Shown piece by piece: positions 1-64,000 of a stretch of 64,000 nucleotides of DNA; positions within the stretch are counted from its first letter, which is position 1; every line of letters starts with the position of its first letter. The stretch covers positions 72,455 to 136,454 of IMG/VR virus record IMGVR_UViG_3300035490_000050. One strand, written 5' to 3'. Both the position numbers and the translations under genes were made by a program. Source of the DNA: a virus. The notes under the pieces are model-generated. The model had not been told where the DNA came from and did not search any database. It was given only the letters and a program-made list of their open reading frames with translations.

Positions 1-2
1 TC

Positions 3-347
3 AAGAAAAAGAACTCGGTCAATGAACCTTTTAAGGCGTCATGGCTTCCCGTTTGGAGGGAAGATCACGATGAAATTTCAACCGAATCATGGCTTCAAAG
101 TATGCTCACTGATTTAGTTCTTGAGGACCATCTCTTTAAGGTTGATATTCCTCTGCCAACCAAAGAAGCGCAAAGGAAAATAAGAGACTTGGCATCGAAG
201 AAACTAGAAGAGATCGAAACAGCTAACATTATTCCTGACCAGCAATTGTCAACCTGCGATCATCCTTATCCCTGCGTATTCCGAAACCCATGCCATTCTC
301 AGCAAGAGCCGAGTGGACGGCATGGGTTTGTCAGAATTACAACCTAG
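3..347 (+). CDS. Partial CDS (5' end outside window), Cys-rich C-terminus, possibly a nuclease C-terminal cluster
   Basis: Frame open from window start to TAG at 345-347; ends TCDHPYPCVFRNPC. Confidence 0.45.
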   Translation, partial: KKKNSVNEPFKASWLPVWREDHDEISTESWLQSMLTDLVLEDHLFKVDIPLPTKEAQRKIRDLASKKLEEIETANIIPDQQLSTCDHPYPCVFRNPCHSQQEPSGRHGFVRITT

Positions 348-430
348 ACGTTGCGTTGCATCGCAGGACAAAACGACACGCCACAAGACGGGATGAGGCG
401 TAGTGGGGCGTTGTGGTGCGCGGCGGTGCG
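346..430. repeat. Degenerate pentanucleotide array, 17 x NNRYR
   Basis: agacg ttgcg ttgca tcgca ggaca aaacg acacg ccaca agacg ggatg aggcg tagtg gggcg ttgtg gtgcg cggcg gtgcg. Confidence 0.75.
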
Positions 431-454
431 GATGAATTTATGGTAATAATATAC

Positions 455-483
455 TTGACATTCCACGATTGTAGGTCTATATT
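455..483 (+). promoter_or_regulatory. sigma70-type promoter of transposase
   Basis: TTGACA-17-TATATT; ATG 6 nt after the -10 box. Confidence 0.7.
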
Positions 484-489
484 TGAATC

Positions 490-1455
490 ATGGAAACGCC
501 AAAGACTCTCCGAGATGCAATTATCTGGTTTGCGGATTTCGAGCATTGCCGCAAGTTCATGGTACAACTGCGCTGGCCTGATGGCGCTGTAAAGTGCCCG
601 ATCTGCGGTGCGGAGAAGGTCACCTATCTGGAAAAGCAGCGTGTGTGGAAGTGCTACGCCAAACACGAGCGACCGACATTCTCCCTCAAGACTGGCACGA
701 TATTTGAAGACTCTCCGATTCCGCTGGAGAAGTGGCTGTGCGCGGCATGGCTGCTCATCAACTGCAAGAACGGGATTAGCTCGTATGAAATACATCGTGA
801 TCTTGGTGTGACACAGAAAACAGCTTGGTTTATGCTTCACCGGATTCGGCTGGCAATGCGAGAGGGTGGATTCGACAAGTTGGGTGGTGAGGGTGGCCCA
901 GTGGAAGTCGATGAATGTTTCATTGGCCCGAAGCCTCAGAAAATGCATCGCTATAAGAGACTCGCCTTGCAGAGCGGCATCAACGCAAGGGCGAAGAATC
1001 CCATTATGGGGATGCTGGACCGTGAGAGCCGTAAGGTCCGCGCGAAGGTAGTTCCAGATGTGAAGCGGAGCACGTTGCAGCGGGAGATTCTGAACCATAT
1101 CGAAAAGGGTTCCAAGGTCTACACCGATGGGTGGCCGGGATATGATAATCTGGCCGCGCAGGAGTACATTCACGAGACGGTCAACCACGTCGAGGAATAT
1201 GTACGTGGACAGGTTCACACTCAGGGAATCGACAACTTTTGGAGTCTCCTGAGACGCGGCCTGACCGGAACGTATATTGCCGTGGAACCGTTCCATCTTG
1301 ACCGCTATGTTGGGGAGCAGGTATTCCGCTACAACAACCGCTTGATCTCCGACGCTGAGCGGTTCACTACCGTCATGAAGCAAATCGTCGGTCGTCGGCT
1401 GACGTATGATGAACTGACAGGCAAGACTGAACGCTCATCAGAGATGCGTCCTTGA
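490..1455 (+). CDS. IS1595-family (ISXO2-like) DDE transposase
   Basis: N-terminal zinc ribbon (RWPDGAVKCPIC), GISS..IHRDLGVTQKTAWFMLHRIR, VEVDE, YTDG, VNH, HTQGIDNFWS. Confidence 0.95.
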   Translation: METPKTLRDAIIWFADFEHCRKFMVQLRWPDGAVKCPICGAEKVTYLEKQRVWKCYAKHERPTFSLKTGTIFEDSPIPLEKWLCAAWLLINCKNGISSYEIHRDLGVTQKTAWFMLHRIRLAMREGGFDKLGGEGGPVEVDECFIGPKPQKMHRYKRLALQSGINARAKNPIMGMLDRESRKVRAKVVPDVKRSTLQREILNHIEKGSKVYTDGWPGYDNLAAQEYIHETVNHVEEYVRGQVHTQGIDNFWSLLRRGLTGTYIAVEPFHLDRYVGEQVFRYNNRLISDAERFTTVMKQIVGRRLTYDELTGKTERSSEMRP

Positions 1456-1507
1456 AGCAGAAGAAGAGGCAGGGACGCGGCAAGCGCAAGCCCGCTTCGG
1501 GAGGGTT

Positions 1508-1699
1508 ATGACGGAACCAGCCTTCGATTCAACGCCAGAATTCCAACACTTCACGGAAGTCATGCGAGGCGTGTTGTCGGTTCCTAAAAAGCGTTTAGAT
1601 GAACTCGTTGCGGCTGCAAAGGAAACTTCGCCTCGCAACGGCAATCGGAGTGCGCCTGGGAGAAAGGCCGGAACTGTCAAGAGGCGCAAACGGAAGTAA
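1508..1699 (+). CDS. Small basic protein inside the IS
   Basis: GGGAGGG RBS; directly downstream of transposase, within the TIRs. Confidence 0.6.
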   Translation: MTEPAFDSTPEFQHFTEVMRGVLSVPKKRLDELVAAAKETSPRNGNRSAPGRKAGTVKRRKRK

Positions 1700-1708
1700 T
1701 TCTTGGAC

Positions 1709-2803
1709 TTAGGAGCCTTTACCAACCTTGTAGGCTAAATCCCAAAGGCTCCGAGCAATCTTCCGAACATTCACTTCAGCATCTCTCCCACTAATGGGTA
1801 AGGATAACGCCGCAGCCTTGAGTCCCCTTAAAGCGAAGAGGTTGCTCAGTAGTTGGACCCGCATGGAGAAGCGTTGGAGGGCATAGCCTGCCTCCACTCT
1901 GTCGCACCACGTCTTAAGCGGCCCAGTAAATTCATGTCCCTGCGGATAGTGAAATTCGCAAGCATCCGTATAGTCCACATCATTCGCATCGATCAGGGAA
2001 CGCATCTTTGCGTCCGGCATGGTACGTACCTCTTCTTCTGTGTACTTGGGCGTCGGTCGTGGTCCAAGTTCATTTAGGAACTGGAGCAATTTTACCGAGA
2101 GTCGAAGCGCATGTCTCTGTAGAGGCTCAAGCACAATATCCTCTGGTAAAACCAACAGATCATCTTCCATACTCTCGGTCGTCACAGGTGGGTCGTTTTG
2201 ATAAGAGTACGTGACCTCCACTCGCTTTATTTGGCCCTCAAACGGATCGCGGGAAACAGGATCAAGTCCAGGTGCCTTAAAATCGCCTCTGTCCACCTTA
2301 AACACCAAACTATCGCCGACGATTTTGTGCTTCAATACTTCTGTTACATCAGGTTTGTCGCCTCCTTCAGCGAACGCTCGGAACTCGGCTTTGATGATGT
2401 TCAACTGCGATGCAGATGAGTCAGTTCTTGACAACTTTTTTAACAAGGCATCTCTCTCCACAATTGCGGCCTGCTGAGATTCCATGGAACCTTTCAATCG
2501 CATCACAGAAATAGTAGTGCCGAACGTGCATAGCACCACAAAAGCCCAAGGAATCGCTATAGAGACCGTTCCGTTTTCAGCCAAAACAACTCCGACCCCT
2601 ACGGCGAGAAGAAGTGCCGCAATTGCAGGCCAATAAAGTCCAATTTTATTGCGCCGAGTCGTCTCAGGCATTTTGATACCCGCCTGAGCAGCGAATATCC
2701 TGTTCTGCTCTCTGAATATTTGGTTTTGCTGCCAGCCGAAGAATATACCTGCCGCGTTGCTTGTGATCGCAACAATCGCAACGATCAAATCGAACGTGCT
2801 CAT
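1709..2803 (-). CDS. Membrane protein, IS passenger
   Basis: 364 aa, three N-terminal hydrophobic segments; TTGACA-17-TACCTT promoter with -35 in right TIR. Confidence 0.75.
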   Translation of the reverse strand: MSTFDLIVAIVAITSNAAGIFFGWQQNQIFREQNRIFAAQAGIKMPETTRRNKIGLYWPAIAALLLAVGVGVVLAENGTVSIAIPWAFVVLCTFGTTISVMRLKGSMESQQAAIVERDALLKKLSRTDSSASQLNIIKAEFRAFAEGGDKPDVTEVLKHKIVGDSLVFKVDRGDFKAPGLDPVSRDPFEGQIKRVEVTYSYQNDPPVTTESMEDDLLVLPEDIVLEPLQRHALRLSVKLLQFLNELGPRPTPKYTEEEVRTMPDAKMRSLIDANDVDYTDACEFHYPQGHEFTGPLKTWCDRVEAGYALQRFSMRVQLLSNLFALRGLKAAALSLPISGRDAEVNVRKIARSLWDLAYKVGKGS

Positions 2804-2866
2804 ATTCCAAGCCCTCGAAGCAGTTGCCTACAAAGGTAAAGGAACGCTCGTGGAATGTCAAGTATA

Positions 2867-3118
2867 TTATTGCCATTTCTTTTCCTCTCCCTCTACCTGC
2901 GTATTCGGCCAGCGTTTCCTTGCTTCTTCGATGGGCATTTCCTGTGTGAACTCAATCATGCTAGGCAAATCCTGCGGAAGAGGATCAAGAACTTGAAACT
3001 CAATCTTTCCCTCGGCGAACATAGTCCTGTGCGCGAACAGGAGGCTGTACAGTGCCAACTCCTCTTGCGTTGGAGGAGGAACGCGATGAATCGACCCATC
3101 ACTCCATTGGTAAAGCAT
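2867..3118 (-). CDS. Hypothetical phage protein
   Basis: RBS; stop codon lies inside IS right end. Confidence 0.5.
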   Translation of the reverse strand: MLYQWSDGSIHRVPPPTQEELALYSLLFAHRTMFAEGKIEFQVLDPLPQDLPSMIEFTQEMPIEEARKRWPNTQVEGEEKKWQ

Positions 3119-3563
3119 ATCTTTTCTCCTTAAACTCAAGCGCGTCAAGATAGTCCTTGCGCTGAGGGCATCGACACTCTTCCACTGCACCGAAAGGCAT
3201 ACCGGGAACTATGTGAATGTGAATCATACAGAATGGATGCGTTCCAACGGTACGGTGTGCTTCAATCTCGTTCTTGTAGGGAGCAAAATTAGGACGCATA
3301 GCCTCCCATGTTTCAGGACTCATATCCGCTCCGTTTTGATATTTGAGCGGCTCAGGAAACTGCTTGTCGAAATCCTCTTTCATCTTGAGAAGTCCGCTAA
3401 GAGTAATAGGTTGAGTCTCTATTGGAGATGGATGGTACGGAGCGTTGTTGATCGGAGTGCCATTAAACATCCCTGTTACGGCATCCTGAGAGGCAAAGAA
3501 CTCTTCCATCTCCTCTGGCGACCACTCTCTTTCACTTGGCGGATTCTGGTTTGCGTCCATCAT
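3099..3563 (-). CDS. Hypothetical phage protein
   Basis: GGAGG RBS, tightly packed minus-strand run. Confidence 0.6.
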   Translation of the reverse strand: MMDANQNPPSEREWSPEEMEEFFASQDAVTGMFNGTPINNAPYHPSPIETQPITLSGLLKMKEDFDKQFPEPLKYQNGADMSPETWEAMRPNFAPYKNEIEAHRTVGTHPFCMIHIHIVPGMPFGAVEECRCPQRKDYLDALEFKEKRYALPME

Positions 3564-3897
3564 TAGCCTCCAACATTAAATCGTCTGCTCTTCCACAACC
3601 GGGAAAACCAAAGTAGCACCTTCCCATATCCTTTTTTGGTAATCCGCAGTAAATACAATCCAAATCACTCTTGGCCAGTATGCCACGGAGCTTATCGTTC
3701 TCATCTTTGAAACGCGCTAGGATTTTCTCGTGGTCGCTAGTCCACATCATCGAACCGTTAGGCTCATCGGCGCTGTCTACGAGAGCCTGCAACCTATCGG
3801 CCTTAGCTTTCGTGCAGGACATGCATAGGTCACCTTCTTCGAACTCGTAGCCGTCAGGAACGTGGACGGAAACGTTGCAGTTGGCGCACTCGCTCAT
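3532..3897 (-). CDS. Hypothetical Cys-rich protein
   Basis: CxxC pairs; RBS. Confidence 0.6.
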   Translation of the reverse strand: MSECANCNVSVHVPDGYEFEEGDLCMSCTKAKADRLQALVDSADEPNGSMMWTSDHEKILARFKDENDKLRGILAKSDLDCIYCGLPKKDMGRCYFGFPGCGRADDLMLEANDGRKPESAK

Positions 3898-4319
3898 CAG
3901 TATTCTCCGATCATCGTGCCGCAACGCTTGCAATGAATGGAACCACGCTCTTTCGTCGGCCTTCCCTCAAGCCATTTATCCCTGACCCAGTCGTTAAGTC
4001 CGCGTGCGGAGGACTCCATAAAGAACCGAGAAGGAGTACTGTAGTCCAGCGGCTCATTGAGCGCCGTCGCCACACCGCCATCTGGATAAAAGTCATGCGG
4101 TCCATCGTGAAACATTTGGAGACGACAAATTCCTCCCGGTCCTGGATTCTGGCATACGGGTATGGAGCGTTTGCGGTTCTCCTCTATCTGCACTTTAATG
4201 TTGTCCCAATAAGGATCGTCATCATAGACGCCCTTCCACGGAACAAACAGCGGTATCCGTACACCGTCTTGGTGCCCCTTGAATCGGCAGACAAAGTTGC
4301 GCATGAACCATTTTTTCAT
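3897..4319 (-). CDS. Hypothetical protein
   Basis: CRFKGH...CKRCG motif, coupled ORFs. Confidence 0.6.
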   Translation of the reverse strand: MKKWFMRNFVCRFKGHQDGVRIPLFVPWKGVYDDDPYWDNIKVQIEENRKRSIPVCQNPGPGGICRLQMFHDGPHDFYPDGGVATALNEPLDYSTPSRFFMESSARGLNDWVRDKWLEGRPTKERGSIHCKRCGTMIGEY

Positions 4320-4485
4320 TCAGTCCCTCTGATCGCCTTCTCGATACGTTCGGTGTAGTAATGGCGAAACACCTTTGTTAAGCAATACGCCGCTTCTGCG
4401 TAATCAAGCGTTCTGGATTCATAAATAACATCCTTAAATAGTGCATCAAATACTCGCGCTGCCGCTTGTTTGATTTCGTCTTCGC

Positions 4486-4902
4486 TCATGGCTTTTCCAC
4501 CTTACAGTCTTTGAGAGGCTTTCCTGGTATCCACTTATAGCGTCCAGCCTCAACACGTTCTCCAGTAAGACCGTCCGCCAGTTTCTCCGCTTCTGCATCG
4601 GAGAGGTCGAATACGGTTATAGGCATGGTTCTCAGTAACTCACCCCGAAGCCGATTAGACTCGTTCAACATGCGCTCCATCTCCCCGTACAGGATTTCTC
4701 CAAACACCCAAAGCATAGCGCGTAGTTCTTCATCGTTTGCAGGGAGTTCATCGTTTATCCATGACGCGAAGGCATCAGCAGTCATGCGGATAGGATGCAT
4801 CTCAATGTGCATCATCTCGTTTGCTTTCCTTGGAACATCAGGCTTCTTCGGCATGATCTCCGCAAGTCTTTTCATCAGGGGTGAGCGATGGTCAGGCATC
4901 AT
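4486..4902 (-). CDS. Hypothetical protein
   Basis: GGAGG RBS, coupled to upstream ORF. Confidence 0.6.
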   Translation of the reverse strand: MMPDHRSPLMKRLAEIMPKKPDVPRKANEMMHIEMHPIRMTADAFASWINDELPANDEELRAMLWVFGEILYGEMERMLNESNRLRGELLRTMPITVFDLSDAEAEKLADGLTGERVEAGRYKWIPGKPLKDCKVEKP

Positions 4903-5198
4903 TTCTCCTCCAACGGGTACTCACCCGGCATAGCAAGTTGCAACCCCACTGGCATCATCGAGTGATGATGTGGTTGAGAGAGGATAAGGTCAGCACCTTT
5001 CGCTATTGACTCACGCTCACTGTCTGAAAATCGGAAGCGTGTAAAAGAAACAGGATTAGGAGAATCGCAATCTCTATGGTCTGGCGACTCGCACCAAATT
5101 CTCGCCACGATGATAGGATAATATTCCTCTTGGCCAAGAGCGATAACCTGCTCGGCTTCAACTTCGCGTTCAGTGAGAACTGGAGATATAGAATTCAT
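4899..5198 (-). CDS. Hypothetical protein
   Basis: GGGGGAGG RBS before MNSISP. Confidence 0.6.
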   Translation of the reverse strand: MNSISPVLTEREVEAEQVIALGQEEYYPIIVARIWCESPDHRDCDSPNPVSFTRFRFSDSERESIAKGADLILSQPHHHSMMPVGLQLAMPGEYPLEEK

Positions 5199-5249
5199 TG
5201 TTTCCTCCCCCGTAAGCATCGTCTCACAAGCAAGCATAATATGCAAGCA

Positions 5250-5489
5250 TTAGTTCGGTTTTATTTCAACAATAGGAGATGTTTGGTGATCTATCTCTTT
5301 GTTAACCCACTCGAACACATCCCATTCTGAAACATTGAAAGCCTTTGCCACATGGCGCACAATATCTGCGATCACGATTCCGTACTCTTCGTATCGCATA
5401 TTGTCGCTGTGAATGTGCGTCTCTATGTCGCCGTCACCATTCTTAAAGACGACCAAGAGAGGATTTTCAATCGGGATGATCTTCTCCAT
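5250..5489 (-). CDS. Hypothetical protein
   Basis: AGGAG RBS. Confidence 0.6.
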   Translation of the reverse strand: MEKIIPIENPLLVVFKNGDGDIETHIHSDNMRYEEYGIVIADIVRHVAKAFNVSEWDVFEWVNKEIDHQTSPIVEIKPN

Positions 5490-5491
5490 CG

Positions 5492-6229
5492 CTATACTCC
5501 TTTCGCATCGACTCCAAAGTTCTTCTCGTCAAACTGCTCATTGTATTCTTTACTCCCAATAAAAAATCCCCATTTGTCTCTAAATGTCAATCTATCAGCG
5601 TCGGCTTGCATTTCAATTTCCTTCTTCTCTCTTGGTGGTGCATTCTTGATTGTAGAGCTACCATAGTGGAAGAAAGGTACTTGGGCATGATTCAACCGTA
5701 TCCCTTTCCTATGCGCTCTAACATGGAGGTCGCAATCCGAAGCGTAATTTATCATGGTTTCGTCCAGTCCCCCAAACTTATTCCATGCTTCCTTGCGCCA
5801 TAGGAGACAAGAGAAGTCTGGATTCGGATTGATAGGCTGGACAGGAAAAGGCTTTTCTAAGTCTTCCATCGTTACTCTGTGACCGTCAATGTCCTGCACA
5901 CCTGAGACGACAGGAAGATTGAGTTCAAGCAGTAGACGATAGTAGGACGGCGGCATGATCGTGTCTGATCCGGGGCATAGGCAATAGTCGGCGCTCATTG
6001 CATCGAACACCCACTTCAAGCCGACATTGATTCCATGGCTAAATCCAGTGTTGGTTTGTAACCTCATACATGGAATATCTTCCACGCATGAAAAATACAC
6101 CACGGTATCATCACTGCTCCCATTGTCAACGATGAATATGGAAACAGGTATATCCTGCTTGCGCAAGGACTCGACACATTGTTTTGTAAGGTCCAGATTA
6201 TCGTGCGTGAGTATGAGTACAGGATTCAT
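5492..6229 (-). CDS. Glycosyltransferase family 2
   Basis: IFIVDNGSSD, NTGFSHGINVG, GGLDE, D.DL motifs. Confidence 0.88.
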   Translation of the reverse strand: MNPVLILTHDNLDLTKQCVESLRKQDIPVSIFIVDNGSSDDTVVYFSCVEDIPCMRLQTNTGFSHGINVGLKWVFDAMSADYCLCPGSDTIMPPSYYRLLLELNLPVVSGVQDIDGHRVTMEDLEKPFPVQPINPNPDFSCLLWRKEAWNKFGGLDETMINYASDCDLHVRAHRKGIRLNHAQVPFFHYGSSTIKNAPPREKKEIEMQADADRLTFRDKWGFFIGSKEYNEQFDEKNFGVDAKGV

Positions 6230-6233
6230 AATG

Positions 6234-6890
6234 TCACCATTTCTTTCTGTCTGGATGAAGTTTGTCATAGGCAGAACTAGTAATTGCTCTGCAAATCTTA
6301 CATGTTCTTCCGCCATGTCTTTTGTCAATATACACATTATCATCTGATAAAACATGACCACGCTTGCAATGAGTTCTCTTTCTACGGTTGATAACCTGTT
6401 CATGAGGTGTAGCCCAACGAACATTACCCGGTTCATAATTTCCGTTTGTGTCGGGATAGCGGTCAATGCTCATCGTGAAATCAGGTCGCGGTCCCATATA
6501 GTCAAAAAATTCTTCAAAGGAATTTTCCCATTCTCGGCAAACGCGAATTCCTCTCCCTCCGTACAGGTTATAATCTTTGAACTTTGGGTTGTTGCAGCGA
6601 GTTTTCATCGCAGCCCAAATTCTATATTCGGCAGTTGTAGCGAGAACGCGAGATTGGCCATGTGTAGTCGTCCTAGCGATGGTGTTTTCATCTCGTAGGC
6701 ATCCGCAACTGCGAGAATTTCCATGTGTCAAATGATATGTATTTACTCTTGTCTCTTTTCCGCACATGCATTTGCATATCCAGATTGTTTTCTTGTCTTT
6801 TTGGTCTTTGAAATACGACATAACAGTTAAGCGTCCGAACACTTGGCCGATAAGATTGATTGGTGGTACAGTTGCTTGTGGGGTTGTCAT
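6234..6890 (-). CDS. Phage HNH-type homing endonuclease-like protein
   Basis: GQVFGRLTV, WICKCMCG, SCGC, YGGRGIRVC, SIDRYPDTNGNYEPGNVRWAT, THCKRGH. Confidence 0.85.
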   Translation of the reverse strand: MTTPQATVPPINLIGQVFGRLTVMSYFKDQKDKKTIWICKCMCGKETRVNTYHLTHGNSRSCGCLRDENTIARTTTHGQSRVLATTAEYRIWAAMKTRCNNPKFKDYNLYGGRGIRVCREWENSFEEFFDYMGPRPDFTMSIDRYPDTNGNYEPGNVRWATPHEQVINRRKRTHCKRGHVLSDDNVYIDKRHGGRTCKICRAITSSAYDKLHPDRKKW

Positions 6891-6950
6891 TCGTCCTCCT
6901 GTGACGATAGGTGAGAGCCGGGGTTCCAGCCCCGACAACCCCATTATACA

Positions 6951-7565
6951 TCAACTGTGGACAACCATACACTGAGTAAATCGCCCATGTTTGATACCTT
7001 TGGCTACTAACTCGTTGATTAGTATACCATCACTTACGCCATACATATCTACTTTATGTGGCCACTCTTCAGGAAACCAATCCCGCCGAATCAGGTACGC
7101 CGTTTTGTCGCAACGACACGCTTCAGGGTATGCGTCGAAGTAGAAATACGGCATGTCTGGACGCCCCTGTACAAAATTGCAAATCACTAGTTCAAAGTTT
7201 CCTTCCTCCGCAAATGGGATCACTCTTTCGGCAAAGTATTTTGCGTATATTGAATCGCAATTTGGGAACATTAGATATTTTCCCGTCGTCATCTTTACGC
7301 CGATCTCTGCTGCATCGTAAAGTGAGGGGATGCCAACTCGCGGGAAGTTCGTTAATGCGTTGTCATGAGTCCACTCATAACGAATGCGCGGGTCCATTCG
7401 ACACAGCAATTCAATCTTTGCTCTGCACATAGGATCGTCACTGTTATCGGTGACGATGGCTTCCCAGTCCGTGAACGTTTGGTCGATAATAGACGAAAGG
7501 CAGGTTCGCATACTGTTTGGGCGATTGAAACTTCCGATAATCCACGACAGCAGAGGTTCACTCAT
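6951..7565 (-). CDS. Glycosyltransferase family 2
   Basis: FNRPNSMRTCLSSIIDQTFTDWEAIVTDN. Confidence 0.85.
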   Translation of the reverse strand: MSEPLLSWIIGSFNRPNSMRTCLSSIIDQTFTDWEAIVTDNSDDPMCRAKIELLCRMDPRIRYEWTHDNALTNFPRVGIPSLYDAAEIGVKMTTGKYLMFPNCDSIYAKYFAERVIPFAEEGNFELVICNFVQGRPDMPYFYFDAYPEACRCDKTAYLIRRDWFPEEWPHKVDMYGVSDGILINELVAKGIKHGRFTQCMVVHS

Positions 7566-8239
7566 AACTCTCCCCATTCTCTACCGATATTCCTAACGGT
7601 AGGTTCTGACTTTTTGCGTTCATATACTGACTGGTTGGCATACAGTTCGTAAACCGCTGGCGGATGCCATTGATGATGTACGAGAATATCGGTGAAGATA
7701 AACTCTACTCCTTCGCGCCGAAGTCGATCTGCAAAATCATCGTCTTCCCATCCCGCTCCGATAAAGTCTTCATCGAATCCCCGCAGCCGTTCAAACCACT
7801 CACGCTTGATCGCTCCGCAGAAAAAGTAGGGACGAGGACGGTCGATTCCACAATAGAGTTCACGTTCTGTTCCGTCCTCATTCAAGGCAATCACTCTGGC
7901 AAACACGGCGTTTGTAGGCGTCACGAGCGCAGTAAGTTTCTCAATAGTCTGCGAGTCAATATGCTTGCACTCTGCGTTTTGGAGAATGATAATATCTCCT
8001 ATCGCCTGCCGCAGACCGCAATTCAACGGTCTCGCTGAATTACGTCGAGCGGTAGGATCGGGGCGAGAAGGATGACAATATCTCACCCCATACTCTTCGC
8101 AAATCACTGGAGTCTCATCGTCTGCGCCATCGTCTACCACGATGATTTCGTAGTCTTTGAAACTCTGGAGACGAATTGACTCAAGTGTATTCCTTAGTTG
8201 ATGAGGACGATTGTAAGATGTCATTACTATTGAAAGCAT
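7562..8239 (-). CDS. Glycosyltransferase family 2 (GT7-like C-terminus)
   Basis: SIVMTSYNR, IIVVDDG, GFDEDFIGAGWEDDD, HHQWH. Confidence 0.9.
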   Translation of the reverse strand: MLSIVMTSYNRPHQLRNTLESIRLQSFKDYEIIVVDDGADDETPVICEEYGVRYCHPSRPDPTARRNSARPLNCGLRQAIGDIIILQNAECKHIDSQTIEKLTALVTPTNAVFARVIALNEDGTERELYCGIDRPRPYFFCGAIKREWFERLRGFDEDFIGAGWEDDDFADRLRREGVEFIFTDILVHHQWHPPAVYELYANQSVYERKKSEPTVRNIGREWGEL

Positions 8240-8736
8240 CACCTTTTCCTCCAAAGTAGAGCCGTCCATGGAACTTGGCGGTCATCGACTAAAATCAGTG
8301 TAAGACCAGCAGATGCATCCTGATATTCTGTCCTCTCAAAGTCATGCGCCACAACTAAAGAGCGTCCTATGTGTGAAGCTACCCATTTCAGGGTATCGCA
8401 GCGCCTATCCAGAGATAAACTATTGTCAACAAAAATCAAGTCAAAAGCATCTAAGGACACATCTTCAAGAAACAGTTCGATAGGTTCAGGACAGATCACT
8501 ATCTTATGGCGCGGATCGTCCTCGGCAATTACCCACTTTCTGTCCTGCTCTACGGTTACAAGTTCTCCAAGGTTGGGATAGTATCTACGGCTTAGAAATG
8601 TGCGCGTAGAGAACTCTCCCGCGCCAAGCTCAAGAACGCTTGTGATGCCAGGACCAATGAGACGCAGCAGGTTCAAATGCGTAGCGAATATGTCTGACTG
8701 CGGCTCGTATTCAGAGATCGCCTGTGAAAAGTTCAT
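8239..8736 (-). CDS. Class I SAM-dependent methyltransferase-like protein
   Basis: VLELGAG.FST, TVE, FDLIFVD, VVAHD. Confidence 0.7.
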   Translation of the reverse strand: MNFSQAISEYEPQSDIFATHLNLLRLIGPGITSVLELGAGEFSTRTFLSRRYYPNLGELVTVEQDRKWVIAEDDPRHKIVICPEPIELFLEDVSLDAFDLIFVDNSLSLDRRCDTLKWVASHIGRSLVVAHDFERTEYQDASAGLTLILVDDRQVPWTALLWRKR

Positions 8737-9809
8737 AGTTGTCTCGTCGCTTTCAATGCGGCGGCTACCACCTGATCCATATTCAGGTACTTGTACTGTG
8801 CCAGCCTTCCAATGAATATAACATCCTTTTCTTTTGCTGCCAACTGACGGTACTGGGCAGCAAGAGCCTCGTTTGCTGCGGTGGGAATAGGATAGTACGG
8901 TTCTCCTTCGGCTTCTGGGTATTCCCACACAATCGAAGTTCCATCCACCCTTTGCCCGGTCAAATGCTTGAACTCTGTGATACGAGTATAAGGGAAATCA
9001 TTGGGATAGTTGACTGTCCCGACTGGCTGTAATTGGCTTATGAAAAGATAGTCATGCTCGAAGCGGAGGGAACGATACGGAAGAGAGCCAAGGCAGGAAC
9101 CGAAGTAGGCATCTAATGATCCAGTGTAGACCGTAAAGTGAGCGGAGAAGGAATCTCTTTTCTTGAAGTAATCTGTTTCCAGTTCTATGCGGATATTCTT
9201 ATGGTCCAGTATCCTTTCAAACATCTTCGTGTATCCGTTTCCCGGCATGAACTGAATGGCGTCCGTAAAATAGCGGTCGTCATAGTTGGTACGAACTGGA
9301 ATCCGTCCTGTCACTCCTGGACTTAATTCCGATAGTTCTAACCCCCATTGTTTACGAGTATAGTTGCGATAGAACTTGTCACAAAGGTCGTGACCGACAC
9401 TGGCAAGCACAGCATCCTCACTGGATTCGATACGATCCTTGGGAACGCGGACGCGGCTCAGGAATTCTCCTGCTTCGCAAGTGCTCATAGATAGATCATA
9501 AACCTGATTCAAAGTATCGCAGTTTATTGGGAAAGGAACCAACTTGCCGTCTATTTGAGAAAGAACGCGATGCTGATAAGCGTGCCAGTCTGTGAATCGG
9601 GAAAGGTAGGCAAAGACTGCTTGGCTGTTTGTATGGAAGATGTGAGGGCCGTAGCGATGAACTAATACGCCATGAGCATCATACTCATCGTAGGCGTTTC
9701 CTCCAAGATGATCTCGCTTGTCGATGATGAGGATGGAGTGTCCTGCGGAGGCTAAACGCTCTGCGACAACACACCCAGCAAATCCAGCACCGACGACTAA
9801 TACGTTCAT
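8733..9809 (-). CDS. glf: UDP-galactopyranose mutase
   Basis: VVGAGFAG, HLGGNAYD, HRYGPHIFHTN, YTRKQWG, EPYYP, GRLAQYKYLNMDQ. Confidence 0.97.
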   Translation of the reverse strand: MNVLVVGAGFAGCVVAERLASAGHSILIIDKRDHLGGNAYDEYDAHGVLVHRYGPHIFHTNSQAVFAYLSRFTDWHAYQHRVLSQIDGKLVPFPINCDTLNQVYDLSMSTCEAGEFLSRVRVPKDRIESSEDAVLASVGHDLCDKFYRNYTRKQWGLELSELSPGVTGRIPVRTNYDDRYFTDAIQFMPGNGYTKMFERILDHKNIRIELETDYFKKRDSFSAHFTVYTGSLDAYFGSCLGSLPYRSLRFEHDYLFISQLQPVGTVNYPNDFPYTRITEFKHLTGQRVDGTSIVWEYPEAEGEPYYPIPTAANEALAAQYRQLAAKEKDVIFIGRLAQYKYLNMDQVVAAALKATRQL

Positions 9810-9811
9810 CG

Positions 9812-10534
9812 TCACAATCCTCTAATCCTATGCGCTTCAAACATATCCTTTGGCATGAACGGCTCAGGAGAGAACCCTAAATGGCTTGTGATTGCATTGT
9901 TTCCTGATTGTGGTCCAGTCAAGAAATAGTGAGGCGTATTGACGATGTATCTCCAATCTACATGAAGACGAATACCTTTGTCTCGCAACCTGTCTCCAAC
10001 CCAAACATCGTCCCACGGTATAGCAACTGGCGCGTCAAGAAGGAATTCAAACGCCTTTCGGCTGATCCAGTAACCTGCGCCTCCAGAGGCATACTCCAGA
10101 TCGTCTCGGTAGAAGGGTGTGCCGATGTAGTCGAACTCTTGAAACCCGCTCTCCAGTAACCGAGGAACATCAACATAGGTGTCGGTATCAACTTTGAATA
10201 CATAATCGTATCCGCGCTCCCATGCCCACCGAAAGATTTCTCTTACCTTAAAAGGCAAATGTTTGAAGTCGTAGGGAACAGGAAGCAGGACTTCATCGTT
10301 TTTCGGGATGTACGATGTGAGAACGCTTTCGGAAGGTTTGTCCCTGTAGTTCCAAGGGCGATTATTCCATTCAACGTCGATAAGATCGTCATTCTCATGG
10401 ACAGGTGTTCCGTCGCCCATAAAGAAACGGTAGTCTAAACCGTCCGCCTTTGTGAGCCAAGTGTCGCGGGAAGACTGATGATCTCCATTTTCCGCACTTG
10501 GAGGCCAACTAGCGATTGCGAGTAGAACTTTCAT
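9812..10534 (-). CDS. GT31/Fringe-like galactosyltransferase
   Basis: YVFKVDTDTYV (DxD), SGGAGYWIS, DDVWVG. Confidence 0.8.
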   Translation of the reverse strand: MKVLLAIASWPPSAENGDHQSSRDTWLTKADGLDYRFFMGDGTPVHENDDLIDVEWNNRPWNYRDKPSESVLTSYIPKNDEVLLPVPYDFKHLPFKVREIFRWAWERGYDYVFKVDTDTYVDVPRLLESGFQEFDYIGTPFYRDDLEYASGGAGYWISRKAFEFLLDAPVAIPWDDVWVGDRLRDKGIRLHVDWRYIVNTPHYFLTGPQSGNNAITSHLGFSPEPFMPKDMFEAHRIRGL

Positions 10535-11355
10535 TCCGAATACTTCCTTTGAATAGCTTCGGCAAGAGATACATCACGGTCGTACTGATGCAAGATAGGA
10601 AACACGACATCGCTTCCTGGGGTATAAACCACAGCGTTTTCCTTATCGAAAATAGGCCATACATCGTTAACCCACGGCTTCCATACGGCCTCGTAGCAGG
10701 ACAGATACCATGAGCAGGTTGCAATGAAACCAGAACTCATATTGACTTCGCGGGTAACTTCCTTGAGTGGAGGAATTCTGAGCAGGTAATTAAAGTATGC
10801 CTGATCGTATCCCCATCCTGAAATCTTCGCTGCGAACTCACACATCTTTTCTACTACATAGCTCACAGCTTTTATGGTTCCCACGATAGTGCCGCAGCAG
10901 AGAACGTCATACTCACCTAGCCAATCGAGAACCTCCTGTCCCAATGTATTCCGAATCCACTCAGAGTTTGTCGGTTGATGTTTGATGAGCATACACTCTG
11001 ACGGTCCTATGATCTCCGCAGGAGAAAGGTTATTTTCTAACCAGAGTGACGGATCGGATTGAAACACAGCGTCTCTCACATCTACATAAAGTACATACCT
11101 GTACCGTTCGATATTATCTTTCAAAAAGTCTCTGACTGGGATATGTCGTGCTGTGGCGTAGGACTGTGAAGGATCGGCCACAACCTCGATCAAGGTCCAG
11201 CCTTTGCTCCTGAGCCTATCCTGAGCGTCCTGTGTGACGTTCTGCATGAACATCACCTTGTCGCCAGAGAATCCGGACCTCTCAACTGAGACGATAAAAG
11301 CCATGATTTCCGGCCAGCCATAGTTTGCGACTGTCGTTACGATCACATCTTGCAT
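10531..11355 (-). CDS. GT-A fold nucleotide-sugar transferase-like protein
   Basis: VLYVDVRDAVFQSDP, CCGTIVG, DQAYFN, ILHQYDR. Confidence 0.75.
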   Translation of the reverse strand: MQDVIVTTVANYGWPEIMAFIVSVERSGFSGDKVMFMQNVTQDAQDRLRSKGWTLIEVVADPSQSYATARHIPVRDFLKDNIERYRYVLYVDVRDAVFQSDPSLWLENNLSPAEIIGPSECMLIKHQPTNSEWIRNTLGQEVLDWLGEYDVLCCGTIVGTIKAVSYVVEKMCEFAAKISGWGYDQAYFNYLLRIPPLKEVTREVNMSSGFIATCSWYLSCYEAVWKPWVNDVWPIFDKENAVVYTPGSDVVFPILHQYDRDVSLAEAIQRKYSE

Positions 11356-12122
11356 TCGAGTCTCCTTTTTAGTTCCGGAAGGAATCGTTGAATCTCCTTA
11401 TCATCTACATCCCAACCCTGAATCTCATCAAAACACTTTTCTGGACTTGGACCGCAAGCCACACAGGGTTTGCCAAGGAGTTGACGCTTGACCCACTCCT
11501 GCCGGGATTTGGAACCGTAGTGGTTGATGCGAAGAATGTCATGTTCATGCGGTATGGAGTGAGGCCCAGACGTGATTCTTCCCGATGGAGTAAATGTTGA
11601 AGCGTTAGCACAGTGAGGGTCTTGAATAGTGAAATGTTTATCCATGCGGACGATAGGCTTGACATAGTGATTGGAGGGGATGTCGGCAGGCTTCCTCCAT
11701 GTAAACCTTTCGATTACTGGAATGTCTTTCCATTCCTGTTCTCCACTAGAGCCAAAGCACATCCAGTTTACCGCTATGGATTGCCAGTGTGCAGGAAAGG
11801 AATCGAGCGCCTCTATAACGGTATCGTATTTTGGTGAAAAAAGAAATTCATCTATATCTATGAAGCCACACCACTCTGACATTCCAATATGACCTTCAAT
11901 GTAGTTATTGTAAGCCTCTATCTGGCAGGGAGGCGGATAGGGCCAGTCTGTAACTTCCACTAACCCGCTATCGATGTATGGTTGAAGCACAGATTGCCAG
12001 TCATCCACGCTTCGATTCTGGTAAAGAAAGAACTTCTCACAGCCTTGAAGCGCATGGAATTGGACCCACTCGCGCAAGTATTTGGATTCATCACGAAAGA
12101 TCGCGCAGATGGAGAGTTTCAT
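11343..12122 (-). CDS. Glycosyltransferase family 92-like
   Basis: LSICAIFRDESKYLREWVQFH, FIDIDEFL, INHYGSKS. Confidence 0.85.
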   Translation of the reverse strand: MKLSICAIFRDESKYLREWVQFHALQGCEKFFLYQNRSVDDWQSVLQPYIDSGLVEVTDWPYPPPCQIEAYNNYIEGHIGMSEWCGFIDIDEFLFSPKYDTVIEALDSFPAHWQSIAVNWMCFGSSGEQEWKDIPVIERFTWRKPADIPSNHYVKPIVRMDKHFTIQDPHCANASTFTPSGRITSGPHSIPHEHDILRINHYGSKSRQEWVKRQLLGKPCVACGPSPEKCFDEIQGWDVDDKEIQRFLPELKRRLECKM

Positions 12123-12454
12123 TCTCTCTCCAGATTTTCGATCTTGACCACTTCCAGGTTATCTAGTCTGTTGTTAAGCACGTTCCCGTCTTTGTGCAGC
12201 ACACCCTCTTTTGTCGTCAATTTGCGTCCAAGATGGTGGGCTACTATTTCGTCTTCCATGTACACGATTTTGCCTTCCTCTACTCTCCAAGCGTGGCCAG
12301 GACGATTGTGCTCTGCTTCGGCGGCGTAACAAGCCATACATTCCCTGTAAATGTAATCATCATGACACACGTCGTTCATGTGCGAGACGTATGGATGGAA
12401 CTTGTAGAAACGGCGTGGACGCTTGCGGATTGGACCTGAGTACGTGCGAACCAT
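12119..12454 (-). CDS. HNH endonuclease
   Basis: LGRKL...VLHKDGNVLNNRLDNL. Confidence 0.8.
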   Translation of the reverse strand: MVRTYSGPIRKRPRRFYKFHPYVSHMNDVCHDDYIYRECMACYAAEAEHNRPGHAWRVEEGKIVYMEDEIVAHHLGRKLTTKEGVLHKDGNVLNNRLDNLEVVKIENLERE

Positions 12455-12477
12455 GAGTACCTCCGAGAATCATTGTA

Positions 12478-12750
12478 CTACCGTAGCCACCACCTTTTTT
12501 CCGATGGCTCCTTGTAGGGATAGGCGGCAGGATCGACAATCTCCCAATCGTCAGCTTGCAGGTCTTCGGGACTGAATCTCCAGCATGACGAACGGAACCA
12601 TTCACCGGGAGCAAGAGGATGATCTAGGTAGAGCATCCAATATTTAATGCGCTCTTTTGGGTCACGTTCGTAGCGGTAGCCATCGAAAGAACCGTGGCGA
12701 ACTATATCCTTGCCTTCCTGTAAGGCTTTAGCGGCTTCGATGATGTTCAT
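12478..12750 (-). CDS. DUF2829/Tad2-like protein (possible anti-defence sponge)
   Basis: MNIIEAAKALQEGKDIVR N-terminus and WRFSPEDLQADDWEIV C-terminus. Confidence 0.6.
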   Translation of the reverse strand: MNIIEAAKALQEGKDIVRHGSFDGYRYERDPKERIKYWMLYLDHPLAPGEWFRSSCWRFSPEDLQADDWEIVDPAAYPYKEPSEKRWWLR

Positions 12751-12959
12751 TTTCCATCCTCAAATACTACGGTAGAAGTGCCATTCATTTCACGCTCCGC
12801 CAAAGCCAATGCCCCGGTTTCCGATTCGGTGTCAAGCAGAAAATCTGCTAGTTCACGGCTGTAAACTTTCTTCTCAAGAGGAAGATTAAGATGTACGTCG
12901 TCTACATAGGGAAGCAGGGTTGCTACCCGAAGACGCTCTTTTATTGTGTGTTCACTCAT
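12747..12959 (-). CDS. Hypothetical protein
   Basis: Coupled ORF. Confidence 0.55.
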   Translation of the reverse strand: MSEHTIKERLRVATLLPYVDDVHLNLPLEKKVYSRELADFLLDTESETGALALAEREMNGTSTVVFEDGK

Positions 12960-13128
12960 TTCGCCGCCTCATCCCATATATGCATGACAGAAATTCGATA
13001 CCCGGTCCAGCGGAGCACACCGTCTTTTTCAAGTTCCTTCACAAATCGCAAACGCAGAGCATTCTTTCCAAGCAACCACCATCCAATCTTCCGCCGGACC
13101 GAATCTACTAGTGATCGCAACTTGGTTA

Positions 13129-14364
13129 TCATTTCGCTGCCTCCCGCAGGTATGTTTCCCATGCCTTCCAGTTGTTTTCCCAATCGTACTTCGGGTCAAG
13201 ACTTGTTCGCTTACCGATCCATTCCTCAGCCTTTGCAGCCCACTCCTCTGCGCGATAGACAGGACGCTTACACGCATAGGAACCTTCGTAATAGAATCCG
13301 ATTGGATCAACAAGCATACCAGGATCAACCAGCGCAGCCCCTCCCGCGTAGGAGCCGGTCACGCAAGGTACGCCGCAGGCCATACCCTCCGCATGGACGT
13401 AGCCGAAGCCTTCGGGGGCGATACCAAGAACAAGATCGGCTGCGCTGTAGATAGTTGCCATCCTTGAGTCGGTAATATTGCCGAGCGAGATCACTGTTTT
13501 GTCCAGCATCCCAAAATCTGCCAAAAGATTAGGAATTGACCAATAGCGTTCAAGCGAATCTATGTGTAGATGCAGCCTTATTTTGTGCTTTTGCGCCAAA
13601 ATGCCTGCTGTTTCAATCCCAAGCGCAAAATTTTTCCGACTCTGATTTGTCCCTAAGATCGAAACCAACACTTCATCATCCGCGATAGGAGCAGTAGTTT
13701 TGACCTGTCCTATCATGTGGAAGAAGTTCTGTGCCCCAGTGTAGTCAAGGAATAGTTTTCTGCTCAACTTGCGCGGGAGTTCATAGAAAATCTCGGAATC
13801 AATACCATGAGGAAGGTGAGTCAAATGCCTCTGGTTAGCGTTCTCATCCCCTATAGTCCTGCGGATAACGCCCTCTCCGAACGGCCCATAGGCCAACAGG
13901 CGGTCGAAGCCGAGTAGTGTCTTCATGATTGGAAAGGTAAGGCGGTCGTTAGGCCCAGAAGAATCTATCGGCACATAACCCCACAACTCAAACGGTCTGC
14001 TCATGGCCCACTGCTGGAGGCCAGGGAACTTGCTAAAGAGTTCGTTGCATCCTCTTGGCGCGGCAAGCCATGTTAAGCGATGAAGATCCCAAATCGTAAG
14101 GATGGTCGCTTTTTCTTTACCGAAGAAGTCGTCGCATACCTGCGGTAAGGAAGGCAGAATCCAGTCACTCATCCCCTCCATTGGAAATTGCGGAACCTTG
14201 ATTTTGGATGTTCCTACTCCGCCGTAGCCCATGGTTGCTACTTCATAGACATCACTCAAGTTTTCGATGATCTTTCCAACCAGATCGCGGTGGATTCTTC
14301 CCAAGCCAGTCTGCGCTGAAATCGCATCACTGATCGTTAATAGCTTTCTCTTCTTGTCGGCCAT
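13129..14364 (-). CDS. Glycosyltransferase family 4 (GT-B)
   Basis: TGLGR, PHGID, NQSRKN, YSAADL, EGFGYVHAEGMACGVP; start placed at leaderless ATG 14364. Confidence 0.88.
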   Translation of the reverse strand: MADKKRKLLTISDAISAQTGLGRIHRDLVGKIIENLSDVYEVATMGYGGVGTSKIKVPQFPMEGMSDWILPSLPQVCDDFFGKEKATILTIWDLHRLTWLAAPRGCNELFSKFPGLQQWAMSRPFELWGYVPIDSSGPNDRLTFPIMKTLLGFDRLLAYGPFGEGVIRRTIGDENANQRHLTHLPHGIDSEIFYELPRKLSRKLFLDYTGAQNFFHMIGQVKTTAPIADDEVLVSILGTNQSRKNFALGIETAGILAQKHKIRLHLHIDSLERYWSIPNLLADFGMLDKTVISLGNITDSRMATIYSAADLVLGIAPEGFGYVHAEGMACGVPCVTGSYAGGAALVDPGMLVDPIGFYYEGSYACKRPVYRAEEWAAKAEEWIGKRTSLDPKYDWENNWKAWETYLREAAK

Positions 14365-14371
14365 GACGAAA

Positions 14372-14453
14372 ACTGTACCGCATAAGAGAACGGCTGTCAA
14401 GCGGAAAATAAAGCAAAAAAGTTCTTGACAAGCATATTCGCTTTTGCTAGTCT
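14372..14453. promoter_or_regulatory. Divergent sigma70-type promoters
   Basis: Minus: TTGACA(14400)-17-TACAGT; plus: TTGACA(14425)-17-TAGTCT; each 6-7 nt upstream of an ATG. Confidence 0.75.
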
Positions 14454-14459
14454 CGCTCC

Positions 14460-14717
14460 ATGAAACTTGCAGACATGAAGCCGTCCAAGCGCGTATTGGC
14501 GACAACAAAGAAGCCAACTAAAACGCGCCTACTTGTTGATCTTCAAGGGTTAAGGGAGGGGAAAGGGGTAACAATCCGGCAGGTAGAAAAGGCAATTAAG
14601 GTGAGCAACGCCACGCTCTGCCAGATTGAGCATGGATGCACCCCGCGTTTGGATTCCGCTTTGAAGATTGCGGCATTTGTTGATATTCCTGTTGAAAAGA
14701 TTTGGGCGCTGAAGTAA
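14460..14717 (+). CDS. XRE-family HTH regulator
   Basis: LREGKGVTIRQV...VSNATLCQIEHG.TPRLDSALKIA. Confidence 0.9.
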   Translation: MKLADMKPSKRVLATTKKPTKTRLLVDLQGLREGKGVTIRQVEKAIKVSNATLCQIEHGCTPRLDSALKIAAFVDIPVEKIWALK

Positions 14718-14769
14718 AAGTGAGGAACTAGCGAAGTATCCTGACGGGATTCCATTTTAGGAGAAACAC

Positions 14770-15177
14770 ATGAACGCACAAGATATTCGTACTCTTAACG
14801 AGAGGATTCAGGAGCAGATGCTCAACGCACAGACTGTAGGTGAGCAGGAGGCTGGATTTAAGTCTCTATTACTCTCGCTGCTCTCTGAATTGGCCGTACA
14901 GATGGCCGATGCGAACGACTACCTGAAAATGTACTCTAACCCACCGATGGTATTTGAAGGCACTCACCTTAATCCTGCTGATTTCTCGGATTTACCTCAA
15001 CCTATTACTTTTACGCCCGCAGAGCCACGCGCCACCCTGCGCGATCAGTTTGCTATGGCGGCGATGCAGGGGATACTTGCGAGACCGTTGGCCGGTTATC
15101 GCCCTAGTAGAGAAGAGCTTGCAAAGGATGCATATTTCTACGCGGAAGGAATGCTGGAGGCTCGCAATGCCAAGTAA
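14770..15177 (+). CDS. Conserved phage protein
   Basis: TLRDQFAMAAMQG...AY..AEGMLEAR motif. Confidence 0.7.
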   Translation: MNAQDIRTLNERIQEQMLNAQTVGEQEAGFKSLLLSLLSELAVQMADANDYLKMYSNPPMVFEGTHLNPADFSDLPQPITFTPAEPRATLRDQFAMAAMQGILARPLAGYRPSREELAKDAYFYAEGMLEARNAK

Positions 15178-15367
15178 CGACCTTCCTAAGTGCTGTGAGG
15201 AATGCGGCGATCACGGTTCTCTCTACCTCCACAGCAGGTGTCATCCTGACGTTCCCACATGGTCTGTGCTGACAGGAAACGTGCTAACCATTCAATGCGC
15301 TGAGTGTGAAAACGTGATCGTTAGGTTGAAGGTTAGCGACGTGGTGAAAGAGGAGACGATTCAGTGA
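15167..15367 (+). CDS. Small Cys-rich protein
   Basis: GGAGG RBS; CEEC/CAEC. Confidence 0.55.
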   Translation: MPSNDLPKCCEECGDHGSLYLHSRCHPDVPTWSVLTGNVLTIQCAECENVIVRLKVSDVVKEETIQ

Positions 15368-15603
15368 GCAGACATCCGTACACTTATGCAGATGATTATG
15401 TTCGTCATCTTGCGGGATATAATGAAACGGGTACAATCCTATCCAGATCAGATGCCTCTAGGATATTGGAAGGTATTGCGTTAGCGATAGGATTGGAACA
15501 TGAGCAACTCGCCACAAAGTTAAGCCTGTATTACCAAGATCACGAAGAAGAGTTCACAAACCAAGATGTAGAAGCATTTATTGCCTCTACTGGAGTACGC
15601 TAA
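15364..15603 (+). CDS. Hypothetical protein
   Basis: GTGA overlap, RBS. Confidence 0.55.
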   Translation: MSRHPYTYADDYVRHLAGYNETGTILSRSDASRILEGIALAIGLEHEQLATKLSLYYQDHEEEFTNQDVEAFIASTGVR

Positions 15604-15878
15604 TGGCAAAAACACCGAAGTATGCAGGAATCAACCCGATAGAACGTCTACACAGGGGCGAACCCTACTTTTTCATTCGCGGGCAGGACCGTTTAAGTGT
15701 AGCCGCCGTCATTGAATACAGCCATCTCTTACGCCATGAGTCGGTCAATTCATCTCTGCGTGGAGACAACGAACTGTCAGACTCTCTCGATAAACAGGCA
15801 GACGAAGTTTTATCCTATGCGCAGAAGTTCAAGGACTGGCAGCGCGAGAACCCAGACAAGGTGAAGTACCCGGATTAG
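15603..15878 (+). CDS. Conserved phage protein
   Basis: EPYFFIRGQD...KYPD motif; TAATG coupling. Confidence 0.6.
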   Translation: MAKTPKYAGINPIERLHRGEPYFFIRGQDRLSVAAVIEYSHLLRHESVNSSLRGDNELSDSLDKQADEVLSYAQKFKDWQRENPDKVKYPD

Positions 15879-16081
15879 CGAACTAGCGGATGACCGAAGC
15901 CACCACCGAAGCCACTAGCCAGCGGGACCAAAAGGTACAGAAGCCAGATGCAGAATATTACGACGATCACAACTCTGGCGATTTGTGCAAACGGGGCAGG
16001 AAGAGGAATCTGAGTGAAAATCCACCAGATCAGGCCGAAGATGATGCACATTACAAGTACCGTTATCAGCAGAGAAAGCAT
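15875..16081 (-). CDS. Small two-helix membrane protein
   Basis: Two hydrophobic helices separated by IPLPAPF; GAGG RBS. Confidence 0.65.
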   Translation of the reverse strand: MLSLLITVLVMCIIFGLIWWIFTQIPLPAPFAQIARVVIVVIFCIWLLYLLVPLASGFGGGFGHPLVR

Positions 16082-16397
16082 GAGGCACCTCAGATTCCAT
16101 TGAACGCCGATTTGATTGTGTAAGTTGAGCAAAACAGGACAGGAGAACGAAAATGGCTTACGAAGAATTTTCACATTACGCCCAAAACCGTACTAGCCTC
16201 TGGTGTCCGATCTGCGGAGCTGCGGAAGGAAAGGGATGTAACGAAGTACACGGACTGCGGTTTTCTGGCCATAATTCCTTCGCGCTAGGACAGGTAAGAC
16301 AAACTCCATCTGTACTTCACTACTACGACCCGCCAGCGTTCTTGGACGTTTACCCTGCGCGTAAGGACAAGCCAAGAATAAGTTCAGGGCTGAGGGG

Positions 16398-16718
16398 ATG
16401 GGTAAATTGACGAAAAAGAAATTCGAACACGCTCCAGAACTCAACACCGATAGTCCTGCTTACGATAAGGTTATTTGTGAGTTGGATAAGATAATATACA
16501 GTGACCCGGAAGATGTGGCACAAGAGCTAACGCTCAGAGATGCTTATATTTCGATTGAATCTCAGTTGGGAGATTTTATTACCCCGTTTGGAAAGACAAA
16601 AGAAGCGCGGCAGGAAGAAGTAAGAAAGTTGTCTGAGGTTTTGCATCTGGACCTCACTTTGGGTACGCCAATCTGGAAGATTGTTAAGGACTACGAATCT
16701 ATGATGAGGGTGAATTGA
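16398..16718 (+). CDS. Hypothetical protein
   Basis: GAGGGG RBS. Confidence 0.55.
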   Translation: MGKLTKKKFEHAPELNTDSPAYDKVICELDKIIYSDPEDVAQELTLRDAYISIESQLGDFITPFGKTKEARQEEVRKLSEVLHLDLTLGTPIWKIVKDYESMMRVN

Positions 16719-17038
16719 AGACCACGAAGACTATTGAGATCACAATTTGTGACGTGTGCGGAAACGAGAAGCGGCATCAAGACTGGCCGTGTTCTCGCTG
16801 CGGTCGGGATATATGCGATGGATGCGAAGAGCATTTTTACGTTGAGATGCGTCACACGTCAAAAGAGAGAACATACGGCTCTGGAATGCGTGGATTTCAT
16901 ACGTCTCATATCGCACTAGGAGACTCAAAGCGTGTATGCAAAGAGTGCGCTGTGGCTATCGTGGAAGGTTTGAACGCCTTGGGGCTTGTGGGAAAGCCGC
17001 AGGATGAAGTAGACAAATTTATGGCGGTTATGGATTAA
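16715..17038 (+). CDS. Zinc-finger-like hypothetical protein
   Basis: Four CxxC pairs. Confidence 0.6.
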   Translation: MKTTKTIEITICDVCGNEKRHQDWPCSRCGRDICDGCEEHFYVEMRHTSKERTYGSGMRGFHTSHIALGDSKRVCKECAVAIVEGLNALGLVGKPQDEVDKFMAVMD

Positions 17039-17080
17039 CGCTTGACATCCATTTGATTCCGTGGGAGTATTGAAACTGAC

Positions 17081-17164
17081 ATGCGATTCCTATTATCCAG
17101 TTCGCGCTATTGCCTCTCATCGTTGCTGAGAGCAGGCTCGCCATATCTGGATAAAGGGATATAA
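17081..17164 (+). CDS. Leader peptide of tRNA array 1 (MRFLLSSSRYCLSSLLRAGSPYLDKGI)
   Basis: 27 aa between TTGACA (17042) and terminator; Leu/Ser/Tyr/Cys codons match downstream tRNAs. Confidence 0.8.
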   Translation: MRFLLSSSRYCLSSLLRAGSPYLDKGI

Positions 17165-17188
17165 GATTTCAGAAATCCAGAGTTTGAC

Positions 17189-17220
17189 GAGCCGCTCAGA
17201 AATGGGCGGCTTTTGTTTTG
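17189..17220 (+). terminator. Attenuator terminator before tRNA array 1
   Basis: GAGCCGCTC-agaaat-GGGCGGCTT then T-tract; 5' arm can pair instead with 17130-17140. Confidence 0.8.
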
Positions 17221-17221
17221 T

Positions 17222-17306
17222 GCGAGATTGGCGAAATTGGGAGCCGCGTCCGATTTAAGATCGGATTCCTTTGGGAGTATGGGTTCAAGTCCCTTATCTC
17301 GCACCA
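17222..17306 (+). tRNA. tRNA-Leu(TAA)
   Basis: Cloverleaf, loop TT-TAA-GA, V-arm, CCA. Confidence 0.92.
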
Positions 17307-17307
17307 T

Positions 17308-17382
17308 GTACCGGAAGCCAATCGGTTAGGCGGCGGATTGCAGACCCGCTCTTGGCGAGTTCGATTCTCGCCCGGTACTCCA
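17308..17382 (+). tRNA. tRNA-Cys(GCA)
   Basis: Loop TT-GCA-GA, U73, CCA. Confidence 0.92.
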
Positions 17383-17393
17383 AGTTTAGTAAG

Positions 17394-17476
17394 GCCCGGA
17401 TGGTGGAATTGGCAGACACACCAGCTTGAGGGGTTGGCGCGAAAGCATACGAGTTCAAGTCTCGTTTCGGGCACCA
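17394..17476 (+). tRNA. tRNA-Leu(GAG)
   Basis: Loop TT-GAG-GG, V-arm, CCA. Confidence 0.95.
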
Positions 17477-17477
17477 T

Positions 17478-17560
17478 GGGGTTGTGGCGGAATTGGCAGA
17501 CGCACCCGGCTCAGGACCGGACGCTTTGGCATAAGAGTTCGACTCTCTTCAGCCCCACCA
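17478..17560 (+). tRNA. tRNA-Leu(CAG)
   Basis: Loop CT-CAG-GA, V-arm, CCA. Confidence 0.95.
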
Positions 17561-17567
17561 TAAGTTT

Positions 17568-17652
17568 GTCGATGTGGCGAAACTGGAAACCGCGATAGGC
17601 TCAAACCCTATTGTCTTATGACTTGCCGGTTCGATCCCGGCCATCGACACCA
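17568..17652 (+). tRNA. tRNA-Leu(CAA)
   Basis: Loop CT-CAA-AC, V-arm, CCA. Confidence 0.93.
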
Positions 17653-17660
17653 AGTTTTAC

Positions 17661-17750
17661 GGAGACGTGGCACAATGGTACTGCACAGCATTGCTAACGC
17701 TGCGATACCCCATAAAGGTATTGGGAGTTCAAGTCTCCCCGTCTCCGCCA
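17661..17750 (+). tRNA. tRNA-Ser(GCT)
   Basis: Loop TT-GCT-AA, long V-arm, GCCA. Confidence 0.93.
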
Positions 17751-17759
17751 TGTTTTAAC

Positions 17760-17850
17760 GGAAGGATGAGCGGAATTGGTATCGCACTCGCTTGGAAAGC
17801 GAGCTTACGTCGAAAGGCGTATGCAGGTTCGAGTCCTGTTCCTTCCGCCA
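17760..17850 (+). tRNA. tRNA-Ser(GGA)
   Basis: Loop TT-GGA-AA, long V-arm, GCCA. Confidence 0.95.
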
Positions 17851-17851
17851 C

Positions 17852-17941
17852 GGTAGAGTTGGGCATGGCTGGCAAGCCCACCGCTCTCGAAAAGCGACGT
17901 ACCGCAAGGTACTGGCAGATCGTTCCTGCCCTCTACCGCCA
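17852..17941 (+). tRNA. tRNA-Ser(CGA)
   Basis: Loop CT-CGA-AA, V-arm, atypical T-loop ATCGTTC, GCCA. Confidence 0.88.
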
Positions 17942-17946
17942 AGTTT

Positions 17947-18036
17947 GGATACGTTAGGCATGTGCCAAGCCTACCCCGTTTGAAGCGGGACGCTCCTGAA
18001 AGGGACTTGGGGGTTGAACTCCCTCCGTATCCGCCA
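17947..18036 (+). tRNA. tRNA-Ser(TGA)
   Basis: Loop TT-TGA-AG, V-arm, GCCA. Confidence 0.85.
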
Positions 18037-18041
18037 GTTGT

Positions 18042-18132
18042 GCGCGTGTGGCTCAGTGGCGACGGCGGCAGTCTGTAGAACTGCTACCCTTTGCGGTGAA
18101 CATCGGTGGTTCGACTCCATCCACGCGCACCA
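18042..18132 (+). tRNA. tRNA-Tyr(GTA)
   Basis: Loop CT-GTA-GA, V-arm, ACCA. Confidence 0.93.
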
Positions 18133-18134
18133 CT

Positions 18135-18287
18135 CTACTTTGCCAGCGCCCGTTTTACAGTTCTCTTTTTCTGAGAAACCTTGGTGTAGGGAGTCTGGTT
18201 GAGGGCAGGTTTCACTGTTCCTGAGACCTTGTGTTTGGTGTACGGTTTTTCTTGCAGGGCTGGCTTGACTTCGCGCTTCGTTGGCAT
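18135..18287 (-). CDS. 50-aa basic repeat peptide (VKPAL...PYTK repeats)
   Basis: GAGGTGG RBS; internal repeat; below ORF-track length cutoff. Confidence 0.55.
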   Translation of the reverse strand: MPTKREVKPALQEKPYTKHKVSGTVKPALNQTPYTKVSQKKRTVKRALAK

Positions 18288-18395
18288 TGATTCCACCTCA
18301 TAAACAGATTAGCACAATAGGAATGTGTGGTACAATTCAGGTATTCCGTCGTTCCGGCCCGACGTTAAGCAACCGGAAAATCTGAAAGGAAAACC

Positions 18396-18857
18396 ATGAG
18401 CAAGATAAAAGGTGTAGACACGTCCGTTTCATCCACCCCAAAATTCTCACAGAACAAGCCTTCAGGCGATTTCACCCACAAAGACCTCAAGCCGTGCGGA
18501 GAAGGCGGTTGTCTCCCACTAGAACAGCCTGTAGGATTCGATGAGGTTGATATTCCTGAAGTGACCTCTCCTATCCCAACCAACTTTTCTACGGTCGTCC
18601 AGATCGTCAACGGCGTAGTAACGCCAACGCTGCAAGTACTGCTCTACGATGTACTAAGCGTGATCGACGCCTCAATCCCAAACAAGGATCAGAATCGGGC
18701 GGTCAAGAAGTTGATTCACGATGGCTTTGACAAGGCGTATCTGGACATCATCCGAGAAGCCTACCCTGATTCCAACTTTGCAATTGGACCAGGACACGCC
18801 TTAACGCCTCTAGCCGACAAGAGTATGGCAATTCAGGCGGCAATCAGCAAGGTGTAA
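18396..18857 (+). CDS. Hypothetical protein
   Basis: AAGGA RBS; TG-TACAAT -10 upstream. Confidence 0.65.
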   Translation: MSKIKGVDTSVSSTPKFSQNKPSGDFTHKDLKPCGEGGCLPLEQPVGFDEVDIPEVTSPIPTNFSTVVQIVNGVVTPTLQVLLYDVLSVIDASIPNKDQNRAVKKLIHDGFDKAYLDIIREAYPDSNFAIGPGHALTPLADKSMAIQAAISKV

Positions 18858-18874
18858 AAAGCGCAGAATTATCC

Positions 18875-18903
18875 TTGACAACTCAGGAAAACGGTAGTAC
18901 CTT
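18875..18903 (+). promoter_or_regulatory. sigma70-type promoter directly before initiator-like tRNA
   Basis: TTGACA-17-TACCTT. Confidence 0.7.
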
Positions 18904-18909
18904 GGGAAA

Positions 18910-18984
18910 TGCGGGTTGGTAGCGCAGTGTCATACGTCAGGCTCATAACCTGAAAATCTGGTGCAAGTCCAGTACCCGCAACCA
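18910..18984 (+). tRNA. tRNA-Met(CAT), initiator-like
   Basis: TCAGG-CTCATAA-CCTGA arm, (T)GCGGG..CCCGCA-ACCA acceptor. Confidence 0.85.
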
Positions 18985-19192
18985 ATCTGGAGGATGTCAT
19001 GGGAAATGGCATAATTCCGCATTAGCGGCTAGAAACCGCTAATCAGTAGAGCGAGAATCCGCTGCGGGAGGTAGTATATGCAGCAGCAGAAAAGGTTGGG
19101 GGAGATGGAGAAATCCCTCCCCCAGTCTCACAAGTAAAACGAGGCGTCGACACAAACCCACGCCTATCGCCTACAAATGAAAGTGGTGTGTT

Positions 19193-19876
19193 TTGAAAAT
19201 CATCGGCGGTCATGATTATTATGATGTAGCACTGTCGATGGGCATTGATCCACGGATTGTTCTCTTGCGCGGAAAGAGTAAGAGCATACCAGTAAAGGCT
19301 GCTGGCGGGAGTTTGCTTGATCGGTACTTGGAACTCAAGCCACAGGTTACGTACAACACCTACGGCATAGGAATTGAGAATGTTGCCGTGGCATTTTGTG
19401 GGAAGGTTTATCGTGGCGCTGTAGGATTGAAGTCGCTGGAGAAGCCAGAAGGACTCTGGTCAGCAGATAAGGCAAGAGCATTCGTCGCGCAGGAAAAGAA
19501 TAGAAAGATTGACGTGGACTCACGGTGGTATGATCGCAGAAACAGGATGACCATGGAGGAATATTTCACTCCTTTTGATGCTCCTGATGCTTTGCGGAAC
19601 TACATGATCGCCAACAAGATTTCGATTCTGGTTGAAGAGCCGCCAAAGTACCGTGGCGAGGAAAGCTATTTTCAGGTCAATCCTTTCACGCTGAAGCAAC
19701 TAGGATTCGCAAAGGCTCTTGACCCATACACGGCTTTTCAGGAACTTTCGATGTGGATCGGTGGAGTTCTTGGGGGAACGAGTCCAGAGATCGTGACGAT
19801 CAAGGATGACAAGGTTTTGATTGAGAATCACGGGTTTGACAACCGATTCTCATTTCGCGGTCCTCGGATCGCATAG
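19193..19876 (+). CDS. Conserved phage hypothetical protein
   Basis: MKII...DYYD start, DPYTAFQEL, HGFD..SFR end. Confidence 0.7.
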   Translation: MKIIGGHDYYDVALSMGIDPRIVLLRGKSKSIPVKAAGGSLLDRYLELKPQVTYNTYGIGIENVAVAFCGKVYRGAVGLKSLEKPEGLWSADKARAFVAQEKNRKIDVDSRWYDRRNRMTMEEYFTPFDAPDALRNYMIANKISILVEEPPKYRGEESYFQVNPFTLKQLGFAKALDPYTAFQELSMWIGGVLGGTSPEIVTIKDDKVLIENHGFDNRFSFRGPRIA

Positions 19877-19883
19877 GATTTAC

Positions 19884-19959
19884 GCAACCGTAGCATAGCG
19901 GCTAATGTACTTGATTGTCGATCAAGGGTACGCCAGTTCGAATCTGGTCGGTTGCGCCA
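19884..19959 (+). tRNA. tRNA-Asp(GTC)
   Basis: Loop TT-GTC-GA, GCCA. Confidence 0.92.
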
Positions 19960-19974
19960 TAATCTGAGGACGCC

Positions 19975-20481
19975 ATGAGAGATCGCGCAAAGACAATAGC
20001 ATCTCTCAGACGGCTTATAGAGCGTCCTGGTACGCCGCAGGAAGGCGAAACAGCAAGACGCCTATTAGAAATGATGGGCGGGAAGGATTGGGTTCCGCGT
20101 CCTTTCGATGCAAGCATGTATCCTTGCGGAACTGAGGTTTTCTACTGCTACTGGACATACGATAACGAACATGGAGTGGTTTGCAAGCAGCCGCCAAAGA
20201 TAGAAAGAGGCCAATGGTGGATGCGAATCAAATTCGATAAGCTGAAGCAGCCGCGTTGGGTAGCAGTAACGAGCGAACTTGGATGCCATTTAGGTTTTGA
20301 GCCGTTCAAGGGAAACGACAAGGAAGTTCTCTACCATCGGGATATAGAATGGGAAGAGACGTATCGGAAGATGATTGAAGAATTCAGGGCGCTAGGAATT
20401 GACGTAAGCCGACTTGAGCACGAAGAGGTACAAGATGCACGCGATACCGGGTTGGATGTGCGGAGTGGACTTCTCCTGTGA
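19975..20481 (+). CDS. Hypothetical protein
   Basis: GAGG RBS; N-terminal RPGTPQEGETA motif. Confidence 0.65.
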   Translation: MRDRAKTIASLRRLIERPGTPQEGETARRLLEMMGGKDWVPRPFDASMYPCGTEVFYCYWTYDNEHGVVCKQPPKIERGQWWMRIKFDKLKQPRWVAVTSELGCHLGFEPFKGNDKEVLYHRDIEWEETYRKMIEEFRALGIDVSRLEHEEVQDARDTGLDVRSGLLL

Positions 20482-20729
20482 ATTAGGGGAAGCGAACGGC
20501 GGGAATACGATCTATCCGTCAGAGGAAAATCTCCGCGCCAACAGGAAATGCGTAAATTCCTCAGCGCCAGAGGATAAGATGTGCTACCCTGTTGAAGTCG
20601 TCACGATGTCGAAAGAGGACTTTCTTGAACTGGTAGAGAAGGCTGGCATTGATCCTGCGGCGATTCGGTCAAGCAATTGGGGACCAGCGGTTTGGACGAA
20701 AGAACAGGGATTGATTCAGTAGAGTTTTT

Positions 20730-20807
20730 GAGATGGCAGAGTGCGTTGGTTTGCTCCACGGCTTTTCACACCGTGCCACGCGGGTTCGATTCCCGTCCAT
20801 CTCGCCA
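20730..20807 (+). tRNA. tRNA-Glu(TTC)
   Basis: Loop TT-TTC-AC, GCCA. Confidence 0.88.
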
Positions 20808-20813
20808 AGTTTT

Positions 20814-20891
20814 GGGGTCACCGTCTAAATGGATTTGGATACCTGATTCTCACTCAGGAGATTGCGAGTTCGATCCTCGCTGACCCTACCA
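20814..20891 (+). tRNA. tRNA-Glu(CTC)
   Basis: Loop TT-CTC-AC, ACCA. Confidence 0.92.
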
Positions 20892-20969
20892 CAATTCAAG
20901 ACTCGCGACCTGATCTGAGTCAACGGGCTGGCACGGTGACCAGTGCATCAACCGAAAAGGAGAATAACG

Positions 20970-21344
20970 ATGCGTACCCGTTGCAAGTTCAGAGTCGTTG
21001 GTATTGAGAGTGTTGAACACGCGATCTTCAAGAAGGTATACAAGGCCGATGTGAGCGCCGAAGAATATGAAGCGATCACATCTCAAGAGTGGACCGAATA
21101 TCCTCCCAATCCAGACAGGCGTCTCGGTGGTGGTCCTGAGCCAAAGTTGTACAAGCAGATATTTCTAGCGAACGCTCAGAATATCCGATTGGCTGCTCAG
21201 TACGACCCTTCCATTCCCGAAGATCAGCGGTTCATGGAAGCCACACCCTCTGGGGAAATCAAGATGTATATTTCCAATCCCGCAGTGATAAACGGCTTCA
21301 AGATCGGAACGAACTACTACGTTGATCTGACGCCCTGCGATTAA
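20970..21344 (+). CDS. Conserved phage hypothetical protein
   Basis: AGGAG RBS; RCKFRV...F.EATPSGEI.M.I.NP motif. Confidence 0.7.
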   Translation: MRTRCKFRVVGIESVEHAIFKKVYKADVSAEEYEAITSQEWTEYPPNPDRRLGGGPEPKLYKQIFLANAQNIRLAAQYDPSIPEDQRFMEATPSGEIKMYISNPAVINGFKIGTNYYVDLTPCD

Positions 21345-21365
21345 CATTGTCTGCCGTACCAGCAC

Positions 21366-21405
21366 AAAAAGAGAAGCCCACCGATGTCTTGGTGGGCCTT
21401 TCTTT
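21366..21405. terminator. Bidirectional intrinsic terminator
   Basis: A-tract, GCCCACCGA/TTGGTGGGC stem, T-tract between convergent genes. Confidence 0.75.
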
Positions 21406-21432
21406 GCACTCCCCTCGTAAGGTGATACCAGT

Positions 21433-22182
21433 TTACTTCTTTGGACTTCCCATGTCAACAGGAGCCATCCGACGCGACATTCCTGCCGCTCTCATTGCCC
21501 GCACGGGAACGCTCTTGTAGAAGTCGTTCGTCGTTCGTCCAACGCTTGCGGAGAACGCCATCGTAGCGTGCGCAGTGTTGGCGTAGGCTGCTCTTACATT
21601 GCTTTGGTCGAAGACAACCGAATTGGAGAGATTGATGCCCATTGAATCTCCAGCCGTGAACGCACTGAGATCAGCGCCGAGGAAGACGAAGGTCCAGTTT
21701 CCTTCCTTCTCTTTATTCTCGATCAGTTCCTTGATCTTCGCAAGATTGAATTCTCGTGACGAATTTTCCTGCCCGTCCGTCAAGATGACGGTGAGAATCT
21801 TTGGCATCATCCCAAGTGACGGAACGCCTGCAAATGATGCTTCGACCTTGGAAACAGTGGACCCGATAGCGTCGAGAAGCGCGGTGCCGCCGCATGGAAC
21901 GTAACTCTGCTTGGTGAGTTCCGGCACCTCAGAGAGAGCGATGGATACGTGACGGTTTTCAAACCGCGTATCGAACAATGTAAGGCTGAAAGCATACGTC
22001 GATTTCTTGTCTTTTTTCAACTCACTGATATACGTGTTGAAACCGCCGATGGTGTCGTCCAAACAGGTAGCCATGGAACCGGACTTGTCGAGAACAAAGT
22101 TGATGAGAACCTTACCGTTTTTTGCGGCGGCTGGATTTGACTTCTTTGCAATCTTCTTTGGTGCGGATTTCTTTGCTGGCAT
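21433..22182 (-). CDS. VWA-domain protein
   Basis: MIDAS LDKSGSM, GGTALLDAIG, ILTDGQENSSREF. Confidence 0.9.
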   Translation of the reverse strand: MPAKKSAPKKIAKKSNPAAAKNGKVLINFVLDKSGSMATCLDDTIGGFNTYISELKKDKKSTYAFSLTLFDTRFENRHVSIALSEVPELTKQSYVPCGGTALLDAIGSTVSKVEASFAGVPSLGMMPKILTVILTDGQENSSREFNLAKIKELIENKEKEGNWTFVFLGADLSAFTAGDSMGINLSNSVVFDQSNVRAAYANTAHATMAFSASVGRTTNDFYKSVPVRAMRAAGMSRRMAPVDMGSPKK

Positions 22183-22417
22183 TCGTATTCTCCTGTGCTG
22201 CTAACGCGGTTGAAAGTGTTGATTCAGGTACGCGGTAGCACCGCTCCGCGCCAAGGAAGCTGTAGATTGCAGGTCCAGGTTCACGCCGCGAGTTGTAAAC
22301 GTCATTCAGATATTGCGGCGAGACACCCATCGTCTGCGCAAATTCCTTTTGCGTCCTCTCCCCTTGAATCTTCTGCATGATTTCCAAGAGTCCTGCGATA
22401 TTCGTCACCCTGTACAT
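22112..22417 (-). CDS. XRE-family HTH protein
   Basis: TQKEFAQTMGVSPQYLNDV..RREPG; leaderless promoter TTGCAT-17-TATTAT. Confidence 0.75.
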   Translation of the reverse strand: MYRVTNIAGLLEIMQKIQGERTQKEFAQTMGVSPQYLNDVYNSRREPGPAIYSFLGAERCYRVPESTLSTALAAQENTNASKEIRTKEDCKEVKSSRRKKR

Positions 22418-22479
22418 AAATACTATAATACGCGGATTTGTGGTATAATGCAAGTAGAAAGTTTTTGAAAAGGAGTTTC

Positions 22480-23070
22480 ATGGGAGCGAAGCGTTTACCT
22501 GCCACCGTAAAAAATCTGACGCCTATGCGTGCTGCATGGCTTGCTGCTCTGATTGATGGAGAAGGAACAATCAGTATCCACCTAACGCCTAACGGATCAA
22601 AACGTGCGTGGATCGCGGTTTACAACACAAACACCGATATTCTTGACAAATGTGCCTATGTGTGTGGCGCTGGCGTTGTTCGGAAGAAAATGCCGGGAAA
22701 GAAGAATGATGGATTCAAACGATTGCAAATGTGGGAATGGGAACTTGATAGAGCAAGAGATGCTCACCATCTTCTATGCCAACTTTATCCGTACCTGATA
22801 ATCAAGCAACACAAAGCAATAGACCTCATTGTTCATTGGAGGGACGAAAGAACCAACGATATTTCAGAAAACGACCACGACGACGTAAAGGAAATGAAGA
22901 TGGCGCAGCGTCATTTAAGCAACAGGGAATTTTCGGTCGCACTTGGTTTCGGATACGGATGCGTCAGCGGAATATATTCTCGGAATGATCCGCTTTCATC
23001 GAGAGTCAGAATCGCGTTGGATAAATACAAGACAGAAATGCCAAACAGAAAAGAATTATCTTGGCGATGA
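22480..23070 (+). CDS. LAGLIDADG endonuclease-like protein with C-terminal HTH
   Basis: AWLAALIDGEGTI, LYPYLIIK. Confidence 0.85.
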   Translation: MGAKRLPATVKNLTPMRAAWLAALIDGEGTISIHLTPNGSKRAWIAVYNTNTDILDKCAYVCGAGVVRKKMPGKKNDGFKRLQMWEWELDRARDAHHLLCQLYPYLIIKQHKAIDLIVHWRDERTNDISENDHDDVKEMKMAQRHLSNREFSVALGFGYGCVSGIYSRNDPLSSRVRIALDKYKTEMPNRKELSWR

Positions 23071-23079
23071 AAATAGTCC

Positions 23080-23108
23080 TTGACAGCGATTCCCATCTGC
23101 GCTAAGGT
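23080..23108 (+). promoter_or_regulatory. sigma70-type promoter of tRNA array 2
   Basis: TTGACA-17-TAAGGT; ATG of leader 7 nt later (leaderless). Confidence 0.8.
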
Positions 23109-23115
23109 AGAAAAC

Positions 23116-23196
23116 ATGAAGACGCGATTCCAAAACGCCAATCCAACAGCGACGGCAACGCCGCAGGGTCATGGTGCGGAATCAGGGTCTCAGTAG
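23116..23196 (+). CDS. Leader peptide of tRNA array 2 (MKTRFQNANPTATATPQGHGAESGSQ)
   Basis: Codons 3-21 all specify amino acids served by array 2 tRNAs. Confidence 0.82.
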   Translation: MKTRFQNANPTATATPQGHGAESGSQ

Positions 23197-23229
23197 GATT
23201 TTTACTCGCATAGAGCGAGTAAAACTGAA

Positions 23230-23270
23230 GAGGCCCGGTCCAAAGAAGCGGATCGGGCCTCGGTGCTTTT
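23230..23270 (+). terminator. Attenuator terminator before tRNA array 2
   Basis: 12-bp stem GAGGCCCGGTCC/GGATCGGGCCTC, offset T-tract; 5' arm can pair instead with 23178-23194. Confidence 0.7.
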
Positions 23271-23278
23271 AGGGATGT

Positions 23279-23354
23279 TCCACGGTCGTCTAACTGTGAA
23301 GACACCGAACTGTTAATTCGGGTAATGCAGGTCAGAATCCTGCCTGTGGAGCCA
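23279..23354 (+). tRNA. tRNA-Asn(GTT)
   Basis: Loop CT-GTT-AA, atypical T-loop TCAGAAT, GCCA. Confidence 0.88.
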
Positions 23355-23363
23355 GTTTGAAGT

Positions 23364-23439
23364 TGGGGAGAAGTTCAACGGGTGGAACAATCGGCTCTGA
23401 CCCGATAGGCAGAAAGTTCGAGACTTTCCTCCCCAGCCA
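23364..23439 (+). tRNA. tRNA-Gln(CTG)
   Basis: U1-A72, loop CT-CTG-AC, GCCA. Confidence 0.92.
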
Positions 23440-23446
23440 AGATCGT

Positions 23447-23520
23447 TGCCCGTTCGTTCAACGGTAGGACACCGCCCTTTGGAGGCGAGGATGGCGGTTC
23501 AAGTCCGTCACGGGTAGCCA
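23447..23520 (+). tRNA. tRNA-Gln(TTG)
   Basis: U1-A72, loop CT-TTG-GA, GCCA. Confidence 0.94.
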
Positions 23521-23527
23521 AATTAAC

Positions 23528-23601
23528 GCGGGCATAGCTCAGTGGTAGAGTGCTGGCTTGCCGAGCCGGAGACGCGGATTCAAGTTCCGCTGCCCGCTCC
23601 A
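23528..23601 (+). tRNA. tRNA-Gly(GCC)
   Basis: Loop TT-GCC-GA, TCCA. Confidence 0.95.
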
Positions 23602-23682
23602 TATTGAAAGAGGAAGACGATGAAGGTTGATTTGGACGCCAGCATGGAATCGGTATACGGAAGGCTGGCAGGAAGGTTTCAG

Positions 23683-23757
23683 GCTGCTGTGGCAGAGAGC
23701 TTATGCGCTGACCCCGTAAGTCAGAATACAAGGGTTGAAATCCCTTCGGCAGCTCCA
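23683..23757 (+). tRNA. tRNA-Thr(CGT), C33 variant
   Basis: Loop CC-CGT-AA, TCCA. Confidence 0.85.
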
Positions 23758-23782
23758 GAATGTGACGAAAGCGAGTAGGACG

Positions 23783-24328
23783 ATGAACTTACTGAAAAAA
23801 CCCGTACTTTTGCTCAACGCATCGTATGAGGCAATTCGCATAATTTCAGCAAAGAGATCGCTGACTCTCTTAACGAAAGGAAAAGTTGCGGTCGAACTTG
23901 CAACGGACAGGGAAGTTTATCCTGGCGTGTTTTTGCCTAGCGTTATCCGTCTTCTTGTCTACAAGCATGTTCCCGTCAGAATGCAGCAGATGACGCGCAA
24001 AAACCTGTACTTGAGAGACGGTTACAAATGTGGCTATTGCGGTGAGCAGTTTTCTGGAAGCGAACTGACTTTGGATCACATTATCCCAAAGGCGCAAGGT
24101 GGAAAGAACACGTATGAGAACTTGATTACCTGCTGCCGCAAGGATAACCATCGGAAAGCGGATCGGACGCCTCAACAGGCAGGAATGGTTTTGTTGAGAC
24201 GGCCTATCCCGGCAACGGTTCACACTGGTAGGCACATCATGCGTTCGCTAGGATTAGAAACGCAGGGATGGGCAAAATATCTTTGGGCTGATGCTGATGG
24301 TGAGCAGAGGTTAGTGGCAAGAGGATGA
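23783..24328 (+). CDS. HNH endonuclease (McrA-like) inside tRNA array
   Basis: VLLLNASYE, PSVIRL, RDGYKCGYCG, TLDHIIPKAQGG, NL..CC..NHRK..RTP. Confidence 0.92.
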   Translation: MNLLKKPVLLLNASYEAIRIISAKRSLTLLTKGKVAVELATDREVYPGVFLPSVIRLLVYKHVPVRMQQMTRKNLYLRDGYKCGYCGEQFSGSELTLDHIIPKAQGGKNTYENLITCCRKDNHRKADRTPQQAGMVLLRRPIPATVHTGRHIMRSLGLETQGWAKYLWADADGEQRLVARG

Positions 24329-24332
24329 GTTT

Positions 24333-24407
24333 GCACTCTAAACATTGCTGGTGATGCCTTCCCCTGTAAGGAAGTTTAACGGAGTTCGAGTCTCCGAGAG
24401 TGCTCCA
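24333..24407 (+). tRNA. tRNA-Thr(TGT), C33 variant
   Basis: Loop CC-TGT-AA, TCCA. Confidence 0.87.
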
Positions 24408-24410
24408 AGT

Positions 24411-24487
24411 GTGGCCGTAGTTCAAGAGGAAGAACACATGCCTGTGGCGCATGTATGATGGGCTTTCGAGCAGCCCCGGCCACCCCA
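24411..24487 (+). tRNA. tRNA-His(GTG)
   Basis: Loop CT-GTG-GC, C73, CCA. Confidence 0.88.
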
Positions 24488-24492
24488 TTTGT

Positions 24493-24567
24493 GGGGGTGT
24501 AGTGACAATGAGAACACGTCCCGTTTGCACCGGGAAAATCGGAGTTTGAATCTCCGCATCTCCACCA
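24493..24567 (+). tRNA. tRNA-Ala(TGC)
   Basis: G3.U70, loop TT-TGC-AC, ACCA. Confidence 0.9.
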
Positions 24568-24577
24568 CGTAGTTTTT

Positions 24578-24653
24578 GTCTACTGAGCTAGTGCGGTCAT
24601 AGCAATCGCCTGAAGAGCGATGGAATCCGGTTCGACTCCGGGAGTAGGCACCA
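24578..24653 (+). tRNA. tRNA-Phe(GAA)
   Basis: Loop CT-GAA-GA, ACCA. Confidence 0.93.
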
Positions 24654-24654
24654 T

Positions 24655-24728
24655 CAGGGAATAGTGTAGTGCTAACATCCGTGTTTTGGGCACACGTGTC
24701 CGGGGTTGGAATCCCCGTTCCCTGACCA
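24655..24728 (+). tRNA. tRNA-Pro(TGG)
   Basis: C1-G72, loop TT-TGG-GC, ACCA. Confidence 0.9.
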
Positions 24729-24733
24729 TTTTT

Positions 24734-24808
24734 CAACCCGTCGTTCAACGGAAAGGACGATGCGCTACGAACGCATAAATGGGGATTCGACTTCCTCCGG
24801 GTTGACCA
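24734..24808 (+). tRNA. tRNA-Arg(ACG)
   Basis: Loop CT-ACG-AA, ACCA. Confidence 0.92.
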
Positions 24809-24844
24809 TAGTTCGCAAGCACGAAATAAAGTTGAAAATAATGC

Positions 24845-24873
24845 TTGCAAATGTCTGGAATGTGTAGTAGGCT
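24845..24873 (+). promoter_or_regulatory. sigma70-type promoter of Y-like RNA / HNH / TROVE operon
   Basis: TTGCAA-17-TAGGCT. Confidence 0.7.
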
Positions 24874-24902
24874 TGATTTCGTTGGGTTTTGAAACACAGG
24901 TT

Positions 24903-25027
24903 TGCGTCTACTGTTGAGCGTACATGATGACTAGCTCACTCGGTAGAGCGATTCCCTTCAAAGGAATAGGTCACTGGTTCGATTCCAGTGTCATCTACTT
25001 CGGTAGATCGCTCAACGTCTTGACGCA
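24903..25027 (+). ncRNA. Y-RNA-like RNA 1: outer stem with TACT/GTCTT loop enclosing a cloverleaf (anticodon TCA) and a UUCG hairpin
   Basis: TGCGTC/GACGCA and GTTGAGCG/CGCTCAAC stems; cloverleaf 24926-24995. Confidence 0.75.
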
Positions 25028-25033
25028 GTAAAT

Positions 25034-25151
25034 TTGGGTGTAATTTTCGGCTTACATGAGCCTGTTTGGTCAGGCACTTGCCGTTGGAGCAAACTAACCC
25101 GGTTCGATTCCGGGATGTTACCCGAAAGGGTTGCCGAGAGACTTCACCCAA
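25034..25151 (+). ncRNA. Y-RNA-like RNA 2: same architecture as RNA 1
   Basis: TTGGGTG/CACCCAA, TAAT/GACTT loop, TTTCGGC/GCCGAGA, D, anticodon and T arms, GAAA hairpin. Confidence 0.72.
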
Positions 25152-25159
25152 TAAGTTGT

Positions 25160-25277
25160 GGGGGACCGCTTAGTAAACCGAGGACGACTTCTCGGAAACG
25201 AGTACGGTTCTAGGATACATGACAAGCATACAGCCGAAAGGCTGTGTATCGTGGCTAAACACCACGGTCCTCCACCA
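25160..25277 (+). ncRNA. tRNA-like RNA 3 with Ala-type acceptor (G3.U70, ACCA) and Y-like loop
   Basis: GGGGGAC/GTCCTCC-ACCA; AGGAC-GACTT-CTCG-gaaa-CGAG-TACG-GTTCT. Confidence 0.68.
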
Positions 25278-25298
25278 AAGTTTTGTAGTACAAGTTGT

Positions 25299-25419
25299 GG
25301 CGGGTTAGCAAAACGGAAAAGCTCTGCATGTCTTGACGCGCAATCGTCTATTTTGCAGGTTACATGCACATTCACTCGGAGAATGCACAATCTAGGTTCG
25401 ACTCCTAGACCCGCCACCA
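25299..25419 (+). ncRNA. tRNA-like RNA 4 with CCA end, anticodon loop replaced by Y-like loop
   Basis: GGCGGGT/ACCCGCC-ACCA, D arm, CTGCA-t-GTCTT-GACG-cgcaat-CGTC-TATT-t-TGCAG, V-arm, canonical T arm. Confidence 0.75.
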
Positions 25420-25628
25420 TAAGATTTACCGCATGGGAGTGCGGAAACGAGTTTGGCTGACACTGGTTTCGTGGATACATGTTTTTGGGGATCATATCCC
25501 CACCCCCCGCCTAAGCCCTTTGGCAACGGAGGATTTAGGCGGGGGTTCTGAGGGCCGCAAGGCTGCTTAGAAAACAATTGCCCACAACCGACTTTCAGCC
25601 ACTATTTTTGTGCCTTGGGAGAGGGAAT

Positions 25629-26189
25629 ATGGCCAGCGGTGATCGTTTCTACATGCTATCCTTGCGCCATCGCCCTGCGGTGTACGGCGATCTCGGAAAC
25701 ATCCTCAAAATCGAAGGTTTGGTGGTAGGCGGAGAAGGGGCGCATGTAATTCTTACGCTTCCCTCTTCCGATCTAAAAACTGATACCTACTGGGATGCTA
25801 ATACATTCCCAGCAATTCATCAGTTATCCCTTGAGGAGTGGACCGATTTTCTAGCGCGTACTGACGATCCAGAAATTCTAATCGGTCAAGCGAAGGCTTT
25901 CCATCGCAAATGCCGTTATGAAATTTCAGGGGCGGTACAGCAGAAGATATGGGTAGCTGATGGTCTAAAGTGCATGTACTGCGGAGTCAGGATGGGCAGG
26001 GCACAACTCACAGTGGACCATTGGGAATCGCTTGAGGCTGGTGGAAAGAACGATAGCTCAAATTTTCTCGCAGCCTGCAAGACGTGTAATAAGGCCAAAG
26101 GTTCCATGCCGCCGCGTGACTGGTGCAGCCTTCGCAAAATTGATTACGACTTCTTTGTGGAGTATCTGAGAACGAGGAAGTTGCCTTAA
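25629..26189 (+). CDS. HNH endonuclease-domain protein
   Basis: DGLKCMYCG, LTVDH, GG....NFLAACKTCNKAKG. Confidence 0.85.
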   Translation: MASGDRFYMLSLRHRPAVYGDLGNILKIEGLVVGGEGAHVILTLPSSDLKTDTYWDANTFPAIHQLSLEEWTDFLARTDDPEILIGQAKAFHRKCRYEISGAVQQKIWVADGLKCMYCGVRMGRAQLTVDHWESLEAGGKNDSSNFLAACKTCNKAKGSMPPRDWCSLRKIDYDFFVEYLRTRKLP

Positions 26190-26217
26190 CACTTTTCGCA
26201 CCGGGAGGGCGAATACT

Positions 26218-27711
26218 ATGGCAGAAACAGGGCTTACACGTCAAAGAATTTTGTCGGAATTGTCGAAGAGTCCACACGGCTCTTTGAAAGAGTATCTTCC
26301 TATCGGCAAACAGGCCGTTCAACAGGAAGGTGAATTTTATCAACACATGCTTGCCTGGGATAGGACGCATGGGCAGATTAGGGACAGCAAGGTTGCGCTT
26401 CCTGTGATCGGCTTGGCTTTTGAGAAGGATGAGGAATTACTCGACAACAGCCTTGCTCACATCGCTCTTTTGGGGCCGCGTGAACTGGCAAGAGCATATC
26501 GGTTTGGATTGGAGATTCGTCTCCCTGGCAAGATGCGTCAGTTGCGTAGGCTTGTCGAAGACTACCTACACCAAAAGGAGCAAGACAAAGGTTGGGATCA
26601 TCTGGCAATCCAGCACAGGGGTACGCTGAAGGAACTCTACTCTCTGGCGCACGCAAAGCCTGAAAAGGAGAGAACCAACGTCGTTCTCTATGGCAGGAAC
26701 TTCGACAAGACAAAGGCACCGCTGCCCAAGGGATCAGTCTTTGAGGTAGTAGCAAACCTCAAGAACATGAGTCCTACGGAGGCTGCTGGTTCGATCATGA
26801 AGTACCGGATTCCTTTCCTTATCGCCATGGGCGCGTTAGGCGCAAAGGCGAAGGAGCCGGATTTGGTACTGGCTTTGATCGGAGCCATGTCTGCAACGGA
26901 GTTGACCACGAACGTCAAGATGCTGGAGAAGTTGGGCCTGAAGACGAATCCTGCGCTGCGTGGGGCATTCGACAACGCATTGGCTAAGGCGGCTACGTCG
27001 AAGAAGAATACGCTCAAGACGACTCAGGCGGTCGAGGCCGTACAGGACGAGGGATTGAAGGAGAAGCTCCGTGGACTACAGGCAAAGCAGATAGCGGCTG
27101 CGGGTGGTCCAGACGGCGACTGGGTAATTTTAGTTGACAAATCTGGATCGATGCACCATGCAATCGAAACTGGTTGCCATGTTGCAGGGGCGCTCACACA
27201 GTTCGTCAAAGGAAAGGTTGGGTTGATTTTCTTCGATACCTCTCCTATGGCGGTGGACGTAACCGGCTTGTCGCTGGACCAAATCAAGAAGGCGACACGA
27301 CACTTCACAGCGAACGGTGGAACATCCATCGGCTGCGGTCTGAATCGGATGCTGGTAGAGAAAGTTGCTGTGGATGGAATTGTGATCGTGTCGGACGGTG
27401 GAGACAACACTGCTCCACTATTCCATGACGTATATCCGAAGTACGCGAAATTCTGCGATAAGGATGTGCCGGTGTATTTCTACCAACTTAGCGGAGAATC
27501 GGACAAGCTGACGCCGAACATGCAACGGGCAGGAATCGAGATGACAACATTCGATTTGCGCGGTTCAAAGCTGGACTACTACAGCATTCCGAACACGGTC
27601 AAGACGCTTCGCAGTAACCAGTACAGTTTGGTTGAGGAAATACTCTCGACCCCGCTTTTAACCCTCAACACCGTGCTCAAGGGAGCGCAGAAAGGACTGG
27701 TGACAGTCTAA
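26218..27711 (+). CDS. TROVE/Ro60-like protein with C-terminal VWA domain
   Basis: Helical N-terminal domain (IRDSK.ALP, LKELY..AH.KP, MSATEL..N...LEK.G), MIDAS VDKSGSM, GGTSIG, IVIVSDGGDN; adjacent Y-like RNAs. Confidence 0.78.
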   Translation: MAETGLTRQRILSELSKSPHGSLKEYLPIGKQAVQQEGEFYQHMLAWDRTHGQIRDSKVALPVIGLAFEKDEELLDNSLAHIALLGPRELARAYRFGLEIRLPGKMRQLRRLVEDYLHQKEQDKGWDHLAIQHRGTLKELYSLAHAKPEKERTNVVLYGRNFDKTKAPLPKGSVFEVVANLKNMSPTEAAGSIMKYRIPFLIAMGALGAKAKEPDLVLALIGAMSATELTTNVKMLEKLGLKTNPALRGAFDNALAKAATSKKNTLKTTQAVEAVQDEGLKEKLRGLQAKQIAAAGGPDGDWVILVDKSGSMHHAIETGCHVAGALTQFVKGKVGLIFFDTSPMAVDVTGLSLDQIKKATRHFTANGGTSIGCGLNRMLVEKVAVDGIVIVSDGGDNTAPLFHDVYPKYAKFCDKDVPVYFYQLSGESDKLTPNMQRAGIEMTTFDLRGSKLDYYSIPNTVKTLRSNQYSLVEEILSTPLLTLNTVLKGAQKGLVTV

Positions 27712-28010
27712 TGAATATCAACGCACTGAAGAACTTCAACGCCGACCGTATGGACTTGGATGACATGGTAGGCTTGCTTGCGGACTGCAAGGCACTCCGC
27801 GCTGAGTACGAGGCGCTCCAGATCGAAGAGCCTGAGTATATCGACACAACCATCAAGGCAATTCGCCGGGAGATCACATCCCGCAACGCTGACAAGATCG
27901 CGGCTCGTAAGCGTGAGCTTGCCGCACGGATCGACAGCCTCAAGACTCCTGCACAGAAGAAGGCAGAACTTGAGAAGGAGCTTGCCAAGTTGGAAGCCGT
28001 TCCTGTCTAA
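27711..28010 (+). CDS. Small coiled-coil protein coupled to TROVE gene
   Basis: TAATG overlap; charged helical sequence. Confidence 0.7.
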   Translation: MNINALKNFNADRMDLDDMVGLLADCKALRAEYEALQIEEPEYIDTTIKAIRREITSRNADKIAARKRELAARIDSLKTPAQKKAELEKELAKLEAVPV

Positions 28011-28031
28011 CCCATCAACCATTTGAGCGAA

Positions 28032-28062
28032 GGGGCACAGGATAACGTGCCCCACTTTTTTC
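28032..28062 (+). terminator. Intrinsic terminator of TROVE operon
   Basis: GGGGCAC-aggataac-GTGCCCC then T-tract. Confidence 0.8.
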
Positions 28063-28064
28063 TC

Positions 28065-28093
28065 TTGCATTCCTAATCGACCTGGGGTACAGT
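28065..28093 (+). promoter_or_regulatory. sigma70-type promoter of tRNA array 3
   Basis: TTGCAT-17-TACAGT; GTG 7 nt later. Confidence 0.78.
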
Positions 28094-28100
28094 TTCTATA

Positions 28101-28184
28101 GTGATGAAGAGGATCATTGGTATCACCTCTTTTCTGTTCGCCCACCCCCTTCGGCTCTCCCAAGTGTCCGGGGATGTAGGCTAA
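28101..28184 (+). CDS. Leader ORF A of tRNA array 3 (MMKRIIGITSFLFAHPLRLSQVSGDVG)
   Basis: Starts at predicted TSS; stop overlaps RBS of leader B. Confidence 0.6.
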   Translation: MMKRIIGITSFLFAHPLRLSQVSGDVG

Positions 28185-28191
28185 GGAAAAC

Positions 28192-28278
28192 ATGCAGACG
28201 ACCACCAGACGCGGGACCATAACCAGAATGACCAAGCGGGTCATTTGGGGAATAGTGCGCGAGGGTTGGGACGATTAA
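28192..28278 (+). CDS. Leader peptide B of tRNA array 3 (MQTTTRRGTITRMTKRVIWGIVREGWDD)
   Basis: AAGGA RBS; codons 3-23 only T,R,G,I,M,K,V,W, the amino acids of array 3. Confidence 0.8.
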   Translation: MQTTTRRGTITRMTKRVIWGIVREGWDD

Positions 28279-28302
28279 ATCTGCAAAAAGATTGAATCTA
28301 CC

Positions 28303-28328
28303 AGCCCGGTCTTAGGATCGGGCTTTTT
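28303..28328 (+). terminator. Attenuator terminator before tRNA array 3
   Basis: AGCCCGGTC-ttag-GATCGGGCT-TTTT; CCAGCCC can pair instead with GGGTTGG 28263-28269. Confidence 0.8.
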
Positions 28329-28357
28329 GATGTTTGAAAACTGAAACGAATAATCAT

Positions 28358-28432
28358 GCCTCGTTAAGCTAGTTGGGAAACTGTCGGTCTCCAAAGCCGA
28401 ACTCAGGGGTTCAAATCCTCTACGGGGTGCCA
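28358..28432 (+). tRNA. tRNA-Trp(CCA)
   Basis: Loop CT-CCA-AA, GCCA. Confidence 0.9.
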
Positions 28433-28437
28433 TTTTT

Positions 28438-28515
28438 GCCAGTGTAGTTCAGTCGGCTTAGAACGCTGCATTCATAACGCAGAGGTCAACAGTTCAATCC
28501 TGTTCACTGGCACCA
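28438..28515 (+). tRNA. tRNA(CAT), elongator Met or Ile2
   Basis: Loop TT-CAT-AA, ACCA; identity not resolvable by eye. Confidence 0.88.
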
Positions 28516-28519
28516 AGTT

Positions 28520-28617
28520 GGAGCGGCGGCGCATAATTCACTGGCGGTATCGGACAGCTAAGACTACCGAGACGTGCAGAACTCACCGAAAGGTTAGCCG
28601 TTGCAGTGGGCCGCTCC
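28520..28617 (+). ncRNA. Unassigned structured RNA inside array 3
   Basis: GGAGCGGC/GCCGCTCC closing stem, CGGTA/TACCG and ACC-gaaa-GGT hairpins. Confidence 0.5.
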
Positions 28618-28677
28618 GAAAGTTCACGGCTGTAAAGCCTATACCGATGGCGCAAGGCCATCCTGCCGTGATTAAGT

Positions 28678-28700
28678 TTCGAGTCCTAGTGGGGGCACCA
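28678..28700 (+). pseudogene. Orphan tRNA 3' fragment
   Basis: TTCGAGTCCTAGTGGGGGCACCA with no matching 5' half. Confidence 0.55.
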
Positions 28701-28704
28701 TAGT

Positions 28705-28791
28705 GGAACCGTGGCCTAGTCTGGTTTTGGGCACCCGGCTCTTACCCGGCGCAGAAATGCAACGCAGGTTCAAATCCTGCCGGTTCCACCA
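28705..28791 (+). tRNA. tRNA-Lys(CTT) with long variable arm
   Basis: Loop CT-CTT-AC; V-arm GCA-gaaa-TGC; ACCA. Confidence 0.88.
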
Positions 28792-28801
28792 ACACTTTTA
28801 C

Positions 28802-28887
28802 GGAGTCGTACTCGAATTGGATGCAGAGACCTGACTTTTAATCAGCGGGGTAACCCAATGGGGGTTCGAGTCCCCCCGGCTCCACCA
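28802..28887 (+). tRNA. tRNA-Lys(TTT) with long variable arm
   Basis: Loop CT-TTT-AA; V-arm GGG-gtaa-CCC; ACCA. Confidence 0.88.
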
Positions 28888-28892
28888 GTTAC

Positions 28893-28969
28893 GCGGCGGT
28901 ATTCCCCTCGTCTTCTAAACGAGTAAGGATAATTGGAATATGTGAGTTCGATCCTCACCCGCTGCTCCA
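28893..28969 (+). tRNA. Non-canonical tRNA-Arg(TCT), D-arm relocated
   Basis: Acceptor, anticodon (CT-TCT-AA) and T arms intact; 7-nt linker instead of D arm; 18-nt variable region. Confidence 0.75.
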
Positions 28970-28973
28970 TTTT

Positions 28974-29050
28974 GGTCCCGTACCGGCCATGTTTCCTAAA
29001 CATGTAACCGTAAGTGGATGATGTCAGTTCGAGCCTGACCGGGACTTCCA
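28974..29050 (+). tRNA. Non-canonical tRNA-Arg(CCT), D-arm relocated
   Basis: Same geometry; loop TT-CCT-AA. Confidence 0.75.
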
Positions 29051-29054
29051 TTTT

Positions 29055-29131
29055 GCTGCCGTACCAGCCGCGCCTCCGAAGCGCGATACTGTAACTGAAT
29101 GATGCAGGTTTGAGTCCTGTCGGCAGCGCCA
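29055..29131 (+). tRNA. Non-canonical tRNA-Arg(CCG), D-arm relocated
   Basis: Same geometry; loop CT-CCG-AA. Confidence 0.75.
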
Positions 29132-29136
29132 GTTTT

Positions 29137-29214
29137 GGGAACGTGGGCCAGCGGCGACGCCACCTGTCCTACAAACAGGTATTACCGGAAGTTCGAGTCT
29201 TCCCGTTCCCACCA
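29137..29214 (+). tRNA. tRNA-Val(TAC), C33 variant
   Basis: Loop CC-TAC-AA, ACCA. Confidence 0.88.
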
Positions 29215-29290
29215 AGTTCGGAGTCCTACGGTTAGAAGCCGTGGGAGGTTACAACGAGCAGATGCAACACCTGCTACTCTGGGATGATTT

Positions 29291-29364
29291 GCCGATGTAG
29301 CTCAGTGATAGAGTGCCGCACTGGTATTGCGGTGACGAGGGTTTGATTCCCTCCTTCGGCCCCA
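29291..29364 (+). tRNA. tRNA-Thr(GGT)
   Basis: Loop CT-GGT-AT, CCA. Confidence 0.88.
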
Positions 29365-29365
29365 T

Positions 29366-29443
29366 GGCGGTCTAGCTCACATTGAGAAGAGCGCAGTCCT
29401 GATAAGACTGAGGCACCCAGTTCAATTCTGGGGACCGCCACCA
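29366..29443 (+). tRNA. tRNA-Ile(GAT)
   Basis: Loop CT-GAT-AA, ACCA. Confidence 0.92.
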
Positions 29444-29449
29444 TAGTTT

Positions 29450-29525
29450 GCGGGAGTAACTCAGCGGCTAGAGTGTCAGCCTTCCAAGCTGTTCGTCGAG
29501 GGTTCGAGTCCCTTCTCCCGCTCCA
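29450..29525 (+). tRNA. tRNA-Gly(TCC)
   Basis: Loop CT-TCC-AA, TCCA. Confidence 0.95.
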
Positions 29526-29528
29526 TGC

Positions 29529-29670
29529 TTGACATCAATTCCTATGCTCTGTACTCTATTCCTAGTGCGAAGTGATCTCCATCGCCTAGCGCCCATTGAC
29601 TAGCCTACTCCCATAGGCTTCTCTCCCTAAAGCGGGCCGGTCAACCTTCCCGGTAAACGGCCCGCTGCTC
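29529..29670 (+). ncRNA. Promoter plus candidate ~100-nt sRNA with CUCC loops
   Basis: TTGACA-17-TACTCT; hairpins GTGAT-ctcc-ATCGC and AGCCTA-ctccca-TAGGCT; terminal hairpin AGCGGGCCG/CGGCCCGCT. Confidence 0.5.
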
Positions 29671-30004
29671 TCACTTATCAAATCTCACTCTCGCATCAAG
29701 ATATGCCTCAATAAACTTCCAACTCTTTTTCTTACAGTACACGCCTCGATTGTTCTCAACACTTATGAGTACGATACCCTCTTTCAAAACAACAAAGAAC
29801 CACCAGCATCCAGAACTCCAAGCCTCAGACCTCGCCTTTTTCATTTCCTCGCTTACCGCTTCACAGTAAACCATATCCTCATCGGTAACAGGTTCATCTG
29901 AAAGCTCCTGATCGTTGTAGAGGACGAAACTCTTGCCGCTCGTCTCGGCCACGAATACGTCGCTCATGGTTTTACCCTTCCCGGTAAACGGCCCACTGCT
30001 CTCA
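29645..30004. repeat. 29-bp direct repeat flanking one ORF
   Basis: CCTTCCCGGTAAACGGCCC(G/A)CTGCTCTCA at 29645-29673 and 29976-30004. Confidence 0.85.
29671..29967 (-). CDS. Hypothetical protein between direct repeats
   Basis: GGAAGGG RBS before MSDVFV. Confidence 0.55.
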   Translation of the reverse strand: MSDVFVAETSGKSFVLYNDQELSDEPVTDEDMVYCEAVSEEMKKARSEAWSSGCWWFFVVLKEGIVLISVENNRGVYCKKKSWKFIEAYLDARVRFDK

Positions 30005-30250
30005 AGCATAAAGCAAATCTTCTGTCATCTCTCTAGTCTTCTTTATGATTTCCTCTGCCTGATCCTTAGCGGATTCAGGAGTTTCGTAGACAGGTCCACT
30101 TTCGAGTAGCACTCGCGGCCTCGAACATCCTGACGGCGTTTTGTCGTCGAATACTACTGCAAGGCCATACTTCCCACCTATGGGACCATAAGAATCTCCA
30201 TAGATTAGATTGTCTGGGTTGCGGATTATAAGAGCGGTCAGACGTGTCAT
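30002..30250 (-). CDS. Hypothetical protein
   Basis: GGAGG RBS. Confidence 0.55.
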   Translation of the reverse strand: MTRLTALIIRNPDNLIYGDSYGPIGGKYGLAVVFDDKTPSGCSRPRVLLESGPVYETPESAKDQAEEIIKKTREMTEDLLYA

Positions 30251-30531
30251 TGAGCCTCCAGAAGTTTCCTGTATTTCTTTTCTTCCTCTGCGCCGTGGAT
30301 TACCCGAATCGTTTTCATGCAATCCTCGTATCGACCAGGAGTTCCTTCCCATGTTTTGTCATCGTCTGCGCGTTGAACTTTCTCTTCCGATCCCTTCGGT
30401 CCAAGATCGTATTCGTCCACACAATACTTGACCGCTTCTTCTCTTGTGGCGTTGTACATAACGAAATGGTCTACGGGGTCGGAGAAAGCTGCATACTTAC
30501 CGTTGGGGGTCTTGACTATCCTGTGGGCCAT
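30247..30531 (-). CDS. Hypothetical protein
   Basis: TAATG coupling to ligase. Confidence 0.65.
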   Translation of the reverse strand: MAHRIVKTPNGKYAAFSDPVDHFVMYNATREEAVKYCVDEYDLGPKGSEEKVQRADDDKTWEGTPGRYEDCMKTIRVIHGAEEEKKYRKLLEAQ

Positions 30532-31499
30532 TACGACTTCTCCATATAACTGTTGCCCACGAGCTTCAAGTGGACCCGTCCAAGGTGTTCATGTATGCGC
30601 TCAGGTAAAGGCCGTACTACGATTCCTTCGCGGATATGGTTTGCGCCAGGAATTAGGCTAGGACCGTCAGATAACTTTACAAGCATATTAAAGTCGAACG
30701 GACCACCAAAGACGACAGGAACTCGCTTCTCTTCGGATAAATGAGCGGTCCAGTCATCGTATTCTCTCCATTCCCCGTTATGAAGCACATCGAAAGCGCG
30801 GAAGAAAACATCGTTGGGTTTAGCTCCGTACTTGAGGCTCTGCACGTTTCCGAAGACTTCCCCATAGAGAATATCGCTAGGAAACTTACGGCAGAATTCC
30901 TCAATCCACGGATGCTTTTCTAGCGCTCTCCACCATAGATTCCCCTCGTTCTTTGCCTTCCACTCGCCACGGCTACCGCAGTACATCCGGTTCTCTTCTG
31001 GCGCATAGACGAACCTGCTATTGGCTCCGTGAATCTTCTCGGTCGCAACGACCGGCTCCCCTTCCACGAATAGACTCTTGTAGCGGTACATTGACTCTAC
31101 GTCGTACTTTGGAGCGTAAAGGCCGATAGGACCACCTTCCACTTCACCGCAGCGCTCTCCGGGGATTGGAGGCTCGTAGTGAGTTACTCCGTAGTATTCA
31201 GCAACGTCATCCCCTTCCTGTGCGCCTTCGGGCGCTGGCATAAGCAGCCCCATAGAAACTACGCCGCGCAACTTCTTGACCTTGATGCGCTCGTGCCCTA
31301 CCAGAAAATCGAACTCAGGACGTGTCGAGTCCACAACAGAATCAGGTTGAATGTAAGCAGCCAATTGGCCGTCAACAAATGATCCTTTGAGGACGCAGCA
31401 AGTGAATCCGAATATACGGGCAACGTCAAGCCTTTCCGCGTTGCCGTGGGGTTCAATTTTCACTCGCACAACTTCTACCTTATGCGTCTGCTCTGCCAT
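30531..31499 (-). CDS. ATP-dependent RNA ligase, DRB0094/Rnl5 type
   Basis: N-terminal OB (IEPHGNAERL, KLRGVVSMGL), motif I TEKIHG, LYGEVFG, AFDV, REGIVV, LKL. Confidence 0.92.
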   Translation of the reverse strand: MAEQTHKVEVVRVKIEPHGNAERLDVARIFGFTCCVLKGSFVDGQLAAYIQPDSVVDSTRPEFDFLVGHERIKVKKLRGVVSMGLLMPAPEGAQEGDDVAEYYGVTHYEPPIPGERCGEVEGGPIGLYAPKYDVESMYRYKSLFVEGEPVVATEKIHGANSRFVYAPEENRMYCGSRGEWKAKNEGNLWWRALEKHPWIEEFCRKFPSDILYGEVFGNVQSLKYGAKPNDVFFRAFDVLHNGEWREYDDWTAHLSEEKRVPVVFGGPFDFNMLVKLSDGPSLIPGANHIREGIVVRPLPERIHEHLGRVHLKLVGNSYMEKS

Positions 31500-31860
31500 T
31501 TTCCTCTCCCTTCAATCCTTCCACTCCATCTTTAAGTCCACGCCTATATGCTTCTTCTATACGGTCGTTTATATCTTCAGTATCCACAGAGATATGATCT
31601 GGGTAATACCAAACAGAAATTCTTAAATCTCGTATTCTCTTTGTTCCTTCCGGATCAAAGTGCCCAGGACTCAGCTCCCCATTTGTACTGCGATGCACTT
31701 TCCCTCCTACTTTCTCCATATTCACTCCACACTCAGAACAAAATATCTTATGCCATTCAGGTACTATCCTGTTCTTGTCGGATAACCATTTAGGAATTTT
31801 CAATGTCTTAGCCGTGTCTCCCAACGTCACATTAGATGTCGAAATATTATTGTCGATCAT
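31480..31860 (-). CDS. Hypothetical protein
   Basis: GGGAG RBS; AYRRG motif. Confidence 0.55.
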   Translation of the reverse strand: MIDNNISTSNVTLGDTAKTLKIPKWLSDKNRIVPEWHKIFCSECGVNMEKVGGKVHRSTNGELSPGHFDPEGTKRIRDLRISVWYYPDHISVDTEDINDRIEEAYRRGLKDGVEGLKGEENGRADA

Positions 31861-32031
31861 ACTTCTCCCTTCAACAGCTTGGCATTGCGCTTCCTGGCCT
31901 CTCTACGTGCTTGCAGGGATGCGTTAGCGCAGGTTCGGCATTCAAGTATCTTCTTGCCGTCTCGGATGCGTGTGATGAGGTTCTTGCCGCTTTTCCGGTG
32001 GCCTCGTTTGCAAAATAATGATGACTTCTTT
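31857..32031 (-). repeat. 5'-truncated duplicate of gene 33056-33244
   Basis: 31906-32031 identical to 33105-33230; remainder differs only synonymously. Confidence 0.9.
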
Positions 32032-32857
32032 ACCTCCTCCAAATTCCGGCGGGAACTTTCATAGTTTCAGGAAATTCTTTTGGCCCCAGGAGATTATACT
32101 GATCCTTGAAGAAGTTCTTTCCCTTTTGCCTTAGCCCTCTCGCAACTATCCTGCCATTCTTAGTAGTGGACAAGACAGAGAACGCGTGTTGTCTGCCAAC
32201 GCCGGGGGCGCTTGCCTTGTGTGCAAATCTCATTGCCTCAAATACGTTGTAGACCGTTTGGTGCAGGGGCAAATCCTCGTTTTGCCCCCTAAAACACAGC
32301 ATCGAATTCGCTACTACGCTTCCGGTCCCGATTGTTAAGAAGTTCTCGTCGGGAATTATCAATCGCTCTTCCGGCATCGTTGAAAAATCGCCACTGACTT
32401 GGAACATAAGTGGTATGCCTGCGGCGAAAGAACAGAGGATCAGACTACAATCGGCCTTGATTTTCCCGATATTCTTCCAGACTGTGCTCCATACCGAAGG
32501 ATCAACTTTGTCCTTGTTATCCCGGAAATAATCAAACGTAAGGTTTGTATGCGCTCTGACATATTCCTTAGTGAACTTTTCCTTATGGGCCAGTAGAGCT
32601 TCCATGATCCGATCTCTGGCATTCTCTTCTGTGATTCCCTTGCGATTAAAGCTAGTTCGGAAGGTAGCAATCATATCCAAAGCATCGGACGTAGTTCCCG
32701 CTATGAGAGTGGGCCATGCATTGGTCCAAAGCCAATAGAGCTTGTTTTGGATTTCTGCTCCGGTGTATTCACCAAGTTCGGTTTTCCAATCTGAGGCGAG
32801 CACGATACAGCGGTTATTGTGTTCGTCCATGCAAGTAGCGGCAATGCAAAGAGTCAT
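32030..32857 (-). CDS. Proteasome-beta-like Ntn-fold protein
   Basis: M-T start (MTLCIAA), IVLASD, LIAG, TIGTG, PGVG. Confidence 0.65.
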   Translation of the reverse strand: MTLCIAATCMDEHNNRCIVLASDWKTELGEYTGAEIQNKLYWLWTNAWPTLIAGTTSDALDMIATFRTSFNRKGITEENARDRIMEALLAHKEKFTKEYVRAHTNLTFDYFRDNKDKVDPSVWSTVWKNIGKIKADCSLILCSFAAGIPLMFQVSGDFSTMPEERLIIPDENFLTIGTGSVVANSMLCFRGQNEDLPLHQTVYNVFEAMRFAHKASAPGVGRQHAFSVLSTTKNGRIVARGLRQKGKNFFKDQYNLLGPKEFPETMKVPAGIWRR

Positions 32858-33055
32858 TCTCTGCCTCCAAGGTTGTTCTTTGATGCGAACCTGCTCATTA
32901 GGCATCATTGGACACCCCCTCCGAACCCTTTGTCAAGTAGATAATCTTGATGCTTTGCATGTCGAGTGGGAACATTCTTCCTTCCGCGTCGCGGCATTTT
33001 GGACAGCATCCGTTGACTAGCTTTAGATCGTGCTCTTCGCAATAGGATTCGTATT

Positions 33056-33244
33056 TCATACCTCTCCCTTCAAAAGTTTCGCGTTGCGCTTCCTAGCCTC
33101 TCGCCGTGCTTGCAGGGATGCGTTAGCGCAGGTTCGGCATTCAAGTATCTTCTTGCCGTCTCGGATGCGTGTGATGAGGTTCTTGCCGCTTTTCCGGTGG
33201 CCTCGTTTGCAAAATAATGATGACTTCTTTGGTTTCCTAAGCAT
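33056..33244 (-). CDS. Small zinc-finger protein (CKRGH...CRTC)
   Basis: Leaderless promoter TTGACA-17-CAGAAT; motif like HNH accessory domain. Confidence 0.7.
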   Translation of the reverse strand: MLRKPKKSSLFCKRGHRKSGKNLITRIRDGKKILECRTCANASLQARREARKRNAKLLKGEV

Positions 33245-33297
33245 GGAATAATTCTGCGCCTTGTCTGGAAAGTTGTCAAGCGGAAAAGTGCAGGAAT

Positions 33298-33519
33298 TTA
33301 CGCGGCGATCTCGTCAAAGTCGAAGCCGAGTTGGGATACACGGAAGCCTTCGTCAAGGATGAGCATATCGGGATCGTGGCGAGTAGGATGACCAAGGTCG
33401 AGATCGTACCACTCGACTATTGCCTTGCCGGAGCGGTCAAAGCCGATAACGCACCCAGGATCGCCAGCTACCGCAATCTTTAGGTACACTCTATCGCCGA
33501 GATTGATCCTTGCGTCCAT
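33298..33519 (-). CDS. Small hypothetical protein
   Basis: Leaderless promoter TTGACA-17-CATACT. Confidence 0.6.
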   Translation of the reverse strand: MDARINLGDRVYLKIAVAGDPGCVIGFDRSGKAIVEWYDLDLGHPTRHDPDMLILDEGFRVSQLGFDFDEIAA

Positions 33520-33765
33520 TGCAAGCAGTATGCAAGGATTTTTTGTAAATGTCAAGCATTTTAACGAAATGCTTACAGAAAAGTAAGGATTCTTACTGCT
33601 TGCATCCGCATTCCCGGCAGACTTTCAGGTGTTCTCGCCGCCTCTGTAGGAGCATCTGAGCGGTTCTTTCCCATTCCTCAGCGCACTGGGTGCCTTCGTT
33701 GCATGACTTGGCGATGCGGCGACAGGTGATTTCCTCTAGTTCGAGGTATTGGCAGTGATTACACT

Positions 33766-34149
33766 TCATGCTGGCCTCTTGCAACCATTCCATCCCATCC
33801 TGGACTCGTGATCTTGCCACGATGAGACAGGCGAGTGGCAGTTCATGCAGTATTCCAGCGGCGGATAGCTGATGTGCTTTACTCGTGCCTCTCTGACCGC
33901 TAGAGGCTTGTGATAGGGGTCAACAGGCTTTGGCTTCTCCTTGCGCTCTGGGGGCGTCCTGGAGGCCGCAGGACGCGGTTTAGGCGGTGTACTGACCCAG
34001 CTTGTCAGTCCTAGTTTCTTGATTTGTTTCCTAACGCCTTCGGTAGAGCGTCCGATCTGGGTGCTGATGTACGGCGCAGAGAAGTGACCGGCGAGTTCCT
34101 TGAGTTGGTTGAGTTCAAAGTCAGACCACGGACTAAACTGATTTCCCAT
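33766..34149 (-). CDS. HTH/Myb-like DNA-binding protein
   Basis: WSDFELNQLKEL...IGRS..GVR....KLGL. Confidence 0.65.
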   Translation of the reverse strand: MGNQFSPWSDFELNQLKELAGHFSAPYISTQIGRSTEGVRKQIKKLGLTSWVSTPPKPRPAASRTPPERKEKPKPVDPYHKPLAVREARVKHISYPPLEYCMNCHSPVSSWQDHESRMGWNGCKRPA

Positions 34150-34351
34150 GACTAAAATAATCCCTTCGATTCCTTTGTGTCTGTATTTCCTGTCGGATTA
34201 TGACAATCCTTGTGTCTAATTCTACCATCACTTCCGATCTGCCACTTATGCCTTTTGCGAATTGGCATACCGCATAGAGAACATATCCTTCGGTTCGCTG
34301 GCTGTACGCCAACGTGCATGGGGCGGCTGCAATATGGGCATAGATCGGGTG

Positions 34352-36076
34352 TCATTTGAGCATATCCTCTACCATTTGAATCCTTTTTCCTATCCACGCC
34401 ACGCAAGGAACAGCGAAGCCGTTTCCGATCATTCGGTATCGCGGTCCATCTGATGACTTCTCCGTAATCTTTGTCCAACCGTCAGGTATGCCTTGTAACC
34501 GCTCACACTCTGTAGGAGTAAGACGGCGTACTTGCATCCCAGTGGATATGCCATGCACATCAGTTACGTTTAAGGTAAATGAGCAGTCTTCTTTGATTGT
34601 ACTTCCTTGCGAATTCTGTGAAGTCTTCCCCCCACCCTGTAACGCAAAGGCAACAGCGGGAGGATGATCTTGCGCCAAACTATCCGTTACTTCTTCGGAA
34701 TGAATTGGACCTTGAGCAGATGTTTGATTCGTCCTAAACGCAATCGTTGGCGCATCCGAACCTTTGGCGAGTGTATGACATGGATCGCCTACTTGCGGAT
34801 TGGAACGGTTTGTTTTGCTGGTTACTTGTGTCGTGTCAAAGGCAAGGATTTGTGTGCAAGGATCGGTATTTGATGTCAGTGCATCGGATTTATCTCCTTG
34901 AGGATCAACCTGTCCAGCCGCATTTGTACGATAGGCAAGATAAGTGGTCTGATGTGTTCCTGTTTCCGCTGAGAGCGATCCTGAAACCTCTCCTTCATCG
35001 CCTATTACTCTAACTTCATCTCTTGAGTTTTGAGTGAAGGCGACTGGAATAACATATCCAGAGTCTACCCCTTGATTACTTTGGAAGTTCCCTGCGTCGT
35101 GCCCGTTTGGTCCTGTATTGCAAGCCATAGTGCCGACTATATACGGTTGCTCATGTGTGGCGTTAAGAGCCAAGGCTTGATCTTCCGCAAAAGCAGCGTT
35201 AACCTGTCCATCGGTTGCATAAATAGGCTTGGATGTTAGTATGTGATGATCCCCTTTGAATGCTTCCTGATCGCCTAACCCCCACTTATCTCCGTAGTTT
35301 GCACAGAGACACGGAAATGTATCCTTACCGCTTCCAGTTGGGCCTACAGGAACAAATGCCCCTGCTCCGTCATGGTTCTGCCATCCTCGTTCTCCGCTTC
35401 CTCCTCCCAGAGTTCCAGCGACTTCAATGAGTCCTCCTCCGTTTCCATCAGAGGGATCGGGCCAGCCACGCTCTCCAGAGCCACCTTTAAGGCATCCGGC
35501 AACGCCTTTCCCCGCTTCTCTGCGCGGCGCAGGATACCCTGACAGGCTTTGGCGCTCAAATAGTACCGCTGCGGCACGACGCCAGTCTCCAAGATATCCG
35601 ACAACGAAGACCCTACGCCTTCGCTGTGGAACTCCGCAGTATTGAGCGTCAAGAATTCTGTAAGCGAACCCATACCCGAATTGCCCCAAGATTCGGAGAA
35701 AGGTTCCAAACGCTCGTCCTCCGTCAACCGACAGCACACCGGGAACGTTCTCCCAGACCAACCATCTGGGCCTGAGTCTCTCAGCAACCCTAGCGAACTC
35801 GATTGTGAGTTGACCACGATCTCCGTCCATTCCTGCTCTGAGACCGGCGACTGAGAAATCTTGACAAGGTGTTCCTCCGACCAAAAGGTCGATTGTTCCG
35901 ACATCTTCAACTCCGATCTTTGTAAAATCTCCCAAGTTAGGTACGTCTGGAAATCTTGCTTTAAGCACAGCGCAAGCAGAGGAATCTATTTCGCATACAG
36001 CCGCACACTCCCATCCTAGAGAAGTAAATGCTAACTCCGCACCACCTAATCCTGAGCAAACCGAAAGGTATCTCAT
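34352..36076 (-). CDS. dcm: C5 cytosine DNA methyltransferase
   Basis: CSGLGG, GGTPCQDFS, WENVPG, PQRRRRVF, RRLTPTECERLQG, GNG; long repetitive variable region. Confidence 0.95.
   Translation of the reverse strand: MRYLSVCSGLGGAELAFTSLGWECAAVCEIDSSACAVLKARFPDVPNLGDFTKIGVEDVGTIDLLVGGTPCQDFSVAGLRAGMDGDRGQLTIEFARVAERLRPRWLVWENVPGVLSVDGGRAFGTFLRILGQFGYGFAYRILDAQYCGVPQRRRRVFVVGYLGDWRRAAAVLFERQSLSGYPAPRREAGKGVAGCLKGGSGERGWPDPSDGNGGGLIEVAGTLGGGSGERGWQNHDGAGAFVPVGPTGSGKDTFPCLCANYGDKWGLGDQEAFKGDHHILTSKPIYATDGQVNAAFAEDQALALNATHEQPYIVGTMACNTGPNGHDAGNFQSNQGVDSGYVIPVAFTQNSRDEVRVIGDEGEVSGSLSAETGTHQTTYLAYRTNAAGQVDPQGDKSDALTSNTDPCTQILAFDTTQVTSKTNRSNPQVGDPCHTLAKGSDAPTIAFRTNQTSAQGPIHSEEVTDSLAQDHPPAVAFALQGGGKTSQNSQGSTIKEDCSFTLNVTDVHGISTGMQVRRLTPTECERLQGIPDGWTKITEKSSDGPRYRMIGNGFAVPCVAWIGKRIQMVEDMLK
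35344..35904 (-). CDS. Nested alternative-frame ORF within the methyltransferase
   Basis: GGAG RBS; SLSDILE...YYLSAKACQGILRRAEKRGK.LP motif. Confidence 0.6.
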   Translation of the reverse strand: MSEQSTFWSEEHLVKISQSPVSEQEWTEIVVNSQSSSLGLLRDSGPDGWSGRTFPVCCRLTEDERLEPFSESWGNSGMGSLTEFLTLNTAEFHSEGVGSSLSDILETGVVPQRYYLSAKACQGILRRAEKRGKALPDALKVALESVAGPIPLMETEEDSLKSLELWEEEAENEDGRTMTEQGHLFL

Positions 36077-36459
36077 GCAACCCCATAAAATCCGTGAGTT
36101 CTACTTCCACGAGCAGCGTTGCAAGTGGCGTGTGCAGCCGCAATGTTTTCCTGGCGGTCGTCTATAGACCCGGCTCCCATGCCACGGACTCGGATATGGT
36201 CTACTGTAGAGTCTGCCCAGTTTAAGTGAAGGTGGCAAATAGAGCACAGTTTCCCTTGTTTTTCCCATGCGATGCGCTTACGCTGCTGGTAAAGATCACG
36301 GCCTTCCTTGCAATTCTGATTGATTTTCGTTCTCCCATCTCGGAAGGTATGCTCAACTTCAATCTCTTTTTTCACTTCACATGGCCTCGGAATTGCTAGA
36401 GGTATCCTCTCAACAGGAGGCTTAGGTGGTTTACGCTTGATGTAGCCGCCACGCTTCAT
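36073..36459 (-). CDS. HNH endonuclease-like protein
   Basis: CSICH, STVDH, NI.AAH..CN..RG. Confidence 0.8.
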   Translation of the reverse strand: MKRGGYIKRKPPKPPVERIPLAIPRPCEVKKEIEVEHTFRDGRTKINQNCKEGRDLYQQRKRIAWEKQGKLCSICHLHLNWADSTVDHIRVRGMGAGSIDDRQENIAAAHATCNAARGSRTHGFYGVA

Positions 36460-36657
36460 GTCACTCTCTCGGTTTCTTATCTCCATAAACGTAAGCCTGT
36501 GCCATCGCAACGGACTGAATAGCCGAATGGATAGATTGAAGAGCGTTTTCGTAGAAACATTTAGCGGAGATGTTATTGTGAATGAATTCTTCTCCATGTG
36601 CTTGCGCTGCTACTTGCGCGTGGGCGCGAAGGAGAAGACCTGTTATGCTTTCATCGC

Positions 36658-36882
36658 TCATGCTCCAACTCCAAACTGGCTGTTGCTTGCAGCCTCTTCT
36701 TTCCTCAACTCTTCCGCGCAAGGAATACATAACGCGATACAGGTTTCAGGGTCGTAACTAGGTTTATCCATGCAATCAGGACAAACATCGTCACCACATT
36801 CTTTACACCACGCATAGGCGGTATATTCGACTGATTCCTTACCGCACTTATCGCAAACGGAATGAAACATCACTGTGCTCAT
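36658..36882 (-). CDS. Cys-rich small protein
   Basis: Four CxxC pairs. Confidence 0.55.
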   Translation of the reverse strand: MSTVMFHSVCDKCGKESVEYTAYAWCKECGDDVCPDCMDKPSYDPETCIALCIPCAEELRKEEAASNSQFGVGA

Positions 36883-37066
36883 GCTTGCCTTTCTCTAAAT
36901 CCCCACGGAGGGCGTCTGTCGAACATAGGTTCGTTGTGAGGTGTAGGAGGATCAACTGTAATCTCCTTAACCTCAAATAGTTTTGCGCAGGAACCGCAGA
37001 CGTAGAACTGTTCATCATGCTCATCACTCTTACGTTTACGGCGTATGACATTATGCGGACAGTTTC

Positions 37067-37372
37067 TCATTCCACTACCTCTTCCTCATCCTCTTGATAC
37101 TGTTCTTCGTCTCTCAATCTTTCCATCTCCCAATACTCCTGCCGCCTACGTTCGGCTCTGGCTTCTTCCTGACGGCGTTCCTCGCGTTCCTGTTCTTCTT
37201 TTTCCTCGCGGCGGCGCTCCTCTTCGCGTTCGGCTTGCCTATAGCCGTCCATGTAATCCCCATCAGGCGTATAGGATGATGCGTAACGATCACGGTTATA
37301 ATCCCTATGCCCGCGTCTTTCAAAGTCACGTTGACCTTGAGCATAATCTGAACCCCATCCATATCTGCTCAT
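37067..37372 (-). CDS. Arg/Glu-rich hypothetical protein
   Basis: GGAGG RBS; charged helix. Confidence 0.6.
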   Translation of the reverse strand: MSRYGWGSDYAQGQRDFERRGHRDYNRDRYASSYTPDGDYMDGYRQAEREEERRREEKEEQEREERRQEEARAERRRQEYWEMERLRDEEQYQEDEEEVVE

Positions 37373-37821
37373 GCTACTACCTCCATTTCTTGCACCACAA
37401 GACGCTCCGGCGCTACGCCCTTCTTCCATCCCTTGTGCGGCCCACGTCGCCGCTGGACCATAATCCTGATGCGCTCAAGCAAATCAGCCATTGATGGTTT
37501 ATGCATCACTGCATCGGCTAAACATCCTGTCACATCTGCTCCTTTATCGTATAGGACTACTGTCGGCATCCTATCGTCAATAGCCTTTGCATGGCTTAGG
37601 AGCGATTCCAGGGACGCGACAGGACACTGACAGAGCATCAAGTCGTATTGGTTCCTCCTGAGCCATCCTAGCGCCTCTTGTGCTGTGTTTGCTGAGGTAA
37701 CAGTATAGACGCGCCCTTTCTTATCCAGCGGCTCTGGCTGTGAATTGGACAGGACATAGCGGAGAGGACCGAGTGTGTCGTCGTTCTCACCTACGAGCAA
37801 AATCGTTCGTGCTGGGCGCAT
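37369..37821 (-). CDS. Response-regulator receiver-like protein
   Basis: TILLV, TAQEAL, YDLML, KP..ADLLERIR; acidic pocket degenerate. Confidence 0.7.
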   Translation of the reverse strand: MRPARTILLVGENDDTLGPLRYVLSNSQPEPLDKKGRVYTVTSANTAQEALGWLRRNQYDLMLCQCPVASLESLLSHAKAIDDRMPTVVLYDKGADVTGCLADAVMHKPSMADLLERIRIMVQRRRGPHKGWKKGVAPERLVVQEMEVVA

Positions 37822-37823
37822 CT

Positions 37824-38573
37824 TTACTCCCCTGGAAACTCGCGGATTAGTAATTCGGCTGGGATTAACCTTGCACCTTCTTCTGGAGTTCGTGCCCCGA
37901 ACTGCTTCATGAAAAACTTCGTTCCACGCTCTGCACATTCCTTTTGAATGTTTTCAACCCAATATTTCTCCATGGGTCTACGATTTGCACCGCTTTCCGC
38001 ACCACAAATCAACCAATCAAGTTGCCAGTTTGGACGAGTGCTTAAAGTTAGGGGTCCAAGAGCAGGTTCGTAGCTGATAAATGCAACCGTCCCGCGATCA
38101 ATACTCGCGTCAATTAAATGATCGGCACGAATCTCGAAATTCTTTTGGTTCTCAGCACTCATGCCAAGCCACACATTACAATACTTGAACTCTTTCGGCA
38201 GGTAGCGCATGTACCGCTGTGGTCGCTTGGTTAGCAGTTGCCAAATAAGATTAGGAGTGTTGTCAATCAACTCCCATAACCTTTCCCGCTGACCAGCAGG
38301 AGCTTCGTCGTCCATCACATCGGCCATCGATGCACAGAATACTTTATGCTTGACTCCTTCCTTTTCGGCGTTAGCGTTCCACCGCAAAGGTTGCCTCCAA
38401 TACGCATCACTCATTACCTTACGGGATACGCCCTTTCCCCAGTGCGGATCGCCGCCCCAACGTGCGTCAAGGACACGGGCATAGCAATTGTCGCAGCCAG
38501 GAGATACCTCAGTACAACCATGCCACGGATTCATCGTGTGCGTCGTCCAACTTATACCAGTTTTTTCACCCAT
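37824..38573 (-). CDS. DUF5131 / Gp37Gp68 family protein
   Basis: TGISWT..T.NPWHGCTEVSPGCDNCYA, LLTKRP, SYEPALG, GAESG, FFMKQ. Confidence 0.92.
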   Translation of the reverse strand: MGEKTGISWTTHTMNPWHGCTEVSPGCDNCYARVLDARWGGDPHWGKGVSRKVMSDAYWRQPLRWNANAEKEGVKHKVFCASMADVMDDEAPAGQRERLWELIDNTPNLIWQLLTKRPQRYMRYLPKEFKYCNVWLGMSAENQKNFEIRADHLIDASIDRGTVAFISYEPALGPLTLSTRPNWQLDWLICGAESGANRRPMEKYWVENIQKECAERGTKFFMKQFGARTPEEGARLIPAELLIREFPGE

Positions 38574-38781
38574 TCTGTTTCCTCGCTTCTAAAAGTCTGC
38601 GGCAGTGACGTATTCTCCGCTGTCCCGAATCCGTGCAGCAATGCTCCCCTACCTCAGCACCGCAGGATTTGAGCGGACAGGCTACAGAAAGTGCTTCTAA
38701 ATCCTCTCGGTCCATACGTGCATTAAACTCGTTGATTCCTTCTTCGTCTGTGCATAGTGCGGAATGTCTCAATGTGCGCTC

Positions 38782-40659
38782 CTAATCGTTGTTGTAAGGC
38801 ATTCGCGGTTGAACCTCAGTTGAAGATTTAACGCGCCCGTTACCATTTCCATTGCCATTATTATGCCTCTCGATTTTCTCTACCAATAGAATCCGGGATT
38901 GATTTTTGTCGTCCGATTGCCAATACTTCACTGAGCGTGGAGCTATTAACCCCTGAGCTTTGGTTTTTATGGTCACTGTCTTCAAAGATTCATCTATGGG
39001 GTCTTGTTCGAGTTTACAGATGAAGTCTGCCCAACCCTCAATCGTTGTAGAACCACGCGAGTTTCCTGTACGCCCAAGGTGATGAATAACACATATCTGA
39101 GAACCAGACAATGCTGCCAGTTCATCAAATTTTATCATCACTTTGGTCATATCGTCAGTAGAATTTTCATTTTGGAAATGCAGCCTATTCAACACATCGA
39201 CTACACAGAATTCTACTCTTCCCGCCTTTAACCATTGCGCCATCTCCTCAAGTTCTTTTTGTGAGTCAATATGAAAACTGGAAGACTGTTTCACGGTATT
39301 CACAAGGATGTACGGATTTACTTGCTCAAGACTCAAACCTCTACCTGCCGCAAGTTGTGTAAGTCTTCTCTTGACTAACTCTGGCCCATCCTCTCTGCTG
39401 ATAATAGCCGTCCTGATTGGATGATTGGAAGGCTCTACACCAAGGAATCTAGTTTGCGATGCAAGGGACACACACATATCGAGGAATAGAAGCGACTTCC
39501 CAACCTTCGGCGGAGCAACAACCAAGCCGCGTTGCCCACGCTCAATCAACCCATCTACTAGCCAATCAACCTGTGGCTTTGTTTCTCTTCCTGTTAGCTC
39601 GACAGGATGAACTAACACCACACGAGGTTCGTTCCTGTCTCCTACTTTTGTTTCCTTTGGTTTCGCAACCTCCCACTTCTTTAAGCTAGTCTCCATCAGT
39701 TTAATCAAATCTTCTATCGTGTGATCTTTGAGATAATCTGAAATGTCCTCTTTCTCTCCAACAGGTAATTCTAGCGTGTAGAGTTGCAGAGCATACTTGG
39801 CAACGTCTTTGCATACAGCGGCGTCATGTAGGCGACCAGGAGCATCGTTATCGCCGAGTTTAACTACCACTTTCCCGGTGAAGTATTTTCCGTATTCGTA
39901 TTCCAGCTTCCATCCTGACGAACCTCCCATGTTCGTTGTAACACCTACGCGGTCAAGAAGTAGGTTTGCAATCTTAAAACCGTTTGTGCGTGAGATGTAG
40001 AGCGCCAACGCACGGCTCAGGTTATTTACGTCTTTCTCGCCTTCTACCACAAAGCAGAAACTAGACTGGATAATGTCTGGAAGCCTGTACAGGACTCTCC
40101 GAACATCCTTGGCACCCCATACCCTACCATCCACGCAACCAGCCTCACATTCGGCGTCAGGATTCCTTTGGCAAGCACAGGCGTGATCTGGCGGCGTTAC
40201 CTTATTCCCGCTGCGGTCTACGAACCTCCAAACGCGATACAATTCCCTTCCTAGTTCATCTTGATAAACGTAGTAATCCTGCGCTTGCTTGCGATCCCAT
40301 CCGGTTCCTTTTGCCTTATTCGGAATGTCTTCTTGGTAAACCCTGCTGACGAACGGTGTTCCTAGCACCGTATGAATCGACTCAGTGACCTTCCCTGCCT
40401 CCGGCGCTTGACCTGAATTGCTTTCATGGCGGAGAAGTACCTGTTCAAAAGAATAAATCCCTCCGCCTTTTTCTTGGCATGAAAAACAACAAAACCCTCC
40501 AGTCGCAATATCTACCCAAAGCGAATTAGGATTATCCCCGCCATGCAGGATACACCGCGACCTCCACTCGTTTCCCTTGACGTGATGAAATCCTGCACGG
40601 TCAAGCCGGATGCGGTAATACTGCTCGATTTCGGATTGAGTAAACTGACTAAGAGACAT
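38782..40659 (-). CDS. Primase-helicase (zinc finger, TOPRIM, RepA/AAA_25 helicase)
   Basis: CILH..CFSC, VVEGEKD, DND..G, KEDISD, APPKVGKS, VVD, IHH..RGS. Confidence 0.9.
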   Translation of the reverse strand: MSLSQFTQSEIEQYYRIRLDRAGFHHVKGNEWRSRCILHGGDNPNSLWVDIATGGFCCFSCQEKGGGIYSFEQVLLRHESNSGQAPEAGKVTESIHTVLGTPFVSRVYQEDIPNKAKGTGWDRKQAQDYYVYQDELGRELYRVWRFVDRSGNKVTPPDHACACQRNPDAECEAGCVDGRVWGAKDVRRVLYRLPDIIQSSFCFVVEGEKDVNNLSRALALYISRTNGFKIANLLLDRVGVTTNMGGSSGWKLEYEYGKYFTGKVVVKLGDNDAPGRLHDAAVCKDVAKYALQLYTLELPVGEKEDISDYLKDHTIEDLIKLMETSLKKWEVAKPKETKVGDRNEPRVVLVHPVELTGRETKPQVDWLVDGLIERGQRGLVVAPPKVGKSLLFLDMCVSLASQTRFLGVEPSNHPIRTAIISREDGPELVKRRLTQLAAGRGLSLEQVNPYILVNTVKQSSSFHIDSQKELEEMAQWLKAGRVEFCVVDVLNRLHFQNENSTDDMTKVMIKFDELAALSGSQICVIHHLGRTGNSRGSTTIEGWADFICKLEQDPIDESLKTVTIKTKAQGLIAPRSVKYWQSDDKNQSRILLVEKIERHNNGNGNGNGRVKSSTEVQPRMPYNND

Positions 40660-41488
40660 GAATCCCTGTGTCTTTCCAGAACTCCTGTGGCGAAACTTCC
40701 ACAATGTCGTATTGCGGCGGCGGCTTCAAATCGTCATCTTCGTATCGCCCTTGATTAAACCAAGTAGCCGGGTGAGGAATAAATTCCTTTTCTAGTTTTC
40801 CATCAGCAATTCTCTTTGCCGTCTGAGCAGCGTAAGCCTGTACGATGGGAAGGAGTACATCAAAAGGTTTTTCTTTTAATGCCTTTTCGATTGCCTTACG
40901 CGCTGCTTTTGGAGCGGTGTGACGGGGGTAGGCTTTATAAAGAGCATCAATTTCTTCGCCTGTAGATGCTGTTTGTTTTTTTGTATTTGTTAATGTACCT
41001 GTTATTGTGTTGGCAGAGCGTGACGGTGTGCCATTAGTCACCGTATGGTCACCGTCTTGATTGTCTTCGGTGACTGTAGAAAATAAACGCGGTGACCGTA
41101 TTTCTGTGGTTTTTATTGCCGCAGCCTTTCTTGCTTCAAATATTCTTTTTGCTTCTCTCCATTCTTCATAGCAGACGCTATTCCGCAATCTTCCATTGCC
41201 GCTTACAGGAAAAAATTTACGCAAAATACGAGCGCCGCATTTTTCCCAAAGATCATCGCCAAGTCCGCTAGTTTCTGCTAAATCGAGAGGATCGGAAGAA
41301 ATCGTACAATCTTCGCTTTGCCATGAAGCCATCAAAAGGCGAAGGTATCCCATCTGGGCGGATGGAGACATGGCTTGAACAGCAGGACTACCTAAGAAGC
41401 GGTCAATATGGAGCGGCATCCATTGTTGCCATTTTGCGGACAAAATATTCCCCCTTTTCCCTAATGACAGGGAAATCCTCATAGCCAA
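40649..41488 (-). CDS. DUF1376/YdaU-type replication initiator
   Basis: WMPLHIDRFL..MS....GY.RLL..SW; YPR; FIPHPATWFNQGRYED; start uncertain. Confidence 0.82.
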   Translation of the reverse strand: MAMRISLSLGKRGNILSAKWQQWMPLHIDRFLGSPAVQAMSPSAQMGYLRLLMASWQSEDCTISSDPLDLAETSGLGDDLWEKCGARILRKFFPVSGNGRLRNSVCYEEWREAKRIFEARKAAAIKTTEIRSPRLFSTVTEDNQDGDHTVTNGTPSRSANTITGTLTNTKKQTASTGEEIDALYKAYPRHTAPKAARKAIEKALKEKPFDVLLPIVQAYAAQTAKRIADGKLEKEFIPHPATWFNQGRYEDDDLKPPPQYDIVEVSPQEFWKDTGIHVS

Positions 41489-41620
41489 AATTCCGCAGCC
41501 GTTGAAAAGGTATCCGAACAGCGCCGTTCTATCTTGAAGGTGGTTGGGGCCAGTCTGGGCAACCGGCCCCCAGACCTGTTCGGATAGAGGGCATCCAAGG
41601 GAGCTACCCCGGACATCACC

Positions 41621-41838
41621 ACCCTATCGAATCCTCTGCGGTTTGTCAAGAACTTTTTTTGCGCAAAATTTCTCACAAGTCTTTTGCTTTCATATTCCTG
41701 CGCCTTTATGCGTTCTGTAAGCGCCGCTAGGAATATCGTTTTTGTAGGTGTAATTGATTTTCGCAAACCATAGAAAACAAAGGATGATAAAAATAATTCA
41801 ATTCCATGCTTGACAAAGGCGGAAACAGGGTATACCGT
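41621..41838. promoter_or_regulatory. Divergent promoters at the major strand switch
   Basis: Minus TTGACA(41649)-17-TAGGGT; plus TTGACA(41810)-17-TACCGT. Confidence 0.7.
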
Positions 41839-42054
41839 AATCACAATCGACCGGGAGGGAGAGAAATGCCAGAATACCTGAAAGCGTTTCTATCGGGCCT
41901 GACGCCGGAGCAGGCGGATGAGGTGTGGCTGTGGTTTGACGGAAACCCTAATGCGGTAGGAGAGATGATCGAAGTGGTAGCTCCTATCGCGCAGCCGGAA
42001 GAAGTGCCGTTTAGCGAGAAAATCGCGCTGGGGTAATAGTAGGGGAGAACGAGG

Positions 42055-42387
42055 ATGCCAAAGGAAGAATGGCTTACTTATGAGCGGGAGTGGAGTGGGT
42101 CTGTAATGCGGGTCACTCAATTAAGCACAGAGCCGCGTCCACGCACAGGATTCAGCCAGCCGCCGCGTCCGGCAACCAAGGTTGAGATCACAGAAGAAAA
42201 GGCGAAGCGGGCGAAACGAGAGCAAGATCGTGTTCTGCGGGCGAAATTTGAGGAGCGGCAGGATTATAAGGATGCCAAAGCAATCCACGACATTCTTGAG
42301 TGGATGGAACCTAACAGCCATCCTCTTGACCGCCTTACGCCTGCTGAGTGGGCAGAACTGAGACGGAGGTTGACCGATGGCCGCTGA
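42055..42387 (+). CDS. Hypothetical protein
   Basis: RBS, coupled run. Confidence 0.6.
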   Translation: MPKEEWLTYEREWSGSVMRVTQLSTEPRPRTGFSQPPRPATKVEITEEKAKRAKREQDRVLRAKFEERQDYKDAKAIHDILEWMEPNSHPLDRLTPAEWAELRRRLTDGR

Positions 42388-42820
42388 TTTACATATTCAC
42401 ATCTACGAGGGAATCACGGAAGCCGATCTAGCAGACTTCAATTCCAATGTCATAGGGTCAAAGTGGTTTGCTGGGTTTGGACTGATACCTCGTGGAAAAA
42501 GGACTTACGAGGAACAGTTTGGTCCGGGGTCTGTCCATCAACGCATCACTGATACTCCTAACGTTTGGGTAGGAGAGGTTAGCTGGCTCAAGGCAAAACT
42601 AACAGGAGACAATGAATCATTTATTCCTGACGTAGTAGGGAAAATCAACGAACTAATCGGTGAGGATTTGCCAGTCATCGACGATGATTTTCTGGACAAG
42701 GTTCGTGCGATTTATGCAGCAGCAAAGGAGCATGAGCATTACGGCGTAGCAGCGGAAAAAGACGTACTCCCGTTCTTGGAAGCAAACAAAGGCAAACAGG
42801 TATTCACGATTTCGTGGTGA
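42377..42820 (+). CDS. Hypothetical protein
   Basis: GGAGG RBS. Confidence 0.65.
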   Translation: MAADLHIHIYEGITEADLADFNSNVIGSKWFAGFGLIPRGKRTYEEQFGPGSVHQRITDTPNVWVGEVSWLKAKLTGDNESFIPDVVGKINELIGEDLPVIDDDFLDKVRAIYAAAKEHEHYGVAAEKDVLPFLEANKGKQVFTISW

Positions 42821-43173
42821 CGGAGGTTGACGGCATGAATTTCGGAGAGTGGGCAAAGAGCCAAGAGGCGGCAGGATTAGCGGAAGTTCACACGCTTACC
42901 GAACTCCAGTACGCGGAGATCGGTGAAGGACCGTGGAAAATCTACTGTTACCAACGTGACGGTTATCACAGCGGAGGCATGTGGTTTCGCAAAGGACCGA
43001 TGAAATATCCTGACGAGGAAATCACACTGTCCGAAGCTAAACGGCGTTCTGATGCTTATATAGCCAAAGGACTCGAAGTGAAAGTCTGCGACGGCGGGGA
43101 TATGCTGGTATTCCATTCAGTGAACGGCGCTGTGGTCTACGGTGAGGGATTTTGGGAGGCGGTGACGGCATGA
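42814..43173 (+). CDS. Hypothetical protein
   Basis: Coupled run. Confidence 0.6.
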   Translation: MVTEVDGMNFGEWAKSQEAAGLAEVHTLTELQYAEIGEGPWKIYCYQRDGYHSGGMWFRKGPMKYPDEEITLSEAKRRSDAYIAKGLEVKVCDGGDMLVFHSVNGAVVYGEGFWEAVTA

Positions 43174-43475
43174 GCGAACCTAAGTTCACACAAGGGCCGT
43201 GGGTGGCAAAAGATCACAACGGTTGCCAATGGGAAATATCTGTCGCTGGCGAGAGGTTCCATTTTATCGCTATCACATCTCAAGGCAACGATGAAGCCAA
43301 CGCTCACCTTATCGCCGCAGGACCGGATATGTACGTTGCTCTTGAGCAGTTAATTGACGACGAACCATGCCAGTACGATCACCATGGAAACTGTCAAGCG
43401 CATAACCTTGGAAATCCTTGCGGCGTAGCCATGGCAATAAAAGCGTTGGCTAAAGCGCGAGGAGAGGTAAAATAA
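43170..43475 (+). CDS. Conserved phage protein
   Basis: FTQGPW...EANAHLIAAGPDM..AL...ALAKARGE. Confidence 0.7.
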   Translation: MSEPKFTQGPWVAKDHNGCQWEISVAGERFHFIAITSQGNDEANAHLIAAGPDMYVALEQLIDDEPCQYDHHGNCQAHNLGNPCGVAMAIKALAKARGEVK

Positions 43476-43479
43476 CTGC

Positions 43480-43851
43480 ATGGGATTAGGATCAGCACCT
43501 ACGTGTGATTTCCCCGGTTGCACAGCCCAGCGCCGAGAGGTAAATAATTGGTATGTAGTCCTTCCTGAATCCTCTGGCGTTCATGTGTACCACTGGGATG
43601 AGTGTCCTCAAAAGGCAATGAAAGAGGGAAAGCATTTATGCGGGATAGGACACATGATGCAGACGGTGAGCAACCTGATGACGCCTGACACAACCGTGGC
43701 AAATCGGGAATCGACTTTGGAATTAAAGCCGCCGCTGACTAGGGAAGGGACCGTACCAGCAGCCAAGGAACAGGAAACGACGGGAGAGAAAGAGAATGAC
43801 ACTATTAGATCACTTGAGGTTCCAACATCCCAATCTGATGAAGCAGTTTGA
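43480..43851 (+). CDS. Hypothetical protein
   Basis: GAGG RBS; CD..C, HLCG. Confidence 0.6.
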   Translation: MGLGSAPTCDFPGCTAQRREVNNWYVVLPESSGVHVYHWDECPQKAMKEGKHLCGIGHMMQTVSNLMTPDTTVANRESTLELKPPLTREGTVPAAKEQETTGEKENDTIRSLEVPTSQSDEAV

Positions 43852-44110
43852 CAGAGCACCTTGGGATTTCAAAATCTTTGGGCCTATGGGGATGGATGAT
43901 GACGCAAGCGTAGCCGTTTACCTATATTTTGGGAGAAAGCGGTGTACGAGAACGGCGATTATTGATATGCCTTTAGGCGGTCCATCGACTATTCGGGAAG
44001 ACAAACCCGGCAATCCAAGAGGATGGGCCGCAAGTGAGAAATTAAGGCAATTAGAGCAGGAGTAGTGGAACATTTTGAAACCACACCGGGAGAACCGGAA
44101 AAGGAGCAGC

Positions 44111-45292
44111 ATGGCGAACGAGGAATACCTTCCACCAGAGAATGAATCAAATTTGGAGATTATTGACTCATCTCCTTCGACATTAGCGATTATCACACAG
44201 TCGGAATATGCGGCCATGGTTGCCACAGCAAACCTTCCAGCGAACAGGAGAAACATTACCACTTTTCAAAAGCAACTCATGTCCTACGCAACCCATTCTC
44301 AGCCTGTTGCACTGAGCATGTTTTATACGCTTCCCCGCGCAGGAAAGCAGATTGTCGGACCAGGAGTTCGCTTTGCTGAGATTGTGGCTCCAACATGGAG
44401 AAACACGTCCACAGCAACAAGGATTTTTGGAAGCACAGACGACACTATTACCGCGCAAGGCGTGTTTCTTGACTACGAGTTTAATAACAAGAACGCCAAA
44501 GAGGTTCCTCGCCGGATCACAGACAAAGAAGGCCGGAAGTTCAATGCCGATATGATCCTAACGACCGGAAAGGCTGCGTTGAGCATTGCTTACCGCGATG
44601 CAGTTCTCAAAGGCGGCGTTCCGATGGCTCTTTGGGACCCAGCCTACCAACAAGCGAAGCTGACCGCCGTAGGACAAGCTGTAAGCCATTCACAGCGCAT
44701 CGACGCGGCTATGGAGTACCTGACGAAGCTGGGCGTGAGCGAGTGGCAGATCATGAACGCGGTAGGAGTCACTTCGCCAAAGGAACTGGAGATCGACCAC
44801 CTTGTCACCCTGAAAGCTCTCTGTGAGGAGATTAAGAAGGGCGTCAGGACGATTGAAGAGGTATTCGGTTCTCCATTTGACAAGGAGATTGAATCTCTGT
44901 TTACTCAACTCGGCAAGAACGAGACAGAGAAGCGTCTTCTCAAGAACTCATACATGGGACGGGCGAAGGAGTTGCTTGAGTACCTACGTGGACGCCTAGC
45001 GCCGACAGGACAGACAGTAGCCAAGACGGAAACGAAGGCAACTGAGAAGCCAGCGGAGCAAGCAACACAGCAAGCATCGCAAGCAGAGGTCAAGACTGAG
45101 CAAGCAAAGACCGAGACGCCGCAGGAAACGGAAGTGAAGCGCGGTCGTGGACGGCCAAAGAAGATCGACTCAGCGCCAGAGGAGAAGCCTGAGCCGCAAC
45201 AGGAAACACAAGAAACCAAGCCCGCGCAGGACGAGAAACCGGCACAGCAAGCGGAACCAGGGCGACCGAAGACGTTGAACTTGGAATTTTAG
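44111..45292 (+). CDS. Phage protein, possibly single-strand annealing type, with low-complexity tail and AT-hook
   Basis: FYTLPRAGK.I.GP.VRFAE, A.SIA.RDA; GRGRPKK. Confidence 0.6.
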   Translation: MANEEYLPPENESNLEIIDSSPSTLAIITQSEYAAMVATANLPANRRNITTFQKQLMSYATHSQPVALSMFYTLPRAGKQIVGPGVRFAEIVAPTWRNTSTATRIFGSTDDTITAQGVFLDYEFNNKNAKEVPRRITDKEGRKFNADMILTTGKAALSIAYRDAVLKGGVPMALWDPAYQQAKLTAVGQAVSHSQRIDAAMEYLTKLGVSEWQIMNAVGVTSPKELEIDHLVTLKALCEEIKKGVRTIEEVFGSPFDKEIESLFTQLGKNETEKRLLKNSYMGRAKELLEYLRGRLAPTGQTVAKTETKATEKPAEQATQQASQAEVKTEQAKTETPQETEVKRGRGRPKKIDSAPEEKPEPQQETQETKPAQDEKPAQQAEPGRPKTLNLEF

Positions 45293-45415
45293 ACCTTTCG
45301 GCAGCTAGGGGAGTTGTCGAGAGTGCGCGGCGTGTCCCTCTAAGGCACATCGGGTCGCGTCCGGGCGAAGTCTCAGCATCCGAGCGCCGCGCATCAACAC
45401 ATTGGGAGAGGGACA

Positions 45416-45718
45416 ATGAAAATCATCGGAACTATAGGAGACGGGAATTTTCTCGTTGAGGCGACTTTTCGAGAGATTGACTACCTAGCAGGTCGAACAG
45501 TAGGTTCACAGCAAGGGTACTACTCAAGCGACCGTAAGATTCAAACCGGAACGACCTTCAATATCGTCAAAGCCTTCGATCAGATTCACCGCAATAACCA
45601 ACGTAAGAGTGAGGTTGAGAGTCTTCGTGCCACGCTCAAGGCTATTCTGGTAGGACTCGACATGATTGAGCCTTTGATTGAGGAACCGAAGGTAGAGGGA
45701 ACGGAGACTTCTGAGTGA
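45416..45718 (+). CDS. Hypothetical protein
   Basis: GGGAGAGGG RBS. Confidence 0.65.
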   Translation: MKIIGTIGDGNFLVEATFREIDYLAGRTVGSQQGYYSSDRKIQTGTTFNIVKAFDQIHRNNQRKSEVESLRATLKAILVGLDMIEPLIEEPKVEGTETSE

Positions 45719-46764
45719 GCGAACTACAACTCATCTACGACAAGCTAGACGGAGCCTGCTGCCCAGAGGATGTGTTTGGTTCTGGCGACGATCCAGCAAT
45801 AGTCTTTCGTAAACTTGCTCGTGCTTGCCATCCAGATCACAATCCTACGGAGCCTATCGCAAAGAAGGCTTTTCAAAAACTCAACGAACTCAAGCAAATA
45901 GCCGATGAGAGAGTGAGGAAAGGAATATGGGGCAAGAGAGTACCTTTACCTCACTGTGTCCCTCTGGAGATCGGCAAGTACAAAGCCAAGCCTCATCCGC
46001 ATATAGGAGACATAGCAGACCTTTACACGGTTGAAGGCGGAAAGATTCTGGTAAAGGTTGCTCGCTCTCACGACGACAATGATCTTCTACGCGCAGAAGT
46101 CAATGCGCTCAAGATTCTGGCAAAGATTGATGGTCCTGTCCGAGACGGTGTTCCTGAGTTGGTAGGCAACTTTTGGGTAGAGGGACTGTGGAAGCGAGAG
46201 GCGAATGTTATTACTCGCTTCCCTGGGTTCGTGACGGCTCAGGAAGTTCATGCAAAGTTTGGAGACAACACAGTAGAGAAGAAGACTGGAGTGTGGATGT
46301 TTAAGAGAATCCTAACTCTTCTTACCTGGGTTCATCATTTCAAGATCATTCATGGAGCCATCCTTCCGCCTCACGTTTTATTTTATCCAGACAATGACGG
46401 AAACACGATAACAAAAGACTCAAGAAAACATTCGATCAGGCTCGTGGATTGGTGCTATAGTGTTGACTATACCCAGAGGACGAGACTTTCTTCGTGGGTT
46501 CCTGCGTGGCAAGATCACTATGCTCCAGAATTGCTTTCAAAGAAGTACATTGGGCCACCATCCGACATCTACATGGCAGCGCGGTTAATGACATATCTGT
46601 GCGGAACCTTGTGGCTGCCGGAGTTAGGAAAAGTTCTATCGAAGTGTCTTGATGAAAATCCAGATAAGCGTTACCAGAAAGCCGGTGATGTTCTTGAGGA
46701 TTGGAAGCAAGCTGCTGCTAAGGGGTACGGCTCCCCTAAGTGGGTTGAATTTAACTTGCCGTAA
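45715..46764 (+). CDS. J-domain / protein kinase-like fusion
   Basis: RKLARACHPD; VKV, E..AL, IIHG.I.P.HV, LVDW, YAPE, SDIY, P.KRY. Confidence 0.85.
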   Translation: MSELQLIYDKLDGACCPEDVFGSGDDPAIVFRKLARACHPDHNPTEPIAKKAFQKLNELKQIADERVRKGIWGKRVPLPHCVPLEIGKYKAKPHPHIGDIADLYTVEGGKILVKVARSHDDNDLLRAEVNALKILAKIDGPVRDGVPELVGNFWVEGLWKREANVITRFPGFVTAQEVHAKFGDNTVEKKTGVWMFKRILTLLTWVHHFKIIHGAILPPHVLFYPDNDGNTITKDSRKHSIRLVDWCYSVDYTQRTRLSSWVPAWQDHYAPELLSKKYIGPPSDIYMAARLMTYLCGTLWLPELGKVLSKCLDENPDKRYQKAGDVLEDWKQAAAKGYGSPKWVEFNLP

Positions 46765-46781
46765 AGAAAAGGAGACAAACG

Positions 46782-47726
46782 ATGGGCGGGGGAGCCTGGG
46801 ATAGCGGTGCATATCATTCGTCAGCAACCACTCGTAAGGCAACCGGCGTAGCCGATTTTGCCTATACCAAAACAGCAACGTCAGTTCACACGAACCTTGA
46901 CCCGCTGAGGATCAATAGCAAGCCTTTCGGAAAACTCGAAGCGCGTGACTCGACAGAGCATCCACAATCCAACCCTGTACTAGTTTGCTTTGACGTGACA
47001 GGCTCGAACTATGAGCGAGCAGTGGACGCGCAGAAGCGTTTGCCTAACCTGATGGAACTGCTCAACAAGTACCTGACTGATCCGCAAGTTGCGGTTGCGG
47101 CGAATGATGACTACAACTATGCGGGGTCCAACTGTGTTCAGCTTTCAGACTTCGAGAGTGACAACCGCGTAGACGATCACATTCGCAACATCTATCTGGT
47201 CTGTCTTGGAGGCGGCAATGATGGTGAGTCTTACGATCTGCTGCTCTACGCGGCAGCGCGGAAGATGGTGCTTGATTCTGTCGAGAAACGTGGGAAAAAG
47301 GGCTATATGTTCCTGTATGCCGATGAGCCAATCTTCACCCATGTTCAAGCGAAGGAAGTGAAGGCGATCTTCGGCGATACCATCGAAAAAGATATTCCTA
47401 TCGCGGAGATCATCGAAGAGGCCCGCAGGAACTTCAATATCTTCGTGATCTGGCCGGATGGTGGATACCGTCATGCTCGTGAGCAGTACGTCAGACTGTT
47501 TGGCGAGGAATCTGTGCTAACCAGCCAGCATCCAAATCTGCTTTGCGAGTTGATTGCTTCGACTATTGGCCTGTATGAGTCCAAGGCAACTCCGGCGTCG
47601 GTGGTCACTGACCTTGTGGCTATCGGCGTAGGAGATAGCGAAGCCAAGGCTCTAGTCAAGTCAATGAAGCATGTTACCACTGACTCACTGGCTACGTCTG
47701 GAGCGGGGAAGGCGGCAAGGCTGTGA
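46782..47726 (+). CDS. VWA-like protein
   Basis: MGGG.W, EARDS.EHP, DVTGS, GGGNDGESY, KRGKKGY.F..DE. Confidence 0.8.
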   Translation: MGGGAWDSGAYHSSATTRKATGVADFAYTKTATSVHTNLDPLRINSKPFGKLEARDSTEHPQSNPVLVCFDVTGSNYERAVDAQKRLPNLMELLNKYLTDPQVAVAANDDYNYAGSNCVQLSDFESDNRVDDHIRNIYLVCLGGGNDGESYDLLLYAAARKMVLDSVEKRGKKGYMFLYADEPIFTHVQAKEVKAIFGDTIEKDIPIAEIIEEARRNFNIFVIWPDGGYRHAREQYVRLFGEESVLTSQHPNLLCELIASTIGLYESKATPASVVTDLVAIGVGDSEAKALVKSMKHVTTDSLATSGAGKAARL

Positions 47727-48844
47727 GAGCAATCTCTGTAGCCGGGTTAGGTTTCGGCGACGAGTCCAAAGGGGCTACGGTGGATGCACTCTGCCGTAGC
47801 CTTCCAGTGGACTTAATCGTGCGGCATGGGGGTGGATCGCAATGCGCTCATAACGTGATTACCCCCGAAGGCGTACATCATACCTTTTCCCAGTTCGGCT
47901 CTGGAATGATGGCGAACGATCAAGTTAGGACGCATTTATCACGTTTTATGCTTATCGATCCAATTACCATGTTGAACGAGGCGGATGAGTTAGCCAAGAA
48001 AACTCCTGGCTGGTGGAGAAGATTGACCATATCCGCCAGATGTGTTGTTATTACACCTTTTCACAAGCGTCTCAACCGGCTTAGAGAGACGGCGCGTGGT
48101 ACGGGACGGCATGGAAGTTGTGGGATGGGAGTTGGGGTGGCGCGAGAGTTTGAATTGAAATACGGGCGCGATAATGTGCTCTGCGCGGAGGATATTTACG
48201 ATTGGGTGGACCTGCGAGAGAAATTGAAATTTCAGAAAAACCTTGTTCAAAAAGAAATGGGAGTAGAGGCTACCTCTGATCTAAATATTGAAGATATAAA
48301 GGTTGGGTATGATCGCTGGAAGGCATTTGTTCGTTTAGTACCGGAGGACAGTTCAATCATTGGCGAATCGAGGTGCATGGTTTTCGAGGGAGCGCAGGGA
48401 GTAATGCTGGACGAAAAGCACGGTACTGCTCCGCACAACACATGGACGAACACTACCTTTGAGAACGCCGATACGCTGCTTGACGAGATCGGTTGTACGG
48501 ACAGAATGAGGATTGGATGCCTGAGAACGTACTACACTCGTCACGGAGTAGGACCATTTCCGACCGAAGATAACACTCTTGATCTTCCTGAGCCGCACAA
48601 TGGAAACGACGGATTCCAAGGTAAGTTCCGCGTAGGACGCTTTGACTTCACTTTGGCTAAACAAGCACTAAGCATTGTTGGCGGGGTGGATGTATTGGCT
48701 TTGAGTCATCTCGACTACCTACCCCGCTTAGGATGGCAGGAACGAGTGTTTATTGATCGGGTCAGTGAACTCGCTCCTGTTGTTATGCAAGGGAGAGGCC
48801 CGACAGCGGCGCACAGGACAATCAATATGGAGGTAACGGCATGA
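47723..48844 (+). CDS. purA: Adenylosuccinate synthetase-like protein
   Basis: GLGFGDESKG, GG.Q.AH, GSCG.G, FEGAQG, RTY.TRHG.GPF, FRVG.FD, SHLD. Confidence 0.82.
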   Translation: MRAISVAGLGFGDESKGATVDALCRSLPVDLIVRHGGGSQCAHNVITPEGVHHTFSQFGSGMMANDQVRTHLSRFMLIDPITMLNEADELAKKTPGWWRRLTISARCVVITPFHKRLNRLRETARGTGRHGSCGMGVGVAREFELKYGRDNVLCAEDIYDWVDLREKLKFQKNLVQKEMGVEATSDLNIEDIKVGYDRWKAFVRLVPEDSSIIGESRCMVFEGAQGVMLDEKHGTAPHNTWTNTTFENADTLLDEIGCTDRMRIGCLRTYYTRHGVGPFPTEDNTLDLPEPHNGNDGFQGKFRVGRFDFTLAKQALSIVGGVDVLALSHLDYLPRLGWQERVFIDRVSELAPVVMQGRGPTAAHRTINMEVTA

Positions 48845-49255
48845 AGAGAGGAAAGAATAAAGGCAAGAGCGGTGCCATCAAAACGGTTGAAGACTTGAGA
48901 AGGATAGGTGAGGCACGTATCCTTAACGAAAAGATAGAGCAATCGAACAACCGTCACAAGTTGATGGCGAAGTTGGACCCGAAGACGGCGGAATTTACCC
49001 GACGTGAGTTTGCCAGATTAGGACTATTTTAGGAGGTACCAGCATGGTATTCGTAAAGAAGCGGCGTACATTTCGTAAGCCGAAGGATATACTAACTCTT
49101 GCGCTCAAGAGCCTATGGGCTGGAGAGGAATTGCTCTGCACGTCACGCACCTATGGAAACATACGTGAGCGTGTGGATGCGTTTTCCGTGTCGCACAAGG
49201 ACCGGAGACTGGCTACGATTTCATGGGGCGAGATAAAGAAGATTAGGAGGGTTGC

Positions 49256-49813
49256 GTGACTATAGCAGTCGAGCAGGAATTCAAAAACGTAACTAGTGTG
49301 CAGCACATGGGCGGCTATGCGATTCGTATTCAGATACAAGGCATAGAGCGGGAGTTTACCGAAGATGAAAAGTTTGCGATTGATAGAGCGCGAGATTCGA
49401 TTGACGACGCTCTCCTGAAGGGAGAGACAGGAGCCAACCCAAAGACGCACGAGAAAGCCGCTTGCGACAAGGCGAAGATTCTTGAATGTTTTGGTCGTCA
49501 CGCTCTATATATGGAAGAGATTCCTAACGGCTATTGTAGTCGTGGATGCTGCGCTTTTTACCCTTGGTTTATCGTGGCAACTCCGAAGGGAAGGATTAAG
49601 ATTGGATGGAGAAAGAGTGTCATCCATCTTGAGTGGACGGATTCCGAAATAAAAGCTGATGCATCTGAAATCTTTCCGAAGGAAGAAGCGTGGCCGGGAT
49701 ACGAGACAACGCAGTACGACCATGTAATTCATGCTCACGGATACGACGCGGCAAAGAGTTACATCGACAGGTTAATGGTTTTTGACTGCACACAGAAAGG
49801 ACTGAATGCCTAA
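49256..49813 (+). CDS. Conserved phage hypothetical protein
   Basis: IPNGYC..PWF...T..G.IKIGWRK.VI. Confidence 0.7.
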   Translation: MTIAVEQEFKNVTSVQHMGGYAIRIQIQGIEREFTEDEKFAIDRARDSIDDALLKGETGANPKTHEKAACDKAKILECFGRHALYMEEIPNGYCSRGCCAFYPWFIVATPKGRIKIGWRKSVIHLEWTDSEIKADASEIFPKEEAWPGYETTQYDHVIHAHGYDAAKSYIDRLMVFDCTQKGLNA

Positions 49814-51191
49814 GAGAAAATCTACCGAGTTGGTTCAAATTCAGAAGAGTCCTATCCCACCACTCAGGCAGTCCACTCAGGAAACGATGGCCTGTCCTCG
49901 TTTCTATACGGAAGTATTCATTAAAGGAAATAAACCACCGGGAGGACTTGAGGCGGCGCGTGGAACTGAAATCCACAAGACAATGGCGCTTTATCTCTCC
50001 CACTGCGCCCGTAAATCGGTAGGGATGGACTTGGATGCCTTTGAATCTTTCAGTCATGGCGCAGGGCCACAAGCGGCTAGGATTCTATCAGGACTCCGCG
50101 ATGGATTTGTAGTTGACCACGAACATTTATTTGCTACAGAACTAGGCATGGCTCTTGATGAGCATTTTCAGCCTACCGATGTGGCAACGGAGGTAGAAGG
50201 GATAAGCGGAGACAGTGGGTTGCCTCCATGCTATCAGGGAACACTTGACGGCGTGTACGTCTTCCGCACAGAAAACAAGATTCTAGTGGATGACTTCAAA
50301 TCACACGCTCGCGCTTTTGAGCCAAGCGAAACAATGCAGGCTAAGATGTACGCGCTTTTTATTTATCAACACTTTACATGGGTGGAGACTGTTGTATTCC
50401 GTTTGACTTTCGTCCGTTACAAAAATATGACTAGGACGGTGGAATACACGCGCCAAGACGTTCCTAAGTTGATTGAGGAAGCGAAGGCTGCGAGAGAGCG
50501 CCAGAAAACCATCCATGTGAGTTTCGACGGCGGCAAGGAAATTGAAGCAATCTCAGGCGCTCAATGTGTCTACTGCCCTCTTCTTTCCAACCGTGAGTGC
50601 CCCATTAGCCAATGGAACCCTCAAATGCAACTAGAGCCAGTTGATAGGCTCCGCTATCTGCTTTGGTACAGTGCTTTTTCAAAGGTCAACAGCAAGACGC
50701 TGCGCGATTATGTTAACGGGACAGGAAAGAGAGTAGTTCTCAAAGACTACAACGGGAAGGCTTACGTCTTCGGACCCGTCGAGAGTGAATCTAGCGTGTA
50801 TCCTCTTTTCAGGACAACAGGAGAAAGTATCGCAACTAGGTGTGACTGCGGAAAACAATTCGACTATGTTCCTGAAAATGGACTATGCCCAAAATGTAAG
50901 GAAGGAAGAGTCAGGCCGATAATGCCGATTGCGGATTTGATCGTAGAAGATTACGCTTTCGGTAATACAGGCGATACGGCATGGATGGGAAAACTGGTTA
51001 TCTCTTCAACCAAGCTCAATAGCTATTTGGGAACAAAAAAGAGGGCGTTTCTTGACCAAGCCTGTCAGGACACCGCAGACAAGGTAACGAAGGCAACGCT
51101 CAAGGTGAGCAAGCCTTTGGACGCGGTTCCTGACGAGGAGCAGGAAGAGGACAGCGAAGGGGAAGGATGGGGAGATGAAGATGAGTTCTGA
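49806..51191 (+). CDS. PD-(D/E)XK exonuclease (RecB/Cas4-like)
   Basis: CP, RGTEIH, GTLD, VDDFKS, Q...Y, C.YCP....C. Confidence 0.85.
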   Translation: MPKRKSTELVQIQKSPIPPLRQSTQETMACPRFYTEVFIKGNKPPGGLEAARGTEIHKTMALYLSHCARKSVGMDLDAFESFSHGAGPQAARILSGLRDGFVVDHEHLFATELGMALDEHFQPTDVATEVEGISGDSGLPPCYQGTLDGVYVFRTENKILVDDFKSHARAFEPSETMQAKMYALFIYQHFTWVETVVFRLTFVRYKNMTRTVEYTRQDVPKLIEEAKAARERQKTIHVSFDGGKEIEAISGAQCVYCPLLSNRECPISQWNPQMQLEPVDRLRYLLWYSAFSKVNSKTLRDYVNGTGKRVVLKDYNGKAYVFGPVESESSVYPLFRTTGESIATRCDCGKQFDYVPENGLCPKCKEGRVRPIMPIADLIVEDYAFGNTGDTAWMGKLVISSTKLNSYLGTKKRAFLDQACQDTADKVTKATLKVSKPLDAVPDEEQEEDSEGEGWGDEDEF

Positions 51192-51343
51192 GGTAGACGA
51201 AGGCGATCCGTGCCCTATAGATGGATGCGAAGGAAGGATGATCTATCCTCCATCGGAGAACTGCACATGCTTTAAGAGTGCGCCGTGCGGATCGTGCATG
51301 GACGTGGTTTTAACCTGTAACACTTGCGGATGGGAGAGAGAAG

Positions 51344-53248
51344 ATGCGTCTGAAGAAACTGACACTCAAGGACTATAGGATTCATGAAAACTCCACGCTC
51401 GACTGCGGAGACGCCTCTTTCGTAATCCTTCGCGGTAAGAACATGAGCGGCAAGACGAGTTTCGCGGAAGCTTTGTCGATGAATCTTGCGCAGACAACTG
51501 TATCCCTTTCCAGTGATGGTAAAGGATTCCAAAAGAAGATTCGGCAAGGCGAGAGCAAGGCAATAATCACAGCGGAGATTCAGGGCACACATCTGTTGCG
51601 AAATATTGTAACGCTCAATACTAATTCGAGCGGTCGCACCGTGAATACTGAGTGCTTGGATGATCCCGATAATAGCAAAATTGTGAATGGATTCAAGAAC
51701 TTCCTTGCCGACAGGAAAGCAGCGATGTTGATTGCCACGGCGACAGACTACTTCTCACGTCTAGATGAAAAGGCTCAGACAGACCTATTAGCCAAGCTGG
51801 TTCTTCCGCCGCACTACGACTTTCCAAAGGACAAGACGGATGCCGTGGAGGAGATGTTAGGCGAAGGAAAGGTTGACTTCGACGCAGAGCCTTTCACTGT
51901 GATTACAGGTGCGTATAAGTTGCTCCACAAGGAGCGTGAAACGACCAATCGACAGGTAAAGGACTTCGTAATTCCTGACGCCTTACCTACGCCGAGAGGA
52001 GTAGACTCAGAATCTCTCCAAACCAAGTTGACTGAGATTAAAGCAAAGCGCCACAACCTGCAACTGGAGCGGGATACAGCGGTTGCAACGGCTAACAATA
52101 TCGAGGTCAAGCGCGGCAAATTACAGACCAAGATCGAGGGTCTGAGAGCGGAGCTAGGTAAGGGAAAGGCGAGACTAGAGCAGCTAGAGACGGAAATCCT
52201 CAGCGCGGAACAGGTAAAAGGATTTACTGCGACCGCTGCAAAGGCTCAAGAATTAGCCGAACTCAACAAAAATCACGCTAGTTGGCTTGGTGGTATCCAA
52301 GTATCCAATGAGCAGATAGAAAAACTCAAAGGATTATTAGGCGATCAAGCCAAGTGCCCTATGTGCGAACAGGACATAGACGCTACCAAACTAGAAGCCA
52401 TGATTAGCGATCTTCAAAAAGAGGTTGCCGATTCAGATCGAGAGATTCAATATGTAGACAAACAGATCGAGGCGATAGGAGACATCGGAGCAGCAAAGGA
52501 ATCACTCAGAAAGCATGAAGCGGCGGTCAAGGAAAAGATCACACTTGAAGCGTCTTTGACAGAGACGGTCAAGGCGGGTAAGGCAACCAAGGCCGAACTG
52601 GAGGCACTACCAGAGGCAGTCAACGCCACGCTCCCGTTCAACGACCCTCTGGCTACCCTACAGGCTGAGGAAGATAAGGTTAACGAGCAGCTACGTCCTG
52701 TCATTGCGGCTGAGGAGAGAGCGGCGGAAAGGACACGACTGACAGAGCAGTTGACGAAGCTGCAAAAGAAAGCGGCAACGCTGGATTCCCTAGTCAAGTA
52801 TTTCGACAAAGACGGCGTGAAGAAAACCTTGATTGAGGAATATATCGGTGGTTTTGAATCGAAGCTCTGTGAGGTTATGAGCGCCTTTGGGTACGAATCC
52901 TCTTTGTCGGAAGACCTTCGCTTTGAGGTTAAAACCGCACGCGGATACGTTGGCCCGGTCAAGGAAATCTCAGGCGCGGAGGAACATATCTTCAAGGCGG
53001 CTTTCCAGTGCGCTGTATCTATCGCCGCAGGAATCAGGTTGGTAGTCATTGACGAAATGCAGGAGCTTGGTGAGGATATTCGTCCCTTCTTGTACGGTTC
53101 TGTCCTAGACTTGATTAAGCGTGGTCAGTTGGATCAGGCTATCCTTATCGGTTTTAGTTTGGATAAGACTTTGCCTCCAAAGGAAAAGAGAGCGGAAGGT
53201 ACGAAGTGGTTCTTCGTTGAGAATGGAACAGTGGAGGAGTTGAAGTGA
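51344..53248 (+). CDS. SbcC/Rad50-like SMC ATPase
   Basis: GKNMSGKT, coiled coil, CPMC zinc hook, ISGAE signature, VVIDE. Confidence 0.9.
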   Translation: MRLKKLTLKDYRIHENSTLDCGDASFVILRGKNMSGKTSFAEALSMNLAQTTVSLSSDGKGFQKKIRQGESKAIITAEIQGTHLLRNIVTLNTNSSGRTVNTECLDDPDNSKIVNGFKNFLADRKAAMLIATATDYFSRLDEKAQTDLLAKLVLPPHYDFPKDKTDAVEEMLGEGKVDFDAEPFTVITGAYKLLHKERETTNRQVKDFVIPDALPTPRGVDSESLQTKLTEIKAKRHNLQLERDTAVATANNIEVKRGKLQTKIEGLRAELGKGKARLEQLETEILSAEQVKGFTATAAKAQELAELNKNHASWLGGIQVSNEQIEKLKGLLGDQAKCPMCEQDIDATKLEAMISDLQKEVADSDREIQYVDKQIEAIGDIGAAKESLRKHEAAVKEKITLEASLTETVKAGKATKAELEALPEAVNATLPFNDPLATLQAEEDKVNEQLRPVIAAEERAAERTRLTEQLTKLQKKAATLDSLVKYFDKDGVKKTLIEEYIGGFESKLCEVMSAFGYESSLSEDLRFEVKTARGYVGPVKEISGAEEHIFKAAFQCAVSIAAGIRLVVIDEMQELGEDIRPFLYGSVLDLIKRGQLDQAILIGFSLDKTLPPKEKRAEGTKWFFVENGTVEELK

Positions 53249-53619
53249 ACTTCAAACAGATCGCAGTCGCTGTTGACGCAGAGGGAAATGAATCTCTTTA
53301 CGCCCTCAGCGAATCTGGTCGTTTATTAGTCAAGAAATCATCTTACACATTTGTACCAGATGGACGTGGAAACCGCAGGGAATGGCGTTATTGGTGGGAA
53401 GAAGTCGATCATCCTATCGGCGATCCAACGGCAAATACTCCAGTTCCGCAAGAGCCGGTGTTTAGGCATCTCTGGACCGATGAAGAGGTAGAAAAACTTA
53501 AAGCGAAAGGACTCATCAGTACGGAGCCTCCAGCATCCACGCCCGGAATATGTGTCCACTGCAACACGCCAACAGGAGACGAAAGCTCTGTTTGCAAGGA
53601 CTGTGAGTACCCATTTTAG
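53245..53619 (+). CDS. Hypothetical protein with C-terminal zinc finger
   Basis: GTGA overlap; CVHC..CKDC. Confidence 0.6.
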   Translation: MNFKQIAVAVDAEGNESLYALSESGRLLVKKSSYTFVPDGRGNRREWRYWWEEVDHPIGDPTANTPVPQEPVFRHLWTDEEVEKLKAKGLISTEPPASTPGICVHCNTPTGDESSVCKDCEYPF

Positions 53620-53627
53620 GAGAGCCA

Positions 53628-54113
53628 ATGAACGTCATCGACTATGTACGCGAAGAGGTAACGCGCCAAGGACACGATGTAGAGTCTCTTGACGGCATAG
53701 AGCGTGTAGGGTGGATGCTGGATGCGTGGAGCTACGCGCTTAGGAAGACTTCTATTTCAGACAGGAAACCGACGGTCAAAGATGTGATTGCTCTTGGAAA
53801 ATTGGTTGAACGGAAAAAGAACAAGCAAGGACTGCGAACCTGCGGGGTTTATGTGCGGACAAGGACAGGGATAAAAAGATTTCCAGAATGGCAGGAAGTT
53901 CCTCGGCTTTTGGATATATTATTTAACCAGTGTCCAGAGAACAAGAGAGAACTGGAACCGCTAGAGTTTTACAAGGCTTTCGAGGGGATACACGCATTTG
54001 TAGATGGCAACGGGCGAGTTGGTAAAATCCTCTTGGCTTGGCTAAGTCACACCCTCTACTATCCTGAGTTTCCACCAAACGATCTTTTTGGAGAATGGAT
54101 TGCAAACCCGTAA
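53628..54113 (+). CDS. Fic-domain protein
   Basis: [12 protein letters not shown]. Confidence 0.88.
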
Positions 54114-54127
54114 GAGAAAGGAAAGAC

Positions 54128-54334
54128 ATGAAAGGCGTTGTAATCTGGTTCAATAACAGCAAGGGCTTCGGGTTTTTGAAGCCTGACGACGGAAGTGCCG
54201 ATGTGTTCACGCATTTCAGTGCCATCCAATGCGAAGGATACAAGAAGCTCGAACAGGGACAGAAAGTCCAATTTGAAATAGAACAGGGGCCAAAAGGAAA
54301 GCCGCAGGCCGCAAACGTAGTTGTGGTGGACTGA
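54128..54334 (+). CDS. Cold-shock domain protein (CspA family)
   Basis: [23 protein letters not shown]. Confidence 0.95.
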
Positions 54335-54335
54335 C

Positions 54336-54824
54336 ATGCCTGACCGCATATCCTTTACCGTTCTTGGACGCCCACAGCCCCAAGGCTCAATGAAGGGATT
54401 CGTCTTGCCGGGTAAAGATGGCAAGAAGCCACGAGCCATTCTAACGAGCGACAACACAAAGATGAAGCCCTACCGTCAGCAGGTAGGATGGGCCGCTCTG
54501 GACGCCCGTGCAAAGGCAGGATACGCTGGTTTATTTGCAGAGAAGCAAGTGGCGGTAGGAGTAGAAATGAAGTTCTACTTTGAAAAGCCTCCATCTATAT
54601 CTAAGAAGCGCCAGCACATCTCTGTAAAACCAGATATAGATAAAATCTGTCGCAGCAGCATAGATGCCATGACTGGAGTGTTATGGGCAGACGACGCGCA
54701 AATCATTCAATTGATAGCCTCAAAGCACTATGGAATACCAGAGAGGGCGGAGATTGTCGTAACTAATCTGGAGAGCACAGAGACGCCGCGTATGTTGTTT
54801 GAGAGTGGGTATCATCCATTCTAG
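54336..54824 (+). CDS. rusA: RusA Holliday junction resolvase
   Basis: P.PQGS, KPDIDK..R...DAMTG...DDAQI. Confidence 0.92.
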   Translation: MPDRISFTVLGRPQPQGSMKGFVLPGKDGKKPRAILTSDNTKMKPYRQQVGWAALDARAKAGYAGLFAEKQVAVGVEMKFYFEKPPSISKKRQHISVKPDIDKICRSSIDAMTGVLWADDAQIIQLIASKHYGIPERAEIVVTNLESTETPRMLFESGYHPF

Positions 54825-54835
54825 GGAGAGGAATT

Positions 54836-55099
54836 ATGTGGAAGTATCTCAAGCGTGAGTTTTTTGGTTGGTTCTCAGGATTCAAGGACTATATCAGAGG
54901 GTTGGATTCCTGCGAACTGTGTGGAAACGAAATAGCCGACAATATCTGTGTAGGTTGCGACCGCAGGATATGTAATATGTGCAATTCAGGCTACTATGAA
55001 GACGCTGAGTTATGTCAAGCCTGTCGGCACGATATAACGCCGGAAGAGGAAGAAGAGGACCGCAGACTAGCGGCGGAGTTGGATGGAGATACCGAGTGA
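54836..55099 (+). CDS. Cys-rich small protein
   Basis: Four CxxC pairs; RBS. Confidence 0.6.
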   Translation: MWKYLKREFFGWFSGFKDYIRGLDSCELCGNEIADNICVGCDRRICNMCNSGYYEDAELCQACRHDITPEEEEEDRRLAAELDGDTE

Positions 55100-55545
55100 A
55101 AGCATTATCTCTCTGGCAACCCCACGCTCAAGCGATAGGATTGAAGTTGAAGCCTTACGAAACGAGAGGCTGGAAAACTGACTATCGTGGTCCTCTGGCG
55201 ATCCACGCGGCAAAGAAACTTTTCAATTACAAAGACTATCTTCTCGACTATTATCAGGAAGTGGGTAGGAGATTTAAGCAGATCGATTTTCCTCTGTACG
55301 CTCTGGACTACGGAAAGGTACTCTGTGTAGTCGATCTAGTTGATTGCGTTCCTACAGGCAAGCTGAGGGGCAGGATAGGGGACTGTGAGTTTTGGGGAGA
55401 CTTCCGAGACAAAGGAGACGACGGCAAGGACAGGTATGCATTCAAACTGGAAAATGTTCGATTGATTCCTGCGCTCAAACGGCCAGCGGTGACAGGACGG
55501 CAAGGATTCTTTAACGTACCAGATGAACTAATCGTTTGGGAGTAA
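55096..55545 (+). CDS. ASCH-domain protein
   Basis: KALSLWQP.A...K..ETR.W.T.YRGPLAIHA, G.QGFF. Confidence 0.9.
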   Translation: MKALSLWQPHAQAIGLKLKPYETRGWKTDYRGPLAIHAAKKLFNYKDYLLDYYQEVGRRFKQIDFPLYALDYGKVLCVVDLVDCVPTGKLRGRIGDCEFWGDFRDKGDDGKDRYAFKLENVRLIPALKRPAVTGRQGFFNVPDELIVWE

Positions 55546-55566
55546 CCGGGGAGAGGAGAAACAAGC

Positions 55567-56349
55567 ATGGCAGATCACACGTTTTTCAGCACAGAGAATA
55601 GGCATAACGAGCGTCAGATTAGGATTCTAAGCGTAGGATCACTGGTCTCGAAGCCCCCAACCAAAGAGAAGAGAATTAGCATCAAGGTCCGTATGCCGCT
55701 ATCGACCGGAGGCATTGGGACTGGAACAATGGGTGCTCCAGCATGGCTAGACGAGGCGTACCGATACGTAGCTAGTCATGGTGGAGACAAAATCACCCCA
55801 GACATTGAATTCAAGGGCTACTCCATCGACCTCAGCACGGAAAATCTCTTTGGGGACGACATCAAATCAGCCAACTGCATCATGCGCGGGTTTGAGATTG
55901 CAGAGTTCGGGGACGAGGAAACGCCAGACGTGGTACTCAGCTTCACGCTACGTATGCCGTTCAGCGGCAAAAAATGGAACTACCTTGGGCAGTACGTCGG
56001 AGAGGATGTGTGGGCCAAGTTTATCCCAGGTGAGGCAGGAACAGCCTTTGTTGAGAGTGAGGACGGAACCCTACTTGACGACGGCGAGAACGAACAGGAA
56101 GACGAGGACGAAGCAGATCAGGGCGATCTTGACCAAGATCATCAAGAGGAAGGATTCAACCCTGAGTTGGATACGCCAGAGGAACTGGAATATGAGTCTG
56201 GACCGGCTCTGGTAAAAACCAAAAGTGGCCCAAAGGATTTGGCGGCTTTCCACGAGCAGGTAGTCGAAGGGGAGGTAAAGAGAAAGCGCGGCAGGCCACG
56301 GAAGGTTCCGCTAGGATTCACGAAGCCTTTGAATCAGCCTGAATTTTGA
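55567..56349 (+). CDS. Hypothetical protein, acidic tail with AT-hook
   Basis: Strong RBS; KRGRPRK. Confidence 0.7.
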   Translation: MADHTFFSTENRHNERQIRILSVGSLVSKPPTKEKRISIKVRMPLSTGGIGTGTMGAPAWLDEAYRYVASHGGDKITPDIEFKGYSIDLSTENLFGDDIKSANCIMRGFEIAEFGDEETPDVVLSFTLRMPFSGKKWNYLGQYVGEDVWAKFIPGEAGTAFVESEDGTLLDDGENEQEDEDEADQGDLDQDHQEEGFNPELDTPEELEYESGPALVKTKSGPKDLAAFHEQVVEGEVKRKRGRPRKVPLGFTKPLNQPEF

Positions 56350-56368
56350 TTTCCTATCAAGTGGAGGG

Positions 56369-56401
56369 AAGGGGGAACCGGAGAGATTCGGCCCCCTTTT
56401 T
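56369..56401 (+). terminator. Intrinsic terminator at strand convergence
   Basis: AAGGGGG..CCG/CGG-CCCCTTTTT. Confidence 0.7.
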
Positions 56402-56685
56402 ACTGCGCCAAGTGGTAGTACCCGTATATCCACAGGCCCGCCAGCGTGACGACGCATAGGACACCTAAAGCAATCCACGCCCACATACCCCACGGAAAGG
56501 TGTGGTGGCTTACGTTATCACCTAAATTCATCTGTCCATCAAAGTGATCCTCGATCTTTGGTTCCCACGGACGTTTCATTCCAGACATCCTCTCGCCTTA
56601 CAAATTGCATTGCTTTGAAAATGTTAGCGTTACAACTTTCCAAACAATTGAAAACAAGTGGAAAAACAAGTAAAAGTGCGCAGGA

Positions 56686-57423
56686 TTATGGAGAAGTTTC
56701 GCGGCAGGACTGGCGTTTTAGAATCTTTGCCACCGTTGAACCATGCCAGGGCTTCTTTCCGTTCTTTGTTCCCCGCGTCTCAACTCCCTCAGAATTAAGG
56801 ATTTGCGCAATCTGATCTGGCCGGTTTCCTTCGGCGCGTAGGACAATCATTCGGGCCACTACAGCCTTCTCTTCGGGGTAATCGGGATGTTCTCCGTAAG
56901 GCTTCCTGCCTTCTGCCCTATGATTCCTAATCGGATCAGGTGAATAGTTCTTTTGTCCCGGTTTCCGGCCCTCTCGTTTGATCCTGTCGCGGGCGTCCTT
57001 CAATTTGCTCACAATCATTTTGCGTTCATATTCAAAGAACGCTGCAAGAATCTGGCGAATGACGACGCGGGTAGGATCGTCACCGCATAAATCCTCTTCC
57101 CCTGGAGTGGCGGAAACAAGGAGAATCCCGTTCTCTTTGAAGTCGGCAATGATTGTTTCCTGAACTAGAACCGATCTTGCAAGCCTATCCAACTTCTCCA
57201 CAATGACGCAATGGACGCCGTTTGAGACCATTGCGGCACGCATGGCGCTGAATTGCGGACGGCCTTCTAAATCACTTCCGGTATGAGATTCAATGTACCA
57301 GTCGGCTATATTGAAGTCGTGTCCAGCCGCAAATATTCCAATCGTTTCCTGCTGGCGGTCTGGACCTTCCCCGTCCATCTGGCCTAATCCAGAACATCTG
57401 ACGTAGCCGTAAGAATCGGTCAT
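56686..57423 (-). CDS. Serine recombinase (resolvase family)
   Basis: GYVRCS, RPQF, KLDRLAR, EYERKMI, GRKPYG. Confidence 0.92.
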   Translation of the reverse strand: MTDSYGYVRCSGLGQMDGEGPDRQQETIGIFAAGHDFNIADWYIESHTGSDLEGRPQFSAMRAAMVSNGVHCVIVEKLDRLARSVLVQETIIADFKENGILLVSATPGEEDLCGDDPTRVVIRQILAAFFEYERKMIVSKLKDARDRIKREGRKPGQKNYSPDPIRNHRAEGRKPYGEHPDYPEEKAVVARMIVLRAEGNRPDQIAQILNSEGVETRGTKNGKKPWHGSTVAKILKRQSCRETSP

Positions 57424-57992
57424 TGTGCTTTCTCCAGTCTCCTGAGAATTTCTTTTCCTGTCCCGTTTATGATGTAGTATTCACACCCGCGCCCCAGACC
57501 AATCGGTAGAGATCGCACAGAATCTCAGCAAAGCGTCAATAGTCCGTTGAGAAGTACGTTCATCGCCGATCCAAGCGTTTCCGTGCTCCAAAGCCAACGA
57601 TTCACCTGCTAAGAGCTTACGCAAAATGTCACTTTAGCGTTTGGTAATAGTCTGTGTTGCAAGAAAAATCACCTTTGATTGAAAATCTTCGCTCATAGCA
57701 TCCTCTCCATCCACACGATTATCCCAACGCCCAGGATCATCAGCAGGACTTCCCACCATGAGAATTTAGAACTCGGTGTCGGTGTCATAAATTTCCTTCA
57801 TCCTGTGCGGCTTCGGAAGTTCGATCTTCGGTTTCGGAGCCGGTTTACGTTTCTTCTTCTTGCCATCCCATTCTCGGCTTCGACAGTCACGGTTAGGACA
57901 GCACTCAGGTTTCCGTGTCCCAATGCTGTACCAGTCCCATCCGCACAGGTCGCACTGGTAATGCTTTGCAAGCAATTGTACATCTGCAAGGA

Positions 57993-58367
57993 TCATGCTT
58001 GCAAGCCTTTCTTTTCATGCTTGCGCGTGTTGATCCACTGTTTAACGAGAGCCGTCCCTTCGCCGTAGGAAGTGGCGTGTTCTCCTCTGTTGCGCTTGAA
58101 AAAGAGAATAGGAGACTGAGCATCCACAAACCTCAGCCTTAGAACCTCGTAGGTGCCCTTCGTAGGCTCTACGCGGTATCCTTGACAGACAGCCCATGCC
58201 GCGAAGTCTACGAGCTTCGTAAGGGCCAGCAGGTTGCGAGAGCGGTTGCCTACAGTGTGCTGTTGCGCGGTAGGCCAGGAATCAGCATCGAAAGGATCAT
58301 AGTCTTCGATGTTTCCTTTACAATCGTTTGCATACCAAGCGTCTTCCTGATCCTCAAAGTAGGTCAT
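57993..58367 (-). CDS. Hypothetical protein
   Basis: AGGAG RBS, TAATG coupling. Confidence 0.6.
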   Translation of the reverse strand: MTYFEDQEDAWYANDCKGNIEDYDPFDADSWPTAQQHTVGNRSRNLLALTKLVDFAAWAVCQGYRVEPTKGTYEVLRLRFVDAQSPILFFKRNRGEHATSYGEGTALVKQWINTRKHEKKGLQA

Positions 58368-58569
58368 TATTGTGCTCCTCTGATAGCGTTCACAATGTCG
58401 TCACGCTGCGCCCCTGAGAGTGGAAGGGTAACCCACTGTCCCATTGATTTCTTTGTAATGAAAGACGCATGGGATTTGTTGGTAAAACCATGCAACTGCC
58501 AACCAAGAAGAGTGGCTAATTCCTGCCAATATCTTTGGTCGGATTCTAGCTGTGCGAGTTCTTCCTTTG

Positions 58570-58878
58570 TCATTGTTTCACCCCCGCCAGTTTATTACTC
58601 CAGTAGGACCGTAAGCCAGCAAAGACAGCTTCCAGTCTCTCTTCCGGTATGCCCAGAGAGATTGCTTTGTAGTAGTGAACGTATGCTTCTTCTATGCAGC
58701 GTTGGTTGTGTTCCTCTGTTCGCTCTCCTGAAAAGCGCAAGGCATTGGCATAGTCCATGATGGCAAACTTCTTGTAGGTATCGGCGACGATCATCCTGTC
58801 GCTTGCCGGTGCGAAGTCAGGCAGAGGATCATCCATCGCTTTCACGATGCTCTTTGCGACCTCTTGAACGTGGTTCAC
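58570..58878 (-). CDS. Hypothetical protein
   Basis: Coupled run. Confidence 0.55.
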   Translation of the reverse strand: MNHVQEVAKSIVKAMDDPLPDFAPASDRMIVADTYKKFAIMDYANALRFSGERTEEHNQRCIEEAYVHYYKAISLGIPEERLEAVFAGLRSYWSNKLAGVKQ

Positions 58879-59189
58879 GGCTTTCTCTCCCTTCGGACTT
58901 GATGCTTTGTAAATCCCAGAGCCTCATCAGGAGTCCACCCGCTAGTAAGTCGGTAACGAATAGTCTGCTTACTGATTCCTGTTTCAGTGGCCCATTCGGA
59001 AAGGCGCTTAGTTTTGCCGTTGACTGTTATCATACGCGGCTTAGGACTGTTGTCTACGCCATTCCACCTTCGGCTAAAGCACCATCGGCACTGCTTGGGA
59101 ATCTCTTCGCCCTGCGACTCCCAGGACTTACCGCAGTTGGGTAGCTCACAGGTGCAGAGCCAAGTCGTCTTGGTTTTCTTCTTAACCAT
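58875..59189 (-). CDS. Zinc finger plus HNH-associated DNA-binding domain
   Basis: ITVNGKTKRLSEWA..TGI..TIRYRL..GW...AL. Confidence 0.65.
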   Translation of the reverse strand: MVKKKTKTTWLCTCELPNCGKSWESQGEEIPKQCRWCFSRRWNGVDNSPKPRMITVNGKTKRLSEWATETGISKQTIRYRLTSGWTPDEALGFTKHQVRRERKP

Positions 59190-61319
59190 TTAATCTCCTA
59201 TCGCGCCGATCATCTCTGGCAATCGCATCAAGCCAATCTTCCCGCTCTTGCGCCGTTTCCCGATTCTGATATACTGACGGTGTGCTGGTGCATGGTGACT
59301 TCATCCCGCCAGAGGGCAACGCATTCAGGATGAGCGGATTTTCCTTTTGCCCAGGAATTGCAGTTGCGGTACACTGCGGACTTTCTGAGACGGTGACGGT
59401 CTCAAGAGTTTGAATCGGAATTGAATCCTCCGGTTCCCGAACACGACTTTCCTGTGGGGTCAGGTTCGCAGTCTCCTCCTCAACGAACAGCGATACCGGA
59501 AGGGAACCGGCTAACCCACTAGGGAGACGTATTGTTTTATTCTGGTTCACGTTGGTCTCCTATCAAAACACTAGCAGGATGATCCCGCAGACGATCAGGA
59601 CCGTAAGGCGGAAGACGCGAAAGACTCGGCCCCAGGGAACCCAGTAACACAGGGCAACGACTATACAGGCGATCAGAGGTGGCGCGTAGGAGTCAGGATC
59701 GTCGTGCCCTACAAGTTCTCTGTAGATGTTTCCGGCGAGGCTCATTTCGTATCCTCCAGAAAGTTCTTGAGTTGCGTGATCTTGCGGTCGGTTGCGTTAA
59801 TCTCGTTGGTGTAGAAAGAGCCGGTATTTGTCTGTCCTAGTTGCTCCAGCAAAAGGTGAGAAAGGTTCTTCAACTCCCCTTGGACTCGCGCCCGCAGGAT
59901 AGATAAATCACTTATCCCATTCCCGCAATGAGCTACAAAGGAAGGCAGGATGCGTAGCGCCCTGGTGAAGGGCATAGGAGGCTTTACTTGCGGCTTCACG
60001 GCTTTGTTATCTCCGGCTCTCTCTTCATCTTTGCGAATCCGAGAACAGTAACGAGAATTATGCGTCCGTCTTCAATCTCGATCTGTGTGTTCCCGTCGTC
60101 AAGGGTAACCATTCTGACGATGCGCTTTCCTTCCCATGCTTCCCAAATGTACTTTTCACCCATGACTACTCCTCCTCGCGCTCAGTCTTCTTCTTATGCC
60201 AGTATTCCGGCTCAGGATGGGTAGGTAGTCCTAGCGCCTTACGCGCATGGGTAACGGCATAGAAAAGCAATTCAGCCCTCATCCGGCCATCGTTCGGACC
60301 TACCCACTCAGGAACTAATTCGGCGCACATGCTAGGATCGGGCCAGAGTGTAGCGATTTGTTTGAGAGTCGTTTCTAGTGTACGGATGCGGTTCTCTAGC
60401 CCTCTCTGTCCTGCTGCTGTGTATCCCATAAATCACCTCTCCCATTGATAGTTCGTGTTAACTCGGAATCGTTGAGGACCGATCTTCTTCCATCTCACAT
60501 AGCATCCTGCAAACCATGAGGCATTGGCTAGGAGTTGAATCAGTTCGTCGCGGTCCATGAGATAGGTCACTGGTTCCCTTCATAGTGCGTATGACATTCA
60601 AAACGGGCCGTCAGCACGTCCATCCGATGGTCAACGTATTGAGCGATAGCTTTGCCGATAACTGAGGGCCGATTAGCACTGTCAGAACTATATGGCTTGG
60701 ACTTCCACCCACACGCACAGTGGACGCGGCTTTCCGGGAAACCAAAATCATCCTCATGCTTCACGCCCTCAATTAGTGTTATCCCACACTTCGCCATCCT
60801 CCTACCCCCTTCCCGTATGCGCGTCAGGATGCAACTTAGCATTACGGATAAATCCTTCTGTTGATGGGAACGCTGAGTCTGATCCTTCGCCTTTGCAGAT
60901 CGAGACTTTCACGCGCTCGGTTGAGAGCGGCTTAGGATTAGGCCACTCGGCAATGTTGGAGCGGTCTAAGAGTTTTGTTGCTTCAAATGCGTTCATTCTT
61001 GTTTCTCCTTTGGAGTTAGTTACCGTTATCCTGCGCCTAGCGCAAACGGTTGTCAAGAGGAAAACTTTGGGTTCCTGTCAATACCTGAAGGCTTCAGGAT
61101 CGTCAACAATCGGGCGGTCCTCTCGAAAGTCTTCGGGGTGTTTACGCCGCCAGACATTACGCTTGTGTTCGTCATGCCAGTTGCGCCGTGCCTTAGCTCG
61201 GCCTGTACTAGATGGTACGAGTATGAGTTTCTCCCATGCACCGCAGGAGCATTGAGCCTTGTACGGCTCTTGTTGGTTAACTGGAAGCAAGCTGTGACCT
61301 TTGATGATGGTTGATCCTG

Positions 61320-61613
61320 TCATGCCGTCACCTCTGGCTGTGCGTGGCGAGGAACAAAGCACTCTTGCAACTTGCCTGTCGTGCGGTCGATGTGGCGACG
61401 GATGCCGTATATGTCGTGGGTGAAGTCAGAGCTATCTGCCGTGAGCAGTTCTTCCAATTGCAGTGGGCATCCGTTTGAGTGGCAACCGTTGAGGTCCATA
61501 ATCATTGTGCGGCGGTCGTCAGGATAATTTGGAATATCTGACTCGATGCGCTCTGCGATCTGGACAATGAGTTTGAAATCGGCATTGCTGATATTCCAGT
61601 TAATCATTGTCAT
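61320..61613 (-). CDS. Conserved hypothetical protein
   Basis: MDL..CH.NGCPL.L..LL.AD..DF.HDI.GI.RHIDR.TG.L..CF.PR. Confidence 0.7.
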   Translation of the reverse strand: MTMINWNISNADFKLIVQIAERIESDIPNYPDDRRTMIMDLNGCHSNGCPLQLEELLTADSSDFTHDIYGIRRHIDRTTGKLQECFVPRHAQPEVTA

Positions 61614-61649
61614 TCCTCCCGGTGAATGGTTTAGTTCGCTATCAAACAG

Positions 61650-62225
61650 TTAGGCAACGTCACAATACTCCATTGCCAGCCGCAGGACTTCATCGTAGCT
61701 GCCAGCGCCGAACGCTTTGGTTGTGAATTCCTTGGCCTTGTCAGCCTGTCCTGCGTTCTTCAAGGCTTTACCACAGCGCCCGATGATGAAGAAAGCATTG
61801 CCATCCTCTCCGCTTAACTGTACAAACGGTTTGGACGTGGTTTTCGATTCGTCCTCTTCAATGTCGTCTTCTTCGGCAGTGGCATAGCCATAGTCAGCGC
61901 CGTGATTGGCAATGAAGTCGTCTGTCCAGCCGATGCAGCCGTTCCACCCGATCCGCCAGAGAGCCATCTTGCCCATGTTCGGCTTAGCGTCAGGATCGAA
62001 TACGAGTACCAAGTCACAGCGGCCCTTGTCTCCTAGCACGTTATCTGAGAGCGTGTAGGCTCTGGTAAAGCAATTCTCCGCTGAGGTGATGGAGGATTCT
62101 TTCAACTCCCCGTTGATCCCGTTGACCCACTCTTCGAGCGGAGCGCCAGCGCCTAGAACGACGATGCTGAAATTGTCTTTCTGGTCGGCAATGAATTCCT
62201 GAAATGTTTTGGTTGTGATCTCCAC
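61650..62225 (-). CDS. Hypothetical two-domain phage protein
   Basis: C-terminal L.GEDGNAFFIIG...AL..AG...SYDEVL motif. Confidence 0.7.
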   Translation of the reverse strand: MEITTKTFQEFIADQKDNFSIVVLGAGAPLEEWVNGINGELKESSITSAENCFTRAYTLSDNVLGDKGRCDLVLVFDPDAKPNMGKMALWRIGWNGCIGWTDDFIANHGADYGYATAEEDDIEEDESKTTSKPFVQLSGEDGNAFFIIGRCGKALKNAGQADKAKEFTTKAFGAGSYDEVLRLAMEYCDVA

Positions 62226-62282
62226 TGTCCTAGCCCTCCCAGGCTTTCCTGTAACGCTCAGGGGTGCGGTTGCGTTAATCCC

Positions 62283-62582
62283 TTACTCTGCAATCACGAT
62301 GCAGTCAACGTCCACACGTTCATTGGTTGGCGTAGGAGTAGTAAACCCCCAGTTGAAGTCGGCGACCACGGCTGCTGTAACGCTCTCTCCGGGCCGTAGG
62401 ACGGGTCCGCTAGGAATGTTGACGTTGGAGTGTCCCCGATTGGAGATGCAGAGCGGCATAGAGCCTTGCTCTGCGTTGGGCAGGTAGAGGGTAACGGCGG
62501 ATGGTTGAGACGCTATGCACAGAAGACATGCAAAGAGAATAACCATTCCAATGAAAGAAGCGATCCATGTTTTATTAGTCAT
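62283..62582 (-). CDS. Membrane-anchored or secreted small protein
   Basis: N-terminal hydrophobic segment; AAGGA RBS. Confidence 0.55.
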   Translation of the reverse strand: MTNKTWIASFIGMVILFACLLCIASQPSAVTLYLPNAEQGSMPLCISNRGHSNVNIPSGPVLRPGESVTAAVVADFNWGFTTPTPTNERVDVDCIVIAE

Positions 62583-62624
62583 CGGATTTCCTTTCGTTTT
62601 TGGTTTCCTATCAAAACGGTTCGC

Positions 62625-63044
62625 TTACCTTTTAGACAAATTGAGCGGTTGGTCCTCTGCGCCAGCCTGATGCCATGTGCCGGTCAAGGAGCCATCGGGG
62701 TTGACTGAGCCTTCCCAAGCGGCTGTGAGCGCAGGGACAATGAAAGACAGCTTGCGGTAATCGGTTTGGATACGTGCCAGTTTGATTCCGGTTGCGCCGT
62801 TGCCGTCGAGTGAGCCTTCCAATTCCCCTTGGTCAGTGACGCGCAGGTGGAGCCGGATGTGCAGCGGACCTAGCTTGCCATCATATTCGCCAGCTAAGGC
62901 CAGAGGAACTACGCGGACGGTGCCATGCTGTCCTTGCGTGAGGGCGTAGTGGACGGGTTGCAGTGCTGGCTTAACGGCCTGAGACCATGCTGGTACACAG
63001 GCGAAGACGAAAAGCGATAGGACAAGTTTCATAGTGATCCTCAA
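62625..63044 (-). CDS. Secreted beta-rich protein
   Basis: Signal peptide (PAWS-Q), LAG.Y.G.LG.L, LTGTW.Q. Confidence 0.65.
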   Translation of the reverse strand: MRITMKLVLSLFVFACVPAWSQAVKPALQPVHYALTQGQHGTVRVVPLALAGEYDGKLGPLHIRLHLRVTDQGELEGSLDGNGATGIKLARIQTDYRKLSFIVPALTAAWEGSVNPDGSLTGTWHQAGAEDQPLNLSKR

Positions 63045-63787
63045 TTCTGCATTGTGACTATCACGGTGTTGACGTTGGTTCCTGATTCGGCAAAGGCATT
63101 CTCAGGCAGAGCTTCGATGGTGCCTTTGAAGCCAGGGAGACGGAAGCGGAAGGAGTCAGTCAGCGCATTGGTACGGAACGTCACGCTAGAAGACATAACG
63201 CTTACCAGACGGCCCCCAGGCTTTAGAAAGGTGAGTGCATGGTTAACATGCCGGATGTCAGCTTGACGCGGAGCAAAGGGAGGATTCATTACCACCCTAT
63301 CAAACGGTCGCAATCTGGCATTAGGTATCGCAAGAAAATCACCCTCGACAACTAATATCCCAGAGCCGCAGAGCGCCAACTTAGGAATGAATTCAGGATT
63401 GACTTCCACAGCGACCTTATCGGCGCTAGGAATAATAGCTTTAAGAATGTTTCCTGTTCCGGCGCTAGGCTCCAACACGCGCATCCCAGGTTCGATCTGT
63501 GCTAATTCCAAGAGCCTTTTGACTACAGCGGGTGGAGTAGGGAAGTATCCGAGTTCCTGTTTTTTGTTTAAGACTTTTCCGGTCAGGATAATCTGATCCA
63601 TGATCTCGGCTGCGTCACCGTCGAATACATGGGCCTGAGCCTTGCGGTTCCACTTGCCGCCTGCGGCCTCAAGGACTTTGTTGGTTATGACGTAGAGCGG
63701 CCTGTTAAGCTGCCCGGTCAACTTCAGGCTGTTTCCGCTCATGGTGGCATTGCTCAACACGTCAAGAACTGCGCTGTCGATGTTCAT
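63041..63787 (-). CDS. SAM-dependent (N6-adenine type) methyltransferase
   Basis: YFPTP, VLEPSAGTG, GDFL, MNPPF, F.ESGT.V. Confidence 0.9.
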   Translation of the reverse strand: MNIDSAVLDVLSNATMSGNSLKLTGQLNRPLYVITNKVLEAAGGKWNRKAQAHVFDGDAAEIMDQIILTGKVLNKKQELGYFPTPPAVVKRLLELAQIEPGMRVLEPSAGTGNILKAIIPSADKVAVEVNPEFIPKLALCGSGILVVEGDFLAIPNARLRPFDRVVMNPPFAPRQADIRHVNHALTFLKPGGRLVSVMSSSVTFRTNALTDSFRFRLPGFKGTIEALPENAFAESGTNVNTVIVTMQN

Positions 63788-64000
63788 GCCGTTATCTCCC
63801 CAAAACTTTTTGCTAGAAATTGCTTTCGCTGTTTGTCCACTTCTTTGTAATACTGGCGCGAACATAACATGCTGCCGGGTTCCGTACCGGCCCCCGCTGC
63901 CATGCGGGACGCACCGCTTACCCAAGGTTGAGGGCGCGACGGAGCTTACAGTTCGACTACCTTGTAGGTGGGCCGGCTGCTCTCGTTATGGGAGAGCACA

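What the first reader, a model, noticed from the sequence alone, without database searches (positions are those of the whole stretch)
17042..29525. Codon-matched leader-peptide attenuators controlling three phage tRNA arrays
Seen three times with unrelated leader sequences: promoter, 26-28 aa ORF, terminator, tRNA array. Array 1 (Leu x4, Ser x4, Cys, Tyr): codons 4-16 LLSSSRYCLSSLL contain a cognate codon for all 10 tRNAs. Array 2 (Asn, Gln x2, Gly, Thr x2, His, Ala, Phe, Pro, Arg-ACG): codons 3-21 TRFQNANPTATATPQGHGA use only those amino acids and cover all 11. Array 3 (Trp, CAT, Lys x2, Arg x3, Val, Thr, Ile, Gly): codons 3-23 TTTRRGTITRMTKRVIWGIVR use only those amino acids. In each, the leader 3' end is complementary to the terminator 5' arm. 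Established: trp/his-type ribosome-mediated attenuation; host anticodon nucleases deplete tRNAs during infection. Inference: each leader is a multiplex sensor, so loss of a host isoacceptor stalls the ribosome and induces the array carrying its replacement. I know of no description of this for tRNA arrays but could not search.
Basis: partly seen in the sequence, partly recalled or inferred. Interest (0 to 1): 0.97.

Follow-up and report, generated by a model that had tools for sequence, protein, structure and literature searches.

The report
Leader-peptide attenuators gating phage tRNA arrays
In this uncultured soil or peat phage, each of three blocks of tRNA genes sits behind a tiny gene written in the codons those tRNAs read, followed by a transcription stop signal, so the phage probably makes each tRNA block only when ribosomes read those codons slowly.

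Summary
Three short ORFs (27, 26 and 28 codons) each lie between a promoter-like site and a hairpin terminator that ends 9, 17 or 33 nt before a tRNA array. Their cores are cognate, codon by codon, to their own array: 11/12, 18/19 and 16/19 codons. A six-frame scan of the whole 136-kb contig ranks each leader as the best window for its own array. Homologous leaders occur in related phage contigs (4, 7 and 17 distinct sequences). Residue order changes between them, but own-array codons persist: 49/66, 111/136 and 251/318. Synonymous codons split by array, for example Gly 10:0 against 0:31. An antiterminator links each ORF's 3' end to the terminator 5' arm and co-varies with it. The best reading is ribosome-mediated attenuation that senses decoding capacity for the array's codons. 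Weak points: there is no expression data; the leader-2 hairpin has a poor U-tract; the antiterminator of leader 3 is not above shuffled controls; and co-variation with array content is not shown in this family. The anticodon-nuclease trigger remains inference. Four literature searches found no description. This scan's earlier AI notes report the same device on other phage DNA, and I partly confirmed it in Caulobacter phage phiCbK.

The parts
17042..17070 (+). Promoter-like site of cassette 1: -35 TTGACA (17042-17047), 17-nt spacer holding TGn, -10-like GAGTAT (17065-17070). The start codon lies 10 nt after the -10, giving a near-leaderless mRNA.
   Evidence: Read. The same layout (TTGACA or TTGTCA, N17, weak -10, start codon 6-9 nt later) is seen in the three homologues. 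Not listed by the consensus scan.
17081..17164 (+). Leader ORF 1, 27 codons. Codons 5-16 (LSSSRYCLSSLL) are the run cognate to array 1.
   Evidence: Homologues in G001, G002 and G005.
17130..17197 (+). Predicted antiterminator 1. The 5' strand (17130-17143, leader codons 17-21) pairs with 17185-17197 around an inner hairpin (17146-17181). The 3' strand overlaps 9 of the 10 nt of the terminator 5' arm.
   Evidence: Shuffle control: 3/200 shuffles reach the observed value. The same ribosome-position profile is seen in 4/4 L1 homologues.
17189..17221 (+). Intrinsic terminator 1 (10-bp stem, 4-nt loop, TTTTGTTTT tail). It ends 9 nt before the first tRNA.
17222..18132 (+). tRNA array 1: Leu-TAA, Cys-GCA, Leu-GAG, Leu-CAG, Leu-CAA, Ser-GCT, Ser-GGA, Ser-CGA, Ser-TGA, Tyr-GTA.
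23080..23108 (+). Promoter-like site of cassette 2: TTGACA (23080-23085), 17-nt spacer, TAAGGT (23103-23108). The ATG lies 7 nt after the -10, giving a leaderless-type mRNA.
   Evidence: Read. Homologues have TTGACA-N17/18-TAACGT or TATCGT, then the start codon 7-10 nt later.
23116..23196 (+). Leader ORF 2, 26 codons. Codons 3-21 (TRFQNANPTATATPQGHGA) are the run cognate to array 2.
   Evidence: There are 7 distinct homologues.
23178..23241 (+). Predicted antiterminator 2. Leader codons 21-26 (23178-23196) pair with the whole terminator 5' arm (23230-23241) around an inner hairpin (23200-23224).
   Evidence: Shuffles: 1/200. Own versus cross duplex energies in 5 homologues: -17.2 versus -14.3 kcal/mol, 3/120 permutations.
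23230..23270 (+). Terminator-like hairpin 2 (12-bp stem with 9 G-C pairs, 8-nt loop) with a weak tail (GGTGCTTTTA). It ends 17 nt before the first tRNA.
   Evidence: Two of 7 homologues have the hairpin with no U-tract.
23279..24808 (+). tRNA array 2: Asn-GTT, Gln-CTG, Gln-TTG, Gly-GCC, Thr-CGT, an HNH endonuclease ORF (23735-24328), Thr-TGT, His-GTG, Ala-TGC, Phe-GAA, Pro-TGG, Arg-ACG.
28065..28093 (+). Promoter-like site of cassette 3: TTGCAT, 17-nt spacer, TACAGT. In this genome about 98 nt, holding an AAGGA Shine-Dalgarno (28183-28187), lie between it and the ATG. In 10 of 17 homologues a -10-like hexamer directly abuts the start codon.
   Evidence: Read.
28192..28278 (+). Leader ORF 3, 28 codons. 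Codons 4-22 (TTRRGTITRMTKRVIWGIV) are the run cognate to array 3.
   Evidence: There are 17 distinct homologues.
28259..28307 (+). Predicted antiterminator 3. GGGTTGG (28263-28269, leader codons 24-26) pairs with CCAGCCC (28301-28307) around an inner hairpin. It overlaps the first 5 nt of the terminator 5' arm.
   Evidence: Not above shuffles in this genome (130/200). Across 17 homologues own duplexes beat cross duplexes (-17.65 versus -15.55 kcal/mol, 3/10,000 permutations).
28303..28329 (+). Intrinsic terminator 3 (9-bp stem, 4-nt loop, TTTTT tail). It ends 33 nt before the first tRNA.
28358..29525 (+). tRNA array 3: Trp-CCA, CAT, an unexplained 190 nt, Lys-CTT, Lys-TTT, three atypical Arg elements (TCT, CCT, CCG; 28892-29133), Val-TAC, Thr-GGT, Ile-GAT, Gly-TCC.

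Best explanation
Each cassette is a ribosome-mediated transcription attenuator that governs a tRNA array.

Proposed mechanism. Transcription starts at a sigma-70-type promoter, and the short ORF is translated at once, from a leaderless or near-leaderless start or from a Shine-Dalgarno where a 5' UTR has been inserted. If the ribosome runs quickly to the end of the ORF, it masks the 5' strand of an antiterminator. That strand lies in the last codons or directly at the stop codon. The terminator hairpin then forms and the array is not transcribed. If the ribosome waits at any codon of the run that is read by the tRNAs of that array, the antiterminator captures the terminator 5' arm and RNA polymerase reads on into the tRNA genes.

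The result is negative feedback. Each array is made when decoding capacity for its own codon set is short, whatever the cause (codon demand, loss of host tRNA, cleavage), and is shut off when its products are plentiful.

Shown in silico: the parts, the codon match, its conservation, and the alternative pairings. Inferred: translation of the ORFs, coupling to RNA polymerase, and the response to tRNA supply.
For: (1) Codon match. Cores are cognate to their own array in 11/12, 18/19 and 16/19 codons, and all or all but one of the array's tRNAs are covered. Each leader is the top-ranked of 272,790 six-frame windows for its own array.

(2) Relatives. In whole records of relatives, the own leader is again the top window in 6 of 9 arrays: G001 A1, A2, A3; G002 A2, A3; G005 A1, tied.

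(3) Distinct homologues (4 L1, 7 L2, 17 L3). Own-array codons make up 49/66, 111/136 and 251/318 of core codons although residue order differs.

(4) Amino acids shared by arrays 2 and 3 use array-specific synonyms:
- Thr 21:5 against 6:63
- Gly 10:0 against 0:31
- Arg 10:1 against 5:43

(5) Signs of translation.
- Starts are ATG or GTG, and all three stop codons are used.
- ORF length varies by whole codons, while the stop-to-terminator distance stays at 22-30 nt in 17/17 L3 homologues.
- By eye, 10/17 L3 homologues have the start 6-7 nt after a -10 and 7/17 have AAGGA 4-8 nt upstream.
- Frame +1 is open in only 1/28 homologues.

(6) Switch.
- With the nascent RNA folded up to the terminator loop, the 5' arm is paired upstream while the A-site is inside the cognate run. 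That pairing is lost once the A-site passes codon 16 (L1) or 21 (L2, L3), which is where the run ends.
- The same profile holds in 4/4 L1, 5/5 L2 and 17/17 L3 homologues with a detectable terminator.
- Own antiterminator duplexes beat cross-pairings: 3/10,000 permutations for L3 and 3/120 for L2.

(7) No room for a separate promoter. Only 9 and 17 nt separate the terminator from the first tRNA of arrays 1 and 2, so those arrays can only be made by read-through.

(8) G005. Arrays 1 and 3 are adjacent there, and leader 3, with its own promoter and terminator, sits between them.

(9) Independent lineage. In Caulobacter phage phiCbK, 2 of 3 small-ORF plus terminator cassettes hold the best 20-codon window for the tRNA block behind them, among 11,884 windows of a 6-kb locus.
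Against: - No expression evidence. Four metatranscriptome runs hold short exact contigs of the region, but contigs show no ends, strand or level.
- In the model the untranslated state also gives the antiterminator. There is no trp-like 1:2 default-off state.
- The metric 'arm paired upstream' has a high background (about 0.6 in shuffles). It is not above shuffles for leader 3 of this genome (130/200) or for several homologues.
- The leader-2 hairpin has a poor U-tract, and 2 of 7 homologues have none.
- A promoter-like site (28327-28354, 9/12 matches) lies between terminator 3 and tRNA-Trp.
- Leaders hold some foreign codons: positions 2-3, CGC in L1 and L3, and His in several L3 homologues.
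- By hits alone, L1 is not the best window in the contig. The own leader is not top in G002 A1 or G005 A3, and is second behind another locus on equal score in G005 A2.
- G005 carries Thr-GGT in array 2, yet its leader 3 keeps four ACC codons.
- The L2 of L069 has no His codon although tRNA-His follows it.
- Three L3 starts and one L2 start are GTG on leaderless-type mRNAs. From recalled knowledge, such starts are weak in many bacteria.
- The homologues are related, so counts over them are not independent events.
Confidence: 0.75

Rival explanations
1. The hardware is the same, but the units are independent genes. Promoter, small ORF and terminator would make a micropeptide or a small RNA, and the arrays would be made by constitutive leak through the terminators or from other promoters. 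The codon match would have no regulatory meaning.
For: No data show conditional termination. The leader-2 hairpin has a weak U-tract. A promoter-like site lies between terminator 3 and tRNA-Trp. Parts of leader 3 (KRVIWG) are conserved at the peptide level.
Against: A functional peptide would not keep its composition while its order is scrambled (L2 family). It would not choose synonymous codons by array. It would not be the genome-wide best match to the array behind it three times over. Only 9 and 17 nt lie between terminator and first tRNA for arrays 1 and 2.
Confidence: 0.1
2. A translation-independent RNA switch. The leader RNA would bind tRNAs directly through its codon-like triplets, like a T-box or a decoy, or it would serve only as a processing and stability element for the tRNA precursor.
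For: The regions are structured: z-scores -2.9, -5.2 and -3.8. Nothing shows translation directly.
Against: No T-box or other leader family reaches threshold in Rfam; the best is Trp_leader at E = 0.36 and 24 bits against a gathering score of 41. The triplets are contiguous and in one frame, bounded by a conserved start and a stop. Stop position relative to the antiterminator is conserved while stop identity varies. Start contexts switch between leaderless and Shine-Dalgarno.
Confidence: 0.05
3. Chance, or a by-product of phage codon usage.
For: The phage has tRNAs for all but 6 sense codons by strict wobble, so any ORF matches some array.
Against: The match is to the adjacent array specifically, in three cassettes. 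Each leader ranks first of 272,790 windows, and the match is kept in relatives.
Confidence: 0.01

Closest known systems
Multivalent leader-peptide attenuators of enterobacterial amino-acid operons (trpL, hisL, and the ilvGMEDA and thr leaders with several kinds of regulatory codons). Recalled knowledge, not fetched.
   Same: A short translated ORF rich in regulatory codons, an intrinsic terminator, and an overlapping antiterminator. Ribosome position decides between the two structures. More than one amino acid is sensed by one leader.
   Different: The regulated genes are tRNAs, not biosynthetic enzymes. The run samples 8-9 amino acids and up to 11 isoacceptors, mostly with one or two codons each, instead of repeating one or three. 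Synonymous codons are chosen per isoacceptor. Most starts are leaderless. No 1:2 anti-antiterminator is predicted. No Rfam leader family matches.
Leaderless polycysteine short ORFs acting as cysteine-responsive attenuators in mycobacteria (bioRxiv 10.1101/834739; I saw only the search listing and the start of the abstract).
   Same: A leaderless short ORF as the first cistron, whose translation tunes expression of the downstream operon.
   Different: It senses one amino acid, regulates protein-coding genes and is cellular, not viral.
The Anabaena sp. PCC 7120 trn operon, a long tRNA array induced under translational stress (PMC8421152, passages read; PMC10272220, abstract read).
   Same: An accessory tRNA array that is switched on when translation is impaired.
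   Different: Control is at the promoter, by direct repeats bound by the repressor TrcR. The words attenuat-, leader and terminator occur 0 times in PMC8421152. There is no codon-matched ORF.
T-box riboswitches (recalled knowledge).
   Same: Transcription attenuation that reads tRNA status through a codon-anticodon interaction.
   Different: A T-box binds one uncharged tRNA directly, without a ribosome, and controls synthetase or amino-acid genes. No T-box match was found here.
Phage tRNAs as counter-measures to tRNA-targeting defences (PMC10264068 and PMC11464382; listing and start of abstracts only).
   Same: They give a reason why a phage would need to replace specific isoacceptors on demand.
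   Different: Judging from the search listing and the start of each abstract only (I read no more of either paper), they concern the tRNAs themselves, and I saw no mention of regulatory leaders.

Membership tests
Leader-peptide (ribosome-mediated) transcription attenuators | Short ORF on the same transcript, upstream of the regulated genes | tested here: met
   ORFs of 27, 26 and 28 codons end 24, 33 and 24 nt before the hairpin that directly precedes the arrays.
Leader-peptide (ribosome-mediated) transcription attenuators | Leader enriched in codons whose decoding reports on the regulated product | tested here: met
   codon-level match to the adjacent array, top-ranked genome-wide, conserved in 28 homologues.
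Leader-peptide (ribosome-mediated) transcription attenuators | Intrinsic terminator between the leader and the regulated genes | tested here: inconclusive
   L1 and L3 have canonical stem plus U-tract. L2 has a strong hairpin but a weak tail, and 2/7 homologues have none. Termination activity itself was not tested.
Leader-peptide (ribosome-mediated) transcription attenuators | Antiterminator mutually exclusive with the terminator and masked by a ribosome at the end of the ORF | tested here: inconclusive
   Predicted in all three cassettes and in 26/26 homologues with a detectable terminator. Co-variation holds by the own-versus-cross test. The shuffle control fails for L3 of this genome.
Leader-peptide (ribosome-mediated) transcription attenuators | Anti-antiterminator (1:2) pairing that gives termination when the leader is not translated | tested here: not met
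   With no ribosome, the nascent-RNA model still pairs the terminator 5' arm upstream (P 0.80-0.99). This is a feature of the trp-type subclass. It lowers the claim 'is a trp-type attenuator', not the claim 'works by attenuation'.
Leader-peptide (ribosome-mediated) transcription attenuators | Leader is translated and read-through responds to charged-tRNA supply | not testable with these tools
   Only RNA contigs were available.
Rfam leader families (Trp_leader, His_leader and others) | Covariance-model match at the gathering score | tested here: not met
   No leader family reaches gathering. The best is Trp_leader at 24 bits against 41, E = 0.36, at 28261-28331.
T-box riboswitch | Specifier loop and T-box motif detectable by the Rfam model | tested here: not met
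   No T-box match up to E = 1 in 16500-30000.

The most novel reading that the evidence does not exclude
The leaders are multiplex sensors at isoacceptor resolution that work as an inducible counter-defence. When a host anticodon nuclease or other tRNA-depleting immunity removes one isoacceptor, the ribosome stalls at that single codon in the leader, and the phage switches on precisely the array that holds the replacement. In this reading the oddly built Lys tRNAs (extra arm) and Arg tRNAs (no D arm) of array 3 are nuclease-resistant versions. The device would be a general, so far undescribed layer of phage gene control, found in unrelated phage lineages including the cultured phage phiCbK.
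Probability: 0.3. Interest if true: 0.95.

Novelty: new variant of a known kind. Interest (0 to 1): 0.9.

Why it matters
Why phages carry tRNA genes, and how they use them, has been debated for decades (codon compensation against escape from tRNA-targeting defence). No regulatory logic for phage tRNA arrays turned up in my four literature searches. A leader that measures decoding speed for exactly the codons an array serves would make tRNA supply self-adjusting. It would extend classical attenuation from amino-acid supply to the tRNA pool itself. It would also give a direct sequence read-out of which codons a phage expects to become limiting. The cassettes are compact (about 180 nt) and modular, so they are easy to test. 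They could serve as natural reporters of the availability of single isoacceptors.

Tried and rejected
1. Named phage collection. Megablast of 16700-29600 found only short tRNA-Gly matches (11 records, at most 1% of the query). tblastn of the 497-aa neighbour found two distant uncultured records. No cultured relative of this phage was found.

2. A scan of viral contigs with the 107-aa ORF upstream of leader 1 gave only seven 24-residue matches, which I judged unrelated and did not use.

3. RNA evidence. The run search listed 24 rows, 20 of which hold the stretch or part of it; 4 are RNA runs holding 10-12% of the words. Laying those four gave short exact contigs in several places, and one contig from a relative over leader 1. 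Contigs cannot show ends, strand or level, and the high depth in tRNA bins comes from other organisms. This gives no verdict either way.

4. Equilibrium folding with the full terminator and with pairs allowed across the ribosome gave P(terminator) = 1.00 at every position for L2, because the hairpin is very stable. I replaced it with the nascent-RNA model.

5. The MAFFT alignment of 14 short-form L3 tails (A2) was too ragged in the loops to place a consensus antiterminator. I did not run the count of structure pairs on it and used own-versus-cross duplex energies instead.

6. Co-variation of leader codons with array content. The arrays are almost identical across relatives. The differences (Leu-TAG against GAG/CAG, Pro-CGG, Ile-TAT, Thr-GGT moved in G005) are not clearly mirrored in the leaders. 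The result is inconclusive, with one mismatch (ACC codons in the L3 of G005).

7. Stop-codon reassignment, suggested by the suppressor-type tRNAs. A crude comparison of stop-to-stop ORF totals was uninformative.

8. Pfam on nine neighbouring ORFs found only a vWA domain at the cut-off for ORF 26218-27708 and HNH for two ORFs. My guess that the 497-aa protein is Ro60/TROVE-like got no support.

9. Literature. Four searches found no account of leader-peptide attenuation of tRNA genes.

10. The structure prediction, protein atlas, complex prediction and large protein search tools were not used, because the question is about RNA and codons.

Full report
WHAT IS THERE. The window is the 3' 64 kb of a single 136,454-bp virus contig. 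All of its tRNA genes lie between window positions 17222 and 29525 on the + strand. ARAGORN finds 31 and Rfam finds 28 at gathering score. Further genes appear at a lower ARAGORN threshold or by eye:
- Ser-TGA at 17947-18036;
- Glu-CTC at 20814-20888;
- three atypical Arg elements, TCT, CCT and CCG, at 28892-29133.

The tRNAs form three arrays of 10, 11 and 11 genes, plus scattered Asp, Glu and a UCA-anticodon tRNA.

THE THREE CASSETTES. Directly upstream of each array lies an ORF of 27, 26 or 28 codons. Each is followed by one of the three best + strand terminator-like hairpins of the region. The hairpins end 9, 17 and 33 nt before the first tRNA. The promoters are not picked up by the consensus scan. 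Read directly, they are TTGACA or TTGCAT, a 17-nt spacer and a weak -10, and the same layout recurs in relatives. In cassettes 1 and 2 the start codon lies 10 and 7 nt after the -10, so the mRNAs would be leaderless or nearly so.

IS THE CODON MATCH MORE THAN CHANCE? Under strict wobble rules:
- Leader 1, codons 5-16: 11 of 12 cognate to array 1, touching all 10 of its tRNAs with five different Leu and four different Ser codons.
- Leader 2, codons 3-21: 18 of 19 cognate to array 2, touching all 11 tRNAs.
- Leader 3, codons 4-22: 16 of 19 cognate to array 3 (14 of 19 if the CAT tRNA does not read ATA), touching 10 of 11.

For an unbiased test I slid a 20-codon window through all six frames of the whole contig (272,790 windows). 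For each array I ranked windows by the number of its tRNAs covered, then by cognate codons. The first-ranked window for every array lies inside its own leader. By cognate count alone with 16 codons, leader 2 is the unique maximum, leader 3 ties with one other locus, and leader 1 is not the maximum. Chance is excluded for the set of three.

RELATIVES. The neighbouring 497-aa ORF brought in 9 viral contigs and 37 metagenome contigs at 61-97% identity. Three whole related records were fetched. The arrays are syntenic. Homologous leaders were found: 4 distinct for array 1, 7 for array 2 and 17 for array 3.

The same genome-wide scan in the three whole relatives puts the own leader first in 6 of 9 arrays. 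The three exceptions:
- G002 array 1.
- G005 array 3, where my tRNA list is incomplete and a Met/Ile-rich gene start wins.
- G005 array 2, where the true leader comes second behind another locus on equal score (17 hits, 13 tRNAs covered), and is separated from the array by an inserted ORF.

Over all homologues the core codons are cognate to the own array (union of anticodons over G000-G002) in 49/66, 111/136 and 251/318 cases. In the leader-2 family the order of residues differs between homologues while the composition stays within the array's set. That is what selection on codon content, not on a peptide, would give.

The sharpest result concerns amino acids served by both arrays 2 and 3. Counts are array-2-type against array-3-type codons:

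| Amino acid | Codon classes | Leader 2 | Leader 3 |
|---|---|---|---|
| Thr | ACA/ACG against ACC/ACT | 21:5 | 6:63 |
| Gly | GGC/GGT against GGA/GGG | 10:0 | 0:31 |
| Arg | CGA/CGC/CGT against AGA/AGG/CGG | 10:1 | 5:43 |

The homologues are related, so these are not independent counts.

SIGNS OF TRANSLATION.
- Starts are ATG (24) or GTG (4), and all three stop codons occur.
- Lengths differ by whole codons (18-29), while the distance from stop to terminator arm stays at 22-30 nt in 17/17 leader-3 homologues.
- In the 14 short-form leader-3 homologues the stop codon sits at, or within a few nt of, the antiterminator 5' strand.
- By eye, 10 of 17 leader-3 homologues have the start codon 6-7 nt after a -10-like hexamer. 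The other 7, this genome among them, carry an insertion between promoter and ORF, and then have an AAGGA 4-8 nt before the ATG.
- An initiation signal is therefore kept in both layouts.

THE SWITCH. Minimum-energy folds show a structured leader followed by the terminator (z = -2.9, -5.2, -3.8). I modelled a ribosome by removing everything up to 12 nt past the first base of the A-site codon, and folded the nascent RNA up to the terminator loop.

In all three cassettes the terminator 5' arm is then paired with the 3' end of the leader ORF, around a small inner hairpin. This holds as long as the A-site lies within the cognate run. The pairing is lost when the A-site passes codon 16 (L1) or 21 (L2, L3), which is where the runs end. 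The same profile is seen in 4/4 L1, 5/5 L2 and 17/17 L3 homologues in which a terminator could be located.

Controls are mixed.
- Shuffling the upstream segment gives a high background (mean about 0.6). The real value is exceeded in 3/200 (L1), 1/200 (L2) and 130/200 (L3) shuffles for this genome. Among the 17 L3 homologues (this genome among them) it is reached by 0-2 of 100 shuffles in six sequences and by 7-78 of 100 in the other eleven.
- Own antiterminator duplexes are more stable than duplexes between the 5' strand of one homologue and the 3' strand of another. For L3: -17.65 against -15.55 kcal/mol, 3 of 10,000 permutations. For L2: -17.2 against -14.3, 3 of 120.
- This fits compensatory change. 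For example, the leader-2 G-U pair of this genome is a U-A pair in G002, with the matching change in the terminator 3' arm (read).

Two departures from the trp paradigm stand out. The untranslated state is also predicted to be antiterminated. And the hairpin of cassette 2 has a weak U-tract, which is absent in 2 of 7 homologues.

MECHANISM. The best-supported reading is ribosome-mediated attenuation with negative feedback. Fast translation of the leader to its end masks the antiterminator and lets the terminator form. A pause at any codon served by the array leaves the antiterminator free and lets RNA polymerase enter the array.

Arrays 1 and 2 have no room for a promoter of their own, so they depend on read-through. 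In G005, where arrays 1 and 3 have become neighbours, leader 3 with its promoter and terminator still stands between them. That fits a per-array control unit.

What starves the ribosome is not shown by any result here. It could be phage codon demand, decay of host tRNA, or cleavage by host nucleases. I rate the attenuator at 0.75 and the specific counter-defence reading at about 0.3.

AGAINST.
- No expression data.
- A weak shuffle control for leader 3.
- A promoter-like site at 28327-28354 between terminator 3 and tRNA-Trp.
- Foreign codons at positions 2-3 and elsewhere in the leaders.
- No demonstrable co-variation with array content in this family, with a mismatch in G005 (Thr-GGT in array 2, ACC codons kept in leader 3).
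- The L2 of L069 lacks His codons.
- The Asp/Glu/Met tRNAs have no such leader. In G002 they follow a plain promoter.

KNOWN OR NEW. Rfam has no matching leader or T-box family. Four full-text searches found no description of leader-peptide attenuation of tRNA genes. The nearest items in print are these:
- the Anabaena trn array, induced under translational stress but controlled by promoter repeats and the repressor TrcR (PMC8421152, passages; PMC10272220, abstract);
- leaderless poly-Cys attenuator ORFs of mycobacteria (listing only).

This scan's own earlier AI notes report the same device in several other phage lineages. Those notes are not independent evidence. I tested one lead myself. 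In Caulobacter phage phiCbK, annotated terminators precede three tRNA blocks. The small ORFs before two of the three blocks hold the best 20-codon window for that block within the 6-kb locus; the Glu/Asp block does not show this.

I file the finding as a new variant of a known kind. The attenuation hardware is known. The new parts are the target (tRNA genes) and the multiplex sensor at isoacceptor level.

VERDICT. Observation confirmed. Interpretation supported in silico, with the trigger left open. Interest 0.9.

Noticed in passing
window 28892-29133: Three tandem tRNA-like elements of about 78 nt with Arg anticodons (TCT, CCT, CCG) share an odd fold: a 7-bp acceptor stem, no D arm, a 3-bp extension under the anticodon stem, about 12 unpaired nt, then a normal T arm. 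ARAGORN finds two of them only at a lowered threshold, and Rfam finds none. Relatives carry normal-looking Arg tRNAs at this place.
   Followed up: partly
window 28705-28887: The two Lys tRNAs (CTT, TTT) are 86-87 nt long and have an extra variable-arm hairpin, as in class II tRNAs. In relatives the Lys tRNAs are 75-77 nt. phiCbK also annotates 88-91-nt Lys tRNAs.
   Followed up: partly
window 24925-24998; L002/L009; G001: A tRNA with anticodon UCA (reads UGA) follows array 2. Relatives carry CTA (amber) or TTA (ochre) anticodon tRNAs instead. In L002/L069, which has two CTA tRNAs, leader 2 ends in TAG. A crude test for stop-codon reassignment was uninformative.
   Followed up: partly
window 25040-25430 and 28516-28704: These stretches carry T-arm and acceptor-like ends (…GGTTCGA…CCA) but no full tRNA. 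Lowered-threshold ARAGORN calls doubtful 'Gln' and 'Met' genes at 25051-25123 and 25432-25511, and similar calls recur at the same place in relatives. They lie next to the 497-aa vWA-domain ORF. Rfam finds nothing. In relatives the 190-nt stretch in array 3 is the site of Ile-TAT.
   Followed up: no
window 23735-24328 and 25578-26189: There are two HNH endonuclease ORFs, one of them inside array 2 between Thr-CGT and Thr-TGT. An ORF sits at the same place in relatives, so the attenuator of array 2 would also gate it. In G005, L049 and L068, an ORF or extra DNA has been inserted between leader 2 and tRNA-Asn.
   Followed up: partly
window 28330-28340 and homologues: A conserved motif (C)TTTGA(A/C)AA follows the leader-3 terminator in nearly all 17 homologues, 5-30 nt before tRNA-Trp. 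Its purpose is unknown; it could be a processing site or a -35.
   Followed up: no
window 17222-18132: Array 1 gathers all the class II (long variable arm) tRNAs, Leu, Ser and Tyr, plus Cys. By strict wobble the phage as a whole has tRNAs for all but 6 sense codons.
   Followed up: no
window 17084-17090 and 23125-23131: Leaders 1 and 2 share the string CGATTCC (Arg-Phe codons, both cognate to array 2) right after the start. In general, codons 2-3 of each leader belong to another array's set.
   Followed up: no
G002 88880-88920 (record coordinates); window 19884 and 20730: The Met/Asp/Glu tRNAs are not behind a leader. In G002 they follow a plain TTGCAC-N17-TACTGT promoter. In the window, Asp and Glu each directly follow a protein-coding ORF.
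   Followed up: partly

What the first reader, a model, noticed from the sequence alone, without database searches (positions are those of the whole stretch)
17081..17220. Attenuator 1: nearly one of each Leu/Ser codon, with 1:2, 2:3 and 3:4 pairings
Seen: codons CTA TTA TCC AGT TCG CGC TAT TGC CTC TCA TCG TTG CTG sample five Leu and four Ser synonyms, implying isoacceptor-level rather than amino-acid-level sensing. Helices: 1:2 TTATCCAG(17093)/CTGGATAA(17147); 2:3 GAGCaGGCTCG(17130)/CGAGCCGCTC(17188) plus TCTGGAT/ATCCAGA; 3:4 terminator 17189-17212. CTA has no tRNA-Leu(TAG) here, predicting a lost gene. The -10 box of this promoter is weak.
Basis: partly seen in the sequence, partly recalled or inferred. 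Interest (0 to 1): 0.85.

Follow-up and report, generated by a model that had tools for sequence, protein, structure and literature searches.

The report
Codon-matched attenuator gating phage tRNA genes
A tiny gene spelled with one codon for nearly every leucine, serine, tyrosine and cysteine tRNA type sits with a switchable transcription stop in front of the phage's genes for those tRNAs, so the phage probably makes them only when ribosomes read those codons slowly.

Summary
Window 17042-17221 holds three elements:
- a promoter (TTGACA, 17 nt, TGnGAGTAT);
- a 27-codon ORF that starts 10 nt after the -10 box, with no Shine-Dalgarno;
- an intrinsic terminator whose U-tract abuts the first of ten tRNA genes (Leu x4, Cys, Ser x4, Tyr).

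Codons 4-16 contain 12 Leu/Ser/Tyr/Cys codons out of 13. They cover all 11 decoding classes of these amino acids. Among 272,832 13-codon windows of the 136-kb phage genome, none outside the leader covers more than 8.

Six other phage lineages keep the same unit. Peptide order is shuffled, but composition and class coverage are kept (11/11 in 5 of 7, 9/11 in 2 of 7). Helices 1:2 and 2:3 co-evolve: each sequence's own partners beat all 1,854 derangements in both tests.

Ribosome-footprint folding flips the switch at equilibrium in only 2 of 7 sequences. There are no bench data.

Best reading: a ribosome-mediated attenuator opens the tRNA operon when these codons are decoded slowly. Seven literature searches found no paper on such control of tRNA genes. 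The scan has already noted this design for attenuators 2 and 3 of this genome and on other phage DNA.

The parts
17042..17047 (+). -35 box TTGACA
   Evidence: Read. TTGACA in 6 of 7 lineages and TTGTCA in 1, always 17 nt before the -10 hexamer. The sigma-70 scan did not list it.
17062..17070 (+). Extended -10 element: TG, one base, then GAGTAT
   Evidence: TG at -15/-14 in 7 of 7 lineages. The hexamers fit nAnnnT in 7 of 7.
17081..17164 (+). Leader ORF, 27 codons plus TAA (MRFLLSSSRYCLSSLLRAGSPYLDKGI). It starts 10 nt after the -10 hexamer with no Shine-Dalgarno, so it is probably leaderless or nearly so.
   Evidence: In 7 of 7 lineages an ORF of 18-27 codons starts 6-10 nt after the -10 box.
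17090..17128 (+). Regulatory run, codons 4-16. Twelve of 13 are Leu/Ser/Tyr/Cys codons, covering all 11 decoding classes, with TCG used twice and CGC interrupting.
17086..17119 (+). Region 1: the 5' strands of the anti-antiterminator. ATTCCT and TTATCCAG (17086-17100) form the long helix; TTGC and CTCTC (17110-17119) form the local hairpin.
   Evidence: Minimum-energy folds. The region 1 by region 2 matrix test is.
17127..17160 (+). Region 2: it can pair with region 1 or with region 3. GAGCAGGCTCG (17130-17140) is the outer antiterminator strand. TCTGGAT (17146-17152) is the inner antiterminator strand. CTGGATAAAGGGAT (17147-17160) is the partner of region 1.
17176..17197 (+). Region 3: ATCCAGA (17176-17182) and CGAGCCGCTC (17188-17197). 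The second stretch is also the 5' arm of the terminator.
   Evidence: The truncated-transcript fold and the 130-nt step show the antiterminator.
17189..17220 (+). Intrinsic terminator: a 10-pair stem with a GAAA-type loop (17189-17212) and a U-tract that ends 1 nt before the first tRNA.
   Evidence: 10 pairs, 6 G-C. One search gives -17.4 kcal/mol. A terminator at the same place in 7 of 7 lineages.
17222..18132 (+). The regulated genes, in order: tRNA-Leu(taa), Cys(gca), Leu(gag), Leu(cag), Leu(caa), Ser(gct), Ser(gga), Ser(cga), Ser(tga) at 17947-18036, and Tyr(gta).
   Evidence: One search finds nine. add the tenth, Ser(tga).

Best explanation
This is a ribosome-mediated (leader-peptide) transcription attenuator that controls a phage tRNA operon.

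Proposed mechanism (inferred, not shown):
- Transcription starts a few bases before, or at, the ATG at 17081. A ribosome loads on the 5' end.
- If it reads the 12 Leu/Ser/Tyr/Cys codons at normal speed, it runs into the ORF tail and covers region 2. Behind it, or with no ribosome, region 1 pairs with region 2. Either way the 17189-17212 hairpin forms, and RNA polymerase stops 1 nt before tRNA-Leu(taa).
- If the ribosome lingers on any early or middle regulatory codon, it holds region 1 and leaves region 2 free. Region 2 then pairs with region 3, the terminator cannot form, and the ten tRNA genes are transcribed.

The leader carries about one codon per decoding class of the amino acids served by the operon. 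It therefore works as an OR gate over the supply of individual tRNA species. The new tRNAs close a negative feedback loop.

What is shown and what is inferred:
- Shown by sequence and comparison: the parts, their conservation, the codon design, and the co-evolving alternative helices.
- Inferred: translation of the ORF, the transcription start, stalling as the signal, and regulated read-through.
For: 1. Architecture. Promoter, ORF, terminator and tRNAs lie within 180 nt.
2. Codon design. The leader is the single extreme of the genome for Leu/Ser/Tyr/Cys class coverage: 11 of 11, against at most 8 in the other windows out of 272,832. Redrawing synonymous codons reaches this with P = 0.0036.
3. 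Specificity. The window's three leaders match their own tRNA blocks, with 14/26, 19/25 and 16/27 codons readable. Off-diagonal values are 0-6.
4. Conservation without sequence conservation. Seven distinct lineages from 8 records (one leader is identical in two records) keep an 18-27 codon ORF. Its core is 10-15 Leu/Ser/Tyr/Cys codons in shuffled order. Each has at least one Cys and one Tyr codon.
5. Co-evolving helices.
   - ORF tail against terminator 5' arm: own pairs sum to -110.5 kcal/mol, and the best of 1,854 derangements is -105.2.
   - Region 1 against region 2: -183.3 against a best of -177.8.
6. Geometry. The gap from the stop codon to the terminator arm is 24-34 nt in 7 of 7 lineages. 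The antiterminator 5' strand ends 0-6 nt before the stop in 6 of 7, which is under a terminating ribosome.
7. Order of states. The growing window transcript folds as 1:2 at 80-120 nt, as the antiterminator at 130 nt (-37.9), and as 1:2 plus terminator at 140 nt (-49.3).
8. Footprint-constrained folds. Terminator probability falls from 0.98 to 0.21-0.36 with the A site on codons 8-10 in the window. It falls to 0.00-0.11 on codons 5-12 in L009. It stays at 0.98-0.99 at the stop codon.
9. Promoter and start. The -35 box, 17-nt spacer, TG and nAnnnT hexamer are present in 7 of 7 lineages. The start codon lies 6-10 nt after the hexamer, and no Shine-Dalgarno motif is present.
10. Control phage. An unrelated cultured phage, DSS3_MAL1 (7 tRNA blocks), has no matched ORF upstream of its blocks. 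The best matched fraction there is 0.33.
11. Weak hint. A 212-nt contig of an RNA library, from a variant phage (9 other letters, 6 gaps), starts at 17092 and bridges the terminator into the first tRNA.
Against: - No experiment. The transcription start, translation of the ORF and termination are all unmapped.
- The RNA-library contig may be carried-over DNA, and contigs cannot show RNA ends.
- The sigma-70 scan does not call the promoter. Its terminator hits in 14000-32000 (21) are no more than in shuffles (18.4).
- At equilibrium, a footprint on the regulatory codons barely lowers terminator probability in 5 of 7 sequences. L013, G003 and L028 stay at 0.82 or above. G002 stays at 0.60 or above and G004 at 0.56 or above. 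The switch would therefore have to be kinetic.
- In transcripts cut before the terminator's 3' arm, the antiterminator is already the best fold without any ribosome (arm paired with P = 0.66-0.82). The untranslated state is therefore not clearly 'off'.
- The energy gained by letting the terminator arm pair upstream is no better than in shuffles: 32-167 of 200 shuffles do as well.
- The direct duplex beats shuffles clearly only in the window (4/500) and G004 (8/500). The others are 49-137 of 500.
- In the window, a stall on the last three regulatory codons (14-16) would cover region 2, and the predicted terminator probability is 0.98.
- One codon per class should give low sensitivity compared with the tandem codons of classical leaders.
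- Codon classes do not follow gene content across relatives. Of 77 class-by-lineage cells, 55 have codon and gene, 18 have a codon but no detected gene, 4 have a gene but no codon, and 0 have neither. Gene sets are lower bounds because ARAGORN misses some Ser tRNAs.
Confidence: 0.75

Rival explanations
1. It is a classical amino-acid sensor. The attenuator is real, but it reports charging of Leu, Ser, Tyr and Cys tRNAs (amino-acid starvation) and not the abundance or integrity of individual tRNA species. On this reading the spread over synonymous codons has no sensing role.
For: The architecture is that of the amino-acid operon leaders. Stalling cannot tell an uncharged tRNA from a missing one. 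Codon classes do not co-vary with the isoacceptor genes present in relatives.
Against: The regulated genes are tRNAs, which do not relieve amino-acid starvation. Coverage of all 11 classes with almost no repeats is unlikely under free synonymous choice (P = 0.0036 to 0.024 in 5 of 7 leaders), and it is kept while the order is shuffled. Classical leaders, as recalled, repeat the same amino acid many times. Here Cys and Tyr appear once each, like their genes.
Confidence: 0.12
2. It is an ordinary terminator or insulator plus an unrelated micro-ORF. The hairpin merely ends transcription from the upstream genes (16398-17038), the tRNAs are made by leaky read-through, and the small ORF is not part of any switch.
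For: No terminator lies between the upstream ORF (ends 17038) and the leader. Terminator-like hits are not enriched overall. Two energy metrics are not better than shuffles.
Against: A conserved promoter sits between the upstream gene and the hairpin in 7 of 7 lineages. The ORF's composition is a genome-wide extreme and matches the tRNAs behind it. Helices 1:2 and 2:3 co-evolve with the ORF. The same layout recurs at two other tRNA blocks with other amino-acid sets.
Confidence: 0.06
3. It is a functional small peptide. The ORF encodes a Leu/Ser-rich microprotein, for example a membrane peptide, and the codon match to the tRNAs is incidental or serves efficient expression.
For: The ORF is intact in 7 of 7 lineages and is hydrophobic in its core.
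Against: Residue order is not conserved. Only composition is (MRFLLSSSRYCLSSLL, MKNLCLSSLSYSSLL, MNNLCSLSLSSYSLSLS and the others). The tails differ in sequence but all complement their own terminator arm. Selection is visible on synonymous codons.
Confidence: 0.03

Closest known systems
Multivalent leader-peptide attenuators of enterobacterial amino-acid operons (thr leader for Thr and Ile; ilvGMEDA and ilvBN leaders for Leu, Val, Ile). Named from established knowledge, recalled.
   Same: Both have a short promoter-proximal ORF whose codons name several amino acids, three overlapping helices (1:2, 2:3, 3:4), and an intrinsic terminator before the regulated genes. In both, ribosome position decides which helix forms. 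The parts were found here.
   Different: - The regulated genes are tRNAs, not biosynthetic enzymes.
- There is about one codon per decoding class (11 classes in 12 codons) in place of tandem repeats of one or two amino acids.
- The ORF starts 6-10 nt after the -10 box with no Shine-Dalgarno.
- There is no sequence or Rfam relationship: only tRNA families matched.
- It is phage-borne.
trp, his, leu and phe operon leaders (Rfam leader families). Named from established knowledge, recalled.
   Same: The same ribosome-stalling logic and the same terminator/antiterminator competition.
   Different: Those leaders sense one amino acid with 2-7 adjacent cognate codons. No Rfam leader family matched the region at gathering score or at E up to 0.1 (locus L001 = window 15540-18725).
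T-box riboswitches. Named from established knowledge, recalled.
   Same: Both are transcription attenuation systems that report on a tRNA species and use a terminator/antiterminator choice.
   Different: A T-box binds uncharged tRNA directly through a specifier codon and the T-box sequence, and needs no translation. Here there is an ORF and no T-box match. T-boxes control synthetase and amino-acid genes, not tRNA genes.
The inducible long tRNA array (trn operon) of Anabaena sp. PCC 7120 (PMC8421152, passages read; PMC10272220, search listing abstract and term search)
   Same: An accessory, horizontally spread tRNA array that is silent until translation is impaired (PMC8421152 introduction).
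   Different: [quoted passage not shown] The words 'attenuat' and 'leader peptide' occur 0 times in either paper. It is a cellular plasmid array, not a phage one.

Membership tests
Ribosome-mediated (leader-peptide) transcription attenuator | Short ORF with start and stop between the promoter and the regulated genes | tested here: met
   ORF at 17081-17164. An equivalent ORF is present in 7 of 7 lineages.
Ribosome-mediated (leader-peptide) transcription attenuator | Regulatory codons cognate to what the operon supplies | tested here: met
   Twelve of 13 codons are Leu/Ser/Tyr/Cys, and 14 of 26 codons are readable by the block's own tRNAs, against 6 and 3 for the other two blocks.
Ribosome-mediated (leader-peptide) transcription attenuator | Intrinsic terminator between the leader ORF and the regulated genes | tested here: met
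   Terminator at 17189-17212 plus U-tract. Present in 7 of 7 lineages.
Ribosome-mediated (leader-peptide) transcription attenuator | Antiterminator that uses the terminator's 5' arm and a strand in or next to the ORF | tested here: met
   It is the best fold of the truncated transcript in 6 of 6 sequences. Own pairs beat all 1,854 derangements. Against shuffles it is clear in only 2 of 6.
Ribosome-mediated (leader-peptide) transcription attenuator | Region 1, overlapping the regulatory codons, pairs with region 2 (anti-antiterminator) | tested here: met
   Seen in full-length minimum-energy folds. The own-partner sum of -183.3 is better than all 1,854 derangements.
Ribosome-mediated (leader-peptide) transcription attenuator | A ribosome stalled on the regulatory codons shifts the fold from terminator to antiterminator | tested here: inconclusive
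   In silico only. The effect is clear in the window and L009 and weak or absent in the other 5 of 7 at equilibrium.
Ribosome-mediated (leader-peptide) transcription attenuator | The leader is translated, and read-through responds to supply in vivo or in vitro | not testable with these tools
   The only relevant data are one RNA-library contig of a variant phage that bridges the terminator. It proves neither point.
Known Rfam leader families (Trp, His, Leu, Thr, Phe leaders and others) | Match to the family covariance model | tested here: not met
   Only tRNA models matched in 16900-30000 at gathering score. No leader family matched at E up to 0.1 in L001 and five related loci.
T-box riboswitch | Match to the T-box model (specifier loop and T-box sequence) | tested here: not met
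   No T-box hit.

The most novel reading that the evidence does not exclude
The leader is a 'codon test strip': one codon per tRNA decoding class, read by a ribosome that loads on a leaderless 5' end. This would let the phage detect loss of any single host Leu, Ser, Tyr or Cys tRNA species, for example through cleavage by a host anticodon nuclease or through host shut-off. It would then answer by transcribing its own replacement set and shut the operon again once decoding recovers. Together with attenuators 2 and 3, this would form a three-channel, closed-loop tRNA homeostat in a phage. An RNA ligase gene lies about 1 kb beyond the array (30531-31499, Pfam PF09414, E = 6e-22), which points to a damage-sensing and resupply module. 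The orphan CTA codon, which has no phage tRNA-Leu(TAG) here, would then report on the host's own tRNA.
Probability: 0.4. Interest if true: 0.9.

Novelty: new variant of a known kind. Interest (0 to 1): 0.82.

Why it matters
Leader-peptide attenuation is a textbook mechanism, but it is known for amino-acid and related operons. I found no account of it controlling tRNA genes.

If this reading is right, three things follow:
- Phage tRNA arrays are not simply constitutive codon-usage helpers. They are demand-driven, with a sensor that reads the very quantity the operon supplies.
- Why large phages carry near-complete tRNA sets, and how they respond to tRNA-targeting host defences, would become directly testable with a 180-nt element.
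- The element would be a natural, compact, multi-input sensor of decoding speed at chosen codons, which is useful as a reporter of tRNA pool state.

This attenuator adds two things to the earlier reports on this genome. It gives the cleanest codon-level evidence, with 11 classes in 12 codons. It also gives a fulfilled prediction: the lost tRNA-Leu(TAG).

Tried and rejected
**Searches for relatives**
- The upstream 107-aa ORF gave seven loci, each matching over only 24 residues. None has tRNAs, so I dropped them as irrelevant.
- The 227-aa ORF found nothing.
- The DNA search of cultured phages hit only tRNA-Leu genes (7 records).
- The tblastn search with the vWA/Ro-like protein found no close cultured relative: 2 records at 32% and 25% identity. 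The host therefore stays unknown.

**Structure metrics**
- The energy gained by letting the terminator arm pair upstream is not better than in shuffles. I keep this as evidence against; it did not separate the models.
- The MAFFT alignment of the 3' halves (A2) is poor. RNAalifold recovered only the terminator: 11 pairs, 2 with compensatory changes, and a covariation term of +0.85. I therefore used per-sequence duplex matrices.

**tRNA detection**
- The Rfam tRNA model and ARAGORN defaults miss several class II Ser tRNAs. Gene sets are therefore lower bounds.
- A test of co-variation between codon class and gene presence is uninformative, because no lineage lacks both.

**Sequencing runs**
- All four runs laid are contigs, so RNA ends and levels cannot be read. 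Parts of the stretch without RNA cover say nothing.
- Shares under 0.2 are not used as habitat evidence.

**Control phage**
- DSS3_MAL1 was checked as an unrelated cultured phage with tRNA blocks. I found no matched leader, so the design is not universal.

**Left out or not seen**
- I did not run a metagenome-wide or genome-wide scan, a covariance model, structure prediction or complex prediction. None would bear on the claim.
- Supplementary files of PMC8421152 (promoter mapping figures) were not seen.
- The record G001 was left out of all counts, because its leader region is identical to that of G002.
Full report
**What is there**

The window is the right-hand 64 kb of a 136,454-base IMG/VR phage record that CheckV rates complete. 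ARAGORN finds 31 tRNA genes on the + strand between 17222 and 29525.

Directly upstream of the first gene lie, in order:
- TTGACA at 17042-17047;
- a 17-nt spacer ending in TG and one more base;
- GAGTAT at 17065-17070;
- ten bases without a Shine-Dalgarno motif;
- an ORF of 27 codons at 17081-17164;
- a hairpin at 17189-17212 with 10 pairs (6 G-C);
- TTTTGTTTTG, ending one base before tRNA-Leu(taa) at 17222.

The block behind it holds Leu(taa), Cys(gca), Leu(gag), Leu(cag), Leu(caa), Ser(gct), Ser(gga), Ser(cga) and Tyr(gta). A tenth gene, Ser(tga) at 17947-18036, is missed by default settings. A relaxed ARAGORN run and a Ser-tRNA profile recover it (E = 1.5e-9).

**Check of the observation**

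- The stretch 17070-17222 folds at -49.7 kcal/mol, z = -2.97 against 200 dinucleotide shuffles, and one shuffle folds as well.
- Codons 4-16 are CTA TTA TCC AGT TCG CGC TAT TGC CTC TCA TCG TTG CTG.
- I grouped the 16 Leu, Ser, Tyr and Cys codons into 11 decoding classes (taa, caa, gag, tag, cag, gga, tga, cga, gct, gta, gca). These 12 codons hit all 11, with only TCG repeated.
- Of 272,832 13-codon windows in all six frames of the genome, only the six overlapping windows on this ORF reach 9 or more classes. Elsewhere the maximum is 8, in 21 windows.
- No uninterrupted run of 10 or more Leu/Ser/Tyr/Cys codons exists anywhere in the genome. The window's own leader has runs of 5 and 7 split by CGC.
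- These four amino acids make up 19.1% of codons in the 63 ORFs of 200 aa or more.

**Specificity within the window**

Two further units of promoter, small ORF and terminator precede the tRNA blocks at 23279 and 28358.
- I counted the leader codons readable by each block's anticodons under standard wobble. The diagonal is 14/26, 19/25 and 16/27. Off-diagonal values are 6, 3, 2, 2, 0 and 5.
I did not test those genes myself.

**Relatives**

A vWA/Ro-like protein (26218-27711) and a 153-aa ORF led to related IMG/VR contigs. I extended these upstream where needed.
- Eight records carry the Leu/Cys/Ser/Tyr block. One leader region is identical in two of them, which leaves seven distinct sequences.
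- All seven have a small ORF just upstream of the block, with these peptides:
  - MRFLLSSSRYCLSSLLRAGSPYLDKGI (window)
  - MKNLCLSSLSYSSLLGVGEAVG
  - MNNLCSLSLSSYSLSLSAREAMG
  - MKLLSLLSSSLYSCSLSGMEARM
  - MKTVCLSSLSSYSSLLSGGGGS
  - MKNLSLSSYLSSCGDGCA
  - MKTYCLSSYCLSLLSSLSNEGAFV, which has a GTG start.
- The order of residues is not conserved. The composition is: 10-15 consecutive Leu/Ser/Tyr/Cys codons, with at least one Cys and one Tyr each.
- Five of 7 leaders cover 11 of 11 classes, and two cover 9.
- With each peptide held fixed and synonymous codons redrawn by this genome's usage, the observed coverage is reached with P = 0.0036, 0.0035, 0.0084, 0.024, 0.32, 0.069 and 0.0056. The lineages share ancestry, so these values are not independent.

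**The predicted lost gene**

The window's leader has CTA, but the block has no tRNA-Leu(tag).
- All six relatives carry tRNA-Leu(tag) immediately before Leu(caa).
- In the window, Leu(cag) and Leu(caa) are 7 nt apart.
- No tRNA-Leu(tag) is found anywhere in the 136-kb genome among 38 calls at a relaxed threshold.

**RNA switch**

Terminators (8-15 pairs, followed by U-rich tails) stand at the same place in 7 of 7 lineages. RNAalifold on a rough alignment returns only that hairpin.

In transcripts cut before the terminator's 3' arm, the best fold in 6 of 6 sequences pairs the ORF tail with the terminator's 5' arm around a small inner hairpin.

Folding the growing window transcript gives three states in turn:
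- the 1:2 structure from 80 to 120 nt;
- the antiterminator at 130 nt (-37.9 kcal/mol);
- 1:2 plus terminator at 140 nt (-49.3 kcal/mol).

Two matrix tests show co-evolution of the strands:
- Each ORF tail was paired with each terminator arm. The seven own pairs sum to -110.5 kcal/mol. The 1,854 derangements have a mean of -90.6 and a best of -105.2.
- Each region 1 was paired with each region 2. Own pairs sum to -183.3, against a mean of -149.8 and a best of -177.8.

This explains why codon order can drift while base pairing is kept.

The geometry is also kept:
- The gap from the stop codon to the terminator arm is 24-34 nt.
- The antiterminator's 5' strand ends 0-6 nt before the stop in 6 of 7 lineages, which is under a terminating ribosome.
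- In the window, which has a longer ORF, that strand ends 21 nt before the stop. A second, inner strand (TCTGGAT) lies closer to the stop.

**Ribosome-footprint folding**

I forced 31 nt around each A-site codon to be unpaired.
- Window: terminator probability falls from 0.98 to 0.55-0.67 at codons 5-7, to 0.21-0.36 at codons 8-10, and to 0.59-0.79 at codons 11-13. It is 0.98-0.99 from codon 14 to the stop.
- L009: it falls to 0.00-0.11 at codons 5-12.
- The other five sequences change little. The minima are 0.82, 0.95, 0.60, 0.56 and 0.99.

The equilibrium model therefore supports the switch in only two sequences. As in the classical cases, the choice would have to be made kinetically, before the 3' arm is made.

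Two further metrics gave weak or no support:
- The energy gained by letting the arm pair upstream is matched by 32-167 of 200 shuffles.
- The direct duplex against shuffles gives 4, 137, 69, 52, 49 and 8 of 500.

**Promoter and start**

All seven sequences have TTGACA (TTGTCA in one), a 17-nt spacer, TG at -15/-14 and a hexamer of the form nAnnnT. The start codon lies 6-10 nt after the hexamer, and no Shine-Dalgarno motif lies in between. This points to a leaderless or nearly leaderless message, but the start site is not mapped. The generic sigma-70 scan did not list this promoter.

**Expression data**

Twenty of 24 listed runs hold at least part of the stretch. They are mostly peat and soil metagenomes, and two are RNA libraries with small shares.

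I laid four runs, all of them contigs.
- One 212-nt contig of an RNA library comes from a variant phage (9 other letters, 6 gaps).
- It starts at 17092 and runs through the terminator to 17240 and on into a diverged tRNA.
- Its differences all lie at or after 17145. The regulatory run and the outer antiterminator strand are unchanged. A 4-nt insertion falls at the stop codon without removing it.

This is compatible with a read-through transcript starting near the ATG. It may equally be DNA in the library.

**How it most likely works**

A ribosome that reads the run quickly reaches the tail and stop and covers region 2, so the terminator forms. A ribosome held on an early or middle codon of the run keeps region 1 occupied and region 2 free. 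Region 2 then takes the terminator's 5' arm, and polymerase runs on into the ten tRNA genes.

With about one codon per decoding class, the unit is an OR gate over tRNA species, and its products close the loop. Transcripts reading in from the upstream genes would carry the ATG internally with no ribosome-binding site. They would fold 1:2 and terminate, so the unit would also insulate the operon.

These steps are inferred.

**Comparison with what is known**

The logic is that of the multivalent thr and ilv leaders (recalled knowledge), but the target is a tRNA operon and the codon choice is per isoacceptor.
- No Rfam leader or T-box model matches.
- The nearest printed case I could find is the Anabaena trn array, which is induced under translational stress. 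It is controlled at its promoter by repeats and the repressor TrcR. Neither paper contains the words 'attenuat' or 'leader peptide' (PMC8421152, passages read; PMC10272220, term search and listing abstract).
- Seven full-text searches found no description of attenuation of tRNA genes. Subscription journals are largely outside that library.
- An unrelated cultured phage with seven tRNA blocks shows no such leaders, so the design is not general to phage tRNA arrays.

**Earlier notes of this scan**

The scan has already followed up attenuators 2 and 3 of this genome, and similar units in other phage genomes. I did not see those reports' data. My scores rest on the tests above.

**Verdict**

This is a new variant of a known kind of regulator. 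The case rests on comparative and statistical evidence that is strong for design and conservation. It is incomplete for the dynamics and entirely lacking at the bench.

Noticed in passing
window 17947-18036: tRNA-Ser(tga) is missed by ARAGORN defaults and by the Rfam tRNA model. It is found at a relaxed threshold and by a profile of the clade's Ser tRNAs. Several class II Ser tRNAs in relatives (L009, G003, G004) are missed in the same way.
   Followed up: yes
window 18876-18984: A TTGACA promoter-like site is followed directly by a tRNA-Met(cat) at 18910-18984, which only the relaxed ARAGORN run reports. No small ORF or terminator lies between them, so not every tRNA here is behind an attenuator.
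   Followed up: partly
window 20814-20888: Rfam calls a tRNA (46.6 bits) that ARAGORN does not list. By eye its anticodon loop reads CTC (Glu), as in the relatives' Glu(ctc) genes.
   Followed up: no
window 17083-17090 and 23124-23131: Leaders 1 and 2 share the 8-mer GCGATTCC at their 5' ends. In leader 1 it supplies CGA and TTC, which are codons of block 2's tRNAs (Arg-acg, Phe-gaa). The six relatives have Lys/Asn/Thr codons at that position. This may be a recombination between the two leaders.
   Followed up: no
window 24925-24998; L011 2861 and 14039; L018 3824 and 15002; L013 13452 and 8411: The clade carries tRNAs with anticodons for all three stop codons: tca in the window and L013, cta in L011 and L018, tta in L013. 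These may be suppressor tRNAs or a sign of stop-codon recoding.
   Followed up: no
L025 1916-2680 (record G002); L028 811-1383: Insertions of about 0.6-0.8 kb split the Leu/Cys/Ser/Tyr block in two relatives, between Leu(cag) or Cys and Leu(tag). The tRNAs behind the insertion have no matched leader of their own.
   Followed up: partly
window 30531-31499 (- strand): An RNA ligase gene (Pfam PF09414, E = 6.2e-22, with an OB-fold domain PF21189) lies about 1 kb beyond the tRNA array. HNH endonuclease genes lie inside the array at 23735-24328 and 25578-26189.
   Followed up: partly
L026 (record G004): In this relative the Leu/Cys/Ser/Tyr block and its leader lie more than 40 kb from the vWA/Ro-like gene. 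In the window the distance is about 9 kb, so the array has been rearranged.
   Followed up: no

Follow-up and report, generated by a model that had tools for sequence, protein, structure and literature searches.

A candidate leader-peptide attenuator in front of an 11-gene tRNA operon, one of three similarly organized units in an uncultured phage genome

The DNA analyzed here, referred to as the window, is a stretch of 64,000 nucleotides (bases 72455-136454) from the 136,454-base IMG/VR record IMGVR_UViG_3300035490_000050, which is rated complete and represents an uncultured peat/soil phage. All 32 Rfam tRNA matches of the record are located within positions 17222-29522 of the window, where ARAGORN identified 31 tRNAs arranged in three arrays and as single genes (Table 1). 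An RNA ligase gene (30531-31499, phrog_968) adjoins the arrays, a neighborhood that fits a phage investing in tRNA upkeep. The second array, which is the focus of this study, is split by an ORF for an HNH endonuclease in the same orientation as the tRNA genes, and the promoter-like site that follows its last gene likely marks the end of the unit. The three Arg-like genes of the third array are atypical in the window, in that ARAGORN needs relaxed settings to find them and one of them passes the Rfam cut-off; they are canonical in the relatives. A blastn search for cultured relatives of the segment 22400-25100 among 50,697 phage records gave matches to single tRNAs only, and a tblastn search with the neighboring VWA protein identified two uncultured records with 25-32% identity. 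The ORF at 8733-9815 was also considered as a taxonomic marker and rejected, since its tblastn match is a widely shared UDP-galactopyranose mutase that is uninformative on taxonomy.

Table 1. Features of the second tRNA unit and of its two sister units, with positions counted from the first base of the window.
Feature	Position	Strand	Description	Source or comparison
Promoter-like site, unit 2	23080..23108	+	TTGACA 23080-23085, 17-nt spacer, TAAGGT 23103-23108	Layout kept in 9/9 relatives
Leader ORF 2	23116..23196	+	MKTRFQNANPTATATPQGHGAESGSQ, 26 codons and the stop codon TAG (23194-23196); ATG at 23116	
Region 1	23121..23131	+	Codons 2-6; pairs with about 23178-23189	Full-length minimum-energy fold
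Codon run of leader 2	23122..23178	+	19 codons, every residue an amino acid of array 2; 18 cognate	Simple wobble rules
Region 2	23178..23194	+	Last codons of the ORF, contains GGGTCTC; partner is region 1 or the 5' arm of the putative terminator hairpin	
Middle hairpin	23200..23224	+	Perfect 10 bp, TTTTACTCGC / GCGAGTAAAA, 23200-23209 with 23215-23224	
Putative terminator stem	23230..23261	+	G+C-rich hairpin of 12 bp, 23230-23241 with 23250-23261, dG -24.8 kcal/mol	
TTTT run	23267..23270	+	After GGTGC, with a 5-nt offset from the stem; the weak point of the putative terminator	
Array 2, proximal tRNAs	23279..23757	+	Asn-GTT, Gln-CTG, Gln-TTG, Gly-GCC, Thr-CGT	ARAGORN
HNH endonuclease ORF	23735..24328	+	Splits array 2, same orientation	Pfam HNH, E 1.4e-14
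Array 2, distal tRNAs	24333..24808	+	Thr-TGT, His-GTG, Ala-TGC, Phe-GAA, Pro-TGG, Arg-ACG	ARAGORN
Next promoter-like site	24845..24873	+	TTGCAA-N17-TAGGCT, 5' of a tRNA with anticodon TCA	
Sister unit 1	17042..18132	+	TTGACA 17042; leader ORF 17081-17164, MRFLLSSSRYCLSSLLRAGSPYLDKGI and stop; canonical terminator 17189-17212, then TTTTGTTTT	
Array 1	within 17042..18132	+	Leu x4, Cys, Ser x3, Tyr	
Sister unit 3	28065..29525	+	TTGCAT-N17-TACAGT 28065-28093; leader ORF 28192-28278, MQTTTRRGTITRMTKRVIWGIVREGWDD and stop; canonical terminator 28303-28324, then TTTTT	
Array 3	within 28065..29525	+	Trp, Met, Lys x2, three atypical Arg-like, Val, Thr-GGT, Ile, Gly-TCC	

For comparison, related loci were retrieved via the VWA-domain gene (26218-27711), which yielded 9 loci from viruses and 37 from metagenomes, with protein identities of 61-97%, and one further locus, L012, was added through a motif scan. 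Identical copies were left out (L003 and L038, identical to L010; L007, L008 and L013-L015, identical to L009; L011, identical to L005; L019, identical to L018), as were L020, which has the same leader-3 ORF as L018, and, for leader 2, L033, the contig of which ends 73 nt before the tRNA-Asn gene. A leader ORF between a promoter and a hairpin was present at 9/9 distinct assessable sites for leader 2, at 4/4 for leader 1 and at 15/16 for leader 3; the single miss is L024, where a hairpin and U-run precede tRNA-Trp and no recognizable leader-3 ORF was found. The leader-2 ORFs from the nine sites have 20-27 codons, and the nine amino acids of the array account for 19-23 of their 20-26 internal residues. 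The order of the residues varies and their composition is kept, as illustrated by the peptides MKFNRANSTRTFTPAQPQGNTLSCGPA and MMTFTTHTATQAPTQPAGNRGSAG, each followed by a stop. There are also tRNA genes that lack a leader, namely the Met-Asp-Glu-Glu array of L009 and the Met tRNA of L010, both of which are located directly after a promoter. The arrays of the relatives are too conserved, and some of their genes are missed by ARAGORN, for a clean test of covariation with tRNA gain and loss; variants of the array for Arg, Pro and Ala are compatible with the leaders and non-discriminating, and leader 2 of L009 retains a Phe codon with no Phe tRNA called in its array.

The start codon of leader ORF 2 is located 7 nt past the hexamer TAAGGT, which indicates that the leader 2 mRNA is leaderless or nearly so. 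A 17-nt spacer separates TTGACA from a TAnnnT hexamer in all nine leader-2 sequences, with the start codon another 6-10 nt downstream, and this fixed distance argues that TAAGGT is the -10 element and that the ORF is leaderless, in line with the original prediction, which was made from the sequence of the window. We also considered the possibility that TAAGGT is a Shine-Dalgarno sequence, and rejected it because relatives carry TACCGT, TAACGT, TACATT, TATCGT or TATAGT, equally 17 nt from TTGACA. A similar start occurs elsewhere in the phage, with a promoter at 455 and an ATG at 490. The locus thus has a short 5' ORF with a usable start directly upstream of the presumed target genes, as expected of an attenuator, and leader ORF 2 is predicted to be translated.

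The codons of this ORF mirror the anticodons of the tRNA genes downstream of it. Under simple wobble rules of our own choice (G34 pairs with C/U, U34 with A/G, C34 with G, and A34, taken as inosine, with U/C/A), leader 2 has 19 codons cognate to array 2 among its 25 internal ones and covers 11/11 anticodons, which is the coverage originally claimed; with strict Watson-Crick pairing the numbers are 11/25 codons and 8/11 anticodons. When leader 2 is compared to the other two arrays, 1/25 and 2/25 codons are cognate. The six non-cognate codons are AAG, GCC, GAA, TCA, GGG and TCT, among which GCC is the exception within the run of 19 codons and needs extended U34 reading. This run, the codons of which had been quoted without error in the original prediction, corresponds to codons 3-21. 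In a scan of 127,852 six-frame segments of 25 codons from the 64 kb, the stop-free segments with at least 19 cognate codons and 11/11 anticodons were five overlapping ones, all over leader 2. The maximum among the 9,431 segments inside ORFs of at least 200 aa was 17 codons cognate to array 2, and the background cognate share in these ORFs is 30%. Leader 2 hence contains candidate regulatory codons that match the product of the genes it would regulate.

The match also bears on the transcription of the array. The His, Ala, Phe, Pro, Arg and ACA codons of leader 2 are read only by tRNAs encoded past the HNH gene, so the match does span both sides of this gene, as had been proposed. An independent promoter for the distal tRNAs had been named as a finding that would speak against the original prediction. 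No strong promoter-like or terminator-like site was found between 23116 and 24808; the weak sites in this interval are one promoter-like match, TTGAAT-N18-TAGTTT at 24546, inside the tRNA genes, and a 5-bp hairpin at 23908. The presence of distal-only codons in the leader and the lack of strong internal promoter or terminator signals in this interval make co-transcription of the two halves of array 2 plausible on sequence grounds. Three metatranscriptome runs contain 7-14% of the sampled words of 16900-24900. Their contigs on array 2 cover 23458-23715, 23557-23716 and 24340-24503 with 99-100% identity, but these are blind to transcript starts, ends and strand and could represent DNA carry-over. 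Another contig, which belongs to a relative (9 differences) and may likewise reflect DNA carry-over, extends from leader 1 (17092) across the terminator and ends 19 nt into tRNA-Leu. The segment 22507-23307 was covered by none of the contigs from the three runs, and none bridged the HNH gene; we gave the contigs no weight in either direction.

Array 2 is not the only array to be preceded by such a leader. The leader of the first sister unit has 13/26 codons cognate to its own array, compared to 6 and 2-3 for the other arrays, and the leader of the third unit has 16/27 codons cognate to its own array, compared to 0 and 5. The six-frame test singles out leader 1 for array 1, and for array 3 it identifies leader 3 plus three further segments at two places. 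Furthermore, the best three terminator-like matches within 16000-31000 are the hairpins after leaders 1, 2 and 3. Since each of the three leaders is followed by a top-scoring terminator-like hairpin and matches its array, we conclude that there are three units with an identical layout and an own-array match.

The amino acids common to arrays 2 and 3, Thr, Gly and Arg, are represented by different anticodons in the two arrays: CGT and TGT for Thr, GCC for Gly and ACG for Arg in array 2, and GGT for Thr, TCC for Gly and TCT, CCT and CCG for Arg in array 3. Leaders 2 and 3 show the opposite choice of synonymous codons for all three amino acids, in the direction predicted from the anticodons of their own array. 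Thus, leader 2 of the window has three ACG and one ACA codon for Thr, whereas leader 3 has five ACC and one ACG, confirming a contrast to which the original prediction had drawn attention. We counted these codons in 9 leader-2 and 15 leader-3 sequences, with the phage genes as a reference. The ratio of ACR to ACY codons for Thr is 29/11 in leader 2, 9/55 in leader 3 and 317/255 in the phage genes; that of GGY to GGR for Gly is 16/9, 2/31 and 327/428; and that of CGH to AGR plus CGG for Arg is 11/3, 7/39 and 304/304, in the same order. The corresponding Fisher p-values (2.8e-9 for Thr, 4.8e-6 for Gly and 2.2e-5 for Arg) overstate the independence of the data because the rows are related sequences. 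In the window alone, with Thr, Gly and Arg pooled, the counts are 7/1 for leader 2 versus 4/10 for leader 3 (p 0.024). It is this synonymous-codon behavior that sets a sensor of tRNAs apart from a sensor of amino acids.

The RNA of leader 2 is predicted to be highly structured. The full-length fold has a z-score of -4.97 relative to shuffles and consists of three elements: the paired 5' and 3' ends of the ORF, a middle hairpin and a 12-bp hairpin. RNAalifold analysis of the nine leader-2 sequences recovered the 12-bp hairpin, and 7 of its 12 pairs show compensatory changes. We searched for the alternative structure in folds of the RNA before the 3' arm of this hairpin has emerged, in which the ribosome footprint (A site -15 to +13 nt) was held single-stranded; the footprint size and the use of equilibrium folding are modeling choices of this analysis. 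When the ribosome is placed at codon 8, the 5' arm of the 12-bp hairpin pairs with region 2 (GGGUCUC with GAGGCCC) around the middle hairpin, with a ddG of -9.7 kcal/mol in the window and from -9.2 to -15.8 kcal/mol across the 9/9 leader-2 sequences. With a ribosome at the stop codon, the ddG is -3.1 kcal/mol in the window and from -0.1 to -6.9 kcal/mol across the nine. The stop-codon ribosome lowers the antiterminator ddG by at least 3.8 kcal/mol in 9/9 leader-2 sequences and in 25/28 of all leaders. The three failures include leader 1 of L026 and leader 3 of L017, for which the automatic procedure had picked the wrong hairpin; both remain scored as failures. In the truncated fold of the window without a ribosome, the antiterminator still forms (ddG -6.7).

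The antiterminator is also visible in the alignment, in which 70.9% of the cells are paired, as compared to 24-47.5% after shifting the partners by 1-3 columns, and in L010 the pairing persists with both strands different in sequence. The middle hairpin, which the antiterminator helix encloses and which is indeed perfect, as had been described, over its 10 bp, is paired in 73.8% of the cells across the relatives; it may serve as a clamp or cause pausing. The antiterminator proposed from the window for 23178-23194 is thus recovered in the constrained folds, where it pairs with 23225-23241, and is lost with a ribosome at the stop codon, although in the window alone it is marginal relative to shuffled upstream sequence (8/100 and 5/60 shuffles were as good). 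These folds predict an antiterminator that uses the 5' arm of the putative terminator and is mutually exclusive with it. The stop codon is located at most 9 nt from GGGTCTC in the window, L002, L005, L009, L012 and L018, and directly before the variant GGGCCTC in L026. Under the assumed footprint size, the stop is placed such that a terminating ribosome would mask the antiterminator strand, and the layout as a whole corresponds to that of a trp-type attenuator.

The hypothesis that we favor, and that we consider probable, is that 23080-23275 is a ribosome-mediated (leader-peptide) attenuator that gates the 11-gene tRNA operon, and that the genome has two more units of this kind. The host RNA polymerase would start at TTGACA/TAAGGT and a ribosome would start on the leaderless AUG, after which leader codons 3-21 would probe those codons that are served by tRNAs of the operon itself. 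If decoding is fast, the ribosome would reach the UAG codon while the polymerase is making 23230-23261 and would cover region 2, so that the 12-bp hairpin could form and transcription would be cut down before tRNA-Asn. If any one of the sampled tRNAs is scarce, the ribosome would lag behind and region 2 would pair with the 5' arm of the hairpin around the 23200-23224 clamp; the antiterminator thus formed would block the stop hairpin and the polymerase would read into the tRNAs. As the tRNA products would speed up the decoding of the leader, such a device would act as a negative-feedback supply meter that resolves isoacceptors, and because about 19 different codons are sampled, each tRNA species of the operon would contribute to the total delay. 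More read-through when cognate charged tRNA is scarce is the direction of response that we would expect by analogy with known attenuators. A stalled ribosome cannot distinguish between a missing and an uncharged tRNA.

The attenuator interpretation is well supported by sequence, statistics and comparison, except for the termination step of the leader 2 copy. Between the ORF and the genes there is a strong and conserved hairpin, but the U-run of an intrinsic terminator is here short (4 nt) and offset (by 5 nt), a caveat that had already been attached to the original prediction. By the rules for E. coli terminators, a short and offset U-run would be expected to give weak intrinsic termination. 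The U-tract of the leader-2 hairpin is poor or absent in 7/9 relatives: a canonical run that abuts the stem occurs only in L010 and L030, that of L009 is of intermediate quality, and there is practically none in L002, L012, L018 and L026. Termination at the leader 2 hairpin, near 23262-23275, is a putative step.

One alternative hypothesis is that the leader is translated and codon-matched, but that 23230-23261 is not a terminator, in which case the switch might control pausing, factor-dependent termination, the 5' processing of the tRNA precursor or its stability or, in the relatives, translation of an inserted ORF. The poor or absent U-tract in relatives that have kept the hairpin with compensatory changes points in this direction, as do L012 and L018/L019, in which the hairpin is directly followed by AGGAG and an inserted ORF, and the conserved segment 3' of the hairpin, which reads GCGTAGGAG in some sequences and TTTAGGGA in others. 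We nevertheless regard this alternative as unlikely, given that leaders 1 and 3 share the layout and have canonical terminators, consisting of a hairpin and a U-run, in 4/4 and 15/15 sequences (those of the relatives were read by eye), that L010 and L030 have canonical U-runs at leader 2 itself, and that the 5' arm has a conserved alternative partner which a ribosome at the stop codon could mask, as in the logic of an attenuator.

Another explanation would be that the upstream ORF senses nothing, and that it is either translated to keep the tRNA transcript coupled or protected, for example against Rho, or has an AUG that happens to follow the promoter by chance. Leaderless starts are common in the phage, which is compatible with this view, yet it leaves unexplained why each of the three leaders matches its own array, why leaders 2 and 3 make opposite choices among synonymous codons, and why some tRNA genes, such as those for Met, Asp and Glu in L009 and L010, have no leader at all; we consider it quite improbable. 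That the ORFs encode small functional peptides, or have a composition that is a by-product of RNA structure, with a coincidental codon match, seems most improbable of all: there is some positional conservation (P-Q/A-G-N/H near the C-terminus of leader 2 and K-R-V/M-(I)-W-G in leader 3) and several conserved stretches lie within predicted helices, but the match is unique among about 127,850 segments for leaders 1 and 2, a leader directly precedes the matching array three times, and the residue order is otherwise scrambled among the relatives while the composition is kept.

The attenuator that we propose has features in common with several known systems. The E. coli pheM leader peptide is the attenuator of pheST, which encodes the phenylalanyl-tRNA synthetase. 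As proposed for the phage unit, leader-peptide attenuation there acts on the translation apparatus and slow decoding leads to more charged tRNA; pheM-pheST, however, adjusts the synthetase via one amino acid, whereas the phage unit would adjust the tRNA genes themselves, and many of them together. T-box riboswitches recognize a single uncharged tRNA directly through a specifier codon and need no translation. They resemble the proposed phage unit in that the state of a specific tRNA decides on read-through via a choice between terminator and antiterminator, but the phage unit has instead an ORF of many codons that is predicted to be translated. No T-box was identified by Rfam at gathering scores in the whole window or at E<=10 in 22950-23300.

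The leaders of amino-acid operons offer another parallel. Some of these are multivalent, such as that of thr with Thr and Ile codons and that of ilv with Ile, Val and Leu codons, and others are trpL, hisL, leuL and pheL. Multivalent leader-peptide attenuators of enterobacterial amino-acid operons are covered in two published accounts (PMC1183508; PMC3082878). Like these, the phage unit has a short ORF with candidate regulatory codons, of which several kinds would be sensed, and a segment adjacent to the stop that is predicted to pair with an upstream partner or, alternatively, with the hairpin's 5' arm; it is likewise predicted that a ribosome at the stop favors the stop hairpin and that a lagging ribosome favors the antiterminator. 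The differences are that the phage unit would regulate tRNAs rather than biosynthetic enzymes, that leader 2 samples 11 anticodons and 9 amino acids rather than runs of 1-3 amino acids, that the phage mRNA is predicted to be leaderless, that its synonymous codons follow the isoacceptors, and that the U-tract of leader 2 is weak. The Rfam families for the Trp, His, Leu, Thr and Phe leaders gave no match: at gathering scores the whole window contains tRNAs only, and at E<=10 the segment 22950-23300 has a single, chance-level match to a snoRNA (E 3.3).

Yet another precedent comes from mycobacteria, where leaderless polycysteine short ORFs are reported to be Cys-responsive attenuators (10.1101/834739). 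There, as proposed for the phage, a leaderless short first cistron serves as a codon-specific sensor, but it reportedly responds to a single amino acid and controls protein-coding operons. A full-text literature search, which covered the main texts of journals outside subscription, identified no description of leader-peptide attenuation of tRNA genes. To our knowledge, none of the closest systems, i.e. the amino-acid leaders, pheM-pheST, the T-boxes and the mycobacterial Cys ORFs, controls tRNA genes.

Our findings address the question of why phages carry tRNA genes and how these are controlled. In the usual account, bacterial tRNA genes respond to growth rate through control at their promoters. 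If the hypothesis is true, there would be direct feedback from the speed of decoding to the synthesis of tRNA, in which isoacceptors rather than amino acids are read. We are evenly divided on the broader idea that the genome contains three self-regulating modules, each a leaderless meter of decoding speed that sums the delay over the isoacceptors of its own operon, down to synonymous codons, and opens the operon only at shortage. At about 190 nt, the parts are small enough for transfer to reporter or cell-free systems, and a genome with three orthogonal sensors would be a useful source of codon-specific reporters for the speed of translation. The hypothesis also offers an explanation for the sorting of phage tRNA genes into blocks, and for the role of short unannotated ORFs 5' of tRNA arrays. 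For the phage itself, such units could make it possible to sense and repair, operon by operon, a mismatch in codon supply or a depletion of the host tRNAs, including depletion caused by tRNA-cleaving defenses.

In array 3, the tRNA block downstream of leader 3, three Arg-like genes were detected by ARAGORN at -ps80/-ps85 only. One of these (28893-28966) scored 30.2 bits against the Rfam tRNA model, and their counterparts in the relatives are canonical. The three genes in the window may have an atypical structure or be decaying. Elsewhere in array 3, a segment of 190 nt between tRNA-Met and tRNA-Lys (28516-28704) yielded neither a tRNA call nor an Rfam match better than chance level. The Lys(CTT)-like gene with the insertion adjoins a second HNH gene (25578-26189). 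With regard to the additional tRNA next to Glu-TTC, it can be observed that Glu-CTC neighbours Glu-TTC in the relatives. The Met(CAT)-like tRNA had no match in Rfam, and lacks a leader, as do the Met tRNAs of the relatives.

Features in the window and in related loci (L012, L018, L030)
Feature	Locus	Position	Placement	Evidence
Met(CAT)-like tRNA	window	18875-18984	directly 3' of perfect TTGACA-N17-TACCTT promoter	ARAGORN -ps90 only
Additional tRNA	window	20814-20888	directly 3' of Glu-TTC	Rfam 46.6 bits; no ARAGORN call
tRNA, anticodon TCA (opal-reading)	window	24925-24998	own promoter-like site at 24845	
tRNA-Lys(CTT)-like gene, 46-nt insertion in anticodon loop region	window	25299-25419		ARAGORN intron mode; Rfam 35.1 bits
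VWA-domain protein, 497 aa	window	26218-27711	between arrays 2 and 3	conserved in all relatives
Three tRNA-like genes, Arg anticodons TCT/CCT/CCG	window	28883-29128	between Lys-TTT and Val-TAC	ARAGORN relaxed
RNA ligase gene	window	30531-31499 (-)	adjoins tRNA region	phrog_968, E 1.4e-29
ORF	window	47723-48844		phrog_1211, E 1.8e-60 (phrog annotation: 2-aminooxy adenylosuccinate synthetase)
Inserted ORF, HNH-like	L012	2087-2530	between leader-2 hairpin and tRNA-Asn	
Inserted ORF	L018	596-768	between leader-2 hairpin and tRNA-Asn	
Inserted ORF, HNH-like	L030	1770-2335	between leader-2 hairpin and tRNA-Asn	

The promoter is separated from leader 3 by about 100 nt in this phage (28094-28191) and in four related loci (L018, L022, L026, L032), and in the window this gap contains a further small ORF (28101-28184) that terminates in TAAGGA ahead of the leader-3 ATG. 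Leader 3 is leaderless and located directly 3' of the promoter in five others (L017, L025, L029, L030, L031). The three ORFs inserted behind leader 2 each start a few bases 3' of an AGGAG motif, itself downstream of the leader-2 hairpin.

Besides the opal-reading tRNA of the window, amber (CTA) and ochre (TTA) tRNAs are present in relatives (L003/L010, which are identical copies, L005 and L018). In L010 and L005, a leader-2 stop codon belongs to a type potentially readable by the locus's own suppressor-type tRNA. Under translation table 11, long ORFs appear normal.

Two related loci, L006 and L037, contain the VWA gene at 69% identity and a single tRNA in 21 kb, and thus part of the family lacks both the tRNA arrays and the leaders that go with them. 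Finally, the phrog_1211 ORF resembles PurZ, a possible pointer to 2-aminoadenine in the genome.
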